IMG/VR virus record: IMGVR_UViG_3300014205_000212 | Location: 10,107-74,106 of that record | DNA length: 64,000 bases | Direction: 5' to 3' (one strand) | Source: a virus | Lineage: Duplodnaviria; Caudoviricetes | In this document: positions 1 to 64,000 of the stretch, in pieces | Layout of the letters: each line of letters opens with the position of its first letter | Numbering within the stretch: position 1 is the stretch's first letter | Position numbers and translations under genes: made by a program | The notes under the pieces: model-generated | What the model was told of the DNA's origin: nothing | The model's input: the letters and a program-made list of their open reading frames with translations, nothing else | Database searches by the model: none

Positions 1-171
1 TATATGATGTATAAATCTTTTAATCGTGGTAACTACTATAGTGCTATTGATGAATCACTACATCATTATTCTATTAAGAAAGATAGATACTTCATTAAAG
101 GATTGTTTTTGTTTGATTTATTATCTATTATTGCTTTGTTTAGTCTATTAATTAATTTAATTTTAAAATAA
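1..171 (+). CDS. 3' end of an upstream gene with a hydrophobic C-terminus (partial)
   Basis: Frame 1 is open from base 1 to TAA at 169-171: ...DRYFIKGLFLFDLLSIIALFSLLINLILK*. Confidence 0.55.
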   Translation, partial: YMMYKSFNRGNYYSAIDESLHHYSIKKDRYFIKGLFLFDLLSIIALFSLLINLILK

Positions 172-512
172 TTAAACCTACAGTTTCAAGATATTGCCAA
201 TATGATAATAAATTAGAAAAGTATTATATCAAATATGTAGATGAGATATATGAAATTTTAAAAAAAGAATATCCTGAGATCACAAAAAAACAAATAAACC
301 ATACACTTAAATTCTTTATAAGGAATATGGTTATTGTAATAAGAGGTAAATGGGATATTAATCTTTCTGGGTATTTTATTATCATAAGGAAATTGAAGAT
401 AAGACATATCGTACCTTTTAATATCATTAAATATTCTTTTGATATATATCAGAAACTATTTGGAGATGATGATGCTGTAATAAATATTAAAAAATTAAGA
501 AATAATGAATAA
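168..512 (+). CDS. HU/IHF-like small DNA-binding protein; start probably non-ATG, upstream of the tracked ORF at 327
   Basis: Frame is open from 156 with no ATG until 327. EIYEILKKEYPEITKKQINHTLKFFIRNMVIVIRGKWDINLSGYF resembles the HU helix1-helix2-'I.L.GF' pattern. Confidence 0.4.
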   Translation: MIKPTVSRYCQYDNKLEKYYIKYVDEIYEILKKEYPEITKKQINHTLKFFIRNMVIVIRGKWDINLSGYFIIIRKLKIRHIVPFNIIKYSFDIYQKLFGDDDAVINIKKLRNNE

Positions 513-530
513 TAATATAAAAATAATAAT

Positions 531-830
531 ATGTCGATGTCTAAAGCACAAGGATTTTTAATTAAACAATGTTTAAAATCTCCTACTATAAAATCCCCTT
601 GGGATATAATTCATCAAGATAATATTGCTAAAGAAAAATTTCACAGAGGATATATTCCTTATTATGGTGATTCATTTAGTAATTGTACAGTATTTAAATC
701 ATATAAAACAAATATATCTTATGGATATACAAAAACTTTGATATCTGATAAATTACCTGAAAGAAATGAATTATGTATTTGTGGATCTGGAATTAAATTT
801 AAAAAATGTTGTTTAACTAAATATAATTAA
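531..830 (+). CDS. Protein with C-terminal SEC-C zinc-binding motif
   Basis: RNELCICGSGIKFKKCC matches the SEC-C pattern RNxxCxCGSGxKxKxCC. Confidence 0.85.
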   Translation: MSMSKAQGFLIKQCLKSPTIKSPWDIIHQDNIAKEKFHRGYIPYYGDSFSNCTVFKSYKTNISYGYTKTLISDKLPERNELCICGSGIKFKKCCLTKYN

Positions 831-832
831 TT

Positions 833-1093
833 ATGATGCAGTCAATGAATAGTCCATACATTAAAATGTATGATGAAAAAGGATTTTTAACTAATCCTAT
901 TAGTGAAGATTATAAATCTGAGTATCCAAATCGTACAAAGAGAAGAGAGGAAATGAATATACCCCGATTTAAAGGTAATAATAAGGGTGTATCAATGACA
1001 TATTCACCTCATGGTACATTTACTAAAGAAAATCAAAATATCACATTAAAAGATGGTTCTGTAAAGATTATTAATCATTATAGAACTAAATAA
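833..1093 (+). CDS. Hypothetical protein
   Basis: 86-aa ORF in a tight operon with backbone codon usage. Confidence 0.7.
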   Translation: MMQSMNSPYIKMYDEKGFLTNPISEDYKSEYPNRTKRREEMNIPRFKGNNKGVSMTYSPHGTFTKENQNITLKDGSVKIINHYRTK

Positions 1094-1127
1094 TAAATTA
1101 AGGCTTTAATTGTAGGTTTACCTTCTA

Positions 1128-1529
1128 ATGAAACCTACTTATCTATTAATCTTAAATATTAAAATTATGAAAAGAGTATTTAAATCATATTTTGACAGAT
1201 CTGTATTTTATGTATTCTTTGTAATATGTATTACTACAACAATATGTTCATTCTTCCCTTTCGATTTATTGAGTATATTAACTATTGGAACTTCTTTTAT
1301 TATTCTTATATCTGTTTATTATCTTTCTACAAGAATAGAATATATGAAATATTATTATCCTATTGTACAAGAATATATAGATGGTCCTTTTAATTATCCT
1401 TTAAAATGTAAAATTACAAAACATGGAATAGGTAGCTTATCCTGTAAATGTTGTAAGCATAATATAGGTAGATCACAAGATAAAACATATTGGATTCAAT
1501 GTTCTAAAATTTATAAAGCTATAAAATGA
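1128..1529 (+). CDS. Membrane protein with two hydrophobic segments and a Cys-rich C-terminus
   Basis: VFYVFFVICITTTICSFF and LLSILTIGTSFIILISVYYL; CKCC...C; overlaps next start. Confidence 0.65.
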   Translation: MKPTYLLILNIKIMKRVFKSYFDRSVFYVFFVICITTTICSFFPFDLLSILTIGTSFIILISVYYLSTRIEYMKYYYPIVQEYIDGPFNYPLKCKITKHGIGSLSCKCCKHNIGRSQDKTYWIQCSKIYKAIK

Positions 1530-1822
1530 TTAAAGTACATTCAGAATATGGATTAAATGCCTATATTATTGATAAAGGTATTCTTAGTACTATTGGTGCA
1601 TATCCTTTAAAAGAATGTGTCTATGATACCTTAAAATCAATAATTGATGATAATAAATATTATCCGGATGATATTAATGTTTATATAAGAAAATATAATC
1701 ATAAACAATCTAAAGAATATTTAGATATAATTATATTCTTTATTAATAATAGTATCAAAAAGAATGAAATATTTTCTAATAAAATATCTGATTTTACTAG
1801 AGAATTAATAATTAATAATTAA
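1526..1822 (+). CDS. Hypothetical protein
   Basis: 98-aa ORF coupled to the previous gene. Confidence 0.65.
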   Translation: MIKVHSEYGLNAYIIDKGILSTIGAYPLKECVYDTLKSIIDDNKYYPDDINVYIRKYNHKQSKEYLDIIIFFINNSIKKNEIFSNKISDFTRELIINN

Positions 1823-1825
1823 ATA

Positions 1826-2068
1826 TTACGGCTGTGATATGCGATGTTTGGCGATTACGAGAACAAACCTATCAAAATACATAGAACGTGGACAATACAA
1901 TATTATGGAAACGATAAACTATTTATATGAATAAGAAAGAAAAAAGAATCCAAATTATCGCAATGCTTTACCAAAACATGGATAAAGTAGATGCAGATGA
2001 AACATTAAAACTTATTGATGAATTCAGCACTATGGCAGTAATAAATAATGCCGTATTACCGCATGTTA
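1826..2068 (+). repeat. attC-like site E1 (hybrid or degenerate, TTAC...GTTA)
   Basis: Left arm TTACggctgtgaTATGcgatgtttggcg does not pair with right arm aatgccgtattaccgcatGTTA. That right arm is 21/22 identical to the right arm of E15. Confidence 0.75.
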
Positions 2069-2187
2069 TAAACCGAAGGGAACTGTTAATTGATTTTTCT
2101 ATGAAAAGAAATAAAGCACCTGAAGAATTTAAGGCGCAATATGAGAAAGAAGTTGATGACTACTTAAAATCAATTAATAGTTTATAA
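1927..2187 (+). CDS. Cassette gene, hypothetical; starts inside E1
   Basis: NAVLPHVINR is encoded by the E1 right arm; the stop is the TAA of the next TAAC (2185-2188). Confidence 0.75.
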   Translation: MNKKEKRIQIIAMLYQNMDKVDADETLKLIDEFSTMAVINNAVLPHVINRRELLIDFSMKRNKAPEEFKAQYEKEVDDYLKSINSL

Positions 2188-2308
2188 CGGTTACAAATAT
2201 GAAACGGCAGGGATTACGTGCAAAACCCTATCAGCCGACTACAAATGATGAATAGTAGCACAAAGTATAAAATAAGCATTACGCCCTGCTGTTTTATATT
2301 TGATGTTA
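2185..2308 (+). repeat. attC-like hairpin site E2 (124 nt)
   Basis: TAACggtta-caaatatgaaacggcaggg pairs with ccctgctgttttatatttg-atGTTA, with G.T wobbles only. Confidence 0.92.
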
Positions 2309-2329
2309 TGGTGCGTTTATTTTACTAAC

Positions 2330-2557
2330 ATGGTTGATTTTAACGGATTAGACACAAAAAAAAATGCTGTAAAACTTCAAGTAAAAACAGCAACGATATT
2401 TATTTGGAAAGAAAGTAACTTAACTGCCCTTATTTCTGTTAGAGATAAAGATGGCAAAGCATTATGGCAAAAGGCGCATTGTGATGCTTCTGACTTACCA
2501 TTTGCTATTGAAGTTGCTAACAGAAATATACAGACTGGTATGTTTGAAACGGATTAA
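2330..2557 (+). CDS. Cassette gene, hypothetical
   Basis: Lies between GTTATGGTGC (2305) and its reverse complement GCACCATAAC (2560-2569); likely start ATG 2330. Confidence 0.75.
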   Translation: MVDFNGLDTKKNAVKLQVKTATIFIWKESNLTALISVRDKDGKALWQKAHCDASDLPFAIEVANRNIQTGMFETD

Positions 2558-2565
2558 ATGCACCA

Positions 2566-2653
2566 TAACGGTCGGCAATATGAAACGGTTGCCTTGTAAG
2601 ACGTTTCAAATTTAGTAATAGCCTATCGGCAACTGTTTTTATATTGCTTGTTA
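2566..2653 (+). repeat. attC-like hairpin site E3 (88 nt)
   Basis: TAACggtcg-gcaatatgaaacggttgcc pairs with ggcaactgttttatattgc-ttGTTA. Confidence 0.92.
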
Positions 2654-2674
2654 GGCACAGTTAAATTTAAAACC

Positions 2675-2845
2675 ATGAAAAGAATAACTATTTGGTTAAT
2701 GAAGCGCCAACTAAAAGCAGCAAAAAATTATCGTAATAATTTAGATAATAGTATTGTAATTAAAGCATATGACTACGTTATAAAGAATTACGAAGATACA
2801 ATAATGTTTTTGCGTGCTGAACTTAAATCGAAGGCACGGTCTTAA
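2675..2845 (+). CDS. Cassette gene, hypothetical
   Basis: Between GTTAGGCA (2650) and TGCCTAAC (2849-2856); likely start ATG 2675 (MKRITIW...). Confidence 0.7.
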   Translation: MKRITIWLMKRQLKAAKNYRNNLDNSIVIKAYDYVIKNYEDTIMFLRAELKSKARS

Positions 2846-2852
2846 TTATGCC

Positions 2853-2978
2853 TAACGTTGATAATATGAAAAGTTGGGGGATTAAAAGAGCAAAAATATC
2901 GGGTCGCAACCGAAGCCTTGACGGTAGCTGGGAGGTAACATACACCGCTGCACCCCCAATTTTTTATATTATGTGTTA
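2853..2978 (+). repeat. attC-like hairpin site E4 (126 nt)
   Basis: TAACgttg-ataatatgaaaagttggggg pairs with cccccaattttttatattat-gtGTTA. Confidence 0.92.
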
Positions 2979-3017
2979 GCAACTGGGCTTTATTTATAAA
3001 CTTAAAACTAAATAAAA

Positions 3018-3224
3018 ATGGAAGTAAATGATTTAATAGACCTTAGATTCACTTCATCTACTAAGGGACCCATTCCTATCTCAAGAACTATAGATGGGAA
3101 ATTTGCCCTTATTAATGGAACATTCAGAGGTATAATTGACATAGGCTCTACTTGGAAATGTAGAATAGATAAAATAGAAAAGTTTAAAGTTATAATAAGT
3201 CCAATATCATTACAGAAATTATAA
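3018..3224 (+). CDS. Hypothetical protein
   Basis: 68-aa ORF with an A-rich initiation region; no closing complementary box found. Confidence 0.65.
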   Translation: MEVNDLIDLRFTSSTKGPIPISRTIDGKFALINGTFRGIIDIGSTWKCRIDKIEKFKVIISPISLQKL

Positions 3225-3248
3225 TAATAATTAATAAATTTCAATATT

Positions 3249-3641
3249 ATGGAAACAAAAAACAATGTATTAGTCGTTCTTAAATCTAAGTTAGACTATA
3301 AAGAAAACAAATCAAATACAAGAGAGTTTACAAAAGAAGAGATAACTTTACTAAGAGAGTACTGTATCTCTTTAGATTACCATTTTTCAATTAATAAGCA
3401 AAACAAGATAGTTAAGATATTCAATCCTATTACATTTAAATATGGATACCTTAAAGTTCTTAATAATGAGATATGCTATGGCTATTTCGTTAAAGAGAAC
3501 GATAATTCTAAATTTATTGTAAAATATAATGTTCTCTTAGAGTTAAATAACTTTAAAAAAATAAAAGGTTATAATATAAGAGTAAATAGAATGATCCAAT
3601 CTGTTATGTTTGGTATATATGACTTAGAAATTTTAAAATAA
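3249..3641 (+). CDS. Hypothetical protein
   Basis: 130-aa ORF. Confidence 0.7.
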   Translation: METKNNVLVVLKSKLDYKENKSNTREFTKEEITLLREYCISLDYHFSINKQNKIVKIFNPITFKYGYLKVLNNEICYGYFVKENDNSKFIVKYNVLLELNNFKKIKGYNIRVNRMIQSVMFGIYDLEILK

Positions 3642-3649
3642 ATAGAATA

Positions 3650-4039
3650 ATGAAAAGAGATATTGATTGGAAAGGATTTCAAGAAAATGTAGAAACCTAT
3701 ATTAAAAAAAATAGAGGCATAGGTGCAAAGTTTTTAAAAATATTATTCGATAATTATTCTACAAAGGGTATAAAAAATTTGAATATACAAAAAACTGTAA
3801 AAAGTGATTTAGGTATTATTAGCGATAATACTTCTAACTTAGAAAATATTTTAGGAATGCTACACGAATTTAGGAATTGGAATAGGGAATGGGATATTTA
3901 CTTTGCAAAACACCCTAAAAATGTTGATGAGTTTGCAAAATTATTGTCAAAAAGATACAAAGTTAAACGTGTTAACGTTAATTATAAAAAATCGGTGAGG
4001 AGTTCGGAGCTACGGAACTATCAACTGATACAAAACTAA
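3650..4039 (+). CDS. Hypothetical protein whose 3' end reads through the left arm of E5
   Basis: The TAAC of E5 is out of frame, so the C-terminal NYKKSVRSSELRN is encoded by the hairpin arm. Confidence 0.6.
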   Translation: MKRDIDWKGFQENVETYIKKNRGIGAKFLKILFDNYSTKGIKNLNIQKTVKSDLGIISDNTSNLENILGMLHEFRNWNREWDIYFAKHPKNVDEFAKLLSKRYKVKRVNVNYKKSVRSSELRNYQLIQN

Positions 4040-4097
4040 TTTAGTAGCAAGTGGTTTAAAATAAGCACGATACCCCACTGTTTTTTATAATGTGTTA
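3973..4097 (+). repeat. attC-like hairpin site E5 (125 nt)
   Basis: TAACgtta-attataaaaaatcggtgagga pairs imperfectly with atccccactgttttttataat-gtGTTA. Confidence 0.85.
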
Positions 4098-4146
4098 TCG
4101 GCTGCCTTTTTAAAATTTAATTATTCACTTAAAAACTTAAATAACA

Positions 4147-4479
4147 ATGGAACAAATTAGAAATTCAGACCTTATCGAAGGTAAGACTATTGAAAGAACG
4201 GATTATTTAGATAATAAATTCTTTCTATTTTTTACAGACAATACCTTTTGTATAATATCAGGTTGTGGCTGGGATGAAAAAGATGTTGAATTTAATGAAA
4301 ATGAATTTGAAGTTGAACCTAATACAAGCAACTACGATGATCTTAAAAGTATTGGAATTATTGATGAAGCTACCTTCTTTAAATTTAAAGATCTTAAAGA
4401 ACAAAATAGCAAAGAGTATAGAAAGCAACAAGACATTAAACAACTTAATGAATTACGCAAAAAGTATCCAGATGCGTAA
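4147..4479 (+). CDS. Cassette gene, hypothetical
   Basis: 110-aa ORF after GTTATCGGCTGCC (4094); the closing box is decayed (GGTTGCCG at 4480). Confidence 0.75.
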   Translation: MEQIRNSDLIEGKTIERTDYLDNKFFLFFTDNTFCIISGCGWDEKDVEFNENEFEVEPNTSNYDDLKSIGIIDEATFFKFKDLKEQNSKEYRKQQDIKQLNELRKKYPDA

Positions 4480-4560
4480 GGTTGCCGTATTAAATACGAG
4501 AAATAAAATTTCAATTTACAACAAAACTACACGGGCAAAATGGCGTATGAGCCCGTGTTA
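4480..4560 (+). repeat. Degenerate attC-like site E6 (TAAC and left arm missing)
   Basis: Right arm ggcaaaatggcgtatgagcccgtGTTA is intact; upstream only ggttgccg remains. Confidence 0.65.
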
Positions 4561-4595
4561 GCAGTTGTTTTTATTAATCTAAATATAAATTTATT

Positions 4596-4973
4596 ATGAA
4601 ATACGAAATTAAATATAAAGAACTTGAAAGTTATTTAACTTCTTTACCTGAAAAAGAATTTCAGGACAAAAAATATAATCCAAACGGAATTATTAAAGAG
4701 GCAGAATTGATGACAGATATTGACTTTTTTAAAAAAGATAAATCGAAATTCCCAATAAGTAAAGTTATTGATTACGGAATGCCATTTTTACTTGATGCTT
4801 TAGGCAATGATTTATCTATATGTATTTTAACTAAAAGAAAATTTAAGCTACCAACTGGAAGACCAATACAAGCTAAATTAGACCGTACAATTATATCAAA
4901 TTGTCGAAAAATATATGGAACACCTTTGAATGGATGCTGGGTAATACCTGAGCAGTTCGTGGTTTTAAAATAA
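4596..4973 (+). CDS. Cassette gene, hypothetical
   Basis: Between GTTAGCAGTT (4557) and AACTGCTAAC (4972-4981). Confidence 0.8.
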   Translation: MKYEIKYKELESYLTSLPEKEFQDKKYNPNGIIKEAELMTDIDFFKKDKSKFPISKVIDYGMPFLLDALGNDLSICILTKRKFKLPTGRPIQAKLDRTIISNCRKIYGTPLNGCWVIPEQFVVLK

Positions 4974-4977
4974 CTGC

Positions 4978-5101
4978 TAACCGTTGAAGCTATGACCAGT
5001 AAAGGATTACGGAGCGATGCACTATCCACCGATACTAAGCTGGATGCGAGCTACAACGTTTGATTAACCACCACAACCTTTATTGGTTATAGCTTGTGTT
5101 A
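4978..5101 (+). repeat. attC-like hairpin site E7 (124 nt)
   Basis: TAACcgttg-aagctatgaccagtaaagg pairs with cctttattggttatagctt-gtGTTA. Confidence 0.92.
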
Positions 5102-5147
5102 GTGCCAGTTATTTATTTGATTATCAATTTTTAAAAACAAAAATACA

Positions 5148-5714
5148 ATGAAGAAAATTAGCACACTTTACAAAAAAGACCCGAACGATTTAAGCAGGGT
5201 AATTAATGAAATTGCACCCGAAAATAAATGGGTAATTGATGGCGAAGGTATTCCGACACGCAAGTTTGATGGAACTGCAACCGCTATTATTGATGGCGAA
5301 TTATACAAACGATACGATGTTAAAAAAGGTAAGCAAGTGCCACTAAATGCGATACCATGCCAAGAGGCTGACGAAATTACAGGACACCACCCGCATTGGA
5401 TTAAATGCGACCGAAACAACCCAGCTGATAAATGGCATTTTGTTGGTTTTGATGCCTTAGAAAATAAAGAAGATGGAACTTATGAACTTTGTGGCGAAAA
5501 ATTACAAGGCAACCCAGAACATTTAACTGGACACATTTTAGTTAAACACGGAATAGAAGTATTACCAGTAACCGACTTTTCATTTGAAGGAATAAAAAAC
5601 TACTTATCAAATTCTGAATTAGATATTGAGGGTATTGTTTTTCATCATAAAAACGATGGGCGTATGTGCAAAATTCGCAAATGCGATTTCGGTATCAAGC
5701 GGGCTGTTTTATAA
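5148..5714 (+). CDS. Cassette-borne RNA-ligase-like nucleotidyltransferase (DUF5565-like)
   Basis: Motif I TRKFDGT (KxDG), GTYELCG, motif IV EGIVF, motif V CKIR; bounded by GTTAGTGCCAG (5098) and TTGGCACTAAC (5715-5725). Confidence 0.75.
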   Translation: MKKISTLYKKDPNDLSRVINEIAPENKWVIDGEGIPTRKFDGTATAIIDGELYKRYDVKKGKQVPLNAIPCQEADEITGHHPHWIKCDRNNPADKWHFVGFDALENKEDGTYELCGEKLQGNPEHLTGHILVKHGIEVLPVTDFSFEGIKNYLSNSELDIEGIVFHHKNDGRMCKIRKCDFGIKRAVL

Positions 5715-5721
5715 TTGGCAC

Positions 5722-5845
5722 TAACGGATTATATATGCGTTCGGTTGCTGACGCAAAACAGCACCAACTTAATTTAAAAAACAAAAGTAAAATGAAAGCA
5801 CAAGACAACAAAAAAGAGAAAGCAACTGACGTATATACGTTGTTA
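5722..5845 (+). repeat. attC-like hairpin site E8 (124 nt)
   Basis: TAACggatt-atatatgcgttcggttgct pairs with agcaactgacgtatatac-gttGTTA. Confidence 0.88.
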
Positions 5846-6001
5846 CCTGCCGTTTTAGATGAGATCATTGAATACATTGAAGATACTGAACAAACCATTG
5901 ATGGTGAATGGGGTTCGTGTAGAGACTTGAAAGAGTTGATTAGAGATAAACAAATGCCTGAATTATATGATAAGTTAATTGCTTTGAGAAATGGCAGGTA
6001 A
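5792..6001 (+). CDS. Cassette gene, hypothetical; starts inside the E8 loop
   Basis: ATG 5792 (MKAQDNKKEKATDVYTLLPAV) follows an A-rich tract; the stop is the TAA of TAAC 5999. Confidence 0.7.
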   Translation: MKAQDNKKEKATDVYTLLPAVLDEIIEYIEDTEQTIDGEWGSCRDLKELIRDKQMPELYDKLIALRNGR

Positions 6002-6035
6002 CTCACTTATATATACAGTTCAAAATATTGAAGTA
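5999..6035 (+). other. Array-terminal conserved site T1 (attI-like candidate)
   Basis: TAACtcacttatatatacagttcaaaatattgaagta is similar to the sites at 13048 and 24334; an imperfect inverted copy of the gttcaa...gaagt part lies at 6118-6134. Confidence 0.75.
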
Positions 6036-6286
6036 TGCCAAAACTAATAGAATCGGTAGATATAAAAAATAGAATAATAGAACTGATTAATAATAATAAT
6101 TTATTTATTAATGATGAACTTCAAATTTTTGAAGCACTTATTAATAAATATAAACCTATATCCATTTCTAATTGTTCTAATCTTTTAGGAAAAAAATATA
6201 ACTCTATAAAGTATATGGTTAACCATAATTCTTTACCTTTTATTTCTATTAATAATAGTAAACATATTTTAAAATCTTTAATATAA
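6035..6286 (+). CDS. Small helix-turn-helix protein (excisionase/MerR-like pattern)
   Basis: ISISNCSNLLGKKYNSIKYMVNHNSLPFISIN resembles the 'S.S.AA.LLG.S..T.Y.M...G.LP' HTH pattern; ATG overlaps the end of T1. Confidence 0.45.
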   Translation: MPKLIESVDIKNRIIELINNNNLFINDELQIFEALINKYKPISISNCSNLLGKKYNSIKYMVNHNSLPFISINNSKHILKSLI

Positions 6287-6290
6287 TTAT

Positions 6291-6752
6291 ATGGAAATTT
6301 TAAATTTAATTTTGATAGGAGTAATATCAAGTGGTATTACTCTTATGTATCAAAGAGGATTTTTTCCGGGAATGATATTTCATTCTTGGTTTAGATGGTT
6401 AATAATGACAAAGTATGAAATATTAGCTAAAATATTAGGCAAATGTCATTATTGTAATGGATTCTGGATAAATATTATTATAACCTTTTTATTTACTCAT
6501 AACTGGCTTTATTTCATCATAACTTCAGGTTCTTGGTATTTATGTACAGTTATCGTTTCTAATGTAATAGAATGTATTTATGTGCCAATAATATATAAAT
6601 CAGCCTTAGATTGGTGGAACAGTTTAAATATATTCGAAAAAAGTAATTTAACTGAAAAATATAAAATTAATGTTCCTGATAATGGATTAAAAGGAATAAA
6701 TCAATATATAATACAAGGAATAGCAAATAAAGAAAAAATATTAATAAAATAA
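6291..6752 (+). CDS. Membrane protein with CxxC motif (DUF1360-like)
   Basis: Hydrophobic segments flank LGKCHYCNGFW. Confidence 0.55.
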   Translation: MEILNLILIGVISSGITLMYQRGFFPGMIFHSWFRWLIMTKYEILAKILGKCHYCNGFWINIIITFLFTHNWLYFIITSGSWYLCTVIVSNVIECIYVPIIYKSALDWWNSLNIFEKSNLTEKYKINVPDNGLKGINQYIIQGIANKEKILIK

Positions 6753-6771
6753 TAATATAATTAATTTAATT

Positions 6772-7053
6772 ATGAATTACGAAGAATATTTACAAAAAGG
6801 GAAAGAACTCGAATCAGAATTTGAGAATAAGAAAACAGAATTAATGAAAGAATTTGTAAAGGCAAATAATCCTTATAAAATTGGTGACAAAATAACAGAC
6901 CATATTGGCTCAATAATTATTGAAAAAATGGGGTTTGCGTGGGGTTTCGGTAATAAGCCATGTGCCACATATACAGGTTTAGAACTTAAAAAAGATGGCA
7001 CTCCAACTAAAAAAGAATCACGTAGACAAGTGTGGCAGTCAAATATTGTCTAA
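6772..7053 (+). CDS. Hypothetical protein; stop coincides with the TAAC of E9
   Basis: 93-aa ORF with codon usage like the cassette genes. Confidence 0.75.
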   Translation: MNYEEYLQKGKELESEFENKKTELMKEFVKANNPYKIGDKITDHIGSIIIEKMGFAWGFGNKPCATYTGLELKKDGTPTKKESRRQVWQSNIV

Positions 7054-7062
7054 CATATGTTA
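7051..7062 (+). repeat. Collapsed attC-like site E9 (TAACatatGTTA)
   Basis: The two core boxes are only 4 nt apart; the downstream box GTTACCGCCAG approximates the reverse complement of ATGGACGGTAAC (7697-7708). Confidence 0.6.
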
Positions 7063-7101
7063 CCGCCAGTTTTTATTTATTAATCTTAATATCAAAACTA
7101 T

Positions 7102-7707
7102 ATGAAATCATGGAAAGAACCTACAAAAGAAAGATGGGGAATGGATTATCGTCCCGGAATTACAGAAGAATTTTCACAACTAATTAAATTAGCTAAAGAA
7201 AAGATTGAGCCATTTTCATATAAAGAAATTTCAAGATATACTTATTACTTTAAAGTAAAAGGTGAGGAAATTTCGAGTGAATTTGATTGCTGCGATGATG
7301 AAAAATGTATCAAAGAAGCCAAAAAAGCTATAAGAAAACAATACGGGAAAAATACGCATATTGAAGAATGTTATTCGGATAATGACGAAGACCATGAGAG
7401 TATTGAAATATGTAGTATTTGTGGAAAACCTATGAATGAATATCTTACTTGGTGTAATTCAGAATTAGAGTACTTAGAAGAAAATAAACCTTGGGACGCT
7501 CAATTTTTAGCTGATGAAGGTTTTGTAATTGGCGTTATTTTAGATAGTACTCCAACTATGGATTGTAATATTTCAGATTATGCAAAATATCAAAAAGGCG
7601 AAACACTTCAAAAGGCATTACAATCAAGAGAAGAATTTTTTCAAAGAATCGGTAAATTAGCTCAATCAGTAATTGATGCAGACTTCGCTGTCTTAAATGG
7701 ACGGTAA
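7102..7707 (+). CDS. Cassette gene, hypothetical (CxxC-containing)
   Basis: 201 aa with CSICG; the stop is the TAA of TAAC 7705. Confidence 0.8.
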   Translation: MKSWKEPTKERWGMDYRPGITEEFSQLIKLAKEKIEPFSYKEISRYTYYFKVKGEEISSEFDCCDDEKCIKEAKKAIRKQYGKNTHIEECYSDNDEDHESIEICSICGKPMNEYLTWCNSELEYLEENKPWDAQFLADEGFVIGVILDSTPTMDCNISDYAKYQKGETLQKALQSREEFFQRIGKLAQSVIDADFAVLNGR

Positions 7708-7828
7708 CGGTGAAGCTATGACCAGTAAAGGAATGCGGGCTTCGTGCCTGTCAAAATAGTAGAAACTTAATAGAAAATACAAAATGAAAATTAACGCAGA
7801 AACCCCCAATTGCATAAACATATTGTTA
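7705..7828 (+). repeat. attC-like site E10 (124 nt, hybrid arms)
   Basis: The left arm shares 22 identical nt with the E7 left arm; the right arm cccccaattgcataaacatattGTTA is of another type. Confidence 0.8.
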
Positions 7829-8254
7829 TATGCTGCTTTTTCTTCTATTCCATTAGATATTGAAGGTTCAAATTTAGAAAATACTGGTTGGATTCCTTCC
7901 GAAAATGATAAAAAGTATATGGATGGAAAAAACTATTTACTTGCTATTGAAGAAGCTAATTCCAAAAATGCTAAAGTAATATTTAAAAATGTATCTCTAC
8001 AATGGGATAGTTGTGATTGCGGAGATTATTATGGTTGTTCGCATGGGAATTATGTTTATGATATTGACATAATAAATGAAAATAAAAAAATTAACATAGA
8101 ATATACCGATGGAGATTCTCTGGAATTTTATAACAATGGGAAGTCCTGTAAGATTCCAACAGCAGGAGCAACTATTTTTGATTTTATAAGAATGTGTCAA
8201 ATTTGTGAAATTGAATTAGAGCTAACAGATTACGCAGAAACTCTTTTAAAGTAG
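7784..8254 (+). CDS. Cassette gene, hypothetical; starts inside E10
   Basis: TPNCINILLYAA is encoded by the right arm and box; closing box GTAGCATATAAT (8251-8262). Confidence 0.8.
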   Translation: MKINAETPNCINILLYAAFSSIPLDIEGSNLENTGWIPSENDKKYMDGKNYLLAIEEANSKNAKVIFKNVSLQWDSCDCGDYYGCSHGNYVYDIDIINENKKINIEYTDGDSLEFYNNGKSCKIPTAGATIFDFIRMCQICEIELELTDYAETLLK

Positions 8255-8258
8255 CATA

Positions 8259-8280
8259 TAATTTATTTATATGTGCATAA
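8259..8280 (+). other. Degenerate array-terminal site T2
   Basis: TAATttatttatatgtgcata resembles TAACtcgtttatatgtatag of T3. Confidence 0.4.
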
Positions 8281-8292
8281 AAAGTAATACTT

Positions 8293-8493
8293 TTGCATAC
8301 TAATCAATTGAAATATAGACTATTAAATAAAAGCATTAAATTAAGTAAAAACGAGTTGCATTACTTATATATTTTGAAATTTAAATACAAAATGAAAGTT
8401 AATCAATTTATCCGTGATGCTATCATCGAAAAATTAAAAAAAGATGTTCCAGTAATAAGAATAAATTTTAATAAAGAATATGAACCATTCTAA
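8293..8493 (+). CDS. Small ribbon-helix-helix-like DNA-binding protein (start uncertain, TTG)
   Basis: KSIKLSKNELHYLYILKFKYKMKVNQFIRDAIIEKL fits a strand-helix-helix pattern. Confidence 0.4.
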   Translation: MHTNQLKYRLLNKSIKLSKNELHYLYILKFKYKMKVNQFIRDAIIEKLKKDVPVIRINFNKEYEPF

Positions 8494-8503
8494 CTTATAC
8501 TAA

Positions 8504-8893
8504 ATGATAATAAAGATATGTTTAATAATATTATTTATTATGTGTAGTCTTTCTATTACTCATAATATGATAGTGTCTATTTATCCTGTTTATTTAAGTT
8601 TTAATGTTACTGTAACTATATATAATGCAGAATCAAATCAATGTGATGATACACCTCTTATTACAGCTTCTAATGATAAAATAAATGAAAATTCTATAAA
8701 TTGGATAGCTTTATCTAGAGATTTAAAAAAAAATTGTAGATTTGATGATACAATAGAACTATTTATAAATGGTAGGTATAAAAAATATATAGTTAAAGAC
8801 TTAATGAATAAGAGATGGACAAATAGAGTTGACATCTTAATTCATACTAAAAAACACTTTAAAGTAACTTCAGTTTTATATATAAAATTATAA
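8504..8893 (+). CDS. 3D-domain/RlpA-like double-psi barrel protein with N-terminal signal anchor (putative cell-wall enzyme)
   Basis: VTVTIYN..QCDDTPLITAS, WIALSRDL, YIVKDLM...RVDIL; hydrophobic N-terminus. Confidence 0.7.
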   Translation: MIIKICLIILFIMCSLSITHNMIVSIYPVYLSFNVTVTIYNAESNQCDDTPLITASNDKINENSINWIALSRDLKKNCRFDDTIELFINGRYKKYIVKDLMNKRWTNRVDILIHTKKHFKVTSVLYIKL

Positions 8894-8895
8894 TT

Positions 8896-8991
8896 ATGGA
8901 AACGTGGAAGATAATAACAATAATAATAGTAGTATCTATTATCTTTATTTTATGCTTTATGAAAGGTAAAAAAAGAGATGAAGAAGATTGA
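8896..8991 (+). CDS. 31-aa single-TM peptide (not in ORF track)
   Basis: METWKIITIIIVVSIIFILCFMKGKKRDEED*. Confidence 0.5.
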   Translation: METWKIITIIIVVSIIFILCFMKGKKRDEED

Positions 8992-8992
8992 T

Positions 8993-9070
8993 ATGATAAT
9001 AACTTTATTTTTTTTAATAATATGTCTAATTATATTAGGCTTATATGCTAATGGAATATTAATAAATTAA
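8993..9070 (+). CDS. 25-aa hydrophobic peptide (not in ORF track)
   Basis: MIITLFFLIICLIILGLYANGILIN*. Confidence 0.4.
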   Translation: MIITLFFLIICLIILGLYANGILIN

Positions 9071-9074
9071 AATT

Positions 9075-9275
9075 ATGGCATTAAATAAAATTACGACAAA
9101 ACCATCTAAACATAAGTTTTTTTATGTTGTTTTTAATATAAATGGAGATGTTATTGGAATAGCAGATTCTTTTGGTAAAGGATTATCTATTTATGAACAA
9201 CGGTATAATAATACACCTTCAGATTCTAGAAATAATATAATACCTTTTGAAATAAATAAATTTTATTATAAATAA
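9075..9275 (+). CDS. Hypothetical protein
   Basis: 66-aa ORF. Confidence 0.6.
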   Translation: MALNKITTKPSKHKFFYVVFNINGDVIGIADSFGKGLSIYEQRYNNTPSDSRNNIIPFEINKFYYK

Positions 9276-9280
9276 TAATT

Positions 9281-9430
9281 ATGGTAATTAAATTATTAGG
9301 AATATTATTTGTTATTATTTCTATATATATGATAAGTATTAGAATAAATTATAATGATTGGTTTGATACAATAGGATGGGTGTGTTCTTTTTTTTGGTGT
9401 GTTAATTCTACATTTTTACATAAATCTTAA
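9281..9430 (+). CDS. 49-aa two-TM peptide (not in ORF track)
   Basis: MVIKLLGILFVIISIYMISIRINYNDWFDTIGWVCSFFWCVNSTFLHKS*. Confidence 0.5.
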   Translation: MVIKLLGILFVIISIYMISIRINYNDWFDTIGWVCSFFWCVNSTFLHKS

Positions 9431-9737
9431 AACAATGAATTTTAATAGCTCAATTAGATGTATTTTACAAAAAGATAAAATAACACATCCTTTATTTCCT
9501 AAAGAAATAAAATATATATATTTAAATAACAATAATTTAGTTAATTCTTTAGGAGAACAAATTAATATTAGTGATTATATATTTAATGATGATAATTATC
9601 ATATATATTATTCTGAAATACTAACTAAAGAAGATGAAATATTATTAGTAGCAGTATTTTGGGAATTATTTCGAATAAATTCTAAATATATAGATAAATA
9701 TACTAATTTAATTGATAAATTAAGAATTAAAAATTAA
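9399..9737 (+). CDS. Hypothetical protein (true start probably the downstream ATG, MNFNSS)
   Basis: ORF track. Confidence 0.6.
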   Translation: MLILHFYINLKTMNFNSSIRCILQKDKITHPLFPKEIKYIYLNNNNLVNSLGEQINISDYIFNDDNYHIYYSEILTKEDEILLVAVFWELFRINSKYIDKYTNLIDKLRIKN

Positions 9738-9741
9738 AATT

Positions 9742-9954
9742 ATGGTAACAGGAATATTAGATGAAGACTATCTCAATGAAGAGAGATTAAAGGATCACAT
9801 TAAAGAATTAGAAGAATATGATAAGATAAGAGAGGAAAGAAATAATGCTTTAGAATTATATTGTGTAGAATGTGATAAATATATTCCAAAAGAAAAAGTT
9901 ATATGGAGAAATGATACTCCTTATTGTGAATGTGGTAATATATTAGAATTATGA
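9742..9954 (+). CDS. Zinc-ribbon protein
   Basis: CVEC...YCECG. Confidence 0.6.
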   Translation: MVTGILDEDYLNEERLKDHIKELEEYDKIREERNNALELYCVECDKYIPKEKVIWRNDTPYCECGNILEL

Positions 9955-10358
9955 TAGAAGAAGAAGCATTAGAAGAAATAATAAAGTTAGCAAATGGTAC
10001 ATCAGACCCTGCTACAATAAAGGCTTATTATAAACAACAATTCTTTAATGGAAAGAAGATGCTATTTGATGGTACTATCATTACAGCACTACTTATATTA
10101 GAAAAATACAAGGCTTACACAGATTATTGGGATTCTTCATTTGGAAATAAAAATCCTCAATATATAAAATCTGTAGATAAAAAAATGTCTATTTCTGATT
10201 TCTTAGTAAAAGGAGAATATAATAAAACATTTATTCTTCCGGCAAGAAATAGAGATATATATCTATTTGGTACTAATAGTCTTAATGAACTTAAAGTAAA
10301 ATTAATTAATTTTAATAAAAGACTTAATGAAAGAAAGAACACTTCCCGAGGGAACTAA
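9951..10358 (+). CDS. Hypothetical protein upstream of the helicase
   Basis: 135 aa, overlaps both neighbours. Confidence 0.65.
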   Translation: MIEEEALEEIIKLANGTSDPATIKAYYKQQFFNGKKMLFDGTIITALLILEKYKAYTDYWDSSFGNKNPQYIKSVDKKMSISDFLVKGEYNKTFILPARNRDIYLFGTNSLNELKVKLINFNKRLNERKNTSRGN

Positions 10359-11709
10359 AATACCACCTCATGATTTAAGAATAGAAGAAACTATATTAGG
10401 TCAGTTAATGATAGAAGTAAATAAAAATACTATTAATGCTATTAGCATCATTAATGAAGATGATTTTTATAAAGAATCACATAAATTAATTTATAGAACA
10501 ATATCTTTATTATATAAACGAGATAATGTTTGTAATTTCATTATTGTATGTCATGAATTAATGAAGATTCAAGCATTAGAAATAGTAGGTGGTAGTTATA
10601 TTATAAGTACTTTATCTTCTAATGTATCTTCTACTTTAAATGTTATTTATCATGCAAGAATTCTTAAACAGTTATCAATTGCTAGAAAATTAATTGCTAT
10701 TTCATATAATGTTCAAACTTCTGTATATGAAATGAAAGATGTAAAAGAGATAATAGATACTTTAAATAAAGACATTAATAATATCTATAAAGATGTTGAT
10801 AAAGAAGATTCTATTGTCTTAGCTTCTAAAGTATCTGATGAATTAATGAAAGATTTATTAAATGATAATTTTGTATTAAATAAAAAGAATACAGGATTTA
10901 AAATTTTAGATAAAATAATTGGTATTACATTAAATAAAATATTATTAGTTGCTGGTCCTGCAAAACATGGGAAAAGTAAGTTTATAAGTATGATAATGAT
11001 GAATATTTTAGAAAAATATTCTGATGTAAGTATATTTTGGATTACATTAGAAGATTCTGCTAAAGATATCATTGCCGGTTATATTGCTTCTAAAATTTTA
11101 ATTACTCCTAAAGACATCATTGAAAGAACATATTCTAAAGACTGTAATTCTATTATTAAACCTCATATAGAGAAGTTTAAAACCTTTGATATAGAATTCC
11201 AAGAAAAAAGTGCTAAAGTGTCTCAATTTGGCATTAAATTCATTGAATTCTGTAAAATGCGAAAAGGAAGATTTAATATTTTAATAATTGATAATATGCT
11301 TTCATTATCTGATAAAGATGATTTTAAAGGTAATGATAATGGAATGTATGATTATATTATGCTTCAGTTATTAAATATTAAACAAAGGACTAATGCTTTA
11401 ATAATTCCTATTCATCATTATAGAGATGCTCAACAAGCAGAAGGAAAGATAGAAAGTGCATATAGACCAAGATTAATAGACATGAAAGGAACAGAAGCTT
11501 TTAGAAGAGTTCCTAATCAAGTATTACTATTAAATAATCCGGGAAAATATAAAGATTTAGTTATAGAATATAAAGGTCATAAAGACTTACTAAAGAGTAT
11601 CTTTATATGTGATACTGGTGCTAATAGGAATGCTTCCGATGATGATGATAGTGCTTTAATAAGATTCTTTCACACACTAGAATTTAATATTTTTGAAGAA
11701 ATAAATTAA
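10327..11709 (+). CDS. dnaB: Replicative DNA helicase, DnaB family
   Basis: N-terminal PPHDLRIEETILG, Walker A AGPAKHGKS, LIIDN Walker B region. Confidence 0.92.
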   Translation: MKERTLPEGTKIPPHDLRIEETILGQLMIEVNKNTINAISIINEDDFYKESHKLIYRTISLLYKRDNVCNFIIVCHELMKIQALEIVGGSYIISTLSSNVSSTLNVIYHARILKQLSIARKLIAISYNVQTSVYEMKDVKEIIDTLNKDINNIYKDVDKEDSIVLASKVSDELMKDLLNDNFVLNKKNTGFKILDKIIGITLNKILLVAGPAKHGKSKFISMIMMNILEKYSDVSIFWITLEDSAKDIIAGYIASKILITPKDIIERTYSKDCNSIIKPHIEKFKTFDIEFQEKSAKVSQFGIKFIEFCKMRKGRFNILIIDNMLSLSDKDDFKGNDNGMYDYIMLQLLNIKQRTNALIIPIHHYRDAQQAEGKIESAYRPRLIDMKGTEAFRRVPNQVLLLNNPGKYKDLVIEYKGHKDLLKSIFICDTGANRNASDDDDSALIRFFHTLEFNIFEEIN

Positions 11710-11733
11710 CGGTGAGCGTATGAAATCGTGTTA
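11707..11733 (+). repeat. Collapsed attC-like site E11
   Basis: TAACggtgagcgTATGaaatcgtGTTA; its TAA is the DnaB stop codon. Confidence 0.75.
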
Positions 11734-11776
11734 GTTGCAGCCTTTTATTTAGTAATTAATTTTTAAAAACAAAAAT

Positions 11777-12124
11777 ATGAAAGTAACATTAAACATTGAA
11801 AACGATGCCGAAATGAGAGCATACGTTAAAGATTGCATTAAAGGACAAGTATTGTCAATTGTTCGTGAAGAAATGCAAGAAATGATTAAAGAAGAGTTGA
11901 ACCGAAAAATAAAAGGGTTGAACGATTCCAATTTTCAGCGGATATTTACAGATGCGATGGTGAAGAATGTAAAAGACATTTTACAAGCAAATCACAATGT
12001 GAAAAGCTGGGATAATAATTGGATTAAACCTATTATAGCTTCTTTAATGGAGCAATATGTAAAGCAAAACGAATCGTTAATTAATCAACTTGCAAAAGAG
12101 AAGGTTAAGTTGCTGGTTGGTTAG
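11777..12124 (+). CDS. Cassette gene, hypothetical
   Basis: Between GTTAGTTGCAGCC (11730) and GGTTGCAACTAAC (12124-12136). Confidence 0.8.
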   Translation: MKVTLNIENDAEMRAYVKDCIKGQVLSIVREEMQEMIKEELNRKIKGLNDSNFQRIFTDAMVKNVKDILQANHNVKSWDNNWIKPIIASLMEQYVKQNESLINQLAKEKVKLLVG

Positions 12125-12132
12125 GTTGCAAC

Positions 12133-12338
12133 TAACGGCTGCGGGTGTGACATCGGTTTTTTTGCGGATTAACAACTAAAATTTAAAAATATGGTACAGA
12201 TAGTAGAACAGACAAAGGAAGAAAAAATGGCAATGTATATGAAATTGTCTAAGAAGCAAATAGCAGAAATGCTTATTAATTGCAATAACATTATAACAGC
12301 ACTAACGCAAGCAAAAAACTGTGTTATACCTGCTGTTA
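12133..12338 (+). repeat. attC-like hairpin site E12 (206 nt, long loop containing a gene start)
   Basis: TAACggct-gcgggtgtgacatcggtttttttgc pairs with gcaaaaaactgtgttatacctgc-tGTTA. Confidence 0.88.
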
Positions 12339-12436
12339 TGGGTGAGTTAACTTGCGATAGTTGCGGTTGCCATCCAAATACAATATATCAAACAAGCAAG
12401 GGTCGGTTTTGTGAACGGTGCAATCCAGCAAGTTAA
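12191..12436 (+). CDS. Cassette gene with C-terminal CxxC...CxxC; starts inside E12
   Basis: CVIPAVMGE is encoded by the right arm; CDSC...CERC. Confidence 0.7.
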   Translation: MVQIVEQTKEEKMAMYMKLSKKQIAEMLINCNNIITALTQAKNCVIPAVMGELTCDSCGCHPNTIYQTSKGRFCERCNPAS

Positions 12437-12443
12437 TTACCCA

Positions 12444-12565
12444 TAATGGCTGCGGGTTTGAAATGTAAGGGATTTCAGAACGCTTCCGTATCACACGAGA
12501 TAAATTAACTTAGTAGTAACCAGCTTTACAACAGATAAAACCCTTATATTTTAAACCCGTTGTTA
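12444..12565 (+). repeat. attC-like hairpin site E13 (122 nt, TAAT variant)
   Basis: TAATggctg-cgggtttgaaatgtaaggg pairs with cccttatattttaaacccg-ttGTTA. Confidence 0.88.
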
Positions 12566-12583
12566 GGCACAGTACGGTAAATT

Positions 12584-12748
12584 ATGATACAATATAAAAC
12601 GAAGCAATTAATTCAAGTTCCTTGTAAAAATAAACTTACAGGTAGCATTGAAACATTTGAGATAATGGCTTATGATTTTTCAGATGCTAAAAAGGAACTT
12701 GAATGGGTTTTAGATTTACGATGGATAATTGGTTATGGTTCAATGTAG
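12584..12748 (+). CDS. 54-aa cassette gene (not in ORF track)
   Basis: MIQYKTKQLIQVPCKNKLTGSIETFEIMAYDFSDAKKELEWVLDLRWIIGYGSM*; it fills the space between matched boxes at 12562 and 12748-12761. Confidence 0.7.
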   Translation: MIQYKTKQLIQVPCKNKLTGSIETFEIMAYDFSDAKKELEWVLDLRWIIGYGSM

Positions 12749-12757
12749 TATTGTGCC

Positions 12758-12882
12758 TAACGGTTCGTGTATGACCCGTTTGGGATTAAATAGTACAAAC
12801 TTTCAAAATGGAACAAATGAATATAAATGACTTAGACTTTCAGCAAACTACCGAACCCCAAATGGGTTATGACACGGTGTTA
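12758..12882 (+). repeat. attC-like hairpin site E14 (125 nt)
   Basis: TAACggtt-cgtgtatgacccgtttggg pairs with cccaaatgggttatGacacg-gtGTTA, leaving one extrahelical G on the right arm. Confidence 0.92.
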
Positions 12883-13050
12883 TCGGCAGGTATTTGTGAT
12901 ACTTGTTCTATTCCTAAAATGATGAATACAGGCGATGGTATAAATGAACCATCTGACCCTATTCTTTATTGTCATAAAATGAAACGTGAAATATGTCCAG
13001 AACCACCAGAGGATAGGATGGTCGAATGTCGGTTTTATACTTGCCGATAA
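12808..13050 (+). CDS. Cys-rich cassette gene; starts inside E14
   Basis: PQMGYDTVLSAG is encoded by the right arm; the stop is the TAA of TAAC 13048. Confidence 0.7.
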   Translation: MEQMNINDLDFQQTTEPQMGYDTVLSAGICDTCSIPKMMNTGDGINEPSDPILYCHKMKREICPEPPEDRMVECRFYTCR

Positions 13051-13153
13051 CTCGTTTATATGTATAGTTCAAAAAAATGAAGTAGTCTATATATTAAATA
13101 GTTATATGTTTTATTGTATTCATTTTATATAATTATACTTCAATTTATTGAAA
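13048..13153 (+). other. Array-terminal conserved site T3 with downstream imperfect inverted repeat
   Basis: TAACtcgtttatatgtatagttcaaaaaaatgaagta; inverted copy tacttcaatttattgaaa at 13136-13153. Confidence 0.75.
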
Positions 13154-13196
13154 TAATAGTAAATTAATAAATAATAGTAAACTAATAAATAATAAA

Positions 13197-13565
13197 ATGA
13201 AATATAAAGATTATGAAGGATTTACAAAAACATATGTTATTGTTTATGTAACAGGAACAGGATGTATGGAAGATAATTTTATTGACCATGATGTTGTTTT
13301 TGAAACAGACAACAAAGATGAAGCAGAATCAAAAGCAAATGAGTTAAAAATACACAATAACTCACCTGCTGATATAGAATCAACCTGGTATAGAAATAGA
13401 TACCATGTAAATATTAATACACTTTCAGAAATGGGTAAAAAATTACTTGAAGAGTTTCGAAATGATTTTAATAAAACATTACAAAAAGGTTTAAAAGAAG
13501 GTATATATGATAAAGTTGAAGTTGACGATATAACTTTTTATATGGATAATAGACGTAAATTTTAA
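13197..13565 (+). CDS. Hypothetical protein
   Basis: 122-aa ORF. Confidence 0.75.
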   Translation: MKYKDYEGFTKTYVIVYVTGTGCMEDNFIDHDVVFETDNKDEAESKANELKIHNNSPADIESTWYRNRYHVNINTLSEMGKKLLEEFRNDFNKTLQKGLKEGIYDKVEVDDITFYMDNRRKF

Positions 13566-13583
13566 TAACTAATAAATAATAAT

Positions 13584-15026
13584 ATGGAAATAATAATTGA
13601 AATACAAAATTTAGGATTACTTAAAGATTTTAAAGCAGAATTTAAGTCAGGTAATCTCTATTACATACAAGGAAGTAATGGACAAGGTAAGACAACTCTT
13701 TTAAAGGCTATAGAGACATTATCTACAGGTATAGTACCTAAAGGAGATAACTTAACTAAAGGAGAGACTAATGGGTCTGTAAAAGGAACATATGAACTTG
13801 ATGGTGCTAATGGTGTTAAATATAAAGTTATATGGAACCTTACAGAAAAAACTAACACATTTACAATAATAGATCCTTCAACTAATGTTCTTAAATCTAC
13901 TTCAAGAAATAATGTTATAGCAGATATTTTTAAATATAATTCTTTTACTGTTGATGAATGGTTTGCTTGGGGATTAACTGCTGAAGGAAGAAGAAAGCAA
14001 TGTGATATATTATTAAATTTATTACCGGAAGAAGCTAAACAAGAATATTTAAAAATAGATTCGGAGATAAATGAACAAGTAGGAACTCTTTATATTAAAA
14101 GAACTACAGAAAATAAAGAATATGATAAGATTAAAGCTGTAGTAGATTCTAATAAATTATCAGAAGATGAAGAGAAATTATTATTAGAAAAAGATAAAAT
14201 AAATAAAGATTCCGAAGAAATAAATAAAAAATATGAATCAGCTTTATCTAATGATAGAACTACTTTAGAAACAGAACTATCTACATTAAAAGAAAGTCAA
14301 GAGACTAAATTATCTCAGAAGAATAAAGATATTCTATCTGAAGATACATCAATATTAGAACAACAAACTTTAATTAAAGAATATGAAGAGAAGATAAAGA
14401 CAGCTAATAAGAAGATTGAAGAATGTAATAATAAAAAGAAAATATCTATCGATATATTTAAATTAGATATAGCTAAAATAGCAAATAGAAAGATAGAAAT
14501 TGACGAAGCATTATCTAAACTTATTGTAGTAGATATAGAAACAATAAAAAAAGAAAAATCAGAAATAGATACTAAGATAACTAATATTACTTTAGCAGAA
14601 AATAAGAAGAATAATAATATTACTAATAATAAGAATCTGCAAACTAAATTTGATATTATAGAAGATCTAAATAAAACTATAGAAGATAAAAGAAAGAGGA
14701 AGAAAACTATCATCGAAGAAAATAAACTTCCTTCTGATTTGATTATCATAGAAAATGGAGAGGTGTTTTATAAAGTTAAAGATGGTAAAGTTCCATTTAT
14801 AGAATCTAATGTATCTTATTCAGAAGGAGGAATGATAGTTGCTAATTTGATGGCTAAAATCAATAAAACATTACCTATATGGTTAATAGGTAAAGCAAGT
14901 GAATATGATAATGATAGAATAAAAGAATTTGTTAAACTTGCTAAAGATAATAATGGAATTATTATCGCTGATAGAGTTATTGAAGAAGCAAACACACCAT
15001 TGACTATTAAATGTATTGAAAATTAA
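13584..15026 (+). CDS. SMC/SbcC/RecN-like ABC-type ATPase with long coiled coil
   Basis: Walker A QGSNGQGKTT, central K/E-rich coiled coil, degenerate signature SYSEGG. Confidence 0.8.
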   Translation: MEIIIEIQNLGLLKDFKAEFKSGNLYYIQGSNGQGKTTLLKAIETLSTGIVPKGDNLTKGETNGSVKGTYELDGANGVKYKVIWNLTEKTNTFTIIDPSTNVLKSTSRNNVIADIFKYNSFTVDEWFAWGLTAEGRRKQCDILLNLLPEEAKQEYLKIDSEINEQVGTLYIKRTTENKEYDKIKAVVDSNKLSEDEEKLLLEKDKINKDSEEINKKYESALSNDRTTLETELSTLKESQETKLSQKNKDILSEDTSILEQQTLIKEYEEKIKTANKKIEECNNKKKISIDIFKLDIAKIANRKIEIDEALSKLIVVDIETIKKEKSEIDTKITNITLAENKKNNNITNNKNLQTKFDIIEDLNKTIEDKRKRKKTIIEENKLPSDLIIIENGEVFYKVKDGKVPFIESNVSYSEGGMIVANLMAKINKTLPIWLIGKASEYDNDRIKEFVKLAKDNNGIIIADRVIEEANTPLTIKCIEN

Positions 15027-15050
15027 TTATTAACTTAAATAAATTAAATT

Positions 15051-15707
15051 ATGCCACTAGTTGATCAAAGTAGTAGAAACACCATCTACTTAACATTTAA
15101 AAATCTTAGAAAGCCTGATGAAGCACCTTATATAGAAGCTTATCATGGTCCGGAAAACATTACAAAGCATATGGCTATAGTAGGAGAACTAGTTAAAATT
15201 AATTTTGGAGAAGGAGAATATGAAAAAAAGAAATTTCCAACTGTTGAATTAATATTAAAAGATGAAGATACCACATATAAATTAAGATGTGGTATGGGTA
15301 AATGGACAGGAATAATGAGAACATTACTTAATAGTCTATTATCTTTAGAATCTTACGATAATCTTAATATAGCAATATTTGGAAAGAAAGATGAATGGAA
15401 GAATGTATCAGTAAAACAAAATGATGAAAAAGTAGATTGGTTCCTTTCTTTAGATGAACAAAAAGAATTTAAAGAAACAGTTACTTTTAAAGGAGAAACA
15501 CAGACTGATTATACCAAGTTAGAAAATAAATTAAAAGAACTATGTGAAAGTAAGATTAATGCTATATTAAGCATTACACATAAAAATGAACCTAAACCTT
15601 CTGAATCTATTCCTAAATTAGATATTCCTAACGAAGAACATGAACAGAAAGAAAGTATATCTAATGATTTACCTGATTTTAATACTGAAGATGAATTACC
15701 ATTTTAA
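15051..15707 (+). CDS. Putative single-stranded DNA-binding protein
   Basis: Acidic tail ending NTEDELPF; sits in the recombination cluster. Confidence 0.5.
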   Translation: MPLVDQSSRNTIYLTFKNLRKPDEAPYIEAYHGPENITKHMAIVGELVKINFGEGEYEKKKFPTVELILKDEDTTYKLRCGMGKWTGIMRTLLNSLLSLESYDNLNIAIFGKKDEWKNVSVKQNDEKVDWFLSLDEQKEFKETVTFKGETQTDYTKLENKLKELCESKINAILSITHKNEPKPSESIPKLDIPNEEHEQKESISNDLPDFNTEDELPF

Positions 15708-15718
15708 ATAAATAAATT

Positions 15719-16000
15719 ATGAATTTTGATAACAGTTCAGCTCGCGAAGTGGCTATAGAATGTGCAATTACATTTGCTAAACATAAGAAGTTAACACCTT
15801 CATTAGATGATATAATAAAAATAGCAGAAGTAGTATTTGTAAAGTGGATTAATCCACAATCTATAAAAGATTATAATATGCATAGAAATGCTGCATTAAA
15901 AAGAGCATTGATGCATTTAGATATCTCTAAAGAACCTATTGAATCAACTAAAGACATTTTAGTCTTAGCAGATAAATATTGGGAATATATAACTAAATAG
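15719..16000 (+). CDS. Hypothetical protein with an internal two-repeat pattern
   Basis: R.VA...A....DDIIKIAE and RNAALKRAL....DILVLAD. Confidence 0.65.
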   Translation: MNFDNSSAREVAIECAITFAKHKKLTPSLDDIIKIAEVVFVKWINPQSIKDYNMHRNAALKRALMHLDISKEPIESTKDILVLADKYWEYITK

Positions 16001-16002
16001 AT

Positions 16003-17064
16003 ATGCCATTAATAGATTTTAATGAAAGTAATATTTCAAAAGAATCTTTACCGGAGAAAAAGAAACATCTACAGGAAAATCTTGTAGATGTTTCTAATAT
16101 CCTTCCTAAAGAGAATATTACTAAATCGAACATAAAAGATTATTATAGGAAAAAAGGGTTTATATTAATAAGTCAATCTCTTATTACAAAACTAATTGAT
16201 AAAAGACAAGAAGAAGTTATTTTCTGTCCTAGATATATACATGAATCATATATATTAAAATCAATTGATACTATAGCTACAGAACCTATGCAAGGAGGTA
16301 GTTATTTTGAAACAGGATGTCTTGGTAGTGGAGTAGGAGGAAAAAAGACTATTGACCTTCCTAGAAAGGTTTTAAGTAAAGCTAAGATAGCTCAACTTAT
16401 TGCCGAAGGAAAACCTTTAATAGGAGAAAAGAAAATTGACCAACTTAGAATAGATATACAAATCGAAAGATTTAAACTAAGATGTCAAGAACTAGGTATA
16501 AACATTATTCCAGATGTTAATACACAAATACCTATTATAAAAACTTATGATAATAAGTATCTTGTTTCCGGAGAATTAGATATATTTCCTACAACTATTA
16601 TGTATGAGAACTGCATTAGAGCAGCTATAATAGATTTAAAACTATCAGGTGATGTAAATAATACAAGTGGTCATTATTGTTGGGGAACACCTCAATATAT
16701 GGATCCTATTCAAGGTGACATGTATCATTATCTAATAAGAGATATAGATTTTAATCTTAATCCTCATCTTAAAGAAATAATAAATCAAGGATTAATAGAT
16801 GCTATAAAATTAAATCAAGTACTATTTCTATATTGGATATTTGGTAAGAAAGAACCTTTACATAACCAAGAGAAGTTTGTAGAAAGAGAATATAATCCTA
16901 TGAATATTCAAGAATTGAAAGAAAGGATTAGAAAGACTATCTATATAATAGAAAGAGAAGAACAGTTTGGATGGATAGAAAATCCATGCGATAATTGCAA
17001 TAACTGTGCATTAAATAAATCCTATGGTGGAGAATGTCAATCATCAATAATAAGAAAAGTTTAA
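16003..17064 (+). CDS. PD-(D/E)XK (Cas4/AddB-like) exonuclease
   Basis: SGELDIF...IIDLKLSG, Q...Y helix, C-terminal CDNCNNC...C cluster. Confidence 0.75.
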   Translation: MPLIDFNESNISKESLPEKKKHLQENLVDVSNILPKENITKSNIKDYYRKKGFILISQSLITKLIDKRQEEVIFCPRYIHESYILKSIDTIATEPMQGGSYFETGCLGSGVGGKKTIDLPRKVLSKAKIAQLIAEGKPLIGEKKIDQLRIDIQIERFKLRCQELGINIIPDVNTQIPIIKTYDNKYLVSGELDIFPTTIMYENCIRAAIIDLKLSGDVNNTSGHYCWGTPQYMDPIQGDMYHYLIRDIDFNLNPHLKEIINQGLIDAIKLNQVLFLYWIFGKKEPLHNQEKFVEREYNPMNIQELKERIRKTIYIIEREEQFGWIENPCDNCNNCALNKSYGGECQSSIIRKV

Positions 17065-17081
17065 TTAAATAAATAAAAATT

Positions 17082-17912
17082 ATGTGTACAAGAGTATTAG
17101 AGTTTAAAGAGAAACAAGAAGTTATTACATTAGATGAATTAAAATTATCTGTAACAGCTAAAGCAGCAGGAGTAAAGAGACAAATAGAGCATTTTAATAT
17201 CTTTGATGATATATTAGAAAAATGTGTTAAACAAAATTATAATACATTAGTTAGTCCTATTTATGTTGCAGGAGGTGTATCTGCAAAAAAGATTCCTGCA
17301 TTAGAACCTCACGTTGGAGTAAATAATATTCAAGCTTGGTATTTAGATAAAATAACAGGAACAATAACCTTTCCTTCATTTAATAATGAACTTACAACTT
17401 GTAAAATTAATATTGAACATAGTGATAGAGGTTTATCTATTGCATTTGGTAAAGTTGTTTTGATCTGCAGTAATGGAATGACTGCATTTAGAAGTGATAT
17501 AGTAACTACATATGGTGAAGGTAAGTTAAACTATAATCAATGTTTAGAACTTGTAGAAAAATGGTTATATGAACTTCCAGAGAAAAACGAACAATATGAT
17601 AATCTAATTACACAAATGATTAATAGACCTATCATTAAAGAAGCAATACCTGAACTTATAGGTAAGTTAGAACTTAAAGCTGTAGAACAAGCATATTGTA
17701 AAGGTGATGAAGCTCCATTTAATATTTCTCAAGTATCTAATTTCTCTAAAAATATTATCACATCTTATAAAGAAGAAAAACCTATTACTAATGTTTGGGA
17801 ATTATATAATGCAGGAACATTAATTCAAAAACCAAACTTAATGGATATTAGTACTATAAATAATACTAACTTCCTTCTTACAGATTTCTTTATGAAAGAA
17901 TATTTAAATTAA
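17082..17912 (+). CDS. DUF932-like protein
   Basis: LSIAFGKVVLICSNGM and terminal NVWELYNAGT motifs. Confidence 0.55.
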   Translation: MCTRVLEFKEKQEVITLDELKLSVTAKAAGVKRQIEHFNIFDDILEKCVKQNYNTLVSPIYVAGGVSAKKIPALEPHVGVNNIQAWYLDKITGTITFPSFNNELTTCKINIEHSDRGLSIAFGKVVLICSNGMTAFRSDIVTTYGEGKLNYNQCLELVEKWLYELPEKNEQYDNLITQMINRPIIKEAIPELIGKLELKAVEQAYCKGDEAPFNISQVSNFSKNIITSYKEEKPITNVWELYNAGTLIQKPNLMDISTINNTNFLLTDFFMKEYLN

Positions 17913-17925
17913 GTTATTTAACTTT

Positions 17926-17960
17926 TAGAGGAATATCTTTAATAAGGTATTCCTCTATTT
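17926..17960 (+). terminator. Stem-loop after the recombination cluster (terminator or processing site)
   Basis: tagaggaatatctt-taat-aaggtattcctcta followed by ttt. Confidence 0.55.
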
Positions 17961-17974
17961 AATAAATTAAAATT

Positions 17975-19312
17975 ATGCCTACAAGTATATTCATAGAAAG
18001 TTTAACTAAAAGAAATATTTTAGTTAAAAACGGTAGAGAAGATTTAATATTTCATGTTGGTTCAAGTTCTAAAAATACACATAAATTTATTTCTATATCT
18101 ATTAAAGAAAAAATAATTGGAAACAATAAACATTTCTATTTTTATTTAGATGGAATATTAAAAAAAGAATCAGTTTGGGAATGTAAAAATAATAGAGCAA
18201 CAATTCATATAATAGATATAAATCATGTATAAAAGATTTGCAATAATTGACGATTATGGAACAATACATTCTAGTACCGAAGAAGAAATGAGATTAGCAA
18301 TTACTGCCATGACAGATTCTGATTCTTTAGTAGGCACTAAAAGTGATATATTAAAATTAAAAGCTAAATATTATTCTCCTTGGGTTGGAGATTTAAAATT
18401 AGTAGAAATTCATAAATTATATAAATAATGAAAAAAAGAATAACTAAAGAAGATAATAATACATTAGATAATGTAGAAAAGCCACTTTGGAAAGATATAG
18501 ATGGGAAACCTGTATTGCCTATGAATCATAAAAAGATTTGTGCTAATGCTACTTGGGATTACATTATTGTCTATTTTGATCTTAAAAAATCTCCTGAAGT
18601 ATTTAATATTTCTAAACCTAAAAATAAATGAAAACATTTTATTATACAAGAAATCAAAAAGAAGGACATAGTGGATATATAGTTACATTAGAAATTTATA
18701 AAATAGAGAAAAAAATACCATATCATTTATGTTCTCACACTTTTAATACTGCATCTACAAGAGGAGAAGAATCAGAAGTATTTAATGGATTAGCAAAAAA
18801 TGGTTTTCTTCCAAAGAAATATCAAGATAAGTATGCTAGAGAAATTCCACATAAAGCTTATAGATTATGAAATATTACAATAATAAAGGAGCATTAGTAG
18901 ATAGTCATAATGGAGATGCATTATTTATATTAATAGAATTAGAAAATAATTCTTTTATGTCAGTAGAATATAGTTCTGAAGATTATCCTTCGACAACAAT
19001 ATTATTCTATAAAAATTTAAAAGAAGTAAAAGAATCATTAAAAAATAATCCGGAATGGATATTAAATGGTATTAAAAATATAAAATTAAAGAAATGGTTA
19101 AAATCAATCCAGTAGAAGTTGCAAGTGTATTAGCTACAAATGCAACTTTTGATGAAGTAAAAGTTAATCCTGCAAATAATGTACAGGAAGAAGATGATAT
19201 GTATGAAGAAATAAGTAAAAATGAATATAGATTTAAAGGTATTTTTCAAAATATATTTAATATTCATTATGATTATTATTATAATATTTTAATTGCCCAT
19301 AATTATGAATAA
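17975..19312 (+). other. Run of six short hypothetical CDSs (17975-18232, 18225-18428, 18428-18631, 18628-18870, 18867-19115, 19094-19312)
   Basis: Overlapping start/stop coupling on the same strand. Confidence 0.65.
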
Positions 19313-19395
19313 TTCTAAATTTTAAATAGTAATTAATTGTATAGAATAAATATCTTATTTTAAAAGAATTGTTTGTTTAATTAAATAATTGTCAT

Positions 19396-20016
19396 ATGAA
19401 AATGTTAAAAGAAATAGCTGAAAATTATTCAGCACTAAATTACAACTCTGATAACTATTTTATAGGAGGAGGTTTAGATGGCTCAAAATTCGCTTCTAAT
19501 CGGCACGAGGATGCACGTAATGATTCAGGAAAGCTTACACTTGGGGAATTAACTGCACTTCTCAAGAAGGTCACAAAAATAGACATAGATGTTATAAAGT
19601 CTGTAATTAATTACGCAGTGCCTAACATGGAATGGCATCATGCCGGGAAATTGCCAAAACAATACGGTGGAGGCATGAAGAAGACATATTTTTTAAATGC
19701 AAAAGAAATTTGTGATATTGCAACTAATTTCGAAGATTATAAAAATAAAGTTGAAATTGCAATTGTTACTAAAAAGGCTGAGGCAGAGGCACAAAATACA
19801 TTAGTCCAACGTCAATTAGACTACCTTAAAGGAAATGCCACTAAATTTAGCAGAGTGTCAAATTTACCTCAATTTTACACAATTACTGAAAGCGAAATGA
19901 ACGGTAAATATGGGTGGTTTGATGCTTCCGGAAAGTCGTATAGTTTACCGATATATTACTCCGGTTGGGAATTTAAAAATCAAGAAGATTTAAATAACTA
20001 TCACTTAATTCGTTAA
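19396..20016 (+). CDS. Hypothetical protein with foreign-looking codon usage
   Basis: 206 aa; more C/G-ending and CGN codons than its neighbours; EWHHAG motif. Confidence 0.8.
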   Translation: MKMLKEIAENYSALNYNSDNYFIGGGLDGSKFASNRHEDARNDSGKLTLGELTALLKKVTKIDIDVIKSVINYAVPNMEWHHAGKLPKQYGGGMKKTYFLNAKEICDIATNFEDYKNKVEIAIVTKKAEAEAQNTLVQRQLDYLKGNATKFSRVSNLPQFYTITESEMNGKYGWFDASGKSYSLPIYYSGWEFKNQEDLNNYHLIR

Positions 20017-20177
20017 TATGAAAGTTACTGTGACTTATATCAAAGTAATCAAGAAAGTTATAAAAGCGAAAGACAACGCAGAACTTTTAATACTTATTGA
20101 TGAAAAGTGCCCTAAAGGTTATATTTTACAAAAATTTTAATTTTATAATTTAGTAATAATTTTTAAAACGAAATAAA

Positions 20178-20618
20178 ATGAAAAATACTATTGATAAATT
20201 AAAATTGAAAAAATATCATTCTAAAATAATAAAAGCTAAAATAATAACTAGTAAAAATGCATACGATTATATTAGACAGTTTTACTTTGATGATATAGAT
20301 ATTTATGAAAGTGTTTTTATATTACTCATAGATGCCTCTAATACAACAATAGGATATGCTAAAATAAGTCAAGGAGGAGTTATAGGAACAGTTATAGATG
20401 TTAAGTTAATATGTAAATATGTTATAGATAGTTTAGCGATGGGAGTTATATTAGCTCATAACCATCCTACAGGTAACCTTAAAGCAAGTGATTCTGATAT
20501 GCAAATAACATCTAAAGTAAAAGATGCTTTAAATATCTTTGATTGTAAATTATTAGATCATATTATACTTAGTTCTAATAAATATTTATCCATGGCAGAT
20601 GAAGGAATTTTAATTTAA
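20178..20618 (+). CDS. radC: RadC-like JAB/MPN domain protein
   Basis: E...SQGG...VILAHNHPTGNLKASDSD...LLDHIIL. Confidence 0.92.
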   Translation: MKNTIDKLKLKKYHSKIIKAKIITSKNAYDYIRQFYFDDIDIYESVFILLIDASNTTIGYAKISQGGVIGTVIDVKLICKYVIDSLAMGVILAHNHPTGNLKASDSDMQITSKVKDALNIFDCKLLDHIILSSNKYLSMADEGILI

Positions 20619-20624
20619 AATATT

Positions 20625-21287
20625 ATGAAAAATAAATATGTTTATTATATAATGGAAACTGATATATGGCAATCAAATTATTCAGAAACTCTATTTGGTA
20701 TTTATGATGATTATGATATAACTTTTAAAGAGTTTAATAAATTATCAGAATTTTATAATAAAGAAAATATTAATGGAGATATTATTATGTATTATACTAT
20801 TATAAATCAAAAACATGAATCTATAAAAATTATGTCTAAATCTGGTAATTAATGAATAAAGAAGAAAAAGAATTATTTATAAATAATTTTATAAATAGTA
20901 TAAAAGAAGATTTATTATCTAAATTAGATTCTATTCCTGAAAATTGGGATGGATTTGAATTAAGACATTATATTAATATTAAATTCGAACAAGAAAATTT
21001 ATGGAAAAGAAAAATATTAAGTAATACAGATAAAATAAGAAAACAAAGATGTCTTAATGATATTTATAATAATGGGTTGTAGTGTATTAAATTGGAGTAG
21101 GGAGTTACATAATAAAAAAGTAACTCCTGACCGTAATGATGGTAAAATAACAGTTAAAATACCAAATGGATATATCACATTTTCCACTGAAGAAGAAAAA
21201 CAAGATTGGCTTAAAAGATATTTAAATAAACAAATTGTTGAAAATAAACCTTTAAAATTTAATCGTTATAAAAAAAGAAATAAATGA
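20625..21287 (+). other. Three short hypothetical CDSs (20625-20852, 20852-21082, 21057-21287)
   Basis: Coupled ORFs on the + strand. Confidence 0.6.
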
Positions 21288-21709
21288 AAGCAGAAGAATA
21301 TAAAGACATTTTAAATCATTATATGTATCGTTTTAAATTAGAACATACAGATGAATATCATAATTATATAAAATTAAAATATTTCTATACAAAAAATTCA
21401 GAAATTACAGTAGATAATATTATAAAACTTGTATGTGAAGGAGAGAAAGTAGATATAGAAGATATGAAAAGAACCGGAAGAAATAGAAATTTAAATATTC
21501 AACCTAGACAAATAGCTTCTTATCTTATTACTAAACACATTAAAGGACTTACATTAGAATCAATAGGTAAAGCTTTAAGAAATGAACCTTTAGATCATGC
21601 AACAGTTATTCATGCTAATAAAACTATTAATAATCTTATAGATACAGATAAGAGAATGAAAAATAAATTAATTCATTATGAAGACATCATTAAAGCTTGG
21701 AAAGAATGA
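21284..21709 (+). CDS. Stand-alone DnaA C-terminal (domain IV) HTH protein
   Basis: PRQIASYL...TLESIG...DHATVIHA matches the DnaA domain IV signature. Confidence 0.85.
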   Translation: MKAEEYKDILNHYMYRFKLEHTDEYHNYIKLKYFYTKNSEITVDNIIKLVCEGEKVDIEDMKRTGRNRNLNIQPRQIASYLITKHIKGLTLESIGKALRNEPLDHATVIHANKTINNLIDTDKRMKNKLIHYEDIIKAWKE

Positions 21710-22362
21710 CAGAGATAGAAAAGTTCTTTAAAGATACATATGTTAGAAATACACCTATAATAGAATATCTAAGAGAAGCTACAAGAAATAAATTAGCATA
21801 TTTTATTCCTCTTAATACACCATCATTAAAAAATAGTAAACAGATACAACAGATATTTACTAAGAATTCTACTTGCTGTCATTCTAGAGGTGGATTGGTT
21901 ATTAAAACATCTACAGGAGGATTAATTTGTTCTCATTGTCAACAACCTTGTGGAAGACATACAAGACCTATTTTAAATGCTTCAGATGGCGTACAGGAAT
22001 ATGAAAAAAATATATTACCTTTTGTAAATGTCTTTAAAGGTATATTTAAAGAATGGAAAGTAGGAAAGACAGAACCTTTAGTTATGTGTTTTTATTTTAT
22101 AAGAAACCAATATAGAGATTTTGATTATGGAAACGCTTCTGAGGTACTTTTAGATATGTTTAAAGACCAAACTGATAAGAAGACTAAAGAAGTTATACCG
22201 AGATTAATTACTGATGATTGTATGCGTTTTGTAAAACCTTTCTTTCTAGGTTGTCATTATTCACAAGATAAACCTGGTACTATCATTACTTTACTTACAA
22301 AAGAACTACTTGAAATATATAGTAAAGTATATTTAGATTATAAACCTAATACATTATTCTAA
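21697..22362 (+). CDS. RusA-like Holliday junction resolvase with a Cys-rich insertion
   Basis: TPSLKNSKQ N-motif; FIRNQYRDFDYGN and LITDD acidic motifs; insertion CCH...CSHCQQPC. Confidence 0.55.
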   Translation: MERMTEIEKFFKDTYVRNTPIIEYLREATRNKLAYFIPLNTPSLKNSKQIQQIFTKNSTCCHSRGGLVIKTSTGGLICSHCQQPCGRHTRPILNASDGVQEYEKNILPFVNVFKGIFKEWKVGKTEPLVMCFYFIRNQYRDFDYGNASEVLLDMFKDQTDKKTKEVIPRLITDDCMRFVKPFFLGCHYSQDKPGTIITLLTKELLEIYSKVYLDYKPNTLF

Positions 22363-23119
22363 TGAAAACATATAAACCAATAACTAAAAAAATAATAATA
22401 GATATATTAACCGATGTAGAACATTATAATCAAAGTCCATTAAATTTAATAATTAATGGATATAATATTGATGAAAATATCACTTGTAGAAAAATATGTG
22501 TTAAAAAAGGTAGAATAGAATATTTCTATTATAAAGATTCTCCTGAAAGTATGGAAAGATTTAAAATGTTACTTAACCAAATATTAAATAGAAATGAAAA
22601 AAGTAAGTATAGTAATAGTATCAAGAATGTATAATGTAATACATGAAGATGATTTATCTGAAACAGGAATATTAAGATTAGCAGAAAACAACTTTGATAA
22701 TGAAATTAACCTATTAACTTCTAATTTAGAAGATGGTGATTTTGCTTATGAAATAAAAAGTACTAACGATTATAAAGTTTGATATGGAACAGTCATTTAT
22801 AGAAAAAAGAATTGCAAGTAAAGCAACTGAAAGAGTAGATAAAGATTATAGAGAATTTATAGATTTTTGTAATAAAAATCCTTTTGCTAAACAAATACAA
22901 ATTAAAGTAAATAATATAAATATTTTTTTAACTGGTAATAATTATAATAATCAAGAATTATTTTCTCCTCATAATACAAATAATAAAAATAATGATTTTA
23001 CCAACTATATAGATATATTCAATAAGCTTCAAAAAAAATATGAAAAAGAAGAAACAGAAATTTTACTTGATAAATTAGATAGTGTAAAATATTTATTTGA
23101 TAACTTAAATAACATATAA
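22362..23119 (+). other. Three short hypothetical CDSs (22362-22634, 22594-22782, 22784-23119)
   Basis: Coupled ORFs on the + strand. Confidence 0.6.
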
Positions 23120-23124
23120 TTAAT

Positions 23125-23490
23125 ATGCAAAAACATACAGAAATATATTTAAATCATTTTCATCTTCATCAAGGAGAAGTTATAGTAAGTGAGATATCCG
23201 GAACTACCAATGGTATAAACATTCATCATTTAGATTCTAAAAAGATGGGTGGTAGTGATACTAAAGATTATATAGAGAATCTATGTGCTATTACCATTAC
23301 AGAACATGAGTTATGCCATAGATATAAAGAATATAATGAATATGTAAAGAAGATACATGAATTATTCTTAACTATTAATCCTTATTCTTATCCTCATCTC
23401 TTTCTTGATAATACAATTTATAAAAAATATCAAAAAGATTTATATCAGATACTTAAAGAATGTGGACATTATAAAAAATATAGTAAATGA
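23125..23490 (+). CDS. HNH-family nuclease-like protein
   Basis: IHHLDSKKMGGS...ENLCAITITEHELCH. Confidence 0.7.
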   Translation: MQKHTEIYLNHFHLHQGEVIVSEISGTTNGINIHHLDSKKMGGSDTKDYIENLCAITITEHELCHRYKEYNEYVKKIHELFLTINPYSYPHLFLDNTIYKKYQKDLYQILKECGHYKKYSK

Positions 23491-23505
23491 ATATAGATAA
23501 TAATG

Positions 23506-23633
23506 TAACGGCTGGCGGTATGCGGTCGTTGCCGAACTATCAAATTAGTAATAACTTAAATACGAGAACAAAATTATGAATACAGAAAAAAGTATCAACG
23601 AAGCGGAAGGCAATGCCGTATTACCGCTTGTTA
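23506..23633 (+). repeat. attC-like hairpin site E15 (128 nt)
   Basis: TAACggctg-gcggtatgcggtcgttgcc pairs with ggcaatgccgtattaccgc-ttGTTA, with single-base bulges. Confidence 0.9.
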
Positions 23634-23944
23634 CCACCCGTTTTTTATTGCTCAGTCTGAAATGGACTAACAAAAAAGATAAGTGGTTTACGTTTTGGCG
23701 TGAAAATTCAGCAGGGTATTGCTGGTTCAAAGAATGGTGTGGACTTTATGATATTGAAAAAGCAAGAGAAACGCACGGACACGACAATACTATTATGGTT
23801 GATGGATTCCTTATTAAACACCTTTGGAAAGAAATTGAATACGAAGGTAAAAAACGTGAAATACTTCCAAATACGGAAGAGGTGCGTAAATTTTTATCTA
23901 TTCAACTTCGAGATTTAAAAGCATTGCACCGCACTACTCATTAA
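23576..23944 (+). CDS. Cassette gene, hypothetical; starts inside E15
   Basis: GNAVLPLVTTR is encoded by the right arm and box; closing box ATGGGTGGTAAC (23945-23956). Confidence 0.8.
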   Translation: MNTEKSINEAEGNAVLPLVTTRFLLLSLKWTNKKDKWFTFWRENSAGYCWFKEWCGLYDIEKARETHGHDNTIMVDGFLIKHLWKEIEYEGKKREILPNTEEVRKFLSIQLRDLKALHRTTH

Positions 23945-23952
23945 ATGGGTGG

Positions 23953-24042
23953 TAACGTTTTGCGTATATACGAGGTACGCCTTAACGATGAATTTTAAAT
24001 TACAACAAACGCTTATAGGCGTATCTTGTATATACGCTGTTA
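23953..24042 (+). repeat. attC-like hairpin site E16 (90 nt)
   Basis: TAACgtttt-gcgtatatacgaggtacgcc pairs with ggcgtatcttgtatatacgc-tGTTA. Confidence 0.92.
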
Positions 24043-24057
24043 GCACCAGTACGGATT

Positions 24058-24324
24058 ATGAGAACTGAACTAAATTTATATGATGACAAATTAAAACAAG
24101 CAATACTTGATTTGCCATACAATACAAAGATTGATGATAATGGTGTTGATTGCGATATGGTTTTCATCCCTGAAAGTGATTATGGATTTGCTGAAATATA
24201 CAGAATGTACGATGATATTTTAGTTTTTTTAATCCCAACTTACGGAGGAACACCATCATTGCAATATCACGTTAGTAGACACGCTATTGATTATCTGATT
24301 TCTGAATTGAAAAAGATAACGTAG
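24058..24324 (+). CDS. Cassette gene, hypothetical
   Basis: Between GTTAGCACCAGTAC (24039) and GTATTGGTGCTAAC (24324-24337). Confidence 0.8.
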   Translation: MRTELNLYDDKLKQAILDLPYNTKIDDNGVDCDMVFIPESDYGFAEIYRMYDDILVFLIPTYGGTPSLQYHVSRHAIDYLISELKKIT

Positions 24325-24333
24325 TATTGGTGC

Positions 24334-24450
24334 TAACTAGTTTATATATATAGTTCAAAAAAATGAAGTAATAGATTTATTAAGGCTTTCAACTTAGTTT
24401 TTATAATTATTTTTATACCTATTATATTTTATTACTTCATTTTTTTGAAC
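24334..24450 (+). other. Array-terminal conserved site T4 with a perfect 20-bp inverted repeat
   Basis: TAACtagtttatatatatagttcaaaaaaatgaagtaat; gttcaaaaaaatgaagtaat (24353-24372) is inverted at 24431-24450. Confidence 0.78.
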
Positions 24451-24475
24451 CTTTTAATAAAAATAAAAAAATTAA

Positions 24476-24896
24476 ATGAATAAACTTAAATTAACACATA
24501 AAGAACAACTTATTAAGTTACTTAATGATTTCACAATGTCATATGTTGATGATGGGAAGAAAATAGTATTCTATAATCCTACAGTATATTTCTTACATTA
24601 TATAGACTTTAAAATAAATTTCATGAAAGGAGAATATTATTATGTGTATAAAAGAGGATAAAAGTATTAAATATACAATAACTGATAAATCTTTTTATTA
24701 TAGAATAATGTTTGCTATTTCTTATAAAAATGATATATTTACAGTAGAATGTTCTATGATAAATTCTTCTAAACTATTAAAATTAAATGATATTAATGTT
24801 GAAATACTTTCTACTAAGATACCTCAAAGAGTAAAGAATAAAATAACTAAAGATTTACAATTATTAGTTTATAATAAATATTATTTAAATAAATAA
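24476..24896 (+). other. Two short hypothetical CDSs (24476-24661, 24642-24896)
   Basis: ORF track. Confidence 0.55.
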
Positions 24897-24915
24897 TACT
24901 ATAAATAATTTAATT

Positions 24916-25287
24916 ATGGAAACAAACTTATTTGAACTTATTTGGGATGATTGGGATGGAAGTGATAACTACTTGTTTTTACATTCCAATAAAACGCAAG
25001 AAGAATTTAATTCTGATGTAAAATTATTGCTCAAAAAATATGGCAAAGAGTATATAGATAGTAATATTGACCAATTTGTAGGAGCGGATGGATGGATTAG
25101 TTTCATAGTACCTAAAATGTCCGAACTTGGATATATCCCTGCTATCCCGATGAGATAGATTTTCTCCTATGCTTCAATAATAAAAGATAAAGAAGATGAA
25201 CAAGATAAAAAATGGGGTAATATTGTAGGTAAAAAACTATTAGAAAAAGCGATTCTGAAGAATAAAAAAATTATAGAAAGTCTTTAA
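24916..25287 (+). pseudogene. Hypothetical gene interrupted by an in-frame TAG at 25156-25158
   Basis: The frame continues 42 codons after TAG (IFSYASIIKDKEDEQDKKWGNIVGKKLLEKAILKNKKIIESL*). Confidence 0.5.
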
Positions 25288-25361
25288 AAATGAAATTAGA
25301 CTATTCAACTAATATATTAAATAATATAAGAAATATAAAATTTGAAAAAATATTAGAATAA

Positions 25362-25715
25362 ATGGATGATAAAATTATAATAAATATAGATAAAAACAAG
25401 GTTGATAATATATCAGTTTTAATACCTATAAAAGATTTAAAAGAACTAACTGATTTTAGAAATAATTATCATAAAGATGAAATAACTGTAATAGAATATC
25501 CTAATATATATAATATAAATGAAAATAATTTTAATCCTCGTGATTGTTTAAGAGTTTATAAATTTATGTCTCCAGATGAATTTATGATTAAATTAAATAA
25601 TTTTAATAATACTTTACTTAAAAATATTACAGAATTAATGAAGATAAAAAGTGTAGTTATTGAATACAATAAATTATCTTGGTATAGAAAAATATTCTAT
25701 AATATAAAATTATAA
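25362..25715 (+). CDS. Hypothetical protein
   Basis: 117-aa ORF. Confidence 0.65.
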   Translation: MDDKIIINIDKNKVDNISVLIPIKDLKELTDFRNNYHKDEITVIEYPNIYNINENNFNPRDCLRVYKFMSPDEFMIKLNNFNNTLLKNITELMKIKSVVIEYNKLSWYRKIFYNIKL

Positions 25716-25736
25716 GTTTATTTTTATTTGACTATT

Positions 25737-25778
25737 AGAAGGGTTTGAACTATGACAGTTCAAACCCTTCTTTTTTTT
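25737..25778 (+). terminator. Rho-independent terminator
   Basis: 14-bp stem agaagggtttgaac/gttcaaacccttct, 7-nt loop, T8 tail. Confidence 0.88.
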
Positions 25779-25780
25779 AA

Positions 25781-25788
25781 TATATTTG
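25781..25788 (+). promoter_or_regulatory. Candidate Bacteroidota sigma-A -7 element (TAnnTTTG)
   Basis: TATATTTG lies 16 nt upstream of the glycosyltransferase ATG; no clear -33 box at canonical spacing. Confidence 0.45.
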
Positions 25789-25804
25789 TATAAAGATAAT
25801 TACT

Positions 25805-26497
25805 ATGAAAAATTTAACATTTATTATTCCTTATCAGAAGGATTCAGAAGAAAGATTTAAAAATCTACTTTGGAATATTCAATATCTTCATTCTCATTTT
25901 AACAGTCCAATTTTAATATCTACAACAAAAAAGGATTATCAGGATATAAAAGAATGGAAAGATGTAGAAATAACCTTTATTGATGATATAGAAGGTAGTT
26001 ATAGAACATTATTAGGTAACGAAGGTTATAAACATTGTAAAACTAAATATTTCTGTCTTACAGATGTAGATGTCTTTACAGAATATAAACATTATATATC
26101 CTCATATTGTGCATTAGATGATTATGATTTCTCTATTCCATACTATACAAAGATGTATGATGTGAAATTTAATAATCTATGGTCTAAAGATATTATTAAG
26201 TATGAAGGTAGTATTGGAGGTTTATTCTTTGGTAGATTAGATAAGATATTAGAAGTAGGTGGTGAGAATATTAATATGAAAGGTTGGGGTTATGAAGATT
26301 TCGAAAGAGTAGAAAGATGTAAAAGACTATTATATAATATTCATCAAACTAACTATGACCTATATCATCTATACCATCCGGAATCGAAAAATCCTGAACA
26401 AGTTAAACTTAATCATGATTATCTCAATAAACTTTATAGATTTAAATACCATCAATGGTATAAACTTGCTGAAGAATTAAAAATTAATTTCCAGTAA
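25805..26497 (+). CDS. Glycosyltransferase (GT-A fold, GT7/GT2-like C-terminus)
   Basis: FIIPY N-terminus, TDVD (DxD), GGE...GWGYED, YHLYHP. Confidence 0.85.
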   Translation: MKNLTFIIPYQKDSEERFKNLLWNIQYLHSHFNSPILISTTKKDYQDIKEWKDVEITFIDDIEGSYRTLLGNEGYKHCKTKYFCLTDVDVFTEYKHYISSYCALDDYDFSIPYYTKMYDVKFNNLWSKDIIKYEGSIGGLFFGRLDKILEVGGENINMKGWGYEDFERVERCKRLLYNIHQTNYDLYHLYHPESKNPEQVKLNHDYLNKLYRFKYHQWYKLAEELKINFQ

Positions 26498-27275
26498 TCA
26501 CTATAGGTAATGTTCTTGTTATCTTAATTTCTTCAGATGTCATTCTAAACTCATTAATAAAAGGTGGATTACTTTCTATAGTAGTTTTAATATTTAAGGT
26601 TCCATCTGTTCCTTCTACATAAGAGAAAGAATTATAACATAAAGAATCTGAAAAATCTTGATTTATTCCATTAGGATCATAATCATCTACAATTTTTACA
26701 TAAGCTTGTGTAGTACTTATTAAATCAATAATCATAACATATTTATGCATCTCTGTAGCAGGATCTAAATCTGAACCTTTAGTAAATAGAAATGGGAATG
26801 TTTGATTACTTCCTAATGTCAATTTAAAATCTACTTTATTAATCCCACTAACAGAATAATAAATAGAACTTCCTGCTAACATAGTTATTACTATTCTATT
26901 TCCTGTTCTAAAATAAGAACCAGGTATAGTTAATGTTCTATCTAAAGGACTAGAATTTGTAAATAGGGTACACGGAGATATATGTCTTAATGTAGCTATA
27001 TCTAAAGGTAATTGATGAGGTTGTACAAATCTTATAAAAGAATCTGTATATCCATTATACCTTATAGCCACTTCATTATCTGTAGCTGTCTTAGCATGAC
27101 CAGCATCTGTTAAACTAGCACTATTATCTGAATCTTTACTAAATAATAAAGATTCAAATAGATATCTAAATGTCGTTTCATCAGGATAGTTACCTTGTTT
27201 AAATCTTTTATAAGCAGAACCTTTAGGAAGTAATGAACTCCAAAAGAAACTTCTATTTTTTCTATTTAATGACAT
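26484..27275 (-). CDS. Tail fibre/spike-associated structural protein
   Basis: N-terminal F..G.YP....F..LFESL motif shared with the upstream gene. Confidence 0.6.
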   Translation of the reverse strand: MSLNRKNRSFFWSSLLPKGSAYKRFKQGNYPDETTFRYLFESLLFSKDSDNSASLTDAGHAKTATDNEVAIRYNGYTDSFIRFVQPHQLPLDIATLRHISPCTLFTNSSPLDRTLTIPGSYFRTGNRIVITMLAGSSIYYSVSGINKVDFKLTLGSNQTFPFLFTKGSDLDPATEMHKYVMIIDLISTTQAYVKIVDDYDPNGINQDFSDSLCYNSFSYVEGTDGTLNIKTTIESNPPFINEFRMTSEEIKITRTLPIVITGN

Positions 27276-27286
27276 ATCTTTAATTT

Positions 27287-28528
27287 TTAAATATTACTTC
27301 CTGTACAACCTACATACATAGCATAAAATACTACAAATGATTTCTGTCTTATATCTACATCTACACTTGCTACTTGTGCAGATGATTCATCTGTATATCC
27401 TGATATTGTATGTCCATGCATCTCTGTCGCTTGACTTCCTGTTGCCATAGTAGGTGCATTAATTATATTTGCTGTTCCTGTAGTTGTATATATAAATCCT
27501 GCATCTGTTCCAGCAGTGGCTATTACTGTTTGAATTCTATGTACATGTTTAGAATAAATATTTGTTGCTGATACTTGCAAAGGATCATAAGGAGTTGTTG
27601 GTTCCACAAGTCCACTACCTGGTGTATTTTTATGTCTATGTGCATCTAATGGAATATTTGCTTTTACTAATGTCCTTCCATCTGCTCCAGATAAATCAAA
27701 TCCTTTATTAGAAGAATATCCTATAGGAACTCTAGATGTTGTATCAGGTGCTGTATATGTATTAAGAGCAGGATTATAAAATATATTTTTTACTATATCA
27801 TCATTATAACCAGGGAAACTTCCTTGTCCTTGTCCTTTTATTATAATCCATCCTACCCAATCTCCTTTTGCTCCATCTATTCCTATATTTCTTCCTACAC
27901 CATTAACATCAAATTCAAATAAAGAATCTCCTAATGTCCTATTATAAGAAGAATACATTCTTACTTCTCCTATTTTACCACTATCTACTTTATTTGATAC
28001 TGTAGTAACTGATGCTATTGTTGCAGGAGTTCCTACTTGACTTGTTATCTTTGCCCCTATTAATGTATCTAATGCTGTATTATTAACATCTAAAACAACA
28101 TCATTCCCTGCTCCTCCTGTTTGTGTAACATCAAGAATAGAACCTGATGCTTTTGTAACAGACATATTATTACTTACTGTATATCTATTACCATTACCTC
28201 CTGTTCTTCCTGTTGCATTACTGTTTTTTGCCACAGAAACACCATTTCCTGCATCTATAATAGGTAGTTGATGTGGTTGTACTACTTTAGCATATTGTCT
28301 TGTTGTATGCTTTGTAGAATCACAATTAGCTGCATCAACATCTCCGGATAGTTCTACAAACCCTTGTTGAGTTATTGTAGCTGTATCATCGCTTTCTTTA
28401 AGAAATCCTAAACTCTGAAATAAATTATTAAACATACTCTTATCAGGTTTATTACTTGTAGAGAATTTCTTATATGATTCTCCATCTGGTCCAAAGAAAT
28501 AACTTCTTAATCTTCTTGTTAATGACAT
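27287..28528 (-). CDS. Tail fibre protein with tail-collar-like region
   Basis: Gly/Thr-rich; IGEVRMY...GWII, HRH/HVH/HGH repeats, IRQKSFVVFY end. Confidence 0.7.
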   Translation of the reverse strand: MSLTRRLRSYFFGPDGESYKKFSTSNKPDKSMFNNLFQSLGFLKESDDTATITQQGFVELSGDVDAANCDSTKHTTRQYAKVVQPHQLPIIDAGNGVSVAKNSNATGRTGGNGNRYTVSNNMSVTKASGSILDVTQTGGAGNDVVLDVNNTALDTLIGAKITSQVGTPATIASVTTVSNKVDSGKIGEVRMYSSYNRTLGDSLFEFDVNGVGRNIGIDGAKGDWVGWIIIKGQGQGSFPGYNDDIVKNIFYNPALNTYTAPDTTSRVPIGYSSNKGFDLSGADGRTLVKANIPLDAHRHKNTPGSGLVEPTTPYDPLQVSATNIYSKHVHRIQTVIATAGTDAGFIYTTTGTANIINAPTMATGSQATEMHGHTISGYTDESSAQVASVDVDIRQKSFVVFYAMYVGCTGSNI

Positions 28529-28544
28529 ATTCTTAATTTTTTAA

Positions 28545-29042
28545 TTATCTAACTTTAAATATTCTCTTTCCTGTCTCACATAAAGGATTACTACTTCCTC
28601 CTATCATCATATATCCTATTCCATCTAATCCTTGTAGATCTGGATTCAATCCAAAGACATCTAATGCTTCTTGTATATCATATCCTTGTCCCATACAACT
28701 AAAATGTTTCTGTATGCAGTCTAAATTATATTTATCAATATAATATTGAGTTCCTTGGTCAACACCACAACCATCATCTATTAATAGATTAACTCTAGCA
28801 TCATTAACTCTTTCTATATATATTATCATCAACAATCCAAATAGATAATGAAAATCATTAACCATATTATATAATGTCTCTGTCTCCTTACCAAAAAGTT
28901 CTGCAGAATAAATATTAGATAATATTTTCTGTAAGTTTTCTTTCATAGCACTATAATAGTCTTTAGCTAAATAATGTTCTGTCTCTGCATTTACAAAATG
29001 AAAGTCAGTATTATGAAATGGTTGTAAAATATTAGTTGCCAT
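28545..29042 (-). CDS. Hypothetical virion-module protein (likely start MATNILQP)
   Basis: ATG at 29042 overlaps the stop of the upstream micro-ORF (TAATG). Confidence 0.65.
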   Translation of the reverse strand: MATNILQPFHNTDFHFVNAETEHYLAKDYYSAMKENLQKILSNIYSAELFGKETETLYNMVNDFHYLFGLLMIIYIERVNDARVNLLIDDGCGVDQGTQYYIDKYNLDCIQKHFSCMGQGYDIQEALDVFGLNPDLQGLDGIGYMMIGGSSNPLCETGKRIFKVR

Positions 29043-29095
29043 TATTTCCCACAATTACAAGGTTTTGTACTCTTTTTAGTTATCTTCTTAGCCAT
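29042..29095 (-). CDS. 17-aa basic Cys micro-peptide MAKKITKKSTKPCNCGK (not in ORF track)
   Basis: A-rich leader; TAATG coupling to the next gene. Confidence 0.5.
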   Translation of the reverse strand: MAKKITKKSTKPCNCGK

Positions 29096-29106
29096 AATAT
29101 TTTATT

Positions 29107-30540
29107 TTATAATTTATTATATATATTTTTATTTAGATATAATCTATTTAATGGTGTTGAATTATTATTATAATTATATTTTAGTGCATATTTTAAAACT
29201 TCATTAGTATAATCAACATCTTTATTTTTAGCATAATCATTTTCATTTTTAAATTTACCTATTGATCTACTTTTTGCTGGAGAATTATGTTTTGTAATAG
29301 CTCTATATAAGGCTGATGGATTATCATAATTTTTGTTTTTAAAATATTTATAATTATCAGATAATAATTTCATTGTATAAATATATGAACCATATTCATT
29401 ATCTATATCTTTTATATTAAAATATTGTTTTATATTGTTTAAAGTAGAAGGATCAAAATTAGTATCATATTTTATTCTACTTAATCCTTGAGATGTTTCG
29501 CTATATTCTTCATTTTTTGGTAAAAAAGTATTTGCAATTGTTTTATATAATGAAGACATTGTTTCATAAGGTTCTCTTAAATCAATTCCTATTTTAGTAA
29601 ATGATTCATCAAATTTTGTTTCTTTATTTATAATACCTAATGTTGCACGTGTTAAATCTTCAAATTCTGAATCAGATATATTTAAATAAGAAGCTATTTT
29701 ATTTTTATTTGCATTCGCATAATTTATAATATTATTTTCATATTTATTTGATGATGTATTAGTTAATTTTTCTTTATCATAAATATAATTTGTTGATGAT
29801 AATTGATTATAATCAGGTCGTATTACTTTTGCTACTTTATAAAATGGAAAATTATTTAATTCATTATTTTTAACTGTTGAAGTATAAACATGACCTTCAT
29901 ATTTATTACTTAGATTATTCATTTTATGTATATTATGTTCAATATCATATGTTCCATCATTATTTATTTTAGATATAAAAGCTGTATGAGTATTTCCATC
30001 TCCATATTTATTAGCTTCTTTTTGATAATTACTATAACCACCAGTATTAATTAGTACTACATCTCCTACTTTATAATCTTTATCTATTAATTCACCATTT
30101 TTTATATTTTGTGATAATTGCCAAGCATTTCCATATAAACCTAATTTTTTTCTAAAGTCTTCTTGTGATATATTTGAATTACTAATTCTATAAATTTCTT
30201 TTTGTACATAATCAGAACATTGTCCTTCTGTGCATTTTGTGCCATTATCTTTTTTTACAGGTTTCAATTGTAATTTTCCAGTATAGGGTTTATCATTATT
30301 TTTATTTGCGTTTATTTTATTAACTAAAGATGTAATATATTCTTTTTTATCTTGAATTAAAATAGGAACAGAATTATTTACATAAGTTTTATCTCTTATT
30401 GATATTTCTTTTTTTGGTATAATATTATTATATAATTCTTTCTTTGGAATTTGATAATTAGAAGTATTTAATTTAAAATTAATAAATATATCTTTATTAC
30501 TCAAATCAATTCCTTTATTTTTTAATATTGGCTCTGGCAT
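29107..30540 (-). CDS. Two-domain peptidoglycan hydrolase (CHAP/NlpC-like plus lysozyme/SLT-like)
   Basis: QCSDYV...GNAWQ...GDVV...HTAFI...IEHN in the N-half; GIINKETKF...SQGLSRIK in the C-half. Confidence 0.65.
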   Translation of the reverse strand: MPEPILKNKGIDLSNKDIFINFKLNTSNYQIPKKELYNNIIPKKEISIRDKTYVNNSVPILIQDKKEYITSLVNKINANKNNDKPYTGKLQLKPVKKDNGTKCTEGQCSDYVQKEIYRISNSNISQEDFRKKLGLYGNAWQLSQNIKNGELIDKDYKVGDVVLINTGGYSNYQKEANKYGDGNTHTAFISKINNDGTYDIEHNIHKMNNLSNKYEGHVYTSTVKNNELNNFPFYKVAKVIRPDYNQLSSTNYIYDKEKLTNTSSNKYENNIINYANANKNKIASYLNISDSEFEDLTRATLGIINKETKFDESFTKIGIDLREPYETMSSLYKTIANTFLPKNEEYSETSQGLSRIKYDTNFDPSTLNNIKQYFNIKDIDNEYGSYIYTMKLLSDNYKYFKNKNYDNPSALYRAITKHNSPAKSRSIGKFKNENDYAKNKDVDYTNEVLKYALKYNYNNNSTPLNRLYLNKNIYNKL

Positions 30541-30544
30541 AGTC

Positions 30545-31687
30545 TTAACAATTACAAGGTTTAAAACTTCCTGATGTATTAGTAGTAGAAGTAGTTGTTG
30601 TCTGCCATGCCCCTTGACATAGTTCGCATCTCTCTAGTATATCATTTATCTTATCCATTAACATATCTATCTGTTCAGCATAGTCATATCTTGTCTGGTC
30701 ATATTCTATAAATCCTAAATAAGAAATAAACTCTTCATTAATATATGCTAGTAATAAAGGATATAAAGCAACTATCTGATTTAAAGACTGTCTTTGTCTT
30801 ATCTTCTTCTGTTTTGCTTCTTCATCACAATTATCACAACATGGATCCCAATTATTACACATTACCGACTGTACTAAATAATTATAGCAAGTCTTTAACT
30901 TACAATAACTATAAAGAGGAAATTGTGCAACAACACTATTCGTTCCTGTAGTAAAATCACTACTCGTTGCATTCTCTTCTATGGTTATGATAAAGACACC
31001 ATCACTAGGTATTGTAATGTCTGCAATAGTACCTGTAGTCAATCCATTATAGTAAACAGGAACTAATGTACTATCATTAGTAACCATTGTATCTATATCA
31101 TCTCCTATTGCTATATCATAACCAGTAATTAAATATCTTTTATAATATCCTGTTGTTGTATGGTCTATTAATTTAAAACTATCATCACATTCTATTAAAA
31201 CAGTTTCATAATCTACATGAGGAAATACACTCTCATAGATAGTTTCTGAACTAAGAGTTGTATCTGTAGCAAATATAGTTGCTATTGCCCCTGTTCCTAT
31301 AACTGTCCATTCTGTTCCTGTTCCCGGTTCTTCTGTTGAACTTGCTACATTACAATAATAAAATGTATCTACTAAGAATACAACAGTATTTAATGTATAT
31401 GTTCCTGCTATCCATACCGGACACCAATAAGCAATTATCTCATAGTTAACTCTTGAATTTGGAAATGCAATGTCCCATGTTCCTGCAGTACCTGTAATAC
31501 CAGGATTAGTTATATCATTTAAAGATGTATCTTCTGTATATGTCCCACTACCTGGATCTGTTTTAACTATTAAAGCTATACCATAGTCTTCTCTTATTGT
31601 AGGACTACTATATGTAGAACCATCTATTACTGTTATAAATCCTTCAGTAGTTGTCTGATTCGATGTTAATGATGTTGCTAGTGCCAT
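30545..31687 (-). CDS. Virion structural protein
   Basis: Thr-rich beta N-part, Cys-rich helical C-part ending KPCNC. Confidence 0.7.
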   Translation of the reverse strand: MALATSLTSNQTTTEGFITVIDGSTYSSPTIREDYGIALIVKTDPGSGTYTEDTSLNDITNPGITGTAGTWDIAFPNSRVNYEIIAYWCPVWIAGTYTLNTVVFLVDTFYYCNVASSTEEPGTGTEWTVIGTGAIATIFATDTTLSSETIYESVFPHVDYETVLIECDDSFKLIDHTTTGYYKRYLITGYDIAIGDDIDTMVTNDSTLVPVYYNGLTTGTIADITIPSDGVFIITIEENATSSDFTTGTNSVVAQFPLYSYCKLKTCYNYLVQSVMCNNWDPCCDNCDEEAKQKKIRQRQSLNQIVALYPLLLAYINEEFISYLGFIEYDQTRYDYAEQIDMLMDKINDILERCELCQGAWQTTTTSTTNTSGSFKPCNC

Positions 31688-31689
31688 AA

Positions 31690-34600
31690 TTATTCTGTTT
31701 TAAAAATTTCTTCAATATTATAATAATTTCTCGTTAATCCAAATTGTCTTGCTACTTTTTCCATATCTCCAGTTCCTATAGACTTAAACATCCTACCATA
31801 GATAGAGAATACTGTAAACGGATTCATGCTTAATTGTAAAGCTGTAGGACCAGGAGTTAAATCTTTTCCATATTCCCATAATACAGATATTAATTTTTTC
31901 TTTTTATCTTCATCATCACTTCCTGCAAAAAAGAATATAGCTATTAATGTTAACATAGTAGTTTGAATACTCATTTTAGCAAGATTAAATTTAGTCATAG
32001 TATCTAAATCACCTCCATAGATTAATTTATTAGCTAATTTAGTTACTGACTGAAGCATACCTTCTATTTTAATAATTTCCTTTTCTGTAATCCAATTACC
32101 ATCTTCATCCTTTATAGCTCTATAGCCTACTCCTTTTGTAGTATTTCTAGTTCCTGCAAATATTCCTAAATTTTCTAATCTAGTTAACATGAATGTTTGA
32201 AATTGACTTATCATCATACCTAAAAACATAGAACCTAGAAATGCTTTATTTGTAGGATCCATTGCTCCAATAATAAACTTATCAGCATACCATTTAAAAG
32301 AACCATCAGATTCTTCAAATGAATATCCTAATATAGGATTCTTTTCAGTTTCATCCTGTTGTCCTTCTTCTATTAGTCTTTGTCTTAATGATTCTAATAA
32401 TACATGTTCTCCATTTTTGGTTTTTGCTTTTCCATTTGTGTCATAGTATCTACCATCTTTAGTTTTATCATATATAACTTCACCAGTTTGTTTATCTATA
32501 CTAAATGCCTTATATGAATCATCTTTAATCATTATTGCAGCCATTGAAATAACCCTTGCCATTTCATCACCTGCTTGATTCATTAAGTGCATATAATATG
32601 TCTGAAAAATATTATTCTTATTAACTTTAGTCATTCTTGGATTGTCGATTAAATCTTTATCCTGACTTAATATTAAATTGTATCTCTTTCCTAATTTATA
32701 AATTAATTCAAAGTCTTTTGTATCTCCTATCATTACATTTGCCATTCTTATCATTGCTTCATTAATATGTGTAATTCCCGGCATTGCTATATTGGATTTT
32801 GATGCTCCTGATAATGTAGCTGATAATGAATTAGTAAATAAAGCTATATTATTAAATACAGCAGACTTAATAGCTGATTTAATATTATATGCTAATATCC
32901 ATGAAGACGAAGAATGTATCATTGACTTACCGAATTGAGATAAATTCATACCTCCTCCTATTTGAAATCCCGGCTGTATAATTTGTCCATCTGCTGCAAC
33001 TTTTTGCTTAAATACTATAGAAGGTAGATTAAGATTTAACTTCTCATCTTTATCTTGCTTGAAAACATTACGTTTTAAGTATGCTTCTAAATATTCTTTA
33101 TTATTTAGCAAATCAGTATGAGGGTACATTTCCATTATAGACAATGTAGCATTATAAATAGGTATGATTTTATTTTCAATAATTTCTTTTCTAATAGAAG
33201 ATAACATAAACATTCCATGTATCTTTTCTAAATCTAAAGACATAACTTCATTAAGATAATTATCTTTAATAATATATCTAGGTTTATCTGAACCTTTATC
33301 ATATTCAACATTTAATCCTGCTCTTGATAATATTTCAGCATGGTTAACTTGATTTCCTAATTTAGCAAAAATATTCTGATAATTATCATTATTCCTATTT
33401 ATATCTTCTTCTATTAATTCCGATGAATTTCCTGTTACTTTAAAATATTTCTTTATAGAATCTGATATGTGTCCAGATACAAGCAATTCATTAATCGTTT
33501 TATCCATTACCGGTATATATCCTCTTTCATATCCTGATGACTTAAGAATATTTAATGCATCTTCTCTAGTTCTTTCTACTTTATTATTTAATGATTCATT
33601 ATGAAGAATATTATCTATATATCTTTCTTCTAATAAATCTAAAAATAAATTAGCAAACTTTAGATCATCTTCAGTAAGTGTCTTTCCTATTTCATTCTTA
33701 GTATCTAAATTTGATTTATCCCAATGGATATAAGGAATAAATATTTTTTTAACTTCTTTACCAATACCTTTACTTGCTTCTACTGTTTTAAATAAATGTT
33801 GAAATGTATTACTTCCTTGATCACTTACATATTTTCCTATTGTACTTCTATTTACTGAACCTTTAATAACTTTATCTATTAATTCATCTTTTCTTAATTT
33901 CTTAATAGCTTCTTTAGTCTTAAATATTATTTCATTGTTTGACTTAATATAGTTATCTCTAAACCATTGTAATATAGAATCGGATATCATATGTGCAGAT
34001 TGGAAATACTTTTGCATAGAACCCATATCTTCAACTTTATTATATAACTCTGTAAAGCCTGAAGTTTTCTCCATTACAGCTCTAGCCAATAATTGATATT
34101 CTTCATTCTTATACACTTCTTCTAAAGACATTAGCTTTTCTAAATATCTCATTCTATTAATTAAGACTTTTGTAATATCTCTATTGCTAATATCATCTCT
34201 TGTAAGAATGTTATATTGCTTTAACTCAAATGCTCTTCTTGCATCTGTTAAAGAACTATCAGTAGATAAGTCTTTTATATGATTAGTTAATATTGCAAAA
34301 TAATTCTGCTTGTATTTTATATTATATAATGTGTCATTATTGATAGTAGCCAATATAGCTTCGTTCTTTATCAAATTTAAAAATACAGGAAACTTCTTTA
34401 ATATCTTAACTTGTTCAACCATCATAGATAGTTCTGTTATCATTCTAGATTGAATAAGTTTATATGAAGGTGATACAACACCTATATTTCTAATCTTTAT
34501 CTTTGATTCATTATTTGCTATCATGTTAGACTGCATATTCATCATAGTCAACGTAAGAAGTAAATTTCTTATATCTCCATTGCTATTATTTAATGTTCCT

Positions 34601-35853
34601 CCTAGTGCTTTATATTTACTATCTGATGCTACTATACTTATTATATTTTTATTGAACTCTGCTGCATCATTTCTTTCAAAGATATGTTTAGTGGATATAT
34701 CAATTAATGATAAGTCAATATGACCATCTGAATCTATATTATGAATTATTACTAATGGATTAAATCCTTTCATGTTTTTATTATATAAAGCCCTGAATCT
34801 TGCATCCGTTGATTTTTCTAAATCCGAATACTTCATTGCTTTATAAACATTCAAATTAACCCCTAAAACTGTCAACAACTCCTTTATAGTTCTTTCACTA
34901 AATCTCTTATCTCCAAATACCTCTTTAGTTAATTCTTTAATGTCTAATTCTGATTTATCGATCTCAGCTATTCTATTTATAAAATTTACAAATAAATCTT
35001 TTTCTTGTTCTCCAAATGCAAACTTCAAAGGAATAATATCTTGTCTAATCTTACTTCTTAATTCTTCTTCTGTTAATGATGTAGCATAAGTGAATTTCTG
35101 TTCCTTATCATATACATAATCATTATCTATCTTATTCTGATATAAACTTCTTAATACCTGATTTTCTATTTTAGTTTTTTCAGCTTCAATAGTTTTTTCA
35201 TTTTCGCTTTCTGAATTATTAAGTAGATTAAATAATTCTCGTACATCATCTTTAACTACTTCTAAACTATATCTTAAATTATTATCCGGTATAGCTACTA
35301 TTTTTACATTATCTTTATCATAAACTACTAATCTAGTCTTAATACCATAATCTCTTTCTATAATCCATGATGTTGCTACTGCATCTTTATTTGGTACTAT
35401 AGCTAAATCATAATTATTCCTATTATTCTGAAATATAAACCTTGCATTTTGAGAAACACCTTTTGTAGAAATATTATTTTGCGTTATCATATTACTATTA
35501 GCAAAATACTTCTTAATGTTTTCTCTAGCTTTTATCTCTGTTTCAGAACCTAATGTATATACTTCATTTAAAGATAAAAATTTTGATTTTCTATATGATT
35601 CTATTTTATCTTCTAATGTATTCTCTTTATAGCCCATTATTTTATAGGAAGATGTACTATCTATACCTTTACCTACTAAACCAAATGCCATTCCTTTAAA
35701 TAAGCTAGTCATGTTTAATTCAGCTATTAGCTTTTCATTTATAGAGGAACCGTATTGTGATAAATTAGTATCATCGAATATTTTCCGTAATCCTTCTTCT
35801 GAATATTTATCAGGACTTAATTCATTTCCTATTTTTATTTTATAACATGCCAT
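31690..35853 (-). CDS. Large ejection (cargo) protein
   Basis: 1387 aa directly downstream of the vRNAP; C-terminal hydrophobic helix MLTLIAIFFFAG. Confidence 0.7.
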   Translation of the reverse strand: MACYKIKIGNELSPDKYSEEGLRKIFDDTNLSQYGSSINEKLIAELNMTSLFKGMAFGLVGKGIDSTSSYKIMGYKENTLEDKIESYRKSKFLSLNEVYTLGSETEIKARENIKKYFANSNMITQNNISTKGVSQNARFIFQNNRNNYDLAIVPNKDAVATSWIIERDYGIKTRLVVYDKDNVKIVAIPDNNLRYSLEVVKDDVRELFNLLNNSESENEKTIEAEKTKIENQVLRSLYQNKIDNDYVYDKEQKFTYATSLTEEELRSKIRQDIIPLKFAFGEQEKDLFVNFINRIAEIDKSELDIKELTKEVFGDKRFSERTIKELLTVLGVNLNVYKAMKYSDLEKSTDARFRALYNKNMKGFNPLVIIHNIDSDGHIDLSLIDISTKHIFERNDAAEFNKNIISIVASDSKYKALGGTLNNSNGDIRNLLLTLTMMNMQSNMIANNESKIKIRNIGVVSPSYKLIQSRMITELSMMVEQVKILKKFPVFLNLIKNEAILATINNDTLYNIKYKQNYFAILTNHIKDLSTDSSLTDARRAFELKQYNILTRDDISNRDITKVLINRMRYLEKLMSLEEVYKNEEYQLLARAVMEKTSGFTELYNKVEDMGSMQKYFQSAHMISDSILQWFRDNYIKSNNEIIFKTKEAIKKLRKDELIDKVIKGSVNRSTIGKYVSDQGSNTFQHLFKTVEASKGIGKEVKKIFIPYIHWDKSNLDTKNEIGKTLTEDDLKFANLFLDLLEERYIDNILHNESLNNKVERTREDALNILKSSGYERGYIPVMDKTINELLVSGHISDSIKKYFKVTGNSSELIEEDINRNNDNYQNIFAKLGNQVNHAEILSRAGLNVEYDKGSDKPRYIIKDNYLNEVMSLDLEKIHGMFMLSSIRKEIIENKIIPIYNATLSIMEMYPHTDLLNNKEYLEAYLKRNVFKQDKDEKLNLNLPSIVFKQKVAADGQIIQPGFQIGGGMNLSQFGKSMIHSSSSWILAYNIKSAIKSAVFNNIALFTNSLSATLSGASKSNIAMPGITHINEAMIRMANVMIGDTKDFELIYKLGKRYNLILSQDKDLIDNPRMTKVNKNNIFQTYYMHLMNQAGDEMARVISMAAIMIKDDSYKAFSIDKQTGEVIYDKTKDGRYYDTNGKAKTKNGEHVLLESLRQRLIEEGQQDETEKNPILGYSFEESDGSFKWYADKFIIGAMDPTNKAFLGSMFLGMMISQFQTFMLTRLENLGIFAGTRNTTKGVGYRAIKDEDGNWITEKEIIKIEGMLQSVTKLANKLIYGGDLDTMTKFNLAKMSIQTTMLTLIAIFFFAGSDDEDKKKKLISVLWEYGKDLTPGPTALQLSMNPFTVFSIYGRMFKSIGTGDMEKVARQFGLTRNYYNIEEIFKTE

Positions 35854-35856
35854 AGC

Positions 35857-38800
35857 TTAACAATTAACTTTTTGTGTATTTGTGTTTTTAAATTCTGCAA
35901 ATGATATTTCAGTATTTAATATTCCATCTTTATTCATTGTATTATTTAAAGCATTATATATTTCTCCTCTTTTATTTGCAATATAATTCCATATTTCATT
36001 TATAGCTTTAGAATCATTAAACTTTATATTATTATTATTTAACATAAAATCTCTTACTGCTTTTTCAGATGATAGTCCAGCAACTGTACAAATTATTTCT
36101 TCAACTAAATCTCCAGGAGTATATTTAATATTATTCCTTTCAAATTTCTGTTTTATCATTTCAGATAATTCATGATTTTCATTTATCATAGTTACAGCTT
36201 CTTCTACTAATTCATTATATTTTGATTTATCTGAAATACGTAATGTCTTAAACCATAAATGTGCTATTTCATGTACTAAATCTGTCGTTAATACAATATC
36301 GGAATTAACATATATTTCTCCATTATGAACTAAAGCTCTTGTATTAATAGGTCTTCCTAAATGTTCATTCATTTGTTCTGTAGTAAATATATTAATCTTT
36401 AATCCTGGTACCATGCTTTGTAAATATTGTATAAACATAGTTAAATTTTCTCTATTCAATCTTAATCCATCCATAAATTTCAAGTCAGTACTATCTAAAG
36501 AGAATTTACTATTTAATTCTTTTATCTTCTCTAATAGATTAGCAGATTCTTCATTTACATCTGCTTTAACAAATTTAACTGTTGTATTATCTATTGGAAC
36601 AGCTTTAATTAAAACTCCTGTCTTTGTAGAATAAACAGATTTAGGATCATAATTATATCCATTTAAAAATGTCTTTATGATAGGAATAAAATTATCCTTA
36701 TTCATATCAGATTCTTCTTCTGCACTAAATACTTTTATTAATTCAAATGATGTAGCCTTTTTTATGACTTTATCTGTATCGACTTGATTATTATTAACCC
36801 ATACTGCATTAGTGTCTAAATACAAGTTATCTAGCGATTTCTTAATGTGTTTAAATTGATAAAGCTTTTTGTCTAAATAAACTTTCTTCAATACTACATC
36901 AGGTCTTGCTCCATAAATATCTGTTGAATGTTTTTCTTTAGAATAGAAGTTAGAACCTCTATAACTATTAAACATTATATCTGATAATTGACTTGCTATA
37001 TTATCTCTAAAATTCTTATCTGATAATTTAGATTCAAATGCTTTTATAGATTCTGAATAATTTTTCATCCAATCTACTCCCATCACATGAAGAATACTTC
37101 CATTTATGAATTTTAAATCTCTTTGTATTATTTCATAAATCTGCATTAACTCTTTTATTTTATTTGGGAAACTTCTAAATTCATCTACATATTTCTTAAT
37201 AGTATTTTCATTTATTTCCATACTATTTCTTAATATCAATGTCTGTGTTCCTTCAAAACCTGTAGTTTCTATTTGAGAAAAGAAATCACTTCTTCTTAAT
37301 TTATTTAACTGATCAGGAGAAAAATTATATTCCGGATATTTTTCCATAATTTGTAAGTCAGTTAATTCTTTTACATCATCTCTAAATGTTATAAAGAATT
37401 CTGGAAACTTAGATATAAATAATTCTCTATCTGATAATAATGATAAATTTAATTTTTGTAAAATATTTTCATTAGAAGAATATTGTCCAAAGATATTTAG
37501 TTCTTTAGTAGATAAATCAAATGTTCTATCACTATAATATTGTTTAAAATATATATCATTTATAGGTTTTGCAAATAACTTCTGAAAGTTTATCATATTA
37601 TTTTGATAATCCCATTTTTGTAATTCATTTCTTCTTAAATGATACTGTTCTATTTCTTTTATAGCATCTGAATACATATAGAAATAATCTTTTTCTAAAT
37701 CTCTTTGTTGACGTATAAGAGAAATATTTTTCATAAAGTGTGGAAAACTTCTTGCTATCTCAACTAAATTACCATTTGAATAAATATTTCTTTCTCTTCT
37801 AATTAATGCTTCTGTTAATAATTCTCCTTTACCAATATTAGAAGGTCTTACTTTTATAACTCTATCAACATAAAATTTAGATTCATCATTAGTCCATTTT
37901 TTAACTGATATTATAGGTTTATCATTTATATCTGATATAACCCCTTGTTCATTATAAGATACTATTACAGGAAGAATATTAAGTCCAGATGTTTCTTTAG
38001 TTATATCAAAATTATTAACTGTAGAAACATTAAGATTAAGTAATAATAATTTATCATAAAGATTTAATTGGTCTTTATTAGCTTTTGCCTTTGATTCATA
38101 AATAGCATTACCACTTTCATATTCATTATTATAATTATCATAAGACTTTTGTGTCATAGTTTTTAAATCATAAATTCTAAAACTACCTTTCTTATCTACG
38201 GTAATAATATCTAACTCTCCAGCTACTCCGATATTATCGCTTTTTATTCCTTTAATTTCACCTTCTAATTCTCTGCTCTTTAACTTAATATTAGATGCAT
38301 AAACTTTCTCTCCACGTAATTCAAATCCTTCTTTTAATGATTTTAAATATGTAACATATTTATCAAATACATCTTTAGAAGTAAATGCAGATGCATAATC
38401 TTCATATTTCAATGATACGCCATTAAAATACTTTCTTAATATTTCATCTGACATATTACCTACTTCAATTGCTACTGATTTTACAGAAGTTATTTTTTTA
38501 CCTTTTATAGTAGATAGATAATCTGAACTCCTTTGATAATAATATTCTATTTCACCTTCTGTATTTCTATCTACATAATGAGTTTTATCTGAAGCCAAAG
38601 AAACATATTGTTGTTGCTCAATCATTTTCTTAACTACTTCTGTTGTATTATAATTATATGTATCTCTAACTATAGTAGTTCCTGAAGATAATCTTTCTTC
38701 TGCTAATTTAGCTCTGTAATATTCATTATCAGATAATTTAAAATTCTCTTCATGATTATTGGATTGCCATTCTTTATTATCTAATAAATCATCTATCGAC

Positions 38801-41800
38801 ATACCCATCTTTTCTATCTCACTTATTGTCGAAGCAAATTCAAAATCATTAACTTTTAAACCATTTCTTGTACCTACTACTGAACCAAATCTTCTAATCC
38901 ATTCTGATTTACTTACTATGTCTTGAAGTGTGGTTAGAAGCTCTGTATTCTCTTTTATGATATCATCAATATTTGATAAATCTTGTTCATCTAATTCAAT
39001 TTCTTCTTGTTCTCCCATTAGAGCAATTTTCATCTCATTGAATTTAGAATTAAGATATTTATAATGAAGTGGGAAAGTTTCTTTTATAGACTTTCCAAGT
39101 TCTTCTTTATGGAGAATAACTATTTTTCCTTCTTTAGATCTACTCAATACTTTATTAATTCGACTATCTACATGAGTTTTATAGGCTTCTATATTCATTA
39201 AAGATAAATCACCACTATCTATAATGTTTAAAGCATTCTCCATGCCTCTTATACTCTTTATTCCTTTTCCTGGACCTATAGGACTTTCATAGTTTTCTAT
39301 ATTATCTCCAAATACATATAACTTATTTGGATTATTAATTACTACTTGTTTAGTTATAGTATCTCGAGTTACAAATATTTTAGCTTTATCATAGCTTTGT
39401 TTATATTCTTTCTCTCTTTCATAAATCCTTTTAGTATTAGATTCAATATTTAATAAATATCTATTTATAATATCTAAAATTCTATGTTCTTGTTTGCTCT
39501 CTAATACATTAAATCCTTCTTTAACATCTGCATAAACAGATTTTATTATAGGTTCATTGAGGAATAACTTTATTTGAATATCATTATATCCTAGCATTAA
39601 TAAGATAGGAACTATTGGAGATGTTGTTTCATCTACTCCCATCTTACCTAATGATGAATTTTTAATATTATCAATAGCTAATACAAGATAATCCCCTATT
39701 CTGATAGGTATAGACTTTAACCCTTTTACTTTAGATAATGATACTATATCTTTAAATCCCGGCATTAAAGAAGATAATTGTTCTTCTTTTAACTGCATAA
39801 GATATGATACTGTAGATAATGATTTAGCAAGTATATCAATAGACCTTAATCCGGAATTAGTCATTTCATATTGACTAATCATCGTATTATAAAGATTGAA
39901 TGATTTATTTGCAAATCCTCTATCTCTTAATTTTAGATATTTTTTTTGTTCCTTTTCAGTAAGATTATTAAAATCTTCTGTTTCTGTTACCTTAATACTA
40001 TTATTAGCTATATCATTTATAGCATCTACTGATGATTCAAGTAAAATATTTTCAGCATTTTCTATATTATAAACTGATTTTATTTTCTCAATTATGTAGT
40101 CATTCAACTTATTATATGAATCTAATTCTTTTATATCCGATAATATTGATATTCCAGATGCTTTTAATGAAGCAGAAGCTGACTTATAATATACCTGTAA
40201 TTGGTCAATGTCAAAGTCACTATCATTTAATATTGTCAATTTAGGATTTATATAAATAACATTTCCTTTATCTTGTATAAAACCAATAATCTTTGCAGGA
40301 ATACCAAATCCAAGTCTTGAAGAAGGTACACGTACTAAATATAGATTTAAACTATCTTCAAATGTTTCTAATGCAGTTATATAATCTCCTAATGATAATA
40401 CTTCTTTATCTTCATTTCTTAATAAAATGGTCTTCTCTCTATTTATTACTGATGTTTTTAATTCTTCTACTATCTTTTCATCTATAAGTGTATGAGCAAC
40501 TTTTTTTAGATCTCCTTCTTTAGTAGTGTAATATAAAAATCTTGCATCATTAATATTTTCTGTTTCTAAAAATCCATATTTCTTAAAATGTGAATACGAT
40601 GCCACTACTTCAGCTTCTTGTAAACCTTCTTTAGTTATGTCTAATGTCTTTAAATCTCTTACTTTAAATTCTCCAAAGGTTCCATTCTTTTTTGCTTCTG
40701 TCAAAGTAAGATTATCTATAGTGCCAAATTCCTTCTCTATTGAATTAAGAAGTCTTGTTTGACCATTTGCATCTTCAAAGATTAATATTCCATCTCCACT
40801 TAATTGTGTGCTTCTAATACCATTAACTTTCTGTCTTATTAATGATGATGTCATATAATTCCTTATAATTTGTATCAAAGGTATTCTTACATTGTTTGTC
40901 TGTAATGATAAAGTCTTTGTTGATAATACTTCTCCTAATGCTCCGGCATACTTACTTCTATTTATAGATGATAGTCCAGTAGTTCTTAACCAACTATCGA
41001 AATCATTTCCTATTTCTTCTATGATATTTGCATTTTCCATATCATAGATTAAAGAGAATGCTGTAAATATATCATTAGCATTATCTTTATTAGTTTCTTC
41101 TCCTGTACCTATAATAGATAGTATCTGATGCATTAATTGAACATTCTTTGTATTCTCTATATCTTGATAAGGGTTTAATACAAATCCTAAATTTCTTGTA
41201 TTGAATTCTCTTCCATATAATCTTTGAGTAACAACTTCGCCTTTATCATTTGTAGCATATATTCCTTCGAAATTAAATGGATTTACTATTTCGGTTCCAG
41301 ATTTACTATTTGTGGTTCCGGCTATACCCCAAGGAATATTAGACTTAATGATTTTTTTATTTTCATCTTTATTTAAATCTTCAATAAGCATATCAGATGC
41401 TTTCTCTATAGATTTAGTAGATGCAAAATACTTCATGAATTTCGCTCTTCCATTAAATGTATATTCTCCTAAATCATTTTCCTTGAAACTATCAATATTA
41501 TCTTGATCCCATGAAAATAACATACTATCTAACTTAATTCTATCAAGTAGATTTATATTATATGATTCGGTGGTTATGTCTTCCGAAGAATGTTTAATTG
41601 TATGATGATTATCTGTTACATAATCATGATCAACTAATAATGTTTTATATACCTTACCTTGAAAAGGAACATTCGTTTCTCCACCAAAGTTTTTTATAAT
41701 TAATCGTGAGAATATAGGAAAGGATGTCATACCACCATCGTTTCTAGGAATAGATTTACCTAACTTTTCATCTTTGATATATGTGTCATTATTATATCCT

Positions 41801-44800
41801 TGATCATCTATGATATAATATTTTGCTTTTAACTCAATACCATCTTCCGATATACTTTCTCCTATATTAGCATAATTAGCCGGTGTAGTTGTAGGTCCTA
41901 AATATTTAGTTTGCTTTGATAAATCTGAAAATGCTGTTGTATGATTCATTATCAAAGGCATTATATTTTGGTTAGTAAACATATATGAAAAGAAATGACC
42001 TTTTAATAAAGGATTTAAATTATTATTCTTATCATAATATACTCCACCATCTACTCCATTTAGACTTGCTACATCTTTAGGTAACATAGTCTTTAATTCA
42101 TATAGTTTATTTGTATATTCTCTATATGTTAAAGCAAATAATTTATCTCTATTTGATGTTGATTTATCTGATTCCCATTTAACTGAATTCTCATAGTTAA
42201 AGACTCTATTATAATTTAATTTAGAGTTTTTAATATATGATTGATATGTTAATGCTAATCCCGGAAGAATAATTGTTTTAATTTTTTCTTTACCTGTTAT
42301 TTTATCTACTTCTTTAGTTTTAGAAACAATATAATCTTTACCATCTTTAAGATTTAATAATACTGCTTGATAAAAAGCTTTTTTATTTTCTTCTGATAAT
42401 CTATTTTGAAAACTTTCAAAGGCATTATATAATAATAAATGATTACCTGGTTTAAATATATCTTTTTCGTCAGATAATAAATCAGTCATTTCATTTGCTG
42501 AAAATAATTTAGTATCTAAAAGATATTTAGAAAATCGTTTCCATCTTCTTGTAGATAAAGAATTTTCTCTTTTTAATCTTTTAAATTCTAAATCTACATG
42601 ATTGTTAATTAGATTATCATTTAATTTAATACTTTCTATTTGACCATTATTTAATACAGTATAGAACATTCTTTCAGTTCCATTATTATCAAATATAATT
42701 TCTGCTTTAAATAATGATTCTGTATCTGATACTGTATTCAAGGATAATGATAATCTTTCTAATTTTGATGCAGAAGATTTCTTTACACTCTCTATAAACA
42801 TTCCGAGCATCATTTTATTCAAATCTATAGATGTTGGCTGTAATGTACCTTTATATCCTTCTATTCCTTTAAATGGCTTTATATATTCTAAAGTCATAGT
42901 ATTTTTATGATTAGAAGAAGTTCCTATGATAGGATATAATAATTCCCCATTGTCATCTACTAGATTGCTTGTTAATATTGCCTGTGTTTCATTATCATTT
43001 AATTCAGTTTTTATATCTTCCATTACTTGTTTTGGATTATTCATAATCCTTGATAATGAATTTTTCTGTATCAACTTAAATTCTCTTGTGTTATCTTTTC
43101 TTCTTATCATTGAGATTCTATCATATGGTCTAATTTGTAAATCCATATCTGCAATGACATTTAGAAATGTATATAGGTCTGTTGGTTTATGAAAATCATT
43201 TCCTACGAAATTATCATACTCTGATGCTTCTTCATCCATCATTTTCTGTTTATCACTAACAGATGATTTCTCTCCATAAATACCTATAGTCTTTTTATAT
43301 TCTTCTATTTCATCATTAAATACATTAAGATTTTTAACATCTTGATTATATAATTCTTTTATTGCATCAGACATTTCAGGAGCATTTTCTCCAAAATAAT
43401 CTTTATATGTATCAGAATTTCTTAATTCTTCTATTCCTAAAGTTTGATTTATATTGTTATATGTTGCCTTAAACATATTTAATAAACCATTAGCTATGAA
43501 ATTTTCACCTATCTTGTTTTTAGGTGCCATAGTTTTAAAATTAGGAATTATTTGTTTAACTCTTAATTCTGTTGCTTCGCTATCTTTTAATAAATTAAGA
43601 AATGTTGTCGGAGCTATTCCATTTAATCCAAATAATTTCTTTAACTTTAATATGTAGAATAAAGCATTTGATTTAAATTCATCTGTTAATTGAACAACTC
43701 CATCTTCAGTTGTAATTAATTTAATTACATTATTACCTAATATTATAGATAGTGAATCTGATGTAACAATAAATTGTTTATATTTTTTACTTACAAATTT
43801 ATTCATAATTGACTCATACATTCTATCATTGAATCCAAACATATGCATAATCATTTGTTGTGACATCTCATTAGTTAATGATGCAACATTTGTATTATTA
43901 ATATTAGTAGTAGTAACTATCTCTCCATTTTTAGTTTGTTTTACTTCTGCAGTAAATCCACTTTGTAAATGCAATGAATTATTCAATGAACCAAAATGAT
44001 TTAATATATTTTCTAATTCATCTCTTCTTAATTTAGATTCCTTATCTTTTCTTATATCTGCTTGCATGATATATTTCTCAAAAGAAACCTTCTCTGTATC
44101 ATTAATAACTACATTAGTATCAAATAACCTTGCAATTAAATTATATGCTACTTGTGCCCTTCTTGTAGTTATAGGTTGCTGTTTTACATATTCTAATATT
44201 TCATCTTTAAATTCTAATAAAAATGATTTTTCTTTTAATCCTCTTTTATTAATTCTATCAGATATTTCATTTATCAAAGATTCAATATCATGTTTAGAAA
44301 AGAATGTTTTATTATCCCATCTACCTAATTTAATTTTACCATTGAATGCTTCTATGTTTCTATATGGTAAAGTTTCTAATATAAGTTTTAGATTATTTGA
44401 AATTAAATCAGCCGGTTTAAATTGTTTACTCCATGTCATTGCATCAGTAGTTTTCATTCTCTGCAATGTTTCCGGATTAGTATCTGATACTATATCAAAG
44501 AAGATAGCATCAAAGACATCTTTTTTAGATAATTGAAATCTTAAATATTTTTTAAAATCTGAATCTGATTCAATATTTTTAGCTTGATCAAAATTTAACT
44601 CATTTAAACTATATTCTTCAGAACCTATATTTACTTTATATTCAGCATCTACTTCATTATCTTTATAAAACTGTAATAGATTAGAATATATATCTGAAAT
44701 ATTATTTCCTTTTACACTAGATAAAGATGAATAGAATGATTGTTGAACAAAACTATGAGCTATTTCATTTCTTAAAGATTGTACATTTCTCCCAAGTAAT

Positions 44801-47800
44801 TTATTTAATTCTTGATATGTTACTTTCTTTGACTTCTTTACTTTCTTATTTATTATTTCAGATGATTCTGTATCATATTCTTCTTCTAATAAATGTTCTT
44901 CTTCATTCAATGTTTCATCAGAAGACATCTTTGTAACATGATGATTATTTATAATCGGTGATTTATCTTTATAGTATCCGGATTCTATTTCTTCAAGTAA
45001 ATCATTTAATTTATTTGTTTGAAGAATGTATCTATTATAGACACCTTCTAACCACTTCATAAATCTTTGTAGTAATCCTTTTACTGTGTATATAGATTCA
45101 AACTTATCTGATTGATGTTTATATCCATATTTATTAGCCATCCATTCTTCAGCATGGTCTTTATTATCAATTCCTATTACTTCACTTACTTCTTCATATA
45201 TTTCTGTTTTCTGTTCTTCAGTTAAATAATAGTTCCAAATAACGTGAAATATTTCATGTCTTATTGTTGGATTGTTTACTCCTCCATTTTGTAGTCTTAA
45301 TCTAATACTTCCATCTTTTAATAAGCCAAAACATTTTCTACCTTTATTTACTAATTCATTTTCATATAAGGTATTCTTACCCCATAATTCTTCTCCTAGT
45401 ATATTATTAATAATTGAATTAGATTCTTCTATTGAAGATGTTAAATTAGCTCTTAACATTTTATTTAATAATCTATCATCTATAACTTTTTCTCTAGTTA
45501 ATTCTGCATCATAAGTATCATCATTTGATTTATTTTCATTATCAACTAGATTATTAATATTAAAGAAATTATAAGGCATGTGGATATCCTCTGCATTTGT
45601 TATAACCTTCTCTTTTACTTCATCAGATGTTATGTCATAACCATCTTTACTAAATTTCAAGTAATCATATCTTTCATCTAATTTAGATGTCAAATAAGAT
45701 ATTTCTAATTCTTCATTATTCTTTTTTCCTGTTTTATTTATTCCGGATTGAAGATTAATTAAAAATGCTTTTAACATTCTTACTTCAGCATTGATTCCGG
45801 TAAATCCTTTAGCATATATATCTAATAATGAACTATTTTTTATTCCTTCATAATTAGTGTTTATTCTTGTAATAGAATTCAATCCCTGTACTACATTTAA
45901 ATATTTAGATATAACACCTAATTCTTCACTACTAAATAATGATTTATTATTATTTAAAATTTGAATTATATGTAAGGAATTAATTATACTATTTACTTGT
46001 GGAGTTATTTTATCTTTTAATATTTCCTCTATCATTAATAAATCTTCTTCGATATAATTATTAACGATAGATGTATTTAGTTTTCTTGTATTCGCAACAA
46101 CCCAAGGAGAAGAATTATTTATTTGTCCATAATCCCATCTTACAATTAATCTTGTTCTTCCATTTAGTGAGTCAAATAAAACCTTAGTATTAAATTTTAT
46201 ATCTGATTTACTTGTTTGGTTTTGTATAGATTCAATAAATGAACTTATAGGTTGTTCTTGTTTACCATATATAACTGTTCCTTTTACTGATTCATTACTT
46301 GATAAATTAATTAAACCTAAAGATACTTGTTCAAGATTATCCTTTTTAGATAAATCAAATCCTTTTTTTCTTAATCTGGCTGTATTTAAATTAAGTTGAT
46401 TTAAACTTGGATTGCTAGTTTGAAAACCATTATTAATTTCTTCTTCAATTTCTGCTTCTGTTCTATTATAATTAGTAATTCTATTTTCATTAGTTAATTC
46501 AGTAGATTTAAATGTGTCCATAAGAACTGTAAGAAATAGAAAATCATCATCTAATAATATATCACCATTAGCATCGGTAAACTTGTTAACTATATAATCA
46601 TGTAATTCTTTATTAGTCTTATTAAGTTTATACATATACTCTTTCAATTCTTGTTGATTAGGTACAAACTTTATTGCAAGTATATTTGAACCTCTAAATT
46701 TTGCATCTGCTAATGATGCTTCTTTTAGATATATTAATTCTAAATTATTAATATTTAAATTATCAAAGATGAATTTAGTGAAAAGTCTTTTATTATCTTT
46801 TCTTTCTTGTGTAATAGGTTCTTTACTTAATCCTTCGATGTATGTAAAATTTGTTCCAAACACTAAATTGCTATCTGAAACTTTAAATACTTTATTTAAT
46901 TTACTTTCTAATGTTTTATCTACTTTAGGATTTATATAAGAAATAAATTCTCCTTGATTAAATATTTTACCATTAGTTAATTCAAATACAGGAACAGTAT
47001 TATTTAATTTGATAGATTTTAATTCTACCATATTACCATCATTAATAAAGAAAACATCTCCTACAGATATATCTACTTCTTCTTCGTTTATTTGTATTGA
47101 TAATGAATCTTTATTAACTTCTTCTATATTTTTATTTTCCTTTTTTTCTAATAAATTATAGTTTATTAAAGATTTATCTGTTTCATTTCCTTTATCATCA
47201 TATAATTGAATAGATACTTCTCCATTTGAATTTACATCATCTGATAATATTTTACATGTTATATTATTTAATGAAGGAATTACATACCAATCTTCTTTAT
47301 TAATATTTTCTTTTGCTTTTATAACTTCTGCATTTATTCCTTTTGAAGCATTCTGTTTTATATCTTTTACTTTATCATCACCATAAATAATCTTATCTAA
47401 ATATATAGCCTCTAATTTCTTTGTTTCAAGTGCTTTTTCTTTATTTAAAACATTTACTGATGCAATATCTGTTTTGATATCATCAATCCACCATGTAGGC
47501 TTTTTATCGTATTTTAAAGATGTAATTCCTATCATAGATATATATCCATAATTAGATACTCTACTTAATGCTGTATAAAAAACATTACCTTTAAGTCTAT
47601 CATCTGTATATTGAGAATATTTTGCATAGTTTGGAAAATCTATTGCAATATAAATATTCTTCATTCGTAAACCTTGTATATTCTTATATTTGGTTTGAGA
47701 TTTATTTGGATCTATAACATATATAAAATCTTCTTTACCTACTAGTCCAGGATTACTTGCAATGAATTTATCTGCTTCTTCTTGATTTAAAAATATTATA

Positions 47801-50800
47801 GCCTTATCAACTGATGTCTGTGAAAGAAAATCATTTATTACATCTGTTTCTGTTAATGAATATTTAACTCCTCTACTTATTCTATCTACTACTTCATGAT
47901 ATACTCTTGGCATTATATCTCCTTGCAAAGTTGAATAATTACCATTAGTCAGTCCTGATACAGCCCAATTAGTCATAATTTTTAAAGCTGGATCCTCATT
48001 ACTAAATGTGTATGTTAATGGAAATGTACTTAAACCGGTATATACATTATATCTATTTAAATCTAATGAATTTAGTGGTATCATCTGAGTTCTATCCCCG
48101 GCAAATATTACTTTAGTATTTACACTTGCGAATTTATTTTTAAGATTAATTATATCTTCTTTTGTTAATGTAGAACTTTCATCTATTACTACTACATCAT
48201 ATTTAGAAACATCAATCTTATTATCTTTTAATAAATCTTTAGTTAAAATTGTATCTATAGATGAACTATAAAATTTTAAACTATTTTTTGTTCCTGTTAA
48301 TAAATCCTCAGTTAATGATACTACAGCAATTTTTAAATCTGTTTTGGTTAATGATTTATGCAATAATAAACTCTCTACTAATACTTGCATTGTCTTTCCT
48401 GAACCGTAGGCTCCTGATATGCTTAATGCGTTTTTAAATTTAATATTATTAGTTAAACCGGTATTATACATATCTAATACTGACATTCCATCAATCAAAT
48501 ATGATACTATTAGTTTTTGAGATTCTTTCTGTTCTTCAGTAGATATATTAACTTTATCTTTAAGTTTTGATAATATAAGTTTATCTACATCATTTAAGTT
48601 AACTGCATTCATTTGAGTTAACAGATTTATAATATATTTACTTCTTGCACCAATTAATACACTAGATACCTCACTTGTAGATACTTCTCTTAAACTTTCT
48701 AAAGTAGATACATTAGCAGTTTCACCTTTAACTAAATAATTAAATTCATTAGTAACATTTAATTGCTTTTTAATATTATCAATTAGTTCTTGCGTAACTA
48801 ACTTTTTGCCATTTAGGAATTTATATAATGTATCAAATATTTGATTTAATAACTTATTATTTTCAAGTATTAACTTTGCATTATCATTAGATATATCTAA
48901 TGCTTTATCATTTGATAAAACAATATCTTTTAATAATTCTACTGCACCTTTTAACCCAGCTTCATTAAATATGTCAGGAATAGCTTTTTGTATTTCTTTT
49001 ATTGCATATACCTTATTCTTACAATGTATCTCTTTCGCTTTATTATTATAAGCATCTCTACTCTGTCCTAACTGTTTTACTTTATCAGATAATACCTGTG
49101 CTTCTGATTCAAGTTCTATTAGTCTTTTAGATAATATTTCTAATTCTTGATTTGATAATGTTTTTTCTCCTAAATATAAATGCTTCTGTATTTGATTACT
49201 TACTCCTAAAATATTTTTTGCTTTTATAAATTCATTCATAAAATGAATAAAATTCTGCAATCTATCTATTTTAAAATTTATATCATTTATATTGAAATTT
49301 TTATTATTTATTAATTCCTCTATAGATACTAATTCATTTTCTATTCCGGAAGTAATATAATTTCTATAATGTGTTTGTTCATCTATTAATTGTTCATCTG
49401 AAATTGTTAAAGCTGATTTATCAACTATAATTTCAGGATTATCTTTAGTTTCTACAATATACTTATTATCCTTCTGTAAATGCTTTCTAACTATGGCTCT
49501 TTCAATTCCTTTTTCTGTTTTAACATTTACTATCTCTCCTGATGAAAAATCTGTTAATTCTCTTGTATTTGAGTTTCCAAGAAATGACTTAAATCTATTT
49601 AATGTTTCTAATGTTGTTTTCACACTTGCATTAAAAGACATTAATTCTAATTCATCTGTTTCTTTAGATTCTGTTTCTTCAACTACTTTAGTGATATTAC
49701 TTATTATATTTTGTATCTTATTTGATAGTAATTGAGAAAAGTCATTCTTCATAGTTACTAATGGAACATTATCTGTTAATGTACCATCTGTATTAAATAT
49801 ATATGAATTTAATTCTTTATTTAACCTATCTAATTCATTTGTAGTTTCTTTTGTAGTTCCTTTTGTATTTATTATAGGATTAAACTCTGTAAGTTTAGTA
49901 TTATAATTAGTTCTTTTAATTTGTAATGCATCTATATTCTCTTTAGTATTTAATTTACTTATATAGTTATTAAATTCTAAATCAAAATCCCTTGTATTTA
50001 AATATAACTGTTGATTTACAAAAGCAAATCTTTTATTATATTCCTTTAAGTATTTTGGACTATTCCTAAATTCATTCGTAATTTTTTCTTTTTGTTGTTC
50101 GAAATATTTATCCGTGGAATCCTTTACTGTTTCTGTTATAACTTTTAATTGTTTTCTTCTATCATTAATAAATGCAGGAAATGCTGTTCCTTTTTCTATA
50201 GTAGTCAGATTTTTATAATCATTTAATAATCCTCTTTTAAAAATAACATCTTTCCTTTGTAATTGATCGAGTTTTAAATATGCTTCTTTATTACCATTTA
50301 AATCTTCATTAACCTTATCAATCTCTACTTCTATTTTTGCTTTCTCTTCTTCGGTCTTTGCTTCACTTAAAGATGTTGTTAATTCGTTTAATTTAGTTTT
50401 TGCTTTCTTTATATCTCTTTGTACATTTAATGTCTTAAATACATAGTTATCTTCATCTGATTCATTTGTTAATGCATTCCAAATTAAAGGATTACTAGTT
50501 TTAAATTCTTCTCTATCTTCTAATCTCTCATTAATTCTTCTTCTATATAAATCATATAAATATTCATTCTGATTCTCTACAATATTTGTATTAGTATTTT
50601 TCCATGGAATATTATATTCAACTTCATATTTTTGTTGATTTGTCTTCTCTATAGTTATTGGTTCTCCATCAATATTTAATTCATTACTTCCTAATAATCC
50701 TTTTGAACCTAATGTAGTTAAATGATCAATTAATTTAGTGGCTCCTGCTATTCCATCTTTATCAATTATTTTATCTATACTTTCACTTCTCTTTCTTCCT

Positions 50801-52401
50801 ACATCTCCCATTATACCGTTTCCTATGGCACCTGTTAATCCTCCAATCCAAAATGATGAATTAATATCATCCCATGTGTTATACATAGAATATAAACCTT
50901 TACCTTCAGCTAAATCCTTTTTAGTTGAATATATCTTTTTAGCTTCATTAAATACATATCTTGATAATGCATTACCACCAGCTTCTGTACCTTCTTGTAA
51001 TCCTTCTCTTACAAATCCTTCTACTATTTGCTTTCCTTTATTTAATACAGGATTCGACAACTTAATATATTCTGAATCTCCTTTTATAAATTCAACAGCT
51101 TTCTTAATAAATGTTTGCTTACCTTCAATACTATTAATATTAATATTGTTTTGTTGCATATATTCTTTAGCCTTATTAACATCTTTAGTAAGTGTCTTCA
51201 TTGCATCATCTCCAAGACCTCTCACTAACATATCAGCACTTATAAGTCTTTCACTTAGAAATACTGTTGCTGCATCAACCATTGACATATTTAATGCTTC
51301 TTGATGAGATAATCCCATCGCTCTTGATGCATCATAAGAAGGACCCATAACTTGTAATGCCCCAGCTCCTGCAGTCATAGTAGCAAGAGATTTAGATGTC
51401 ATACCTAATAATGATCCTCCATATCCTGCTATATACATCTGTGCTAAAGAACCTATTCCTTGTCCTACATTCTCTAATATCTTTGCATAGTCCTGATTCC
51501 ATTTAGCATTTATTTGTTCTTCAGAAGGTATGTTTCTCCATTTATTTAGATAATCTATATTTTCATTGAAATATCCTTGTACTGATTCATTATATTCGTT
51601 TTTAGTATCTTTATCTATTAGTCCTAATATAGGATCTGTAATAATTGGTTTTACTAAATATTCATTTAAAATCTGCATAGGTGTATAAGGCATTCTTACT
51701 ATACCAGCTGTTACTTCATAAACACCTTTATATAATCCTTCTAATGACGTTATTCCATACTTATCATATGTACCTTCAAAATTATCAAATGCTCTATATC
51801 CAGGTATTGTATAAATATCTTTATCAGGATTATCTATTCTAGCATAATATTCACCAGAATTTTCATCATAAAATATTCCTGATTTATAATCTATCTTTTC
51901 TTGTTGTGTCATAGGTCTATCAATCCATTCTCCTGTGGCACCATCATAGAATTTTGGTTTAGCTAATACTTTATCCAAATCATTGATATGACTTCCAAAT
52001 TCATTAGTTATAGGATCAATATAATCATATTGAGATTTATCTGTATTTATTCTTTCATATCCTCTTCCTTGTATTCCTGTATTAAATATGTCAGAACCAG
52101 AAAATATTTTTTCTCTTGGACCTACTAATGACGGATTTTCTATAATATATGTTTTTAAATTATTTACATAACTATATAAACTTTCAAAATCTTTATCTTG
52201 AATATCTGGATTTTCTGTTTTTATCTTATCATTAATACTTTTATAATAATCAAAATCATGTAACACTAATTCTTGATTAGTATTAAATGCCATCATCAAT
52301 TCATCTACAGTTGCATTTGGAGAACTAAATACTGTCTTATATAAATCTACTTTAGGTTTTTCTATTACTTCTTCTTTTGGTAAATTATCTTGCTCTGCCA
52401 T
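35857..52401 (-). CDS. Virion-packaged RNA polymerase polyprotein (crAss-like), 5514 aa
   Basis: Catalytic loop DSDFDIDQL (DFDID at 40204-40218) and upstream RVPSS; also SF1 helicase, two HExxH and PD-(D/E)XK motifs. Confidence 0.9.
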   Translation of the reverse strand: MAEQDNLPKEEVIEKPKVDLYKTVFSSPNATVDELMMAFNTNQELVLHDFDYYKSINDKIKTENPDIQDKDFESLYSYVNNLKTYIIENPSLVGPREKIFSGSDIFNTGIQGRGYERINTDKSQYDYIDPITNEFGSHINDLDKVLAKPKFYDGATGEWIDRPMTQQEKIDYKSGIFYDENSGEYYARIDNPDKDIYTIPGYRAFDNFEGTYDKYGITSLEGLYKGVYEVTAGIVRMPYTPMQILNEYLVKPIITDPILGLIDKDTKNEYNESVQGYFNENIDYLNKWRNIPSEEQINAKWNQDYAKILENVGQGIGSLAQMYIAGYGGSLLGMTSKSLATMTAGAGALQVMGPSYDASRAMGLSHQEALNMSMVDAATVFLSERLISADMLVRGLGDDAMKTLTKDVNKAKEYMQQNNININSIEGKQTFIKKAVEFIKGDSEYIKLSNPVLNKGKQIVEGFVREGLQEGTEAGGNALSRYVFNEAKKIYSTKKDLAEGKGLYSMYNTWDDINSSFWIGGLTGAIGNGIMGDVGRKRSESIDKIIDKDGIAGATKLIDHLTTLGSKGLLGSNELNIDGEPITIEKTNQQKYEVEYNIPWKNTNTNIVENQNEYLYDLYRRRINERLEDREEFKTSNPLIWNALTNESDEDNYVFKTLNVQRDIKKAKTKLNELTTSLSEAKTEEEKAKIEVEIDKVNEDLNGNKEAYLKLDQLQRKDVIFKRGLLNDYKNLTTIEKGTAFPAFINDRRKQLKVITETVKDSTDKYFEQQKEKITNEFRNSPKYLKEYNKRFAFVNQQLYLNTRDFDLEFNNYISKLNTKENIDALQIKRTNYNTKLTEFNPIINTKGTTKETTNELDRLNKELNSYIFNTDGTLTDNVPLVTMKNDFSQLLSNKIQNIISNITKVVEETESKETDELELMSFNASVKTTLETLNRFKSFLGNSNTRELTDFSSGEIVNVKTEKGIERAIVRKHLQKDNKYIVETKDNPEIIVDKSALTISDEQLIDEQTHYRNYITSGIENELVSIEELINNKNFNINDINFKIDRLQNFIHFMNEFIKAKNILGVSNQIQKHLYLGEKTLSNQELEILSKRLIELESEAQVLSDKVKQLGQSRDAYNNKAKEIHCKNKVYAIKEIQKAIPDIFNEAGLKGAVELLKDIVLSNDKALDISNDNAKLILENNKLLNQIFDTLYKFLNGKKLVTQELIDNIKKQLNVTNEFNYLVKGETANVSTLESLREVSTSEVSSVLIGARSKYIINLLTQMNAVNLNDVDKLILSKLKDKVNISTEEQKESQKLIVSYLIDGMSVLDMYNTGLTNNIKFKNALSISGAYGSGKTMQVLVESLLLHKSLTKTDLKIAVVSLTEDLLTGTKNSLKFYSSSIDTILTKDLLKDNKIDVSKYDVVVIDESSTLTKEDIINLKNKFASVNTKVIFAGDRTQMIPLNSLDLNRYNVYTGLSTFPLTYTFSNEDPALKIMTNWAVSGLTNGNYSTLQGDIMPRVYHEVVDRISRGVKYSLTETDVINDFLSQTSVDKAIIFLNQEEADKFIASNPGLVGKEDFIYVIDPNKSQTKYKNIQGLRMKNIYIAIDFPNYAKYSQYTDDRLKGNVFYTALSRVSNYGYISMIGITSLKYDKKPTWWIDDIKTDIASVNVLNKEKALETKKLEAIYLDKIIYGDDKVKDIKQNASKGINAEVIKAKENINKEDWYVIPSLNNITCKILSDDVNSNGEVSIQLYDDKGNETDKSLINYNLLEKKENKNIEEVNKDSLSIQINEEEVDISVGDVFFINDGNMVELKSIKLNNTVPVFELTNGKIFNQGEFISYINPKVDKTLESKLNKVFKVSDSNLVFGTNFTYIEGLSKEPITQERKDNKRLFTKFIFDNLNINNLELIYLKEASLADAKFRGSNILAIKFVPNQQELKEYMYKLNKTNKELHDYIVNKFTDANGDILLDDDFLFLTVLMDTFKSTELTNENRITNYNRTEAEIEEEINNGFQTSNPSLNQLNLNTARLRKKGFDLSKKDNLEQVSLGLINLSSNESVKGTVIYGKQEQPISSFIESIQNQTSKSDIKFNTKVLFDSLNGRTRLIVRWDYGQINNSSPWVVANTRKLNTSIVNNYIEEDLLMIEEILKDKITPQVNSIINSLHIIQILNNNKSLFSSEELGVISKYLNVVQGLNSITRINTNYEGIKNSSLLDIYAKGFTGINAEVRMLKAFLINLQSGINKTGKKNNEELEISYLTSKLDERYDYLKFSKDGYDITSDEVKEKVITNAEDIHMPYNFFNINNLVDNENKSNDDTYDAELTREKVIDDRLLNKMLRANLTSSIEESNSIINNILGEELWGKNTLYENELVNKGRKCFGLLKDGSIRLRLQNGGVNNPTIRHEIFHVIWNYYLTEEQKTEIYEEVSEVIGIDNKDHAEEWMANKYGYKHQSDKFESIYTVKGLLQRFMKWLEGVYNRYILQTNKLNDLLEEIESGYYKDKSPIINNHHVTKMSSDETLNEEEHLLEEEYDTESSEIINKKVKKSKKVTYQELNKLLGRNVQSLRNEIAHSFVQQSFYSSLSSVKGNNISDIYSNLLQFYKDNEVDAEYKVNIGSEEYSLNELNFDQAKNIESDSDFKKYLRFQLSKKDVFDAIFFDIVSDTNPETLQRMKTTDAMTWSKQFKPADLISNNLKLILETLPYRNIEAFNGKIKLGRWDNKTFFSKHDIESLINEISDRINKRGLKEKSFLLEFKDEILEYVKQQPITTRRAQVAYNLIARLFDTNVVINDTEKVSFEKYIMQADIRKDKESKLRRDELENILNHFGSLNNSLHLQSGFTAEVKQTKNGEIVTTTNINNTNVASLTNEMSQQMIMHMFGFNDRMYESIMNKFVSKKYKQFIVTSDSLSIILGNNVIKLITTEDGVVQLTDEFKSNALFYILKLKKLFGLNGIAPTTFLNLLKDSEATELRVKQIIPNFKTMAPKNKIGENFIANGLLNMFKATYNNINQTLGIEELRNSDTYKDYFGENAPEMSDAIKELYNQDVKNLNVFNDEIEEYKKTIGIYGEKSSVSDKQKMMDEEASEYDNFVGNDFHKPTDLYTFLNVIADMDLQIRPYDRISMIRRKDNTREFKLIQKNSLSRIMNNPKQVMEDIKTELNDNETQAILTSNLVDDNGELLYPIIGTSSNHKNTMTLEYIKPFKGIEGYKGTLQPTSIDLNKMMLGMFIESVKKSSASKLERLSLSLNTVSDTESLFKAEIIFDNNGTERMFYTVLNNGQIESIKLNDNLINNHVDLEFKRLKRENSLSTRRWKRFSKYLLDTKLFSANEMTDLLSDEKDIFKPGNHLLLYNAFESFQNRLSEENKKAFYQAVLLNLKDGKDYIVSKTKEVDKITGKEKIKTIILPGLALTYQSYIKNSKLNYNRVFNYENSVKWESDKSTSNRDKLFALTYREYTNKLYELKTMLPKDVASLNGVDGGVYYDKNNNLNPLLKGHFFSYMFTNQNIMPLIMNHTTAFSDLSKQTKYLGPTTTPANYANIGESISEDGIELKAKYYIIDDQGYNNDTYIKDEKLGKSIPRNDGGMTSFPIFSRLIIKNFGGETNVPFQGKVYKTLLVDHDYVTDNHHTIKHSSEDITTESYNINLLDRIKLDSMLFSWDQDNIDSFKENDLGEYTFNGRAKFMKYFASTKSIEKASDMLIEDLNKDENKKIIKSNIPWGIAGTTNSKSGTEIVNPFNFEGIYATNDKGEVVTQRLYGREFNTRNLGFVLNPYQDIENTKNVQLMHQILSIIGTGEETNKDNANDIFTAFSLIYDMENANIIEEIGNDFDSWLRTTGLSSINRSKYAGALGEVLSTKTLSLQTNNVRIPLIQIIRNYMTSSLIRQKVNGIRSTQLSGDGILIFEDANGQTRLLNSIEKEFGTIDNLTLTEAKKNGTFGEFKVRDLKTLDITKEGLQEAEVVASYSHFKKYGFLETENINDARFLYYTTKEGDLKKVAHTLIDEKIVEELKTSVINREKTILLRNEDKEVLSLGDYITALETFEDSLNLYLVRVPSSRLGFGIPAKIIGFIQDKGNVIYINPKLTILNDSDFDIDQLQVYYKSASASLKASGISILSDIKELDSYNKLNDYIIEKIKSVYNIENAENILLESSVDAINDIANNSIKVTETEDFNNLTEKEQKKYLKLRDRGFANKSFNLYNTMISQYEMTNSGLRSIDILAKSLSTVSYLMQLKEEQLSSLMPGFKDIVSLSKVKGLKSIPIRIGDYLVLAIDNIKNSSLGKMGVDETTSPIVPILLMLGYNDIQIKLFLNEPIIKSVYADVKEGFNVLESKQEHRILDIINRYLLNIESNTKRIYEREKEYKQSYDKAKIFVTRDTITKQVVINNPNKLYVFGDNIENYESPIGPGKGIKSIRGMENALNIIDSGDLSLMNIEAYKTHVDSRINKVLSRSKEGKIVILHKEELGKSIKETFPLHYKYLNSKFNEMKIALMGEQEEIELDEQDLSNIDDIIKENTELLTTLQDIVSKSEWIRRFGSVVGTRNGLKVNDFEFASTISEIEKMGMSIDDLLDNKEWQSNNHEENFKLSDNEYYRAKLAEERLSSGTTIVRDTYNYNTTEVVKKMIEQQQYVSLASDKTHYVDRNTEGEIEYYYQRSSDYLSTIKGKKITSVKSVAIEVGNMSDEILRKYFNGVSLKYEDYASAFTSKDVFDKYVTYLKSLKEGFELRGEKVYASNIKLKSRELEGEIKGIKSDNIGVAGELDIITVDKKGSFRIYDLKTMTQKSYDNYNNEYESGNAIYESKAKANKDQLNLYDKLLLLNLNVSTVNNFDITKETSGLNILPVIVSYNEQGVISDINDKPIISVKKWTNDESKFYVDRVIKVRPSNIGKGELLTEALIRRERNIYSNGNLVEIARSFPHFMKNISLIRQQRDLEKDYFYMYSDAIKEIEQYHLRRNELQKWDYQNNMINFQKLFAKPINDIYFKQYYSDRTFDLSTKELNIFGQYSSNENILQKLNLSLLSDRELFISKFPEFFITFRDDVKELTDLQIMEKYPEYNFSPDQLNKLRRSDFFSQIETTGFEGTQTLILRNSMEINENTIKKYVDEFRSFPNKIKELMQIYEIIQRDLKFINGSILHVMGVDWMKNYSESIKAFESKLSDKNFRDNIASQLSDIMFNSYRGSNFYSKEKHSTDIYGARPDVVLKKVYLDKKLYQFKHIKKSLDNLYLDTNAVWVNNNQVDTDKVIKKATSFELIKVFSAEEESDMNKDNFIPIIKTFLNGYNYDPKSVYSTKTGVLIKAVPIDNTTVKFVKADVNEESANLLEKIKELNSKFSLDSTDLKFMDGLRLNRENLTMFIQYLQSMVPGLKINIFTTEQMNEHLGRPINTRALVHNGEIYVNSDIVLTTDLVHEIAHLWFKTLRISDKSKYNELVEEAVTMINENHELSEMIKQKFERNNIKYTPGDLVEEIICTVAGLSSEKAVRDFMLNNNNIKFNDSKAINEIWNYIANKRGEIYNALNNTMNKDGILNTEISFAEFKNTNTQKVNC

Positions 52402-52402
52402 A

Positions 52403-54673
52403 TTATTTGTCTAAAATTAAATTTACAATATTTTGATTTTTTGGATTTGATAATAGTTGGGTATTATAATGATTTGCTACATCATTTCCTTTTCCTTGTA
52501 AATACCATGCTTCAGGAATTGGAATAAGAACTTCTATTGCATGATAACTACCTTCTGCATCAGGAGATGATGATACGGGCTGCATTTCATAATATTTACT
52601 TCCATTATCTCTAGTTTTAGAAACTTTTTCATATACATCTTTTACTCCAAATGTATTTTTTAATATATCTGGTATTTCATCGAATGTGTCATCTGATTCC
52701 CATATAAAAGAACTTTCTTTTGCTTTACTATAATTTACTTTTTTTATTCCATCTACTGTTGTTACTATTTTATCTTCATCATCTTTCTTTAATTTAGCTT
52801 CTGGTATTTGAATATCCTCTATTAAATCTGAATTATCTTTATTAACTAAAACAGTTGCAGTTATATATTTTTCTATTACAAGATTTCCTTTATTATCAAC
52901 TTCGTAATCGTTTATTAATTTTCCTGTTTCCGGATCCTTTTTCCTTTTTGGTGCTTCTATTATATCAGTACCAAATTCTAATAATTCAACTGTTCCTGCT
53001 TGTTTGCCTTTTATATTTAAAACATTCCCATTAGTTTTAATTATAAATGAACCATTATTAAATTCAGAAGTCAATAAATCGGTAGAAGTTCCATTTTCTT
53101 TTTGACTATTATTATAACCATAATCTTTATTTAATTTTGGAACTTCTTCATATGATGATGCACTTACAGTTCTAGCTTCATAATCTTCTGTTCCTATAAG
53201 TTTTCCATTTTCAAATACTGGAATTAATAATTTTTGAAGCTCTTTTGTTTTATCAAAATAACTTCCTGATGAAATTGCACCCCAGAAATTTACTTTTGGT
53301 TCTGTAGCATCATTTCCACTTCCACCTCTTTGTAATTTATTTAAATCCCAAAATTCATCTATACTTTCTGTATATTTAGTACTAACATTTTGTTCGTATT
53401 TTGATATTGCTAAATCTCTTATATATTTTTTAACCATATTATTATAACCAATTCTATCTTCTGATTTTGTAAAATCAAATGAATTAGTCATTTTTTTATA
53501 CATCATATCATAATCTTCAAAATAATATCTATTTATATCTTCACTTGTTAAATTAACTTCCTCTTTAATCCCATCTTCATTAGTTTTAGATATAGTTGAT
53601 TTACCATTTAAAGTTAATGTTTTTAAACTATTTCTATATTCTATTTCTATATCTTTTTTATTATCTATTAGCGTTTTTATTAATTCAGGTTTATAATTAA
53701 TATCATTTTTTTTATCAAATTGATGTGCTAAATCCAATTTCGCTGTTTCTGATAATTGATTGTATATATTATCTACTAAAGCTAGAAGTTCAGGTTCATT
53801 TGTTGTATATCCATTTTTAGCTAAATATGCTACTACTGCTCCATCATTAGCAGTTAAAGAAACATATGATTTTTTCCCATTTGCATCTGTAACTTCTTTA
53901 ACTACTTGTTGACCGTTATTATTTATTGTAGTAAGTTTAAATGAACCATCAATGTTTTTAATATATTCATCATTACTTCTATTTTGTCCTTTAGTTTCTT
54001 GAAATAATTTATCTATTTCTGCAATAGCTTTATCTTTATAGTTATAATTATATTTACTTGTTGAACTTTCTACGATAGGTGTTCCATCTTTCATCCAATT
54101 TACTCTTGCAAATTGTCCTTCTAATTGTTGGTCTTTATTTGTTCTTTGACTTTTAACAGTAAGTCCATCATAGTTTTTAGCATTTATATATTCAGGTACA
54201 TATATTCCTTGTGATTGAATCATTGCAGTATCTTCGCCAGTCAACCATACATTATCTAAATTATTTCTTTGTTGATAATGAGCATCTTTTTCTTTTTCTA
54301 TTTGACTTAATGCTGTCTTAATTTTATTCTTTTTATTATATGCTTGTTCTAATTGAAAAAATTTATTATCTCCACCTTTCTTTTTATTCTCTTGTTCATA
54401 GTATATACTAAAATCTCCTGTCTTAATTACTTCTGATTCCATTTCATTAAGTAACCTTGTAATATTATTACCTACATTCTCATAAGCATTAATAATATCT
54501 GAATTAGCTTGTGCTAGTCCTTTAGGTTCTATATCATCAATCTTTGGTTTAAATGATGCTAGTTGTCTTTTAAAAGCAGTAATAGGGATATCTCCTAAAC
54601 TAAATTGTAATCTACCTTCAGGTTGTACCGGAAGAAACAATGGTTGTCCTCCTCTATTTGAACCTATTCCCAT
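52403..54673 (-). CDS. Ejection/cargo protein
   Basis: 756 aa, between the muzzle genes and the vRNAP. Confidence 0.65.
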   Translation of the reverse strand: MGIGSNRGGQPLFLPVQPEGRLQFSLGDIPITAFKRQLASFKPKIDDIEPKGLAQANSDIINAYENVGNNITRLLNEMESEVIKTGDFSIYYEQENKKKGGDNKFFQLEQAYNKKNKIKTALSQIEKEKDAHYQQRNNLDNVWLTGEDTAMIQSQGIYVPEYINAKNYDGLTVKSQRTNKDQQLEGQFARVNWMKDGTPIVESSTSKYNYNYKDKAIAEIDKLFQETKGQNRSNDEYIKNIDGSFKLTTINNNGQQVVKEVTDANGKKSYVSLTANDGAVVAYLAKNGYTTNEPELLALVDNIYNQLSETAKLDLAHQFDKKNDINYKPELIKTLIDNKKDIEIEYRNSLKTLTLNGKSTISKTNEDGIKEEVNLTSEDINRYYFEDYDMMYKKMTNSFDFTKSEDRIGYNNMVKKYIRDLAISKYEQNVSTKYTESIDEFWDLNKLQRGGSGNDATEPKVNFWGAISSGSYFDKTKELQKLLIPVFENGKLIGTEDYEARTVSASSYEEVPKLNKDYGYNNSQKENGTSTDLLTSEFNNGSFIIKTNGNVLNIKGKQAGTVELLEFGTDIIEAPKRKKDPETGKLINDYEVDNKGNLVIEKYITATVLVNKDNSDLIEDIQIPEAKLKKDDEDKIVTTVDGIKKVNYSKAKESSFIWESDDTFDEIPDILKNTFGVKDVYEKVSKTRDNGSKYYEMQPVSSSPDAEGSYHAIEVLIPIPEAWYLQGKGNDVANHYNTQLLSNPKNQNIVNLILDK

Positions 54674-54684
54674 ATAATTAATTT

Positions 54685-55737
54685 TTATTCGTCTGTGTTT
54701 TCTTTTAGTTGTTTTTTTATTCTTTCAAATTCTTCTGGTTTTAAAGATGCCATTTTATCCATGAATAATAAATCAGAACCTTTATTGTTTTTCAGGAATT
54801 CTTGTATCTTATCCATCTCTGCTCTTTGTCTATTTACTCCTGTAAATCTATTAAGAATTCTATCTTGTAATGCACTTATGATTGCTCCTGATTGATTATT
54901 TTCTTCTATCTTTTTTTTCATATTTAAATTAGAGGTCTGTGCATCTATTCCAGACTGTGCATTTCTATATGCATCATATCTCTGTGCTTCTGAAGATAAC
55001 CATTGTTTTTCCTGTCCTGCAATACCTTGTAATCCTTGTACTTGATTTTTATTTGTTTCAGCCAATATAGATGATGTTGCATCTAATTGTCCATTCTCTT
55101 TTAGATATTTATAGGCATTTGCTGCATTAGATGCTAAAACTGTGTTTAATTCATTTATCTGTAAGTCTTTTGTAGAAAGTGTTGGTGTGAATGATTGTTT
55201 ACTTCCTACATAAGGTTCAGATGGACCTCTAAAAAACTCTTTTAATCCATTATATATATCGCCTCCTATTCCTGATGCTTCTACAATATATTGATTATTT
55301 TGAATACGATTAAATCTATTTTCTAATGATTGTGGAACATTAGGTTGTCTTAATGATGGTGTTTTGGTAGGGTTAGTAGGTGTTTCTTTATTTATTATTT
55401 CTTGTGTATTTTCTAAATCATTTAAAGCATTATCTAAATTACTTGAACTTTGATTTAATCTATCTATTTTTCTTAATTTATTATTTGTATCTACATCTAA
55501 ATTTACTATATCATTAATAGGACTTGATTTTCCAGATGATAAATAATTATTTAATAAATTATTTATACCTAAATATCCTTGACCATATTTTTCAACATCT
55601 GTAATATATTTTGTATTTGTAAAATTATCATCAGGTTGAAGCACTCCTCTATTTATCCCATAAAGATTATTTAAATAACTTACAACAGTATCTATGTTTA
55701 TGTTATTATATTTACTTGTTTGTAATGGATTAGGCAT
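54685..55737 (-). CDS. Ejection/cargo protein (Q/N-rich coiled coil)
   Basis: 350 aa, helical low-complexity composition, gene position. Confidence 0.6.
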   Translation of the reverse strand: MPNPLQTSKYNNINIDTVVSYLNNLYGINRGVLQPDDNFTNTKYITDVEKYGQGYLGINNLLNNYLSSGKSSPINDIVNLDVDTNNKLRKIDRLNQSSSNLDNALNDLENTQEIINKETPTNPTKTPSLRQPNVPQSLENRFNRIQNNQYIVEASGIGGDIYNGLKEFFRGPSEPYVGSKQSFTPTLSTKDLQINELNTVLASNAANAYKYLKENGQLDATSSILAETNKNQVQGLQGIAGQEKQWLSSEAQRYDAYRNAQSGIDAQTSNLNMKKKIEENNQSGAIISALQDRILNRFTGVNRQRAEMDKIQEFLKNNKGSDLLFMDKMASLKPEEFERIKKQLKENTDE

Positions 55738-55741
55738 ATCT

Positions 55742-56476
55742 TTAAAATTTAAATTCGTATATATTATTTGTTTTTTTATCTAAATATGGATTAGAATAAT
55801 TAGGAACCTTAATATTTGCATTATTTTGCATTATATATCTATTTATATTCTGTTCCGGAATAAATGTTTCATTATTATATCCTCCAATATATTGATTTAA
55901 TTTATTATAATCTATTCCTATATTATTCATGAAGTTATTACTTGTAATTTGTTTATTTGATGTAATAGAAGGACTATTGAGATCAAACTTACCTTTTATT
56001 TTATTCCCTTGCATTATTACATTTTTAGGATCTGTATTACTTAATTTAAATGTAGGGACATTTTGTAATCCTGATGAATCAACTTTAGGTTTTGCCATAG
56101 TAGGTTTACTAAACATAGATGAAATTTGTGTACCTGTTAATATTCCTTGTGTTCCTATATCCATTATTTTTCCTAATGTTGTATTCTTTTGTTCTTGCAT
56201 TGTACTTTGGAAAGCATAATCTTTCTCCAAATCACCTAACCTATATCCTGCATTAGGATCACCTTGTGTCATTCTTAATTGAAACTTCTTCTTTAAAGGA
56301 TCATCTTTAATCATCAATCCTGTTGCATTACCTAATAAGTTTCCTGCGACAGCTCCAATTCCTGCTCCAATTAGAGTTCCTACTCCGGGTACTATTGAAC
56401 CTATTCCTGCTCCAATTCCTGCTCCTGCTGCAGTAGAACCTAATGTTATTCCACTTTTTATTTCTTTCTGTGACAT
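55742..56476 (-). CDS. Ejection protein with Gly-zipper membrane helix
   Basis: AAGAGIGAGIGSIVPGVGTLIGAGIGAVAG. Confidence 0.7.
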   Translation of the reverse strand: MSQKEIKSGITLGSTAAGAGIGAGIGSIVPGVGTLIGAGIGAVAGNLLGNATGLMIKDDPLKKKFQLRMTQGDPNAGYRLGDLEKDYAFQSTMQEQKNTTLGKIMDIGTQGILTGTQISSMFSKPTMAKPKVDSSGLQNVPTFKLSNTDPKNVIMQGNKIKGKFDLNSPSITSNKQITSNNFMNNIGIDYNKLNQYIGGYNNETFIPEQNINRYIMQNNANIKVPNYSNPYLDKKTNNIYEFKF

Positions 56477-56477
56477 A

Positions 56478-59400
56478 TTATGTAAATGAATTTTCGAAAT
56501 TAGTGATTATATTCTTTAAATACAAATCCTCTATTCCACTATAGTTTAAATTTATTTTCAACCATTCTCCTCTCATATTAGAATTTATCATCATTTCAAT
56601 ATTATTTGTAAAGAATGAATTTGTAGGAGTTGTCTGTACTTGAATAGGGAATTTCCATTTTCCTTCTACATATTCTGGTCTCAACCAAAATCTAACATCA
56701 TTAACATCAAAAGCATCATGTAACCCTGTTTGTGAAGATGTATTATATATTATTTGCGTAAAACCTAAATCTCCTGATTCTATTTCTAATGAATCAAAAC
56801 GTTTACTAAGTAAAGGAGAATTACCATTACATATAACACTAATATCAAAGTTTCTTGTTGTTCCATAGAAAGTTTGTTTATTCGATGTTGTTCCATTAAA
56901 TAGATATGGTCTATCATGTAAGTATATTCTTCTTTCACCACTATAATTATTAGTAGAATAACACAAAGAATAAAAATCATTATTGATATTAGCATAAATA
57001 GGAGATGTAAAAGAATATTCACATGTAAATTCTTCAAGTATTTCATTAAAGGCATATGTAGTAGATTTAGTTCCATATAATATTGTAAATAATATATCAC
57101 TATACTTCTTATCATATCCTAATGATACTCCTTGATTTAAATATATCATATCAGATAATTGACTTTCTATATCTGTTAATTTTTCTATCCCTTCTAATAA
57201 TGAATAAACTTTTGTAGAGAAACTTTCACTTAAAGTTAAGTCTTGTGGTGCTCTTTTAGCTGATACTCTAAATATAGCCCTCTTATTCCAATCTAAAGCA
57301 TATATACCATTAAATCCTTTTACTGTTGCTCTTCTATGTTGAATACCATTTTCTAATACTGTATGTGTTGACTGCTCTAATATATCTCCTCTACCTACTA
57401 CTACTTCTCCTTCATTGGTAGGAACATTCATCTGTCTTTGGTCAGTGAAATGTATATTTGTCCTTCTATGTTGAAATGAATATAAATATTTATTATCCGT
57501 TTCTAATTTCATTATAGGTCCAGGAGTAATATCATAATCTTTATATGACATAATCTTTAAATTCCTAAAAGCATCTGTATAAGAATTTTCTATTATCTTA
57601 TCTGAATATCTTATCCTTGTTTCATAATTTATCTGTCTATAGTCATTATCTCTATCATAATGATAATGTCTTATTGAAGACCTTACAACATTATAACCAT
57701 AGTTTATTGCTAAACTTTCTGTCTTATCTGAAGTATCAGGATTGAATACAGCAAAAGATTTTAAACCATCTTCTCCACATGCAGGATAAAATGTTCTATC
57801 TTTTTGACTAATACGCATCTCTGTATTAATTTCATTCTCTGTAATCATCTCCATAACTAATCCATGACCATTATAGATTAATCTTTGTTCATCATTATCT
57901 TCTCTTCTATCTTGATCTGCTCCTGTTATTTCATAAATGTTTTCTACTTGTGTAGGAATAAATGATGTACCTCTATAACTCATTACTTTGATATAAGTGC
58001 TTTGTAAGAAACAATCACCTTTATAATAAGGATTACCTATATTAGTAACTTCAAATCCTTCATGTGTTGTTGTATTCCATAATATCAAATCAGATATTTT
58101 AGAATACCATGTATGTTTTAAATCAAAATATGTCGGTAATGTAGTTGCATTTAATGTTGAAGGATCTATCTTATAAAGGCTTACATGTCTTAGATTTAAA
58201 TTACTTACATGTGAATCTAATGTAATCCCTATATATTTACTTGTACTCATAGATCTATTAGAAGAACATTCCCATCTTTCATCTGTCTCTTCTTTGAAAA
58301 AATACCACATACAAGTTCCTGACTGTGTTACATTACTTGTTTCTATAGTATCTACTCCTATATCTGTATATTCAGATACAAATCCATTCTTTGCATTATT
58401 CGTTCTTCTAAACTTATCTACATTGACTGTATCAATAGTATATATAGTACTATTACTTTCATCTACTATATCATATATTGATGTTTTCCACCACATAGGA
58501 TAAGTATCTACATCACTTTTACTTACTATATCTATAGGGCTTCTATATAATAATCTTCCAACTAAAACATTTTGATTTTCTTCATAATCTACTTTTCCAT
58601 TAACAATCATTTTATAATTAGAATCTATAATAGATGTTTGGTTTAAAATATTATCCGGAGAAAATAACCCATATTTTTTTTCTACATAAAATACTCTTGA
58701 CATATAATTCCTAAACACCTTTCTATTATCGCTTGCCTTTAAATGCCAATATGTATTTGGCATAAATCCTTTATAAATAGGAATTACAAATTCATCATCA
58801 TTATAAGATAATCCATTAGAAATATTTACTGTTGGACTTACATCTTTTTTACCTCCAAACATTTTTATATTTTCTGTTTTACCTCTATTGGCACCCCAAT
58901 ATTCTGATTCAGATTGATCTTCTGAATATTTTTTACAGGACTGTCCTACCCAAGGTGAATATTGTATAGGTGATGTTGGTACTCCTATAGTACAAATACT
59001 AGTAGTTGGTGCTATATTTGAAAGATATGTATATAGATTAGTAGAAACATTACATTGATTTATTGATTGACCATGTTGCAAAGAACCATAATATGTATAT
59101 ATTGAATATCTTAAATCATTAGTATAATTATGATTTAAATCTAAAAATAATGAAGCACTTTCTATTACTTGTTCTTTTATTCCATCATAATGATCTAAAA
59201 ATTCTGTTGTATTTTCTTTTACACTATCCCAAAATCTATAACCTCTACATCCATACATTGTAATACCTTGATATTGCATGTTCTTAAATCTATCTCCTCT
59301 AACATAATAATAACCTATTATATTATCATTAAAATAGTTTTGTGCATCTATATTACTTAATAGATAGTTATTGGCTGTATTATTCTCAAAATAGATACCT

Positions 59401-60866
59401 AATATCTTTAATCTATTTATTGAATTATCATAAAGAGAAAAATCTGTTATTGTAGGCATCCTTACTATTCCCATTACATGAGTAGAACTAGGATAGTCAT
59501 AACCATTTGTTTCATATACTTCTGATTCTATTCCTCCTTTAAAAACAAATACTATTCCTACTGGATATGCTTCATTCCTAAAATATGTTACAAAATTAAG
59601 TACATTATTATAATCTTTATATCCTGTAGATTTAGATATTCCATAAGAATCTTTATAAGGTCTTCCTACTACTAATGAAGCATAAGTCTTAAGATATTCA
59701 TTATGTGTATTTATTCTAGTCCAATTACCTCCATAATATCTACCATTATGTATTGTCTGTGTTTGAGATGTTAATTCTTTAATCGAATCATCTAATAATT
59801 CTGATTCAGGTATATTTATTGTTACTTCTCTTCCAGTTATAATAACATTTATTGTAGATGCTTCTATTTTATATAGTGTATCTATAATCTTAGTATCTCT
59901 TATCACTACATCACTTTCATCACTATAATATCTTACATACGATATTTCAATATATTGATATGAAGTATCAAGATTAGATAAAGTCAATGATATCCTCTTA
60001 TCACTTTTACTTGTTGAACCATCTTCTCTATCTATCCCTTGTATTCCTTCCACAGAATATATATCTCCTGAATCTCCTTTATATATAGAGATAGGTCCAA
60101 TTTCTTGTACTACTTTAGTCCTATTATAATTATCATTAACATATTTAATATATAAAAACATATTCCCTGATCTTAACTCTCCTCCTGTCTGTAATGTTAA
60201 TGAAGATAAATTAGGAAGAGATTTAGTTAATGGAATATGACTTATATAATAAGGGATATCATTATCATCATATTGTCTTGTTGTAAGTTCTCCTGTTTGA
60301 TTGAAACTACTATTTATTACATAATTCATATTATGACCATCACATAAATAAATATTTACTGAATCATCATAGTTTTTATAAACATTTACTTCTACTGGAT
60401 ATATAGAAGATAATCCCATTAATGTATTCCGAAATATTGTTCTTGTAGTTAAATCTGTTTTATCTGTAAAATAATTTGTTAAAGGTTTATATTTTTTTTC
60501 AAATCCTGTAATTAGACTATTATATGTTATTGACCATGCATGCATACTTGTAAATGTCACGGTTACACATTTAGGACTTGGGAAACAACCTATCTCTGAT
60601 TGTCGAGATACATTATTATAAGATATAATATAAAGTATTCCATTATATTCTTTACAGCCTATCATAGTAAATCCTTCTGATAGTTGTATTCCAATTTCAT
60701 TTGTTGGATCATAATCATTACCATTTACATTAGTAATAATTAATCCTTGTCCATCTTTATTTATTGCACGTAAATTTAATGCAGGAAAATCCCATACATC
60801 ATTACCTCTTTTAGAATAATCTAAATCTGTATTTATTCCTTTATGGAAAACATTTATACTCTGCAT
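56478..60866 (-). CDS. Tail stabilization/muzzle protein (P22 gp10-like, crAss Tstab)
   Basis: N-terminal NVFHKGINTD...ALNLR; C-terminal MRGEWLKINL; 1462 aa; gene position. Confidence 0.8.
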   Translation of the reverse strand: MQSINVFHKGINTDLDYSKRGNDVWDFPALNLRAINKDGQGLIITNVNGNDYDPTNEIGIQLSEGFTMIGCKEYNGILYIISYNNVSRQSEIGCFPSPKCVTVTFTSMHAWSITYNSLITGFEKKYKPLTNYFTDKTDLTTRTIFRNTLMGLSSIYPVEVNVYKNYDDSVNIYLCDGHNMNYVINSSFNQTGELTTRQYDDNDIPYYISHIPLTKSLPNLSSLTLQTGGELRSGNMFLYIKYVNDNYNRTKVVQEIGPISIYKGDSGDIYSVEGIQGIDREDGSTSKSDKRISLTLSNLDTSYQYIEISYVRYYSDESDVVIRDTKIIDTLYKIEASTINVIITGREVTINIPESELLDDSIKELTSQTQTIHNGRYYGGNWTRINTHNEYLKTYASLVVGRPYKDSYGISKSTGYKDYNNVLNFVTYFRNEAYPVGIVFVFKGGIESEVYETNGYDYPSSTHVMGIVRMPTITDFSLYDNSINRLKILGIYFENNTANNYLLSNIDAQNYFNDNIIGYYYVRGDRFKNMQYQGITMYGCRGYRFWDSVKENTTEFLDHYDGIKEQVIESASLFLDLNHNYTNDLRYSIYTYYGSLQHGQSINQCNVSTNLYTYLSNIAPTTSICTIGVPTSPIQYSPWVGQSCKKYSEDQSESEYWGANRGKTENIKMFGGKKDVSPTVNISNGLSYNDDEFVIPIYKGFMPNTYWHLKASDNRKVFRNYMSRVFYVEKKYGLFSPDNILNQTSIIDSNYKMIVNGKVDYEENQNVLVGRLLYRSPIDIVSKSDVDTYPMWWKTSIYDIVDESNSTIYTIDTVNVDKFRRTNNAKNGFVSEYTDIGVDTIETSNVTQSGTCMWYFFKEETDERWECSSNRSMSTSKYIGITLDSHVSNLNLRHVSLYKIDPSTLNATTLPTYFDLKHTWYSKISDLILWNTTTHEGFEVTNIGNPYYKGDCFLQSTYIKVMSYRGTSFIPTQVENIYEITGADQDRREDNDEQRLIYNGHGLVMEMITENEINTEMRISQKDRTFYPACGEDGLKSFAVFNPDTSDKTESLAINYGYNVVRSSIRHYHYDRDNDYRQINYETRIRYSDKIIENSYTDAFRNLKIMSYKDYDITPGPIMKLETDNKYLYSFQHRRTNIHFTDQRQMNVPTNEGEVVVGRGDILEQSTHTVLENGIQHRRATVKGFNGIYALDWNKRAIFRVSAKRAPQDLTLSESFSTKVYSLLEGIEKLTDIESQLSDMIYLNQGVSLGYDKKYSDILFTILYGTKSTTYAFNEILEEFTCEYSFTSPIYANINNDFYSLCYSTNNYSGERRIYLHDRPYLFNGTTSNKQTFYGTTRNFDISVICNGNSPLLSKRFDSLEIESGDLGFTQIIYNTSSQTGLHDAFDVNDVRFWLRPEYVEGKWKFPIQVQTTPTNSFFTNNIEMMINSNMRGEWLKINLNYSGIEDLYLKNIITNFENSFT

Positions 60867-61507
60867 TATTCTATTTCATTTAAATGATATAATGGGATAT
60901 TATTCATATTAGGTATCATATTTAATACTACATTTAACATTCTTCTTGAATCATCATTAGTTTCATGTCTTACTCCATTATTTCCTGCACTACATTGAAT
61001 AATCTTCTGTTGGTCTATATATTGCCATTGTTGACCATTAATATTATTAGAAAGAAAATCCTCATAATACAACTTCCATGTACAATATGCTTCACAAGCA
61101 AGTTCATGTCCTTTTAATATAAGAGGATATCCTGTTTTATTATCTACCGGAACACCTGAATAATTAATATAAACATAATCCCTATCTAAATCATCTTTAT
61201 AAAATGTTTGGGTAGTATTAAAGATAAGATGAACACCATCATTATAATAATTCTTAATCCTTGTATTTGATGCATCATAAACATCTAATAGTCTATACAT
61301 ATTACATGGTAACAGTCCTAAATTTCCTGTTACAATGACTTTAAACCTATTATAGTCATACATCGCTACAGGATTACCTAATATTTCAATAGTACATTCT
61401 GCACACCATTCTACTATTTCATCAATAGTAAATGATTTCTTTTTATGTGTCATAGCTAATCTTGCCATGATATTTTCTGCTGTTACATATTTCTGATTCG
61501 TACTCAT
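60866..61507 (-). CDS. Tail tubular/ring protein (crAss Ttub-like)
   Basis: YVTAENIMARL...IVEWCAE...GYPLI; immediately upstream of Tstab. Confidence 0.65.
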   Translation of the reverse strand: MSTNQKYVTAENIMARLAMTHKKKSFTIDEIVEWCAECTIEILGNPVAMYDYNRFKVIVTGNLGLLPCNMYRLLDVYDASNTRIKNYYNDGVHLIFNTTQTFYKDDLDRDYVYINYSGVPVDNKTGYPLILKGHELACEAYCTWKLYYEDFLSNNINGQQWQYIDQQKIIQCSAGNNGVRHETNDDSRRMLNVVLNMIPNMNNIPLYHLNEIE

Positions 61508-61508
61508 A

Positions 61509-61946
61509 TTATTCCCATGTTTTACCTGATTTTTTTAACATCCTAAAATATTTTATATAATCTCCTTTAAAATTATTTATAAAATATACTGTCTTTAATC
61601 TCTTTACTAACCTTGTATCTAATAATGGAAGTAATCTAAATTTCCAACAATAATTGTGTTTTAAATTTACCATCCTTAATGCAAAGAATGGATCCTTATT
61701 TAATACAACCACTAAATTATTTATAAGAACATCTCTCATTACTAACTTCATAAATAACTTAACTATTTTTAATGCTAAGTGTAATGTTCTTTCTGCCCTT
61801 ACTCTCTTTTTAAATACTGTATTAACTGTTGTATGTCCATAGAGTTTATCTAATGTACCATAAGGTCTTTTATATTGGAATAAGACATCATTCTCATTAA
61901 GTAACTCTTTAAAGTTATAACTAAATATTTTCGCTCTCTTTACCAA
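61509..61946 (-). CDS. Basic protein, possibly IHF-like as in crAss tail modules
   Basis: Basic helix IVKLFMKLVMRDVL followed by beta strands; position upstream of the Ttub-like gene. Confidence 0.4.
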   Translation of the reverse strand: MVKRAKIFSYNFKELLNENDVLFQYKRPYGTLDKLYGHTTVNTVFKKRVRAERTLHLALKIVKLFMKLVMRDVLINNLVVVLNKDPFFALRMVNLKHNYCWKFRLLPLLDTRLVKRLKTVYFINNFKGDYIKYFRMLKKSGKTWE

Positions 61947-62373
61947 CTAAATGTGTTTGATTATTACTACTACTCTTTACTAATTCCATATATTCATTAC
62001 TAAACTCAGGTAGTCCTCTATTATCTATATCTTTACCAAATTCTTCTTTCCAATATTTATATACATCATGGACTTCTGATTCTAATGAATATTTTAATCT
62101 TTCATATTCTCTTTTATTCATTACCTGTTCTTGGTCTATTACTGTATCATATTCTACACAATAGAACGATGGTATATAAATAAAAGAACCGTTAACATCT
62201 ACTTTGTAATGGTTATAATATTTATTTAAATATTGAGTTTCACAATCTTCAAGAGTAACTAACTGTATTGCTTTACTTTCATATATCAATTGCTGTTGCA
62301 TGATAAGATATATTGTATTACCTGAACTATCTACAATCTGTAAATTGCCTGTCATAGTTATTGTATTACTCAT
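61921..62373 (-). CDS. Hypothetical tail-module protein
   Basis: 150-aa ORF. Confidence 0.6.
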   Translation of the reverse strand: MSNTITMTGNLQIVDSSGNTIYLIMQQQLIYESKAIQLVTLEDCETQYLNKYYNHYKVDVNGSFIYIPSFYCVEYDTVIDQEQVMNKREYERLKYSLESEVHDVYKYWKEEFGKDIDNRGLPEFSNEYMELVKSSSNNQTHLVGKESENI

Positions 62374-62379
62374 ATCTTA

Positions 62380-63039
62380 TTATTTTATAGGTTGAGTACC
62401 TAGACTGTCTTGTGCATCATTTATTACATCTTTAGGGATATTAAAACTACTCATTATGTCTTGCTTAACAAGTAATTCTAATTTATATGTATCAGGTGTT
62501 GGATAAGGATCATCATCATCCCAATTACAAGCAGTAGTTGGGTCTTCTAATATTCCTACCATACATACATATTTAGAACCTGTTGTAGGTAAATTATTAT
62601 AAAATATCTTATTACCTATAACATTATAAATAGTTTTATTATTTCCATACTCTAATTTTCCTGATACTGTACTTCCTGTCATTGATGTTCTTCTAAATGC
62701 AGTTTTCATATCAGATAATCCTAAATAAGCAATATTACCATTACCTATCTTATTATTTAATGTAGGTACATCAGAATACCATAATACATCTCCTGATTCA
62801 ACTAATACACCATCTATTGTACAATATTGCTTTTCACAAATTATTTCAATACAACATTGTTTTTGCATGTATCCTTCAAGATTCTTTCCGGATTTATAAT
62901 CTGCTTCAACAAGTTTAACATTAATATCATTAATTTTCTTTACTATCCAATCAATAGAAATATCATTATCATCAACTATATGGAAGTTCCTTATAGATTC
63001 TAATACTGAATATGCTATTTCTTTTAATGTAGATGCCAT
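62380..63039 (-). CDS. Tail ring/adaptor protein (crAss-like)
   Basis: TLKEIAYSVL...DDNDISIDWI...GILEDP...YPTP pattern. Confidence 0.65.
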   Translation of the reverse strand: MASTLKEIAYSVLESIRNFHIVDDNDISIDWIVKKINDINVKLVEADYKSGKNLEGYMQKQCCIEIICEKQYCTIDGVLVESGDVLWYSDVPTLNNKIGNGNIAYLGLSDMKTAFRRTSMTGSTVSGKLEYGNNKTIYNVIGNKIFYNNLPTTGSKYVCMVGILEDPTTACNWDDDDPYPTPDTYKLELLVKQDIMSSFNIPKDVINDAQDSLGTQPIK

Positions 63040-63043
63040 TTTA

Positions 63044-64000
63044 TTAATATGTTACTGTACCATAACAATTATTTTTTACTATAAACTCCACATATAATAT
63101 TGCCAATGCTGTTAAATTTGAATTAGCTGTTATCTTTGGAATTATTGAATATGTATTTTCGTTTGTTACCGTATCGAAAGATATTGCACAAGTTAATGTT
63201 CCAGATGTTACAACTACTAATGAATCTAATATTTTACCATCTTTAGTTATAACTCCTTTTTTATATACTCCTCCATATAATAATGTTCCTGTATATGTTT
63301 GTCTTTCTATTCCTTCTGTACAATGAATTGTAAAATCTATAACTCCTCCTATAGTTCTACTTGTATCTGAAGTTATATTTAAAACTCCTACAGCTACATT
63401 ATCTGTTAAATAGTTTCTTGATGGAACAATAATTCTATCATAAAAACTATTAGTAGTAGTATTGGTAACTGAATCTTTAAATGCTCCTTGTATAATTACT
63501 GTTGTTTCTCCTGCTCCTGTAGAAGAACCTCCTTTTAAAGTTAGATTTCCTCCATTTTTATCTGTACTTCCTAAAGTTGAACTTCCTGCATTTATAGTAA
63601 GATTTTTCCCTTCTGTATCAGCAGTTATATTTCTTTCCATCCCAATACTCTTATCTGCTTGACCACTTAAAGAAATAGTCTTTGTCAAAGTAGATACACT
63701 TCCTATACCTAAATATCCTCCTGAAGGAGTTATTAATGTATCTGTCTTTAAAAAATAATCTGTTAATGTATCATTTATTTCCAATTTTGTATAATATCCA
63801 GTTAAAGAATCATGTATGTAAGCTCTAATAGTATCATCACATACTGTGCTTAAATAATAGTCAGCTAAAGAATCATTTATCTTTGAACTTAAATAGTAAT
63901 CAGTAAGAGTATCATTTATTTCTAATTTAGTATAGTAACCATCTAAAGTATCATTAACGTAATCATCATCTACTAATGAATCTCCATATACAAATATAAC
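63044..64000 (-). CDS. Tail fibre-like protein, 5'-truncated by the window edge, with (N/H/D)D(T/S)L repeats
   Basis: The frame is open from 64000 through the tracked start at 63784 (a TTG Leu): VIFVYGDSLVDDDYVNDTLDGYYTKLEINDTLTDYYLSSKINDSLADYY... Confidence 0.75.
   Translation of the reverse strand, partial: VIFVYGDSLVDDDYVNDTLDGYYTKLEINDTLTDYYLSSKINDSLADYYLSTVCDDTIRAYIHDSLTGYYTKLEINDTLTDYFLKTDTLITPSGGYLGIGSVSTLTKTISLSGQADKSIGMERNITADTEGKNLTINAGSSTLGSTDKNGGNLTLKGGSSTGAGETTVIIQGAFKDSVTNTTTNSFYDRIIVPSRNYLTDNVAVGVLNITSDTSRTIGGVIDFTIHCTEGIERQTYTGTLLYGGVYKKGVITKDGKILDSLVVVTSGTLTCAISFDTVTNENTYSIIPKITANSNLTALAILYVEFIVKNNCYGTVTY

Follow-up and report, generated by a model that had tools for sequence, protein, structure and literature searches.

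The + arm of this crAss-like phage genome carries 16 TAAC...GTTA sites in five islands of the window, by which we mean the whole 64,000-nucleotide stretch that was analyzed, and these sites comprise 11 foldable hairpins of 88-206 nt together with 5 that are degenerate, collapsed, or hybrid (Table 1). Each cluster contains two to four sites spaced 0.2-0.7 kb apart, the lengths of the attC-type sites span 49 to 206 nt, and by composition count the islands have a GC content of 33.1% compared with 23.7% in the remaining + arm. The number of sites and their grouping in the original prediction were reproduced. A custom TAAC...GTTA hairpin scan of the whole 74-kb genome recovered 10 elements on the + strand (those with a score in Table 1; scores of 34-53 against a shuffle maximum of 28-32), all of them within the five clusters and none outside. 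The eleventh foldable hairpin has a TAAT core. The loose motifs that had been used to define the sites are not enriched on their own, with 62 matches to TAAC-N7-10-TATR where 63 were expected and 66 to TATA-N4-9-GTTA where 69 were expected, and it is the structured sites that are real.

Table 1. Hairpin sites, terminal sites, and cassette genes of the five arrays, in window positions. Scores are from the hairpin scan, and bits are from R1, a covariance model built from the window hairpins.
Feature	Positions	Strand	Description	Evidence
E1	1826-2068	+	Opens array 1; long, degenerate, TTAC core; 3' arm ends GCCGTATTACCGCATGTTA, near-identical to E14 3' arm; GTTA-TAAAC (2065) paired with GTTTA-TAAC (2185)	Sequence reading
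E2	2185-2308	+	Full hairpin, 124 nt	Score 46, shuffle maximum 32; R1 36.4 bits
E3	2566-2653	+	Full hairpin, 88 nt	Score 40; R1 62 bits
E4	2853-2978	+	Full hairpin, closes array 1, which has no terminal site; AT-rich backbone genes follow directly	Score 43; R1 30.8 bits
E5	3973-4097	+	Opens array 2; 3' half 72% identical to E2 3' half (direct-repeat family D6); backbone ORF 3650-4039 runs into it	Score 37
E5b	4477-4560	+	Degenerate, TAAG core, ends GTTA-GCAGTT; GTTAGCAGTT (4557) paired with AACTGCTAAC (4972-4981)	
E6	4978-5101	+	Full hairpin	Score 42
E7	5722-5845	+	Full hairpin; GTTACCTGCC pairs with GGCAGGTAAC at 5993-6002	Score 34; R1 41.8 bits
T2	5999-6037	+	Terminal attI-like site, closes array 2	Direct-repeat family D1, 70% identical to T4; alignment with host sites
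E8	7051-7062	+	Collapsed site TAACATATGTTA, opens array 3; GTTACCGCC imperfectly paired with GGACGGTAAC at 7705	Sequence reading
E9	7705-7828	+	Unfoldable hybrid with unpaired arms: 5' arm E6-like, 3' arm E4-like; GTTA-TATGCT pairs with AGCATA-TAAT at 8253-8262	Sequence reading
T3	8259-8297	+	Degenerate terminal site, TAAT core, closes array 3	Sequence reading, alignment
E10	11707-11733	+	Collapsed, opens array 4, directly 3' of helicase gene; GTTAGTTGCA (11730) paired with TGCAACTAAC (12127-12136)	
E10b	12133-12338	+	Long hairpin, 206 nt	Score 43 (27 on - strand)
E11	12444-12565	+	Full hairpin, TAAT core	Folded; R1 33.4 bits
E12	12758-12882	+	Full hairpin	Score 43; R1 35 bits
T4	13048-13086	+	Terminal attI-like site, closes array 4	Direct repeats, alignment with host sites
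E14	23506-23633	+	Full hairpin, opens array 5	Score 38; R1 30.9 bits
E15	23953-24042	+	Full hairpin, 90 nt	Score 53; ssDNA fold
T5 region	24334-24449	+	Array 5 terminal attI-like site (24334-24372) plus inverted repeat	Direct repeats, alignment with host sites
Array 1 genes	1927-2845	+	1927-2187, 2330-2557, 2675-2845	ORF list
Array 2 genes	4147-6001	+	4147-4479, 4596-4973, 5148-5714 (RNA-ligase-like), 5792-6001	
Array 3 genes	7102-8254	+	7102-7707, 7784-8254	
Array 4 genes	11777-13050	+	11777-12124, 12191-12436, 12584-12748, 12808-13050	ORF list
Array 5 genes	23576-24324	+	23576-23944 (phrog_23101), 24058-24324	

The expectation of one short gene per unit holds for approximately 15 units, and the 15 listed cassette ORFs are all on the + strand. 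The products of array 1 have no Pfam or PHROG match, and those of array 4 have no family match above threshold. In array 2, the product of 5148-5714 matches the RNA ligase family phrog_14301 at 7e-71 as well as Pfam RLIG1, and its DNA is 68% identical to the RNA ligase gene of Cellulophaga phage phi10:1. The array 3 gene 7102-7707 encodes a member of a Cys-rich family common in metagenomes (49 homologues at 53-83% identity), and in two other viral contigs GCA-TAAC and a hairpin again come after this gene. Six genes begin inside a hairpin loop, namely, 1927-2187 (E1), 5792-6001 (E7), 7784-8254 (E9), 12191-12436 (E10b), 12808-13050 (E12), and 23576-23944 (E14), with 5792-6001 reading through the 3' arm of E7. 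Motifs that recur among the loops include CTATCA...TAGTA(G/A), and the leaders that follow GTTA are conserved (families D3 and D7).

It is clear from an alignment of 10 sequences that the arms vary in sequence while the fold is kept, as had been proposed: 90.9% of cells are paired compared with 74% in shuffles and 35-53% in control alignments slid out of register, and 11 of 18 pairs show compensatory changes, a result matched by 0 of 500 shuffles. TAACG pairs with TGTTA in all 10 aligned sites, and this foot is accompanied by a spacer (5' side, 5 nt; 3' side, 2 nt), a stem of at least 13 bp that includes the 11 compensatory pairs, and a variable loop. The attC signature therefore stands for the AAC/GTT core, the unpaired spacer, the long imperfect stem, and the variable loop, but not for the full RYYYAAC/GTTRRRY consensus; GTTRRRY is matched only as GTTAGGC, at 2 of 15 sites, and the conserved part is (T)AAC/GTT(A), for which sites on the Lacinutrix chromosome have CAAC/GTTG. 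The hairpins fold better on the + strand because the mismatches there are G.T, and, as ssDNA, E2 forms a long stem on the + strand that is absent on the - strand, and E15 reaches a folding energy of -26.6 kcal/mol (z -6.0) on the + strand compared with -16.1 for the - strand.

The two ends of each cassette are reverse-complementary across the gene, in the form GTTA-X6...X6'-TAAC. This pairing is perfect over 6 nt in 9 of 15 pairs as scored, and in 11 of 15 after the two sites with a TAAT core are put in register by eye, and it extends to 9 nt with T.G wobble. Perfect 6-nt pairing occurs in 1% of non-cognate ends, and for the flanks of the same hairpin the pairing is no better than chance (2.5 of 6). 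One MTase cassette departs from this rule of complementary ends. Four of the arrays are closed by terminal sites that are 84-100% conserved between arrays, and the one in array 5 is followed by a 21-bp inverted repeat with perfectly matching arms (24353-24373 and 24429-24449), the fold of which has a z of -4.5 that is equal on both strands.

PF00589, PF00239, and PF01797 gave no match at E<=10 in the 74-kb contig, a fragment estimated by CheckV at 39%, and the arrays are therefore of the integrase-less CALIN type rather than integrons; all five clusters have at least two attC sites less than 4 kb apart and no integrase nearby. The designation as integron-like arrays thus applies to the attC-type sites and not to a complete integron with intI. 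Since no close relative of the window phage was found, its own arrays offer no record of a cassette gained or lost, and the cassette reshuffling that had been predicted was instead observed in relatives. R1 matched the Polaribacter phages P12002L and P12002S, Cellulophaga phage phi12:1, Flavobacterium phage filifjonk9-1, and IMG/VR contigs, in phages always on the gene-sense strand; in six window intervals tested there are five ORFs on the model strand, and the sixth interval has no ORF of at least 40 aa. P12002L contains at least 10 boxes of the window site family, and the complete P12002L and P12002S genomes encode no detectable tyrosine, serine, or Y1 recombinase. The comparison of related phages, set beforehand as a test, bore out the prediction. 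P12002L and P12002S are 99% identical and differ by whole cassettes: three additional ones, three that are replaced by three others, and a single additional one. All six breakpoints map to the (T/C)AAC box or lie no more than a few bases from it. One is located a few bases 3' of the spacer, inside a shared TATAT stretch and not at AAC, so that short-homology exchange is possible.

Clusters of attC sites have already been reported in virulent phages, including P12002L, for which only two sites were called, in divergent directions, and IntI1 failed to recombine attC1 (Qi et al. 2023, PMC9892861). The published attC1 has the TAACGG...TGTTA architecture of the window family, and attC2 is the array-closing terminal site. 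As in the window, those CALINs are attC-like hairpin arrays that have no integrase and occur in lytic-type phages, and the one in P12002L is of the same site family. The original remark that no description of such arrays in crAss-like phages was known needs a qualification: CALINs in virulent phages were known, but the phages listed in that study include no crAss-like, Cellulophaga, or Flavobacterium phage (PMC9892861). The description of the family, the inverted gene polarity, the starts within hairpins, the terminal sites, and the host arrays with their recombinase are absent from that work.

The scan with the custom covariance model, which had been proposed as a check, found the same family not only in Flavobacteriaceae phages but also in recombinase-linked chromosomal arrays. 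R1 matches are present in 44 of 101 sampled Flavobacteriaceae genomes, one array having at least 27 sites in 20 kb of chromosome, and an IntI/Xer-like tyrosine recombinase adjoins an array in all five genomes checked. The best solved relatives of the array-linked enzyme are VchIntIA and XerA; it aligns with TIGR02249 in two pieces only, skipping model positions ~179-237, and its 213 bits are below the 265-bit cut-off, and as XerA it reaches an equally good score. Host ORFs are opposite the model strand in 59 of 61 intervals and on the same strand in 2. The motif (C/T)AAC-T-N-G-TT(T)ATAT is common to the phage terminal sites and the host sequence adjoining the integrase, a likeness of only ~12 nt in AT-rich DNA.

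Based on these results, we consider it likely, with a probability of roughly 0.7, that the hairpins are attC-type sites for single-strand recombination and part of an integron-like system that is native both to the Flavobacteriaceae and to the phages of this family, and the marine phage probably trades accessory genes using the enzyme of its host. Sedentary chromosomal integrons, with which the inverted-integrase layout was grouped in this comparison, likewise have sequence-variable hairpins of conserved structure with an AAC/GTT core, unpaired spacer, and variable loop, and cassette ends that are reverse-complementary and rebuild the site upon circularization; a crossover in the AAC box on the strand that folds, and the stacking of units beside an attI-like site, are probably common to both as well. 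The phage arrays differ in lacking intI in the contig, in that each genome has several short arrays rather than a single one, in not keeping the full consensus, and in placing the gene 3' of the hairpin on the strand that folds, whereas the integron ORF is on the opposite strand with attC downstream. We infer that the mobile unit on the + strand would be C-spacer-stem-loop-stem-GTTA-X6, gene, X6'-TAA, and that its two ends, when circularized, would rebuild one fully paired hairpin foot. Such units may then be added in head-to-tail order, each through a crossover in the 5' AAC box, at four or five sites in the phage whose 3' side would be marked by the conserved attI-like sequence TAAC-T-N-GTTTATAT..., and the enzyme acting in any ongoing exchange of the window phage's cassettes would most likely be the host IntI/Xer-like recombinase that adjoins chromosomal arrays of the same family.

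The hairpins might instead be primarily RNA elements that process, stabilize, or control the translation of early polycistronic transcripts, with exchange a by-product of homology or microhomology, a reading we regard as unlikely. It would account for the start codons and leaders in the loops, the conserved loop motifs and post-GTTA leaders, the G.U pairs that make the transcribed strand the well-folding one in every phage examined, and the P12002L/S breakpoint that is not at AAC. Since it is the mRNA strand that folds well, a role at the RNA level, in addition to recombination or in place of it, is inseparable by sequence alone. On the host chromosome, however, the sites are antisense to the genes, so the conserved fold there cannot be a feature of mRNA, and the host arrays adjoin tyrosine recombinases; complementary cassette ends also fit a circular DNA intermediate rather than local RNA hairpins. 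Homologous recombination at short boxes is the model proposed for the PeSL of T4-type phages, in which an early promoter and a terminator-like stem-loop mark each boundary, and which were reportedly termed "mobile regulatory cassettes" by Arbiol and colleagues in 2010. They share with the arrays small accessory early genes, hyperplastic regions, flanking repeated stem-loops, and a shuffling of modules among related phages. The window hairpins differ in being 90-200 nt long with an attC-like foot and in belonging to a family common to recombinase-linked host arrays, and neither signal marks their boundaries: no intrinsic-terminator-like site was found where 3.1 were expected, and promoter-like sites, for the sigma-70-type consensus only, are not enriched (95 compared with 89.6 expected).

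It is less likely still that the arrays are inert remnants, either old captures or blocks copied from another phage, whose sites no longer recombine. Of the 16 sites, five have collapsed, are hybrids, or carry mutated cores and can no longer fold, which means that the system may be partly fossil here, and the contig offers neither a recombinase nor relatives in which turnover could be seen. However, stems and complementarity would not survive neutral decay in a genome of 24% GC, and 11 sites retain long stems with compensatory changes, most cassette ends still pair perfectly, and the terminal sites are conserved between arrays. Strand-specific folding, a 4-nt box 5' of the hairpin, tandem stacking, and units ending in the tetranucleotide that also precedes them would suit non-autonomous, PATE-type IS200/IS605-like elements moved as single strands by an HUH Y1 transposase and inserted 3' of TAAC, but we consider this highly improbable, as Y1_Tnp (PF01797) is absent from the contig, each unit has a single hairpin in place of a left-end and right-end pair, the host arrays are linked to tyrosine recombinases and not HUH enzymes, and the TAACG/TGTTA core pairs like an attC R box.

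Within the preferred reading of attC-type recombination, the gene is on the folding strand 3' of its own hairpin, and the loop can therefore hold a 5' leader and start codon, while the 3' arm may encode the first ~10-45 residues of the cassette protein. We tentatively suggest, at somewhat less than even odds, that flavobacterial phages keep their own pool of sense-polarity cassettes, in which the upstream hairpin supplies the leader, start codon, and N-terminal peptide, and that host IntI/Xer-like integrases without the canonical IntI insertion place circular cassettes at the phage attI-like sites in the course of a lytic infection. If so, crossover would swap both genes and protein N-termini between unrelated phages, including crAss-like phages, siphoviruses, and podoviruses. 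Homologues of the 23576-23944 protein align only from residue 21, i.e., past the hairpin arm.

The original prediction, that this phage carries and reshuffles accessory genes as integron-like cassettes, is supported in kind, the sites being of the attC type, but needs correction in detail: the arrays are integrase-less and their polarity is inverted. The loose TAAC/TATG and TATA/GTTA patterns on which it drew show no enrichment on their own. The structured sites are nevertheless real. A scanner for TAAC...GTTA hairpins (5' spacer ≤7 nt, 3' spacer ≤4 nt, G.T pairs permitted) returned 10 + strand elements scoring 34-53, against a block-shuffle maximum of 28-32, all of them within the five clusters first proposed and none elsewhere across 74 kb. 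An eleventh hairpin carries a TAAT core, and 5 of the 16 sites are degenerate, namely E1 (TTAC core), E5b (TAAG core), two collapsed sites, and the hybrid E9 (see table). The two arms of E9 match different sites, so it is unable to fold, and this chimera suggests a past exchange or deletion within loops, which would also have given the gene at 7784 a new N-terminus. In base composition the clusters stand out as islands (33.1% GC versus 23.7%), and no Rfam family matched the window at the gathering threshold.

On the + strand, a site begins with a 5' foot, AAT-X'6-TAACG, followed by a spacer of 3-6 nt and a stem of 19-22 bp, the outer part of which usually pairs a 5' TATG with a 3' TATA; a loop of 10-150 nt separates the stem halves, and a 3' spacer of 0-3 nt leads into TGTTA-X6-GTT. 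The claim that the fold is kept while the arms vary was borne out by covariation. When ten short members, drawn from five genomes, are aligned, TAACG and TGTTA are paired in all ten, paired cells amount to 90.9% overall (74% in shuffles and 35-53% with the partner slid), and 11 of 18 pairs show compensatory changes, matched by 0 of 500 shuffles. RNAalifold recovered no structure from a MAFFT alignment of the long elements because their arms were out of register, and the short-element alignment was used instead. Mismatches are G.T on the + strand and C.A on the - strand, and the + strand consequently outscores the - strand in 9 of 10 elements; as single-stranded DNA, E15 folds at -26.6 kcal/mol on + and -16.1 on -, and the long stem of E2 forms on + only.

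Coordinates of degenerate sites and backbone features in the window
Feature	Window position	Strand	Remark
Collapsed site	7051		TAACATATGTTA
Collapsed site	11707-11733		
E9 hybrid	7705-7828		5' arm nearly identical to E6 (4978); 3' arm E4-like (2978)
DnaB-like helicase	10327-11709		backbone gene
SMC/AAA-type ATPase	13584-15026		backbone gene; phrog_1499
RadC-like JAB protein	20178-20618		backbone gene
DnaA C-terminal HTH protein (DnaA_C)	21284-21709		backbone gene
5,514-aa ORF	35857-52401	-	single DFDID motif, residue 4062

Across each gene, the six bases after GTTA (X6) are the reverse complement of the six before the next TAAC (X'6), and the bases flanking GTTA do not complement those 5' of the TAAC of their own hairpin, where pairing is at chance level. 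The X/X' pairing is perfect in 9 of 15 units as scored, or 11 of 15 with two TAAT-core sites read in register by eye, and reaches 9 bp with a T.G wobble; non-cognate end combinations are perfect in 1% of cases. A generic count of GTTA+6 inverted repeats gave no excess over shuffles, and the specific GTTA+6 pairs are only the G/C-rich ones inside clusters. Cassette ends that complement each other in this way would be predicted for units that form circles and recombine to one side of the hairpin, in the manner of integron cassettes. The layout of the arrays is compatible with crossover taking place at the 5' AAC box, by which each hairpin would go with the gene downstream. At the start of arrays 2, 3, 4, and 5, native DNA gives way to TAAC and then a hairpin. 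At their far end stands X'-TAAC (X'-TAAT in array 3), and after it a conserved stretch that is not part of a cassette, TAAC-T-N-GTTTATAT(A/G)TATAGTTCAAAAAAATGAAGTA; identity in this stretch is 84-100% for arrays 4 and 5 compared with each other and 70% for array 2, and the array 3 copy is degenerate. Consistent with this assignment, six genes (1927, 5792, 7784, 12191, 12808, and 23576) have their start in the loop and continue across the 3' arm, and homologues of 23576-23944 align from residue 21 onward only, just past the arm.

A covariance model built from the hairpin family (R1) recovers eight window sites at E<1e-3, and it also finds the family in host-family chromosomes. A Lacinutrix MAG, reached via the methyltransferase, has 16 R1 matches; these include an array (299-kb contig, at least 12 sites) that has a CAAC/GTTG core and follows the X/X' rule. 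About 1.5 kb past the last site of this array lies a tyrosine recombinase of 277 aa. Its score is 217 bits against the NF040815 model (XerA/integron integrase; cut-off 220) and 213.6 bits, in two stretches, against TIGR02249 (integron integrase; cut-off 265). R1 matches occur in 44 of 101 sampled Flavobacteriaceae genomes (E≤1e-4, strict filters), and an IntI-like gene adjoins an array in all five genomes checked, matching TIGR02249 in each case at positions ~2-178 and ~238-314 only. Array-linked recombinases of the family include those at G090:C1:531668-532480 and G001:C78:84421-85254. The recombinase has V. cholerae IntIA (2a3v) and XerA/XerC-like proteins as its best solved relatives. These arrays are integron-like systems, whose recombinase would score under the curated integron-integrase threshold. 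In one very large array, no fewer than 27 sites, ~145 nt long, are packed into 20 kb (G067:C14:157000-176999, L028), and further matches extend over ~50 kb, to about 208 kb. The Lacinutrix array includes a reverse-transcriptase ORF (RVT_1; G001:C78:80240-81352, L018 241-1353, +) on the strand opposite to its other cassette genes.

Phage and host arrays differ in how the gene lies relative to the fold. In host arrays, the longest ORF between sites is opposite the R1 strand in 59 intervals and shares that strand in only 2, which is the classical integron layout: ORFs occupy the top strand, and it is the bottom strand that folds. In contrast, all 15 listed cassette ORFs of the phage are on the + strand, and six window intervals tested yielded five ORFs on the R1 strand and no opposite ORF of ≥40 aa, so that, unlike in classical and host integrons, the gene is in sense on the folding strand. 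The established mechanism of integrons, from which we derive the order, places AA|C-hairpin-GTT, cassette body, and ...AA|C-attI along the folding strand. The phage order is the same, and the phage arrays thus keep the integron geometry with the gene carried in sense. This polarity also makes an RNA-level role of the hairpins in phages plausible, possibly alongside recombination, as it is the sense strand that folds and leaders sit in the hairpin loops. Such a role, however, fails to explain the site family, because host arrays hold the same sites antisense. A terminator-like signal is absent.

The terminal site of the phage arrays sits at the attI position, and (C/T)AAC-T-N-G-TT(T)ATAT is common to it and to recombinase-adjacent sequence in three host genomes; the shared stretch is short, and we therefore rate the attI likeness it conveys as suggestive only. 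No recombinase was found in the 74-kb contig (CheckV completeness 39%) or in the complete genomes of the sibling Polaribacter phages P12002L and P12002S. The enzyme is likely the host's, of a non-canonical IntI/Xer type. The sole protein common to the contig and P12002L/S is the DnaA_C HTH protein and not a recombinase. T5, the terminal site of array 5, is overlapped by an AT-rich inverted repeat, perfect over 21 bp (GTTCAAAAAAATGAAGTAATA ... and its complement; window 24353-24449), that folds equally well on both strands (z about -4.4), and a weaker counterpart lies 3' of T4, the terminal site of array 4 (window 13070-13155).

Previous work has described clusters of attC sites lacking an integrase (CALINs) in virulent phages, P12002L among them (Qi et al. 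2023; PMC9892861). The attC1 oligonucleotide of that study, from P12002L, has the same architecture as the window sites, and the P12002L site of this type was not recombined by IntI1 (PMC9892861). Our scan of the P12002L and P12002S early region found at least 10 boxes of the form AAT-N6-(T/C)AACG-N6-8-TATATG on the gene-sense strand, flanking methyltransferase, Mom-like, and HNH genes, and all phage R1 matches at E<1e-3 are on the sense strand. The family also surrounds a methyltransferase gene in Cellulophaga phage phi12:1 that is 90% identical in DNA to the P12002L copy, makes up an array in Flavobacterium phage filifjonk9-1 with eight sites or more, and recurs in IMG/VR contigs with homologues of 7102-7707; in these, ...GCA-TAAC and a hairpin again stand at the gene's end. 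The cassette-precise gain and loss named in the original prediction as support is seen in P12002L and P12002S, relatives of the element and not of the window phage. These two are ~99% identical. In the early region, S has three additional cassettes, one set of three cassettes is replaced by another three, and a further single cassette is present in only one of the phages; identity continues to ...AAC(GT) and restarts at AAC..., with every boundary at the (T/C)AAC box save one, which falls just 3' of the spacer. The methyltransferase cassette common to phi12:1 and P12002L (hairpin, gene, and X'-TAAC; ~90% nt, L005 5878-6790 versus L003 38026-38945) is also common, at ~87%, to many Flavobacterium phages, which belong to unrelated genera.

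To our knowledge, integrons have been regarded as bacterial devices, and phages so far as carrying a few attC sites on occasion at most. In this lytic-type phage, about a quarter of the early region consists of cassettes, in five arrays, with a site family common to large chromosomal arrays of the host family. For the early regions of marine phages, which are mosaic and 'hyperplastic', this offers a mechanism that is concrete and can be tested; it would also account for how methyltransferase genes, and others with a likely anti-defence role, have spread among unrelated phages. The findings point to a Bacteroidota integron branch whose recombinase would escape the IntI calls of current integron finders, and, in the polarity seen here, the recombination site would be transcribed and partly translated. 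Among the window's own cassette genes, one is RNA-ligase-like (phrog_14301, 7e-71), one is in phrog_23101, and one belongs to a Cys-rich family, with 49 homologues, that is frequent in marine metagenomes; the remainder have no family match, the small cassette proteins lacking Pfam matches. No hairpins flank the RNA-ligase homologue of Cellulophaga phage phi10:1.

The source record, whose bases 10107-74106 form the window, is a single linear 74,106-bp IMG/VR virus sequence (CheckV completeness 39%), and a second contig of 92,501 bp, on which the protein of window 7102-7707 is recorded in identical form, is probably a more complete assembly of the same phage. The backbone has 24% GC, with small early or replication genes on the + arm (window 1-26,400) and large genes on the - arm. 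This gene arrangement and the giant ORF with DFDID, which has been named as the catalytic motif in the virion RNA polymerase of phi14:2 (bioRxiv 10.1101/2020.03.07.982082), fit a crAss-like phage; PDB and PHROG searches were nearly blank, giving that assignment no further basis, and phmmer found no PDB sequence match for the giant ORF. No relative of the phage emerged from a megablast of 20 kb against phages, from searches of IMG/VR with the helicase or the terminal-site pattern, or from tblastn of the helicase against phages, which gave matches of 21-25% identity only. A leader, TTATTTAGTAAT.AATTTTTAAAAACAAAAATA-ATG, is conserved at window 5096-5145, 11728-11777, and 20148-20183, 3' of two different cassette sites and also 5' of the backbone RadC-like gene, and may serve the phage as a promoter or as a leader for translation. 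The 10 kb upstream of the window contain no tRNA genes, including in the long non-coding divergent region between the two arms (genome 6.2-8.7 kb; L001 6250-6560, 7820-8020), where C-rich runs and ~180 nt of palindromic sequence (ATATATATTGTATAGGTA ... TACCTATACAATATATAT) occur.

Follow-up and report, generated by a model that had tools for sequence, protein, structure and literature searches.

Paired, gene-specific ends with a conserved G·T wobble delimit integron-like gene units in a crAss-like phage

Main finding

The DNA studied here (the window, a stretch of 64 kb) comes from a crAss-like phage that carries small accessory genes in swappable units. The box that opens a unit and the box that closes the same unit are complementary to each other, and a G in the opening box faces a T in the closing box at position 11. 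In our view, these units are probably integron-like cassettes, whose paired boxes represent the R arm of a site folded from single-stranded DNA and used by a Xer-like recombinase, with the wobble marking the arm and/or the strand. Clusters of attC sites in phages are already known (published in 2023); an integron-like gene-capture system of Bacteroidota phages has barely been described so far.

Organization of the four arrays

The arrays, A to D, have a GC content of 32%, compared with 23.6% for the backbone, and all of their elements are read on the + strand. Array A starts with a hairpin (1826..2068) that begins with TTAC rather than TAAC, has a big loop with an ATG at 1927 and ends with GTTA; its arms are partly complementary, and this boundary is tentative. 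Unit a (2065..2188; GTTATAAACCG ... AGTTTATAAC) is paired at nine of the first ten positions, has G/T at position 11 and is unpaired at positions 12-15. An attC-like hairpin of 124 nt running from TAAC to GTTA (2185..2308) separates it from unit b (2305..2569; GTTATGGTGCG ... TGCACCATAAC), which is paired at positions 1-10 and 12-15, and a short attC-like hairpin of 88 nt (2566..2653) leads to unit c (2650..2856; GTTAGGCACAG ... TTATGCCTAAC) with its one mismatch. Beyond the next attC-like hairpin (126 nt; 2853..2978) lie two units that possess an opening box and lack a matching closing box: unit d (2975..3976; GTTAGCAACTG), with three AT-rich ORFs (25% GC), and, after an attC-like hairpin of 125 nt (3973..4097), unit e (4094..4556; GTTATCGGCTG), at whose end a truncated hairpin remnant is found (~4480-4556). 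Unit f (4557..4981; GTTAGCAGTTG ... TAACTGCTAAC) and an attC-like hairpin of 124 nt (4978..5101) precede unit g (5098..5725; GTTAGTGCCAG ... TTGGCACTAAC), which harbors a gene for a 188-amino-acid RLIG1-like protein (5148-5714). The following attC-like hairpin (5722..5845) contains a start codon (5792) inside its loop, and unit h (5842..6002; GTTACCTGCCG ... TGGCAGGTAAC) is the last of array A. The array-end (attI-like) site (5999..6040) consists of TAAC, TCACTT, ATATATAC and AGTTCAAAATATTGAAGTA, and was compared with the ends of arrays linked to a recombinase gene.

Unit B1 (7059..7708; GTTACCGCCAG ... TGGACGGTAAC) is paired at eight of ten positions and again at positions 12-14, with G/T at position 11; it lies 4 nt from a preceding TAAC (7051-7054), and a hairpin is absent from this joint. 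Of the arms of the hairpin between B1 and B2 (7705..7828), the left one is intact (TAACGGTGAAGCTATGACC...) and the right one degenerate, and unit B2 (7825..8262; GTTATATGCTG ... TAGCATATAAT) closes with TAAT. Array C is opened, at the end of dnaB, by a minimal hairpin remnant in which 19 nt separate TAAC from GTTA (11706..11733), followed by unit C1 (11730..12136; GTTAGTTGCAG ... TTGCAACTAAC), an attC-like hairpin starting with TAAT (12444..12565), unit C3 (12562..12761; GTTAGGCACAG ... TTGTGCCTAAC), an attC-like hairpin of 125 nt whose loop contains the start of the ORF at 12808-13050 (12758..12882), and the last unit, C4 (12879..13051; GTTATCGGCAG ... TTGCCGATAAC). Its array-end (attI-like) site (13048..13084) reads TAAC, TCGTTT, ATATGTAT and AGTTCAAAAAAATGAAGTA. 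Array D begins with an attC-like hairpin of 128 nt (23506..23633), the loop of which contains the start of the ORF at 23576-23944; it continues with unit D1 (23630..23956; GTTACCACCCG ... TGGGTGGTAAC), a short attC-like hairpin of 90 nt that is the most stable in the set (23953..24042), and the last unit, D2 (24039..24337; GTTAGCACCAG ... TTGGTGCTAAC). The array-end (attI-like) site of array D (24334..24370) has an inverted partner copy at 24433-24454.

Pairing of the unit ends and the wobble at position 11

A preliminary description of this DNA had listed 12 pairs of boxes and had proposed that the two ends of one gene match each other, rather than the two ends of one hairpin. All 12 pairs were recovered at the listed coordinates, and a 13th pair within one unit (7059/7708; 8 of 10 matches) was added. 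Positions 1-10 are perfectly paired in nine of the 12; the pairs 2065/2188 and 2650/2856 contain a single mismatch each, and pair 7825/8262 ends with TAAT instead of TAAC. The complementarity is longer than had been recognized: it encompasses positions 1-10 and 12-14 or 15, with positions 12-14 paired in 12 of the 13 units, position 15 in six, and position 16 in none. At positions 5-10, the first of which is T, G or C, boxes of the same unit match at 74 of 78 positions, whereas cross pairs reach a mean of 2.0 of 6, and the boxes on either side of one hairpin match at just one to four of six. When the closing boxes were permuted 100,000 times, the highest score was 99, as against 116 for the true pairing; the shuffled pairing which might have overturned the proposal thus scores lower. 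The claim that G at position 11 faces T in every matched pair holds in all 13 units; the number of opening boxes with this G has been amended from 15 of 16 to 15 of 15 that are identifiable in the window.

The wobble is conserved well beyond the window, as had been predicted for a larger set of sites, in this case from about 35 contigs of related viruses. With position 11 unconstrained, a scan found G/T in 93 of 110 matches, and in 89 of 95 when the boxes contained at least two G or C. In a second set, in which units were delimited by hairpins or array ends alone, 63 well-paired units with 50 distinct hexamers were obtained; 53 of them carry the G·T pair at position 11, and nine of the ten exceptions have the same wobble offset by one bulged T. 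The rule also holds true for the GTTGG/CCAAC cores of the cultured Polaribacter phages Leef_1 and P12002L, a divergent system whose recombinase is just 33% identical. The stems of Leef_1 are 18-23 bp long; hence, the wobble is located there inside a longer stem and not near its end.

Cassette mobility and the recombinase platform of related phages

Unit g recurs in other phage contexts (loci L003 and L006) with a nucleotide identity of 91-92%, and the homology ends at GTTA and TAAC. The hairpin goes with the downstream gene: in three clear cases (L009/L039, L059/L076, L071/L073), homologous hairpins are followed by identical boxes but preceded by different ones, and a fourth pair has upstream boxes that are only similar. 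Unit g itself is flanked on both sides by unrelated hairpins in the window, L003, L006 and L032, and hairpins thus appear to be exchangeable as well, something that a single TAA|C crossover does not explain. The arrays vary between conserved platforms, and the homology between loci begins at the last TAAC.

In most of the 34 loci with a homologue of the recombinase, the array ends directly upstream of the recombinase gene; about 30 related phage contigs have this gene straight after an array-end site of the form TAAC-N4-ATATGTAT, and in L025 a Xer-like recombinase of 276 amino acids begins 53 nt past the last TAAC. The nearest relatives of this recombinase with solved structures are XerA, XerC-like and XerD proteins. 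Its alignment with VchIntIA covers residues 38-176/36-179 and 198-272/244-318, and the gap between these segments means that about 43 amino acids of the IntI insert are missing. It scores 160 bits on TIGR02249 (cut-off 265), 185 on NF040815 (cut-off 220), 163 on TIGR02224 (cut-off 335) and 160 on TIGR02225 (cut-off 330). Identity with the XerA, XerC or XerD equivalogs was rejected, as all scores fall below the curated NCBIfam cut-offs. Searches with PF00589, TIGR02249, PF01797 and PF00239 revealed no recombinase in the record of the window or in four other array-bearing viral records, which are rated 100% complete. A variable array beside a conserved integrase and attI platform is present in the relatives; the window has the array-end motif only. 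Since the recombinase is absent from the 74-kb fragment, its four arrays are orphans, which may be acted upon in trans.

Site geometry and a proposed mechanism

A profile of 71 hairpins anchored on GTTA contains T at -15 in 67, A at -7 in 68 and T at -1 in 67 of them, and a G·T pair is formed at -15 in 52 of 57 cases. T(-15), W(-8) and A(-7) form a mirror image of T(11'), T(4') and A(3'). The wobble at position 11 is therefore not unique, as the hairpin has a mirror-image T·G at the equal arm position, and the site can be read as a pair of inverted arms, each about 11 bp long, that enclose a center with 6 nt on the 3' strand, within the 6-8 bp typical of Xer-type sites. Bulges of 4 and 1 nt lie on the 5' arm of the hairpin, and its G·T pairs have their G on the 5' arm 119 times versus 11 times in the opposite orientation. 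The central region deduced for the array-end sites has a non-uniform length (5-7 nt), which counts against this reading, as do the two units that lack a closing box and the long stems of Leef_1.

We propose an R arm of 11 bp (5'-N T N6 T A A-3' | C), one strand of which is supplied by the opening box (GTTA-N6-G...) and the other by the closing box (...T-N6-TAAC). On the 3' strand, the center would comprise 6 bp and the L arm, also of 11 bp, would have the sequence 5'-T N6 W A N-3'; the center would have 4+1 additional unpaired bases on the 5' strand. Both arms would have a T·G wobble at their position 10, and the G·T described above for position 11 would be the R-arm copy. A cassette would then consist of C, the hairpin, the GTTA box, the gene and the box ending in TAA, and strands would be exchanged within TAAC on the coding (+) strand. 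With exchange at this point, the hairpin would travel on the 5' side of its own gene, and in an array the hairpin of cassette n+1 would lie beside the closing box of cassette n. For the two boxes of a cassette to pair into an uninterrupted stem, the cassette would have to be circularized at TAA|C or the + strand would have to fold back over the gene; once joined, the boxes would lengthen the hairpin by a stem of 14-15 bp. Folding in silico agrees with the circular form anticipated in the preliminary description, as the circularized junctions have a mean energy of -23.4 kcal/mol on the + strand, versus -17.2 kcal/mol for the form found in the array and -19.4 kcal/mol for the - strand. The exchange would probably be catalyzed by a small Xer-like tyrosine recombinase. 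We infer that the wobble tags the arm for this enzyme and/or limits its activity to the + strand, because the - strand turns every wobble into a C·A mismatch.

Alternative explanations

The pattern of the G·T at position 11 makes a role as a recognition determinant plausible: the pair is invariant over 50 hexamers, it is kept in the GTTGG-core system, and the hairpin arm contains its dyad-symmetric counterpart. The occurrence of the wobble in both arms would fit either a recognition mark or a mark for strand choice. It has to be considered, with the same recombination system in operation, that the protein does not read the wobbles at all and that the inequality of the strands alone fixes the recombining strand, and hence the orientation of the cassette: G·T pairs are present in the folded + strand, and C·A mismatches at three fixed places in the - strand. 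All three conserved wobbles (+11, -1 and -15) are indeed G·T on the + strand, and the + strand fold is the more stable one in 45 of 58 hairpins and in eight of nine circularized junctions. However, the energy gap is small (~1.4 kcal/mol per hairpin), the 5' bulges by themselves already make the strands unequal, and a bias alone does not require the exact dyad-symmetric arm position 10. We regard this explanation as rather unlikely.

It is very unlikely that the structures work as RNA in mRNA processing, stability or translation, where G·U would be tolerated, with the cassette-like distribution being secondary. The polarity of the wobble does agree with the coding strand, and start codons are located within hairpin loops and stop codons directly outside the stem. 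Yet Rfam contains no family that matches the window, the private hexamer of each gene is left unexplained, the homology between loci breaks precisely at TAAC and GTTA, the units move among unrelated phages, and the arrays border on the gene of a tyrosine recombinase and have a conserved site at this end. We give hardly any credence to the boxes being terminal inverted repeats of transposon-like or IS200/IS605-type elements moved by a transposase, despite the inverted ends of 14-15 bp of each unit and the hairpins on its flanks. The repeats vary by unit (50 hexamers), so that no single transposase could bind all of them; target-site duplications are absent, and ordered, stacked arrays end at one conserved site by a tyrosine recombinase. 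A Y1 transposase and a serine recombinase are missing from the five records, and the absence of the Y1 (HUH) transposase (PF01797) from the record of the window and the four complete array-bearing records led us to reject an IS200/IS605-type element. Tails such as G-TACGG / TAGTAT-T are common to families of cassette ends and suggest common descent for some of them. From this it might be argued that complementarity and wobble are frozen relics of cassette origin, for instance of a palindromic progenitor split at the first recombination, without present selection. This is highly improbable, as the pairing is kept over 50 different hexamers, compensatory double changes are found between homologous hairpins, the boxes of one gene differ between loci and yet are matched within each locus, and the wobble persists with a different core and the 33%-identical recombinase. 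The integron-like reading, with a folded single-stranded site and a Xer-like enzyme, hence remains the one that we prefer.

Comparison with known systems

Classical integrons consist of IntI, attI and attC cassettes; the crossover occurs at G|TT in a 7-bp core (GTTRRRY), and the bottom strand is folded (review PMC8876359). The phage arrays resemble them in that single-gene cassettes are arrayed by a tyrosine recombinase next to a conserved array-end site, imperfect hairpins are bounded by ..AAC/GTT.. cores and favor one strand, the core beyond the crossover is that of the neighbor cassette while the cassette's own two ends match, and the arrays vary between conserved platforms. The integron logic of the preliminary description is sustained, with the boxes belonging to the gene unit and not to the hairpin, mobile units, and a recombinase at the array end in relatives; its framing in terms of the classical 7-bp R box has to be abandoned. 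The phage recombinase lacks the ~43-amino-acid insert that defines IntI. The complementarity of a cassette's own ends across the crossover, an integron feature, extends to 14-15 bp rather than 7 bp, and in Leef_1 to as many as 23 bp; both arms have fixed T·G wobbles, and the conserved core is GTTA/TAAC alone. With 102 occurrences in the window against 118 expected, GTTRRRY shows no enrichment. It is the 5' (R'-L') arm that has unpaired bases, in contrast to attC with its extrahelical bases on R''-L'', and the hairpin is situated 5' of the gene, often holding its start codon, whereas attC is 3' of the gene. Moreover, the coding strand folds in the phage and the non-coding (bottom) strand in integrons, and the elements are phage-borne, with several arrays per genome. 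A classical IntI/attC system was rejected on the lack of the IntI insert and of RYYYAAC / GTTRRRY cores, the 5' hairpin and the coding-strand fold.

Xer/dif and the CTX-type phage attachment sites, single-stranded phage sites that exploit Xer, share with the phage system relatives of Xer, two 11-bp arms around a 6-bp center, a folded single-strand substrate and, probably, the exchange of one strand. Unlike dif, the phage sites are not chromosome-dimer resolution sites, their outer arm is private to each cassette, and their recombinase falls under the curated cut-offs of the XerA, XerC and XerD equivalogs.

CALINs are defined by the absence of IntI and by two or more attC sites that lie within a few kb of each other and are recognized by IntegronFinder or HattCI. 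Qi et al. (2023) described phage CALINs, including that of Polaribacter phage P12002L, a site of which was called by HattCI (PMC9892861). These belong to the same site family, the hairpin at the DNA methyltransferase unit of P12002L being their 'P12002L_attC1', and the array of this virulent phage is, like those of the window, an orphan. The sites were handled as ordinary attC and assayed with IntI1, and P12002L_attC1 was the sole one of six for which recombination with attI1 was not obtained or verified (PMC9892861). A dedicated recombinase, the extended end pairing and the wobble rule are unreported in that study.

The PeSL cassettes of T4-type phages, promoter/stem-loop elements for which shuffling via mini-circles has been proposed (PMC2839356, PMC4122927), likewise place small accessory phage genes between stem-loops in hyperplastic regions. 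PeSLs are conserved promoter-terminator motifs thought to act through homologous recombination; in the arrays studied here, by contrast, the stem sequence of the hairpin varies by junction, the complementary boxes are gene-specific, the breakpoints fall exactly at 4-nt cores, and a tyrosine recombinase is linked.

The phage and its cassette-bearing region

The IMG/VR virus record from which the window derives is 74.1 kb long (CheckV completeness 39%); the window spans its bases 10107-74106 and has a GC content of 26%. The phage is crAss-like. The crAss muzzle protein (PF25731) is encoded on the minus strand at positions 56478-60866, and a replication module with DnaB at 10327-11709 is found on the plus strand. 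The minus strand also contains an ORF of 5514 aa (35857-52401) that is open under the standard code and has ORFs of 1387, 756 and 1462 aa as neighbors; such a group of large ORFs is typical of the giant-gene block of crAss-like phages. The small cassette-type genes occupy the plus strand between 1.8 and 24.4 kb of the window, in arrays whose GC content of 32% exceeds that of the surrounding backbone (23.6%), a difference that fits an acquisition from other phages. A search for relatives based on DnaB yielded none in viral contigs, and only GenBank phages with an identity of at most 25%.

Pairing of the boxes within each unit

The preliminary description had claimed that the box opening a gene (GTTA...) is matched by the box closing the same gene (...TAAC), and all twelve pairs that it listed are present at the positions it gave. 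Nine of these are perfect at positions 1-10, the pairs 2065/2188 and 2650/2856 contain one mismatch each, and the closing box of 7825/8262 reads TAAT; the pair 7059/7708 was added to the set. A generic inverted-repeat finder returned mostly AT-rich noise, and constrained folding was therefore used instead. The stem is longer than previously reported, with positions 12-14 matched in 12 of the 13 units, position 15 in six and position 16 in none, and a G in the opening box faces a T in the closing box at position 11 in all 13 units. Boxes of the same unit agree at 74 of 78 sites within positions 5-10; cross pairs agree on average at 2.0 of six, and the two boxes beside one hairpin at just 1-4 of six. 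Permuting the closing boxes 100,000 times never gave a score as good as that observed, and the claim of same-gene pairing therefore stands.

Other readings of position 11 were considered and rejected. It is not the outer end of the stem, as the pairing runs to 14-15 bp in the window and to 18-23 bp in the cultured Polaribacter phage Leef_1. The facing T (position 11') does not serve as a base of the stop codon, since the stops lie at variable positions (14-17), and a second GTTA core at positions 11-14 is not general, T12 alone being enriched (about 60%).

Several units depart from the common form. At 7051-7062, just 4 nt separate a closing box from the opening box that follows it (TGTCTAAC-T-GTTACCGCC), and this cassette junction is devoid of a hairpin. 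The units 2975-3976 and 4094-4556 possess a normal opening box and no matching closing box; the former contains three AT-rich, backbone-like ORFs (25% GC) and resembles a disrupted cassette or one that became fused to native genes. Many unrelated cassettes (those at 12562 and 24039 in the window and others in the loci L026, L078, L086 and L089 of its relatives) have a common tail past the hexamer, with opening boxes of the type ...G-TACGG(ATTAT), closing boxes of the type (C)GTAG-TAT-T..., and a TAG stop at stem positions 14-16.

Conservation of position 11 in a larger set of sites

A larger set of sites was assembled by means of the RLIG1-like gene (188 aa; 5148-5714) of the unit at 5098-5725, for which more than 3000 homologs exist; this gene led to one Logan contig (L003) and 49 viral loci (L006-L054). 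The gene is boxed in about eight of these loci and is an unboxed, ordinary phage gene in the rest (about 40), making it a possible case for studying the origin of cassettes. The boxed copies carry the hexamers GTGCCA, GCAGAT, TACGCT, TGCGCT and GGGCAA, each with its own matching closing box. Contigs of about 970 bp with this gene were considered as assembled circles; the one readable contig proved to be an ordinary unboxed context.

An open scan of all loci demanded pairing at positions 5-10 and 12-14 and left position 11 unconstrained; it found G/T at this position in 93 of 110 cases, and in 89 of 95 when the boxes contained at least two G/C. The other hits are chance pairs of AT-rich sequence, or units that lie on the opposite strand. 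To guard against circularity, units were also defined by their flanks only, from one hairpin to the next hairpin or to the array end. This gave 87 units, 63 of them well paired and with 50 distinct hexamers; G·T occupies position 11 in 53 of the 63, and nine of the ten exceptions have the identical wobble shifted by a single additional T within the opening box (GTTA-N5-T-C/A-G...). A further variant combines a T·T mismatch at position 10 with the G·T pair. Hence, the conservation of G11, claimed from the window alone, is upheld in the larger set.

A tiny "empty" unit (GTTATTCGAAAGG-TTTGCG-CCTTTCGAATAAC) is present in L078 (4856-4949) and recurs in L076 upstream of position 705, between the last cassette and the recombinase. 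Its 13-bp stem is perfect, and position 11 is occupied by A·T in place of G·T.

Hairpins and the layout of the cassette

Across the loci, 101 TAAC...GTTA hairpins lie between units, with a sharp length peak at 124-127 nt. In their common fold, the outermost TAAC-G is paired with T-GTTA, followed by four unpaired bases on the 5' side and, further inward, by a stem of 4 bp, a single bulged base, again on the 5' side, and a stem of about 15 bp. A comparison with Rfam at the gathering threshold gave no match.

Five lines of evidence (array ends, box linkage, loop starts, G·T polarity and compensatory changes) place the predicted crossover inside TAAC on the plus strand and argue that the hairpin belongs to the downstream gene. 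Arrays begin with backbone, TAAC and a hairpin, and terminate with a closing box and TAAC, directly after which comes a conserved site that is not a hairpin. In three clear cases (L009/L039, L059/L076, L071/L073), homologous hairpins have identical downstream and different upstream boxes; in a fourth pair, also from L059/L076, the upstream boxes are merely similar, and linkage of a hairpin with its upstream box was found in none of the homologous hairpins compared. The start of several genes lies within the hairpin loop, the hairpin G·T pairs have their G on the 5' arm in 119 cases as opposed to 11 in the reverse orientation, and the outer stems of homologous hairpins exhibit compensatory double changes. 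The cassette thus probably consists of C, the hairpin, the GTTA box, the gene and the closing box up to TAA. The plus strand in this system corresponds to the "bottom" strand of the classical integron, and the genes point in the direction opposite to that in classical cassettes.

The preliminary description also suggested that each unit had once existed as a circle. When nine window units were circularized and folded in silico, the box stem added about 6 kcal/mol, with mean folding energies of -23.4 kcal/mol for the plus strand, -19.4 kcal/mol for the minus strand and -17.2 kcal/mol for the form present in the array. Among hairpins, the plus strand gives the better fold in 45 of 58. As a complication, the hairpins on either side of the unit with the RLIG1-like gene are unrelated in the window, L003, L006 and L032, and hairpins are therefore also exchangeable, by whatever route.

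The wobble in the folded site

A site profile was derived from 71 hairpins anchored on GTTA, read along the 3' strand; T(-1) occurs in 67, A(-7) in 68, A or T(-8) in 70 and T(-15) in 67 of them. A G·T pair is formed by T(-1) in 49 of 57 and by T(-15) in 52 of 57. The arrangement 5'-T(-15) N6 W A N-3' mirrors that of the closing box, 5'-T(11') N6 T A A-3'|C. We read the folded site as a putative standard tyrosine-recombinase core with two inverted 11-bp arms, whose central region would comprise 6 bp on the 3' strand, with 4+1 additional bases in the 5' strand. Arm position 10 is a T·G wobble in both arms, with the T on the strand running 3'-inward in each, and the G·T pair at position 11 of the boxes is predicted to be the member of this pair in the R arm, the stem made by the cassette's own two boxes.

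The symmetry of the two arms is the main argument for a wobble that would be recognized by each recombinase monomer, or would at least be needed in the folded substrate. All three wobbles turn into C·A mismatches in the minus strand; they may therefore also, or instead, set the choice of strand.

Array ends and an array-linked recombinase

Neither the record of the window nor four array-bearing viral records rated complete contain a tyrosine recombinase, a Y1 transposase or a serine recombinase. In a fifth record (L025), a tyrosine recombinase of 276 aa begins 53 nt past the last TAAC and is followed by terL. Homologs of this enzyme (57-100% identity) were retrieved in 34 loci, in most of which the array terminates just upstream of the recombinase with [closing box]TAAC-N4-ATATGTAT. 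Homology among these loci extends from the last TAAC through the recombinase; their arrays differ, and individual cassettes recur elsewhere in them. The recombinase platform is also present on contigs binned with Flavobacterium, Pedobacter and Saprospiraceae. The enzyme is, as judged from its sequence, Xer-like: XerA proteins are the closest relatives with a solved structure, it scores below every curated equivalog cut-off, and in comparison with VchIntIA it lacks about 43 residues at the IntI-specific domain.

The array ends of the window at 6002, 13051 and 24337 have in common TAAC-N6-ATAT(G/A)TA(T/C) and a 22-nt motif, which is found elsewhere in the window only as an inverted partner at 24433-24454. 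At the last of these ends (24338-24465), the motif makes up the left arm of a separate inverted repeat of 36 nt, together with this minus-strand partner; for the site at 13051, a weaker counterpart lies about 85 nt downstream. An exact search for the motif in viral contigs returned two chance matches inside tail-fibre-like coding sequence.

Cassettes in cultured phages

The integrase Leef1_38 of Polaribacter phage Leef_1 (MT732473) is 33% identical to the L025 enzyme. In the region 24390-28135, a cassette array with GTTGG.../...CCAAC cores lies upstream of the annotated integrase gene; its box stems measure 18-23 bp, and position 11 is G·T, next to which two units show a T·T mismatch at position 10. 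The paper describing Leef_1 mentions the integrase solely as a sign of possible lysogeny. The DUF551 gene of this phage and the sequence after it resemble the start of the L003 array.

Polaribacter phage P12002L contains units that obey the same pairing and position-11 rule. Its hairpin beside a methyltransferase gene is the P12002L_attC1 site of Qi et al. 2023 (PMC9892861), the only one of six phage sites without obtained or verified IntI1 recombination into attI1 (PMC9892861). In one boxed unit of this phage (14622-15197), the gene (gp24) and the G/T polarity lie on opposite strands; the orientation of the gene in the cassette is hence not fixed. The occurrence of the system in cultured Polaribacter phages makes it directly testable.

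Relation to integrons

Integrons are the textbook gene-capture device of bacteria, and how their folded sites are recognized despite little sequence conservation is a long-running question. It is known from the early integron literature that the start of a cassette matches its own inverse core within the 7-bp core. For integrons, the point of crossover and the choice of the bottom strand have been described (PMC8876359), and a study of 2023 reported orphan attC clusters from phages (PMC9892861). In the literature searched, we found no description of an end pairing of 14-15 bp, of the invariant wobble with its counterpart in the L arm (the inner hairpin arm), of a polarity that follows the coding strand and places the hairpin 5' of the gene, or of a dedicated Xer-like recombinase without the IntI domain.

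It is quite possible, and we would stop short of calling it probable, that phages of Bacteroidota possess a gene-capture system of their own that is independent of IntI, in which a minimal Xer-like recombinase acts on a folded coding-strand site whose arms are marked by T·G and for which the wobble is the address. The wobble would lie ten base pairs from the cleavage point in each arm, and the remaining outer arm would be variable and private to the cassette. With the wobble as a structural "address", one enzyme could handle hundreds of different arm sequences, and cassettes could pass between unrelated phages, ranging from siphoviruses of 33 kb to crAss-like ones. Unrelated phages, one of them crAss-like, draw on a common pool of ready-made accessory-gene cassettes, with cargo such as the RNA-ligase-like gene in the window and DNA methyltransferases in its relatives; such a pool bears on the acquisition of counter-defence genes by phages, and is relevant to the study of integrons and of phage genome plasticity. 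In comparison with IntI, the candidate recombinase is smaller and lacks the domain by which IntI reads extrahelical bases. The phage system appears related to, yet distinct from, integrons, and its site follows a simple structural rule, a fixed T·G wobble in either of its two arms.

What the first reader, a model, noticed from the sequence alone, without database searches (positions are those of the whole stretch)
5722..6002. Inverted polarity: genes start inside the recombination hairpin, and the crossover should be at AA|C
Seen: most arm mismatches are G(left).T(right) on the + strand, so the coding strand folds better than the - strand, where they become C.A. The unpaired spacer is 4-5 nt next to TAAC but 1-3 nt next to GTTA. 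Six genes start in the hairpin loop and read through the right arm and GTTA (1927, 5792, 7784, 12191, 12808, 23576), and several stop at the TAA of TAAC. Established: IntI recombines the better-folding attC bottom strand, cutting 5'-AA|C-3'. Inference: the coding strand is the recombined strand, so the mobile unit is C-hairpin-gene-TAA. The site travels at the 5' end of its gene and supplies the initiation region and N-terminal peptide (NAVLP, VYTLLPAV, GYDTVLSAG). This is the reverse of classical cassettes. A G|TT crossover on the + strand would cut these genes in two.
Basis: partly seen in the sequence, partly recalled or inferred. Interest (0 to 1): 0.85.

Follow-up and report, generated by a model that had tools for sequence, protein, structure and literature searches.

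The report
Phage gene cassettes led by hairpins
This phage keeps small accessory genes as swappable integron-like cassettes whose recombination hairpin lies in front of the gene, often supplying its start codon, which is the mirror image of the same hairpin family in Flavobacteriaceae chromosomes.

Summary
Window 5722-5845 is a 124-nt TAAC...GTTA hairpin, one of about 14 on the + strand of 1.8-24 kb. There were none in 12 shuffles and none in 26-64 kb.

More than 100 relatives occur in about 35 viral contigs, in Polaribacter phage P12002L, and in 129 of 151 sampled genomes of the family of a Lutibacter MAG. The stem covaries in 15 of 17 pairs. It carries two conserved G.T wobbles, one present in 48 of 48 sites, so the TAACG strand folds better.

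The inverted-polarity inference is supported on three counts:
- **Junctions.** The same gene in different contexts keeps its upstream hairpin. Sequence left of TAAC and right of the gene's closing TAAC differs every time.
- **Array layout.** Arrays read [hairpin-gene]n-TAAC-attI-like. In one complete phage and two bacterial chromosomes a Xer/IntI-like tyrosine recombinase sits at that end.
- **Gene strand.** Genes are sense to the TAACG strand in 55 of 55 viral cassettes. They are antisense, the classical arrangement, in 57 of 65 bacterial cassettes.

Limits: the cut cannot be placed inside the invariant TAAC. In-loop starts occur in about half of the sites. A few bodies have swapped hairpins at GTTA. 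The window has no recombinase. Earlier notes of this scan described the same system on other genomes.

The parts
5722..5845 (+). attC-like hairpin of the focus cassette (124 nt): TAAC, about 5 nt spacer, left arm, roughly 70-nt A-rich loop, right arm, 1-4 nt spacer, GTTA
   Evidence: covariance model 59.5 bits, E 3.5e-9; near-identical hairpin precedes the homologous gene in L095, L101 and L104
5722..5725 (+). Left box TAAC, the inferred crossover region and upstream boundary of the mobile unit
   Evidence: sequence left of it differs in every context of the same cassette
5792..6001 (+). Cassette gene (69 aa) starting in the hairpin loop. The right arm and GTTA encode ..VYTLL.., and the stop is the TAA of the next TAAC
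   Evidence: 28 homologues, nearly all keeping an in-loop start and the YTLLPA junction peptide. There is no in-frame ATG between GTTA and Met55
5842..5855 (+). Right box GTTA plus R-box CCTGCCGTTT, which opens the body
   Evidence: complementary, with one G.T, to the Y-box at 5989-5998
5989..6002 (+). Y-box AAATGGCAGG plus closing TAAC, the downstream boundary of the cassette
   Evidence: 10 of 10 pairing with its own R-box; what follows TAAC differs in every context
5999..6035 (+). attI-like site TAACT-N2-3-TTATATATA.. closing this array. Further copies lie at 13048-13084 and 24334-24370, with a degenerate one near 8259
   Evidence: the same motif lies between the last cassette and the recombinase gene in phage locus L120
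2185..2308 (+). Family hairpin (124 nt)
   Evidence: 89.6 bits
2566..2653 (+). Family hairpin, short class (88 nt)
2853..2978 (+). Family hairpin (126 nt)
3973..4097 (+). Family hairpin (125 nt)
4978..5101 (+). Family hairpin (124 nt) upstream of the RNA ligase cassette 5148-5714. This type has no in-loop start
7705..7828 (+). Chimeric site (124 nt). Its left arm resembles that of 4978 and its right arm that of 2853, and the arms do not pair. Gene 7784-8254 starts in it
   Evidence: 54.4 bits
12133..12338 (+). Family hairpin with a long loop (206 nt). Gene 12191-12436 starts in the loop
12444..12565 (+). Family hairpin with the left box mutated to TAAT
   Evidence: 68.3 bits
12758..12882 (+). 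Family hairpin (125 nt). Gene 12808-13050 starts in the loop
   Evidence: 84 bits
23506..23633 (+). Family hairpin (128 nt). Gene 23576-23944 starts in the loop with leader MNTEKSINEAEGNAVLPLV
23953..24042 (+). Family hairpin, short class (90 nt)

Best explanation
The region is one cassette of an integron-like gene-capture system shared by Flavobacteriaceae and their phages.

The mobile unit on the coding (+) strand runs from the C of TAAC through the hairpin, GTTA, the R-box, the gene and the Y-box to TAA. The attC-like hairpin therefore travels at the 5' end of its gene.

The TAACG strand corresponds to the classical attC bottom strand. It folds better because of two conserved G.T wobbles. 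A Xer/IntI-like tyrosine recombinase probably recombines it as single-stranded DNA near AA|C, with an attI-like site (TAACT..TTATATATA) or with another hairpin. That recombinase is not encoded in this window, so it would come from elsewhere in the phage genome or from the host.

Because phage cassette genes lie on that same strand, the hairpin loop is transcribed ahead of the gene. In about half of the cassettes the loop provides an A-rich initiation region, the ATG and a short leader peptide.

Shown here: the hairpin family and its covariation, the strand asymmetry, the boundaries of the unit at the two TAAC boxes, the array layout, the recombinase next to the attI-like end in relatives, and the opposite gene polarity in bacteria.

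Inferred: the single-stranded substrate, the exact cleavage position, the identity of the acting enzyme, and translation from the in-loop ATG.
For: 1. Junction mapping.
- Gene 23576-23944 occurs at 76-100% identity in five contexts (window, L003-L006). All five keep the same upstream hairpin type and loop. All differ left of TAAC, and all differ after the closing ..GGGTGGTAAC.
- The focus gene 5792-6001 keeps its G-type hairpin in L095, L101 and L104, again with unrelated flanks on both sides. G-type hairpins were seen only with this gene family.
- An all-against-all test gave 15 pairs in which only the downstream body is homologous. Their hairpin identity is 0.79-1.00.
- Seven pairs in which only the upstream body is homologous have hairpin identity of 0.50-0.60. 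An eighth such pair is the same context cut by a contig end.
- No case was found of a downstream hairpin conserved with a gene.

2. Array layout.
- Arrays read [hairpin-body]n followed by Y-box, TAAC and TAACTnnTTTATATATA. This motif recurs across unrelated contigs.
- Almost every body with matched ends that was examined is preceded by at least a right-arm-like sequence, and none by an attI-like site.

3. Recombinase position.
- In the complete phage record G007 (L120), the last cassette's TAAC is followed by TATTATATATCTG. About 30 nt further on starts a 266-aa tyrosine recombinase.
- That protein is 51% identical over 206 aa to the recombinases found at the same end of the G150 and G152 chromosomal arrays.

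4. Gene polarity. ORFs are sense to the TAACG strand in 55 of 55 viral cassettes and antisense in 57 of 65 bacterial cassettes.

5. Structure. Fifteen of 17 stem pairs covary. G.T wobbles are present in 48 of 48 and 36 of 48 sites, always with G on the 5' arm. The strand difference under DNA parameters is -2.25 kcal/mol, close to the 2.12 kcal/mol reported for classical attC bottom strands (PMC5027507).

6. In-loop starts.
- Forty-eight of 103 contexts have an in-loop ATG whose ORF runs through GTTA.
- One leader peptide is fused in frame to at least 8 unrelated bodies.
- The phrog_23101 match to the 23576 protein begins at residue 21, just after GTT.
Against: - The RNA ligase cassette behaves differently. 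The window and L041 (90% nt identity), and L074 and L067 (92%), carry different upstream hairpins with the break at GTTA. L044 shares its hairpin with L074 but its body with L050. Hairpins and bodies can therefore be re-assorted, by rare exchange at the other box or by homologous recombination.
- J-type hairpins look about equally alike whichever body follows them (my estimate from the sequences, not computed). Linkage for that gene therefore rests on hairpin type, on shared loop variants and on the non-conserved downstream side.
- TAAC is invariant, so the cut is not resolved to a nucleotide.
- The unpaired geometry differs from classical attC. The longer spacer is on the 5' arm, and no conserved extrahelical bases lie on the 3' arm (against PMC5027507).
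- The family-type site P12002L_attC1 was the only one of six phage sites not recombined by IntI1 (PMC9892861).
- There is no recombinase in this 74-kb contig, nor in four complete array-bearing phages.
- G.U pairs would also stabilise the mRNA, so the strand asymmetry alone does not prove a DNA substrate.
Confidence: 0.75

Rival explanations
1. Classical polarity. The hairpin belongs to the upstream gene, the crossover is at the + strand G|TT, and in-loop ATGs are provided by the preceding cassette to whatever lands downstream.
For: The same J-type hairpin and leader precede at least 8 unrelated bodies, with similarity ending at GTTA. RNA ligase bodies have different upstream hairpins. The shorter spacer next to GTTA would put the longer unpaired side on the 3' arm of the - strand, as in classical bottom strands.
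Against: The downstream hairpin is never conserved with a gene, in 0 cases, while the upstream one is. J-type hairpins are not linked to any upstream body either. Arrays end in TAAC plus the attI-like site, not in a hairpin. The recombinase sits at that end. The - strand would carry two C.A mismatches at conserved positions.
Confidence: 0.05
2. Hairpins and bodies are separate modules. Exchange occurs at both boxes, or by homologous recombination, at comparable rates, so no fixed polarity exists.
For: Breaks at GTTA occur in the RNA ligase set, and bodies are mosaic. Chimeric and truncated hairpins exist at 7705 and 11707, and L107 and L109 have lost their left arms.
Against: The asymmetry is strong: linkage to the upstream hairpin was seen repeatedly and linkage to the downstream hairpin never. 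Gene polarity is strictly uniform in viruses, 55 of 55.
Confidence: 0.12
3. The strand asymmetry reflects selection on the mRNA. The stem-loop would present the start codon, or serve as a processing or terminator signal, rather than act as a DNA substrate. Cassette mobility would then be a separate matter.
For: The hairpin is always transcribed in the sense direction in phages. The energy gap is larger with RNA parameters, -6.1 against -2.25 kcal/mol. The ATG lies in an A-rich loop.
Against: In bacterial arrays the same G.T-bearing strand is the non-coding strand in 57 of 65 cassettes, so the wobbles are conserved regardless of which strand is transcribed as sense. The boxes, the own-end complementarity and the neighbouring recombinase all point to DNA recombination.
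Confidence: 0.06
4. The units are moved by an HUH (IS200/IS605-like) single-strand transposase that cuts next to a tetranucleotide at the hairpin foot.
For: The hairpin is strand-specific with a conserved 5' tetranucleotide. Insertion occurs next to TAAC without a duplication. The Y-box and R-box pairing resembles guide pairing.
Against: Y1_Tnp was found in only 1 of 5 array-bearing records searched (1 of the 4 complete genomes) and not next to an array. A tyrosine recombinase, not an HUH enzyme, flanks arrays in phage and bacteria.
Confidence: 0.02

Closest known systems
Classical integrons (IntI, attI, attC cassettes; sedentary chromosomal integrons such as the Vibrio cholerae array with 123-126-nt VCRs)
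   Same: Imperfect hairpin sites bounded by ..AAC and GTT.. boxes. Each cassette's two ends are complementary. One strand is more stable and richer in G:T. Sites within a lineage are uniform, about 124 nt long. Arrays hold tens of cassettes next to a tyrosine recombinase and an attI-like site.
   Different: In the phages the gene lies on the recombined (bottom-type) strand, so the site is 5' of the gene and can encode its start. The linked recombinases score below the integron-integrase cut-off and match that model in two pieces, apparently lacking the IntI-specific insertion. No conserved extrahelical bases were found, but two fixed G.T wobbles were. The bacterial recombinase gene points the same way as the cassettes.
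CALINs in virulent phages (Qi et al. 2023, PMC9892861), including Polaribacter phage P12002L
   Same: P12002L_attC1 is a short member of this family. It lies on the coding strand upstream of a methyltransferase cassette with matching GTTAGGCAC/GTGCCTAAC ends. No integrase is present.
   Different: That paper reports attC sites in divergent directions but does not describe 5'-hairpin cassettes, in-loop starts or the flavobacterial chromosomal arrays. IntI1 did not recombine attC1.
Inverted cassettes in chromosomal integrons, mostly toxin-antitoxin cassettes (my own knowledge, not checked here)
   Same: The gene is encoded on the attC bottom strand, so the attC precedes the gene on its coding strand.
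   Different: Those cassettes are a minority with their own promoters. Here every viral cassette (55 of 55) is inverted, and the loop itself carries the initiation region.
IS200/IS605 elements and their non-autonomous derivatives (my own knowledge)
   Same: Strand-specific hairpins, a tetranucleotide at the cleavage site, and a single-stranded intermediate.
   Different: They need a Y1 HUH transposase and a hairpin at each end. Neither is present here.

Membership tests
Integron (attC / attI / IntI) | attC: imperfect inverted repeat that folds as a hairpin, bounded by RYYYAAC and GTTRRRY | tested here: met
   TAAC..GTTA boxes are invariant in 48 aligned sites and 15 of 17 stem pairs covary. 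Flanks such as GCCTAAC and GTTAGGC occur.
Integron (attC / attI / IntI) | A cassette's first bases after the crossover are complementary to the inverse core at its other end | tested here: met
   60 of 102 bodies have at least 9 of 10 pairing between their own R-box and Y-box. For the focus cassette the pair is CCTGCCGTTT and AAATGGCAGG.
Integron (attC / attI / IntI) | The recombined (bottom) strand is more stable and carries more G:T mispairs | tested here: met
   compared with PMC5027507. Which strand is actually recombined was not tested.
Integron (attC / attI / IntI) | Extrahelical bases on the 3' arm near L'' of the bottom strand | tested here: not met
   The consensus stem has no conserved bulge. 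The longer unpaired spacer lies on the 5' arm.
Integron (attC / attI / IntI) | Integron integrase with the IntI-specific additional domain (TIGR02249 cut-off 265 bits) | tested here: not met
   None is present in the window contig. Array-linked enzymes in relatives score 139-199 bits, in two stretches that skip the middle of the model. Their best solved relatives are XerC-like 4a8e and XerA 5hxy, ahead of IntI4 2a3v. None of 301 sampled genomes had a match at E<=1e-40.
Integron (attC / attI / IntI) | attI next to the integrase at the insertion end of the array | tested here: inconclusive
   A conserved TAACT..TTATATAT motif closes arrays and abuts the recombinase gene in L120. In G152 a different AAC-led sequence lies between the first cassette and the recombinase. 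No function was shown.
Integron (attC / attI / IntI) | ORF on the top strand with its attC at the 3' end | tested here: not met
   Viral cassettes are sense to the TAACG (bottom-type) strand in 55 of 55 cases. Bacterial arrays of the family do meet this feature, 57 of 65.
CALIN (cluster of attC sites lacking an integrase) | Two or more attC-type sites close together with no integron integrase nearby | tested here: met
   Five clusters lie in 1.8-24 kb with no PF00589 match in 74 kb. IntegronFinder itself could not be run.
IS200/IS605-type single-strand transposons | Y1 HUH transposase, in cis or in trans, and subterminal hairpins at both ends | tested here: not met
   PF01797 is absent from G000 and from 3 of 4 complete array-bearing phages. 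Each unit has a single hairpin.

The most novel reading that the evidence does not exclude
Flavobacteriaceae and their phages share one attC-like site family and one Xer/IntI-like recombinase family, but they load cassettes on opposite strands. Phage cassettes would be a distinct pool in which the recombination site doubles as a portable translation-initiation module with its loop, ATG and leader peptide. A cassette crossing between host array and phage array would then arrive antisense. This would make a built-in polarity barrier, or switch, between the host and viral gene pools.
Probability: 0.5. Interest if true: 0.85.

Novelty: new variant of a known kind. Interest (0 to 1): 0.8.

Why it matters
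Integrons are the textbook system for capturing promoterless genes. Their rule is that the gene sits upstream of its attC and is expressed from the platform's promoter.

Here the same kind of site is used the other way round in viruses. The site leads the gene, is transcribed with it and often encodes its start. This shows how a phage can plug accessory genes into existing operons without needing a promoter or a ribosome-binding site.

The contrast with host chromosomes is directly testable: 55 of 55 viral cassettes are sense and 57 of 65 bacterial cassettes are antisense. It bears on three questions:
- how strand choice is set in folded-DNA recombination;
- how cassettes originate;
- whether phages and hosts exchange cassettes.

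The work also points to very large cassette arrays, at least 76 kb in one genome. They lie next to a recombinase that scores below the integron-integrase model's cut-off, in a bacterial family for which I found no description of integrons in the searchable library.

Tried and rejected
- Megablast of 1-25 kb against GenBank phages found no match. blastn of two hairpins against the same set also found none.
- Rfam at gathering thresholds gave no family.
- Exact search for the 22-nt attI-like motif in viral contigs found nothing. A helicase-based search for close relatives also found nothing.
- Searches for a recombinase in the contig and in complete array-bearing phages: tyrosine 0 of 4 complete genomes, serine 0 of 4, Y1 HUH 1 of 4 and not near an array.
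- All-against-all blastp of six array-bearing genomes found no protein shared by more than three.
- The integrase next to a truncated copy of the focus cassette in L096 lies at a prophage end with tandem repeats. I judged it an ordinary integration enzyme, not the cassette recombinase.
- TIGR02249 at E<=1e-40 found nothing in 301 genomes. This threshold was too strict, because the array-linked enzymes score at weaker E-values.
- The RNA ligase set (49 loci) proved too mosaic for a clean linkage test.
- I tried to place the cut inside TAAC using variant boxes: TTAC at 1826, TAAT at 12446 and about 8260, CAAC in other loci. There was one example of each and no conclusion.
- I considered T4-type promoter stem-loops and N4-type hairpin promoters. 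I dropped them because of the own-end complementarity, the covarying 17-bp stem and the linked recombinase.

Full report
**Setting.** The window is bases 10107-74106 of a 74-kb linear IMG/VR virus record. CheckV estimates it at 39% complete. It has 25% G+C. Small + strand genes fill 1-26 kb, and large - strand genes, including a 5514-aa ORF, fill the rest. No close relative is present in GenBank phages.

**The observation.**
- At 5722-5845 the + strand reads TAAC, a short spacer, a left arm, an A-rich loop of about 70 nt holding ATG 5792, a right arm and GTTA.
- ORF 5792-6001 reads through the right arm and GTTA. It stops at the TAA of TAAC 5999-6002.
- A scan for TAAC..GTTA hairpins finds ten strong sites, all on the + strand of 1-26 kb. 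There are none in 26-64 kb and none in 12 composition-preserving shuffles.
- Seven of the ten span 124-128 nt.
- A covariance model built from 48 family members scores the window sites at 40-90 bits.
- Weaker or damaged copies are 1826-2068, 7705-7828 (arms of two different types), 11707 (truncated or degenerate) and 12444-12565 (TAAT in place of TAAC).

**The family.**
- Exact 17-18-nt arm words recover 34 viral contigs, of which about 30 are A+T-rich contigs with genuine sites.
- After filtering, 119 sites remain. Of these, 114 begin TAACG, and most are 122-128 nt long.
- In an alignment of 48 sites, 15 of 17 stem pairs show compensatory changes.
- Two positions are G.T wobbles with G on the 5' arm, in 48 of 48 and 36 of 48 sites.
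- The TAACG strand therefore folds better. The means are -14.2 against -12.0 kcal/mol with DNA parameters and -31.6 against -25.5 with RNA parameters. It is the lower strand in 92 to 94 of 103 sites.
- In the window, where the coding strand fixes the orientation independently, + is lower at 10 of 10 sites (RNA parameters) and 8 of 10 (DNA parameters).
- Nivina et al. 2016 report the same kind of bias for classical attC bottom strands: 2.12 kcal/mol and more G:T mispairs, with the AAC located in R'.
- Unpaired spacers are 3-6 nt next to TAAC and 1-4 nt next to GTTA.

**Why own-end complementarity does not decide polarity.** Both crossover models predict that the box after GTTA pairs with the box before the next TAAC. 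One model places the cut at G|TT on the + strand, the other at AA|C on the + strand. That complementarity is present in 60 of 102 bodies, so it cannot decide the question. What decides it is which hairpin stays with a gene when the gene is found elsewhere.

**Junction mapping.**
- The 122-aa gene 23576-23944 recurs at 91% and 76% protein identity on four short metagenome contigs.
- All five contexts have the same upstream hairpin type. The three 91% copies share their own loop variant.
- Sequence left of TAAC is unrelated in all five. After the closing ..GGGTGGTAAC come five different continuations: four different hairpins and one attI-like sequence.
- In the 76% copy the arms carry compensatory changes while the encoded peptide changes from LPLV to LHGV.
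- The focus gene has 28 homologues. In L095, L101 and L104 it keeps the G-type arms, with unrelated sequence left of TAAC and after ..GGCA(G/A)GTAA(C/A).
- Across 12 family loci, upstream-hairpin identity reaches 0.78-0.95 for the close relatives. The left flank and the downstream 100 nt stay at background, 0.5-0.65.
- An unsupervised all-against-all comparison of 119 sites gives the same result. Fifteen pairs share only the downstream body, and their hairpins are 0.79-1.00 identical. Seven pairs share only the upstream body, and their hairpins are 0.50-0.60 identical.
- I saw no gene that keeps its downstream hairpin. This rejects the classical arrangement for these cassettes.

**Exceptions.**
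- The RNA ligase cassette (5148-5714) is widespread, and in most contigs it is not in a cassette context.
- Among the cassette copies, bodies at 90-92% identity can have different upstream hairpins with the break at GTTA. L044 combines the hairpin of L074 with a body closer to L050.
- Some relatives of the focus gene have lost the left arm only (L107, L109) or the whole site (L090).
- Linkage is therefore the rule for recent copies but is not absolute.

**Array layout and the recombinase.**
- Arrays read [hairpin-body]n and end with Y-box, TAAC and TAACT-N2-3-TT(T)ATATAT(A). The motif is shared by the three G000 array ends and by array ends in L003, L007, L009, L017, L031 and L040.
- Bodies are preceded by a hairpin or, in almost all other cases, by a right-arm-like sequence, never by an attI-like site.
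- The window contig and four complete array-bearing phage genomes encode no tyrosine or serine recombinase. The six genomes compared share no common protein.
- In the complete phage record G007 the layout is explicit: a hairpin with in-loop ATG, the body, CAATTGTTGC-TAAC, TATTATATATCTG, and then a 266-aa tyrosine recombinase on the same strand.
- A second viral record, G006, also has two hairpins followed by a recombinase gene, which is split.

**The host side.**
- The covariance model matches 129 of 151 sampled genomes of the family of a Lutibacter MAG.
- These genomes hold one-directional chromosomal arrays. One spans about 72.5-148.6 kb in G150, and another spans about 39 kb in G152.
- At the 3' end of these arrays on the TAACG strand lies a 378-401-aa tyrosine recombinase. 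In G150 a transposase gene with an rve integrase-core domain lies in between.
- The two bacterial enzymes are 35% identical to each other. The phage enzyme is 51% identical to the G152 enzyme over 206 aa.
- They match the 'tyrosine recombinase/integron integrase' model NF040815 at 170-232 bits. They match TIGR02249 at only 139-199 bits, below its cut-off of 265, and in two stretches. Their closest solved relatives are XerC-like, XerA and IntI4.
- In G152 the first cassette's Y-box, followed by CAAC, abuts a short palindromic sequence just downstream of the recombinase gene.
- The attI and recombinase end is thus the same end in phage and bacteria. By the classical definition this makes the TAACG strand the bottom strand.

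**Polarity contrast.** In bacterial arrays the longest ORF is antisense to the TAACG strand in 57 of 65 cassettes, with 2 sense and 6 unclear. That is the classical arrangement, with the gene on the top strand and the site at its 3' end. In the viral and metagenome loci and in G000 it is sense in 55 of 55.

**In-loop starts.**
- Forty-eight of 103 distinct site-plus-body contexts have an ATG in the loop whose ORF runs through the right arm and GTTA into the body. Most of these give ORFs of 66-157 aa.
- The leader MNTEKSINEA-GNAVLPLV, or its ..LHGV variant, is fused in frame to at least eight unrelated bodies.
- For the 23576 protein, similarity to phrog_23101 starts at residue 21, just after GTT.
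- The focus protein has no in-frame ATG between GTTA and Met55. A hairpin-less relative (P0017) instead carries a different 31-aa N-terminus joined just before VLDEII.
- Translation from these ATGs is inferred, not shown.
- Other cassettes, such as RNA ligase, start 20-60 nt after GTTA behind their own A-rich leader.

**Literature.**
- Qi et al. 2023 (PMC9892861) reported CALINs in virulent phages, including Polaribacter phage P12002L.
- Their P12002L_attC1 is a short member of this family. It lies on the coding strand between two methyltransferase genes, and the downstream body has GTTAGGCAC/GTGCCTAAC ends.
- The strand they cloned as 'bottom' is the TAACG strand. It was the one site of six that IntI1 did not recombine.
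- I found no paper in the library describing 5'-hairpin cassettes, in-loop starts or the flavobacterial arrays.
- Earlier notes of this scan on other genomes reached similar readings. I reached the bacterial arrays before reading them. Their mention of a small recombinase in related phages prompted.

**Verdict.**
- Still unresolved: the nucleotide of cleavage, whether the substrate is single-stranded DNA, which enzyme acts on this phage's arrays, and whether exchange at GTTA is a second, rarer reaction.

Noticed in passing
L171, L174, L180-L183 (G150:C1 about 72.5-148.6 kb; G152:C1 about 1.943-1.982 Mb): Flavobacteriaceae chromosomes carry very large one-directional arrays of the same hairpin family, with about 20 sites per 20 kb. 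A Xer/IntI-like recombinase lies at one end. The model matched 129 of 151 sampled genomes.
   Followed up: partly
L120:771-1974 (complete 71-kb viral record G007): A compact phage version of the whole platform: cassettes with in-loop starts, TAAC plus TATTATATAT, then a 266-aa tyrosine recombinase on the same strand.
   Followed up: partly
window 7705-7828 and 11707-11733: Damaged sites. The 7705 site has a left arm like the 4978 site and a right arm like the 2853 site, and the arms do not pair. At 11707 the start of a left arm is followed almost at once by GTGTTAG and a leader resembling 5096-5145.
   Followed up: partly
window 24338-24373 and 24430-24465; also 13068-13085 with about 13134-13152: The right part of the attI-like element (GTTCAAAAAAATGAAGTA) has an inverted copy 55-75 nt downstream, forming a second hairpin. 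It also contains a mini-ORF, ATG AAG TAA or ATG AAG TAG.
   Followed up: no
L096:213-2362 (also L097, L098, L100): A copy of the focus cassette that lacks its left arm sits directly after a 434-aa integrase. It is followed by a terminator-like hairpin and tandem CCTTGCCCTTA and CCCTGCCCTAA repeats. This looks like the end of an integrated element.
   Followed up: partly
window 5148-5714 and loci L041-L089: The RNA ligase gene (phrog_14301) occurs both as a cassette and as an ordinary phage gene in 49 viral contigs. Its cassette copies are mosaic.
   Followed up: partly
L143 (Polaribacter phage P12002L) 38035-38090, 38879-38936, 30008-30056, - strand: Short (about 50-58 nt) family hairpins lie upstream of DNA methyltransferase or modification genes in a cultured phage. 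Two of them contain an ATG in the loop.
   Followed up: partly
L127 (Prolixibacteraceae MAG) and L128 (Lutibacter MAG): Arrays of 4-6 family hairpins lie on MAG contigs. Whether these contigs are chromosomal, prophage or mis-binned phage was not determined.
   Followed up: no
window 35857-52401, - strand: A 5514-aa ORF, very large for a 74-kb contig. It was not examined here.
   Followed up: no
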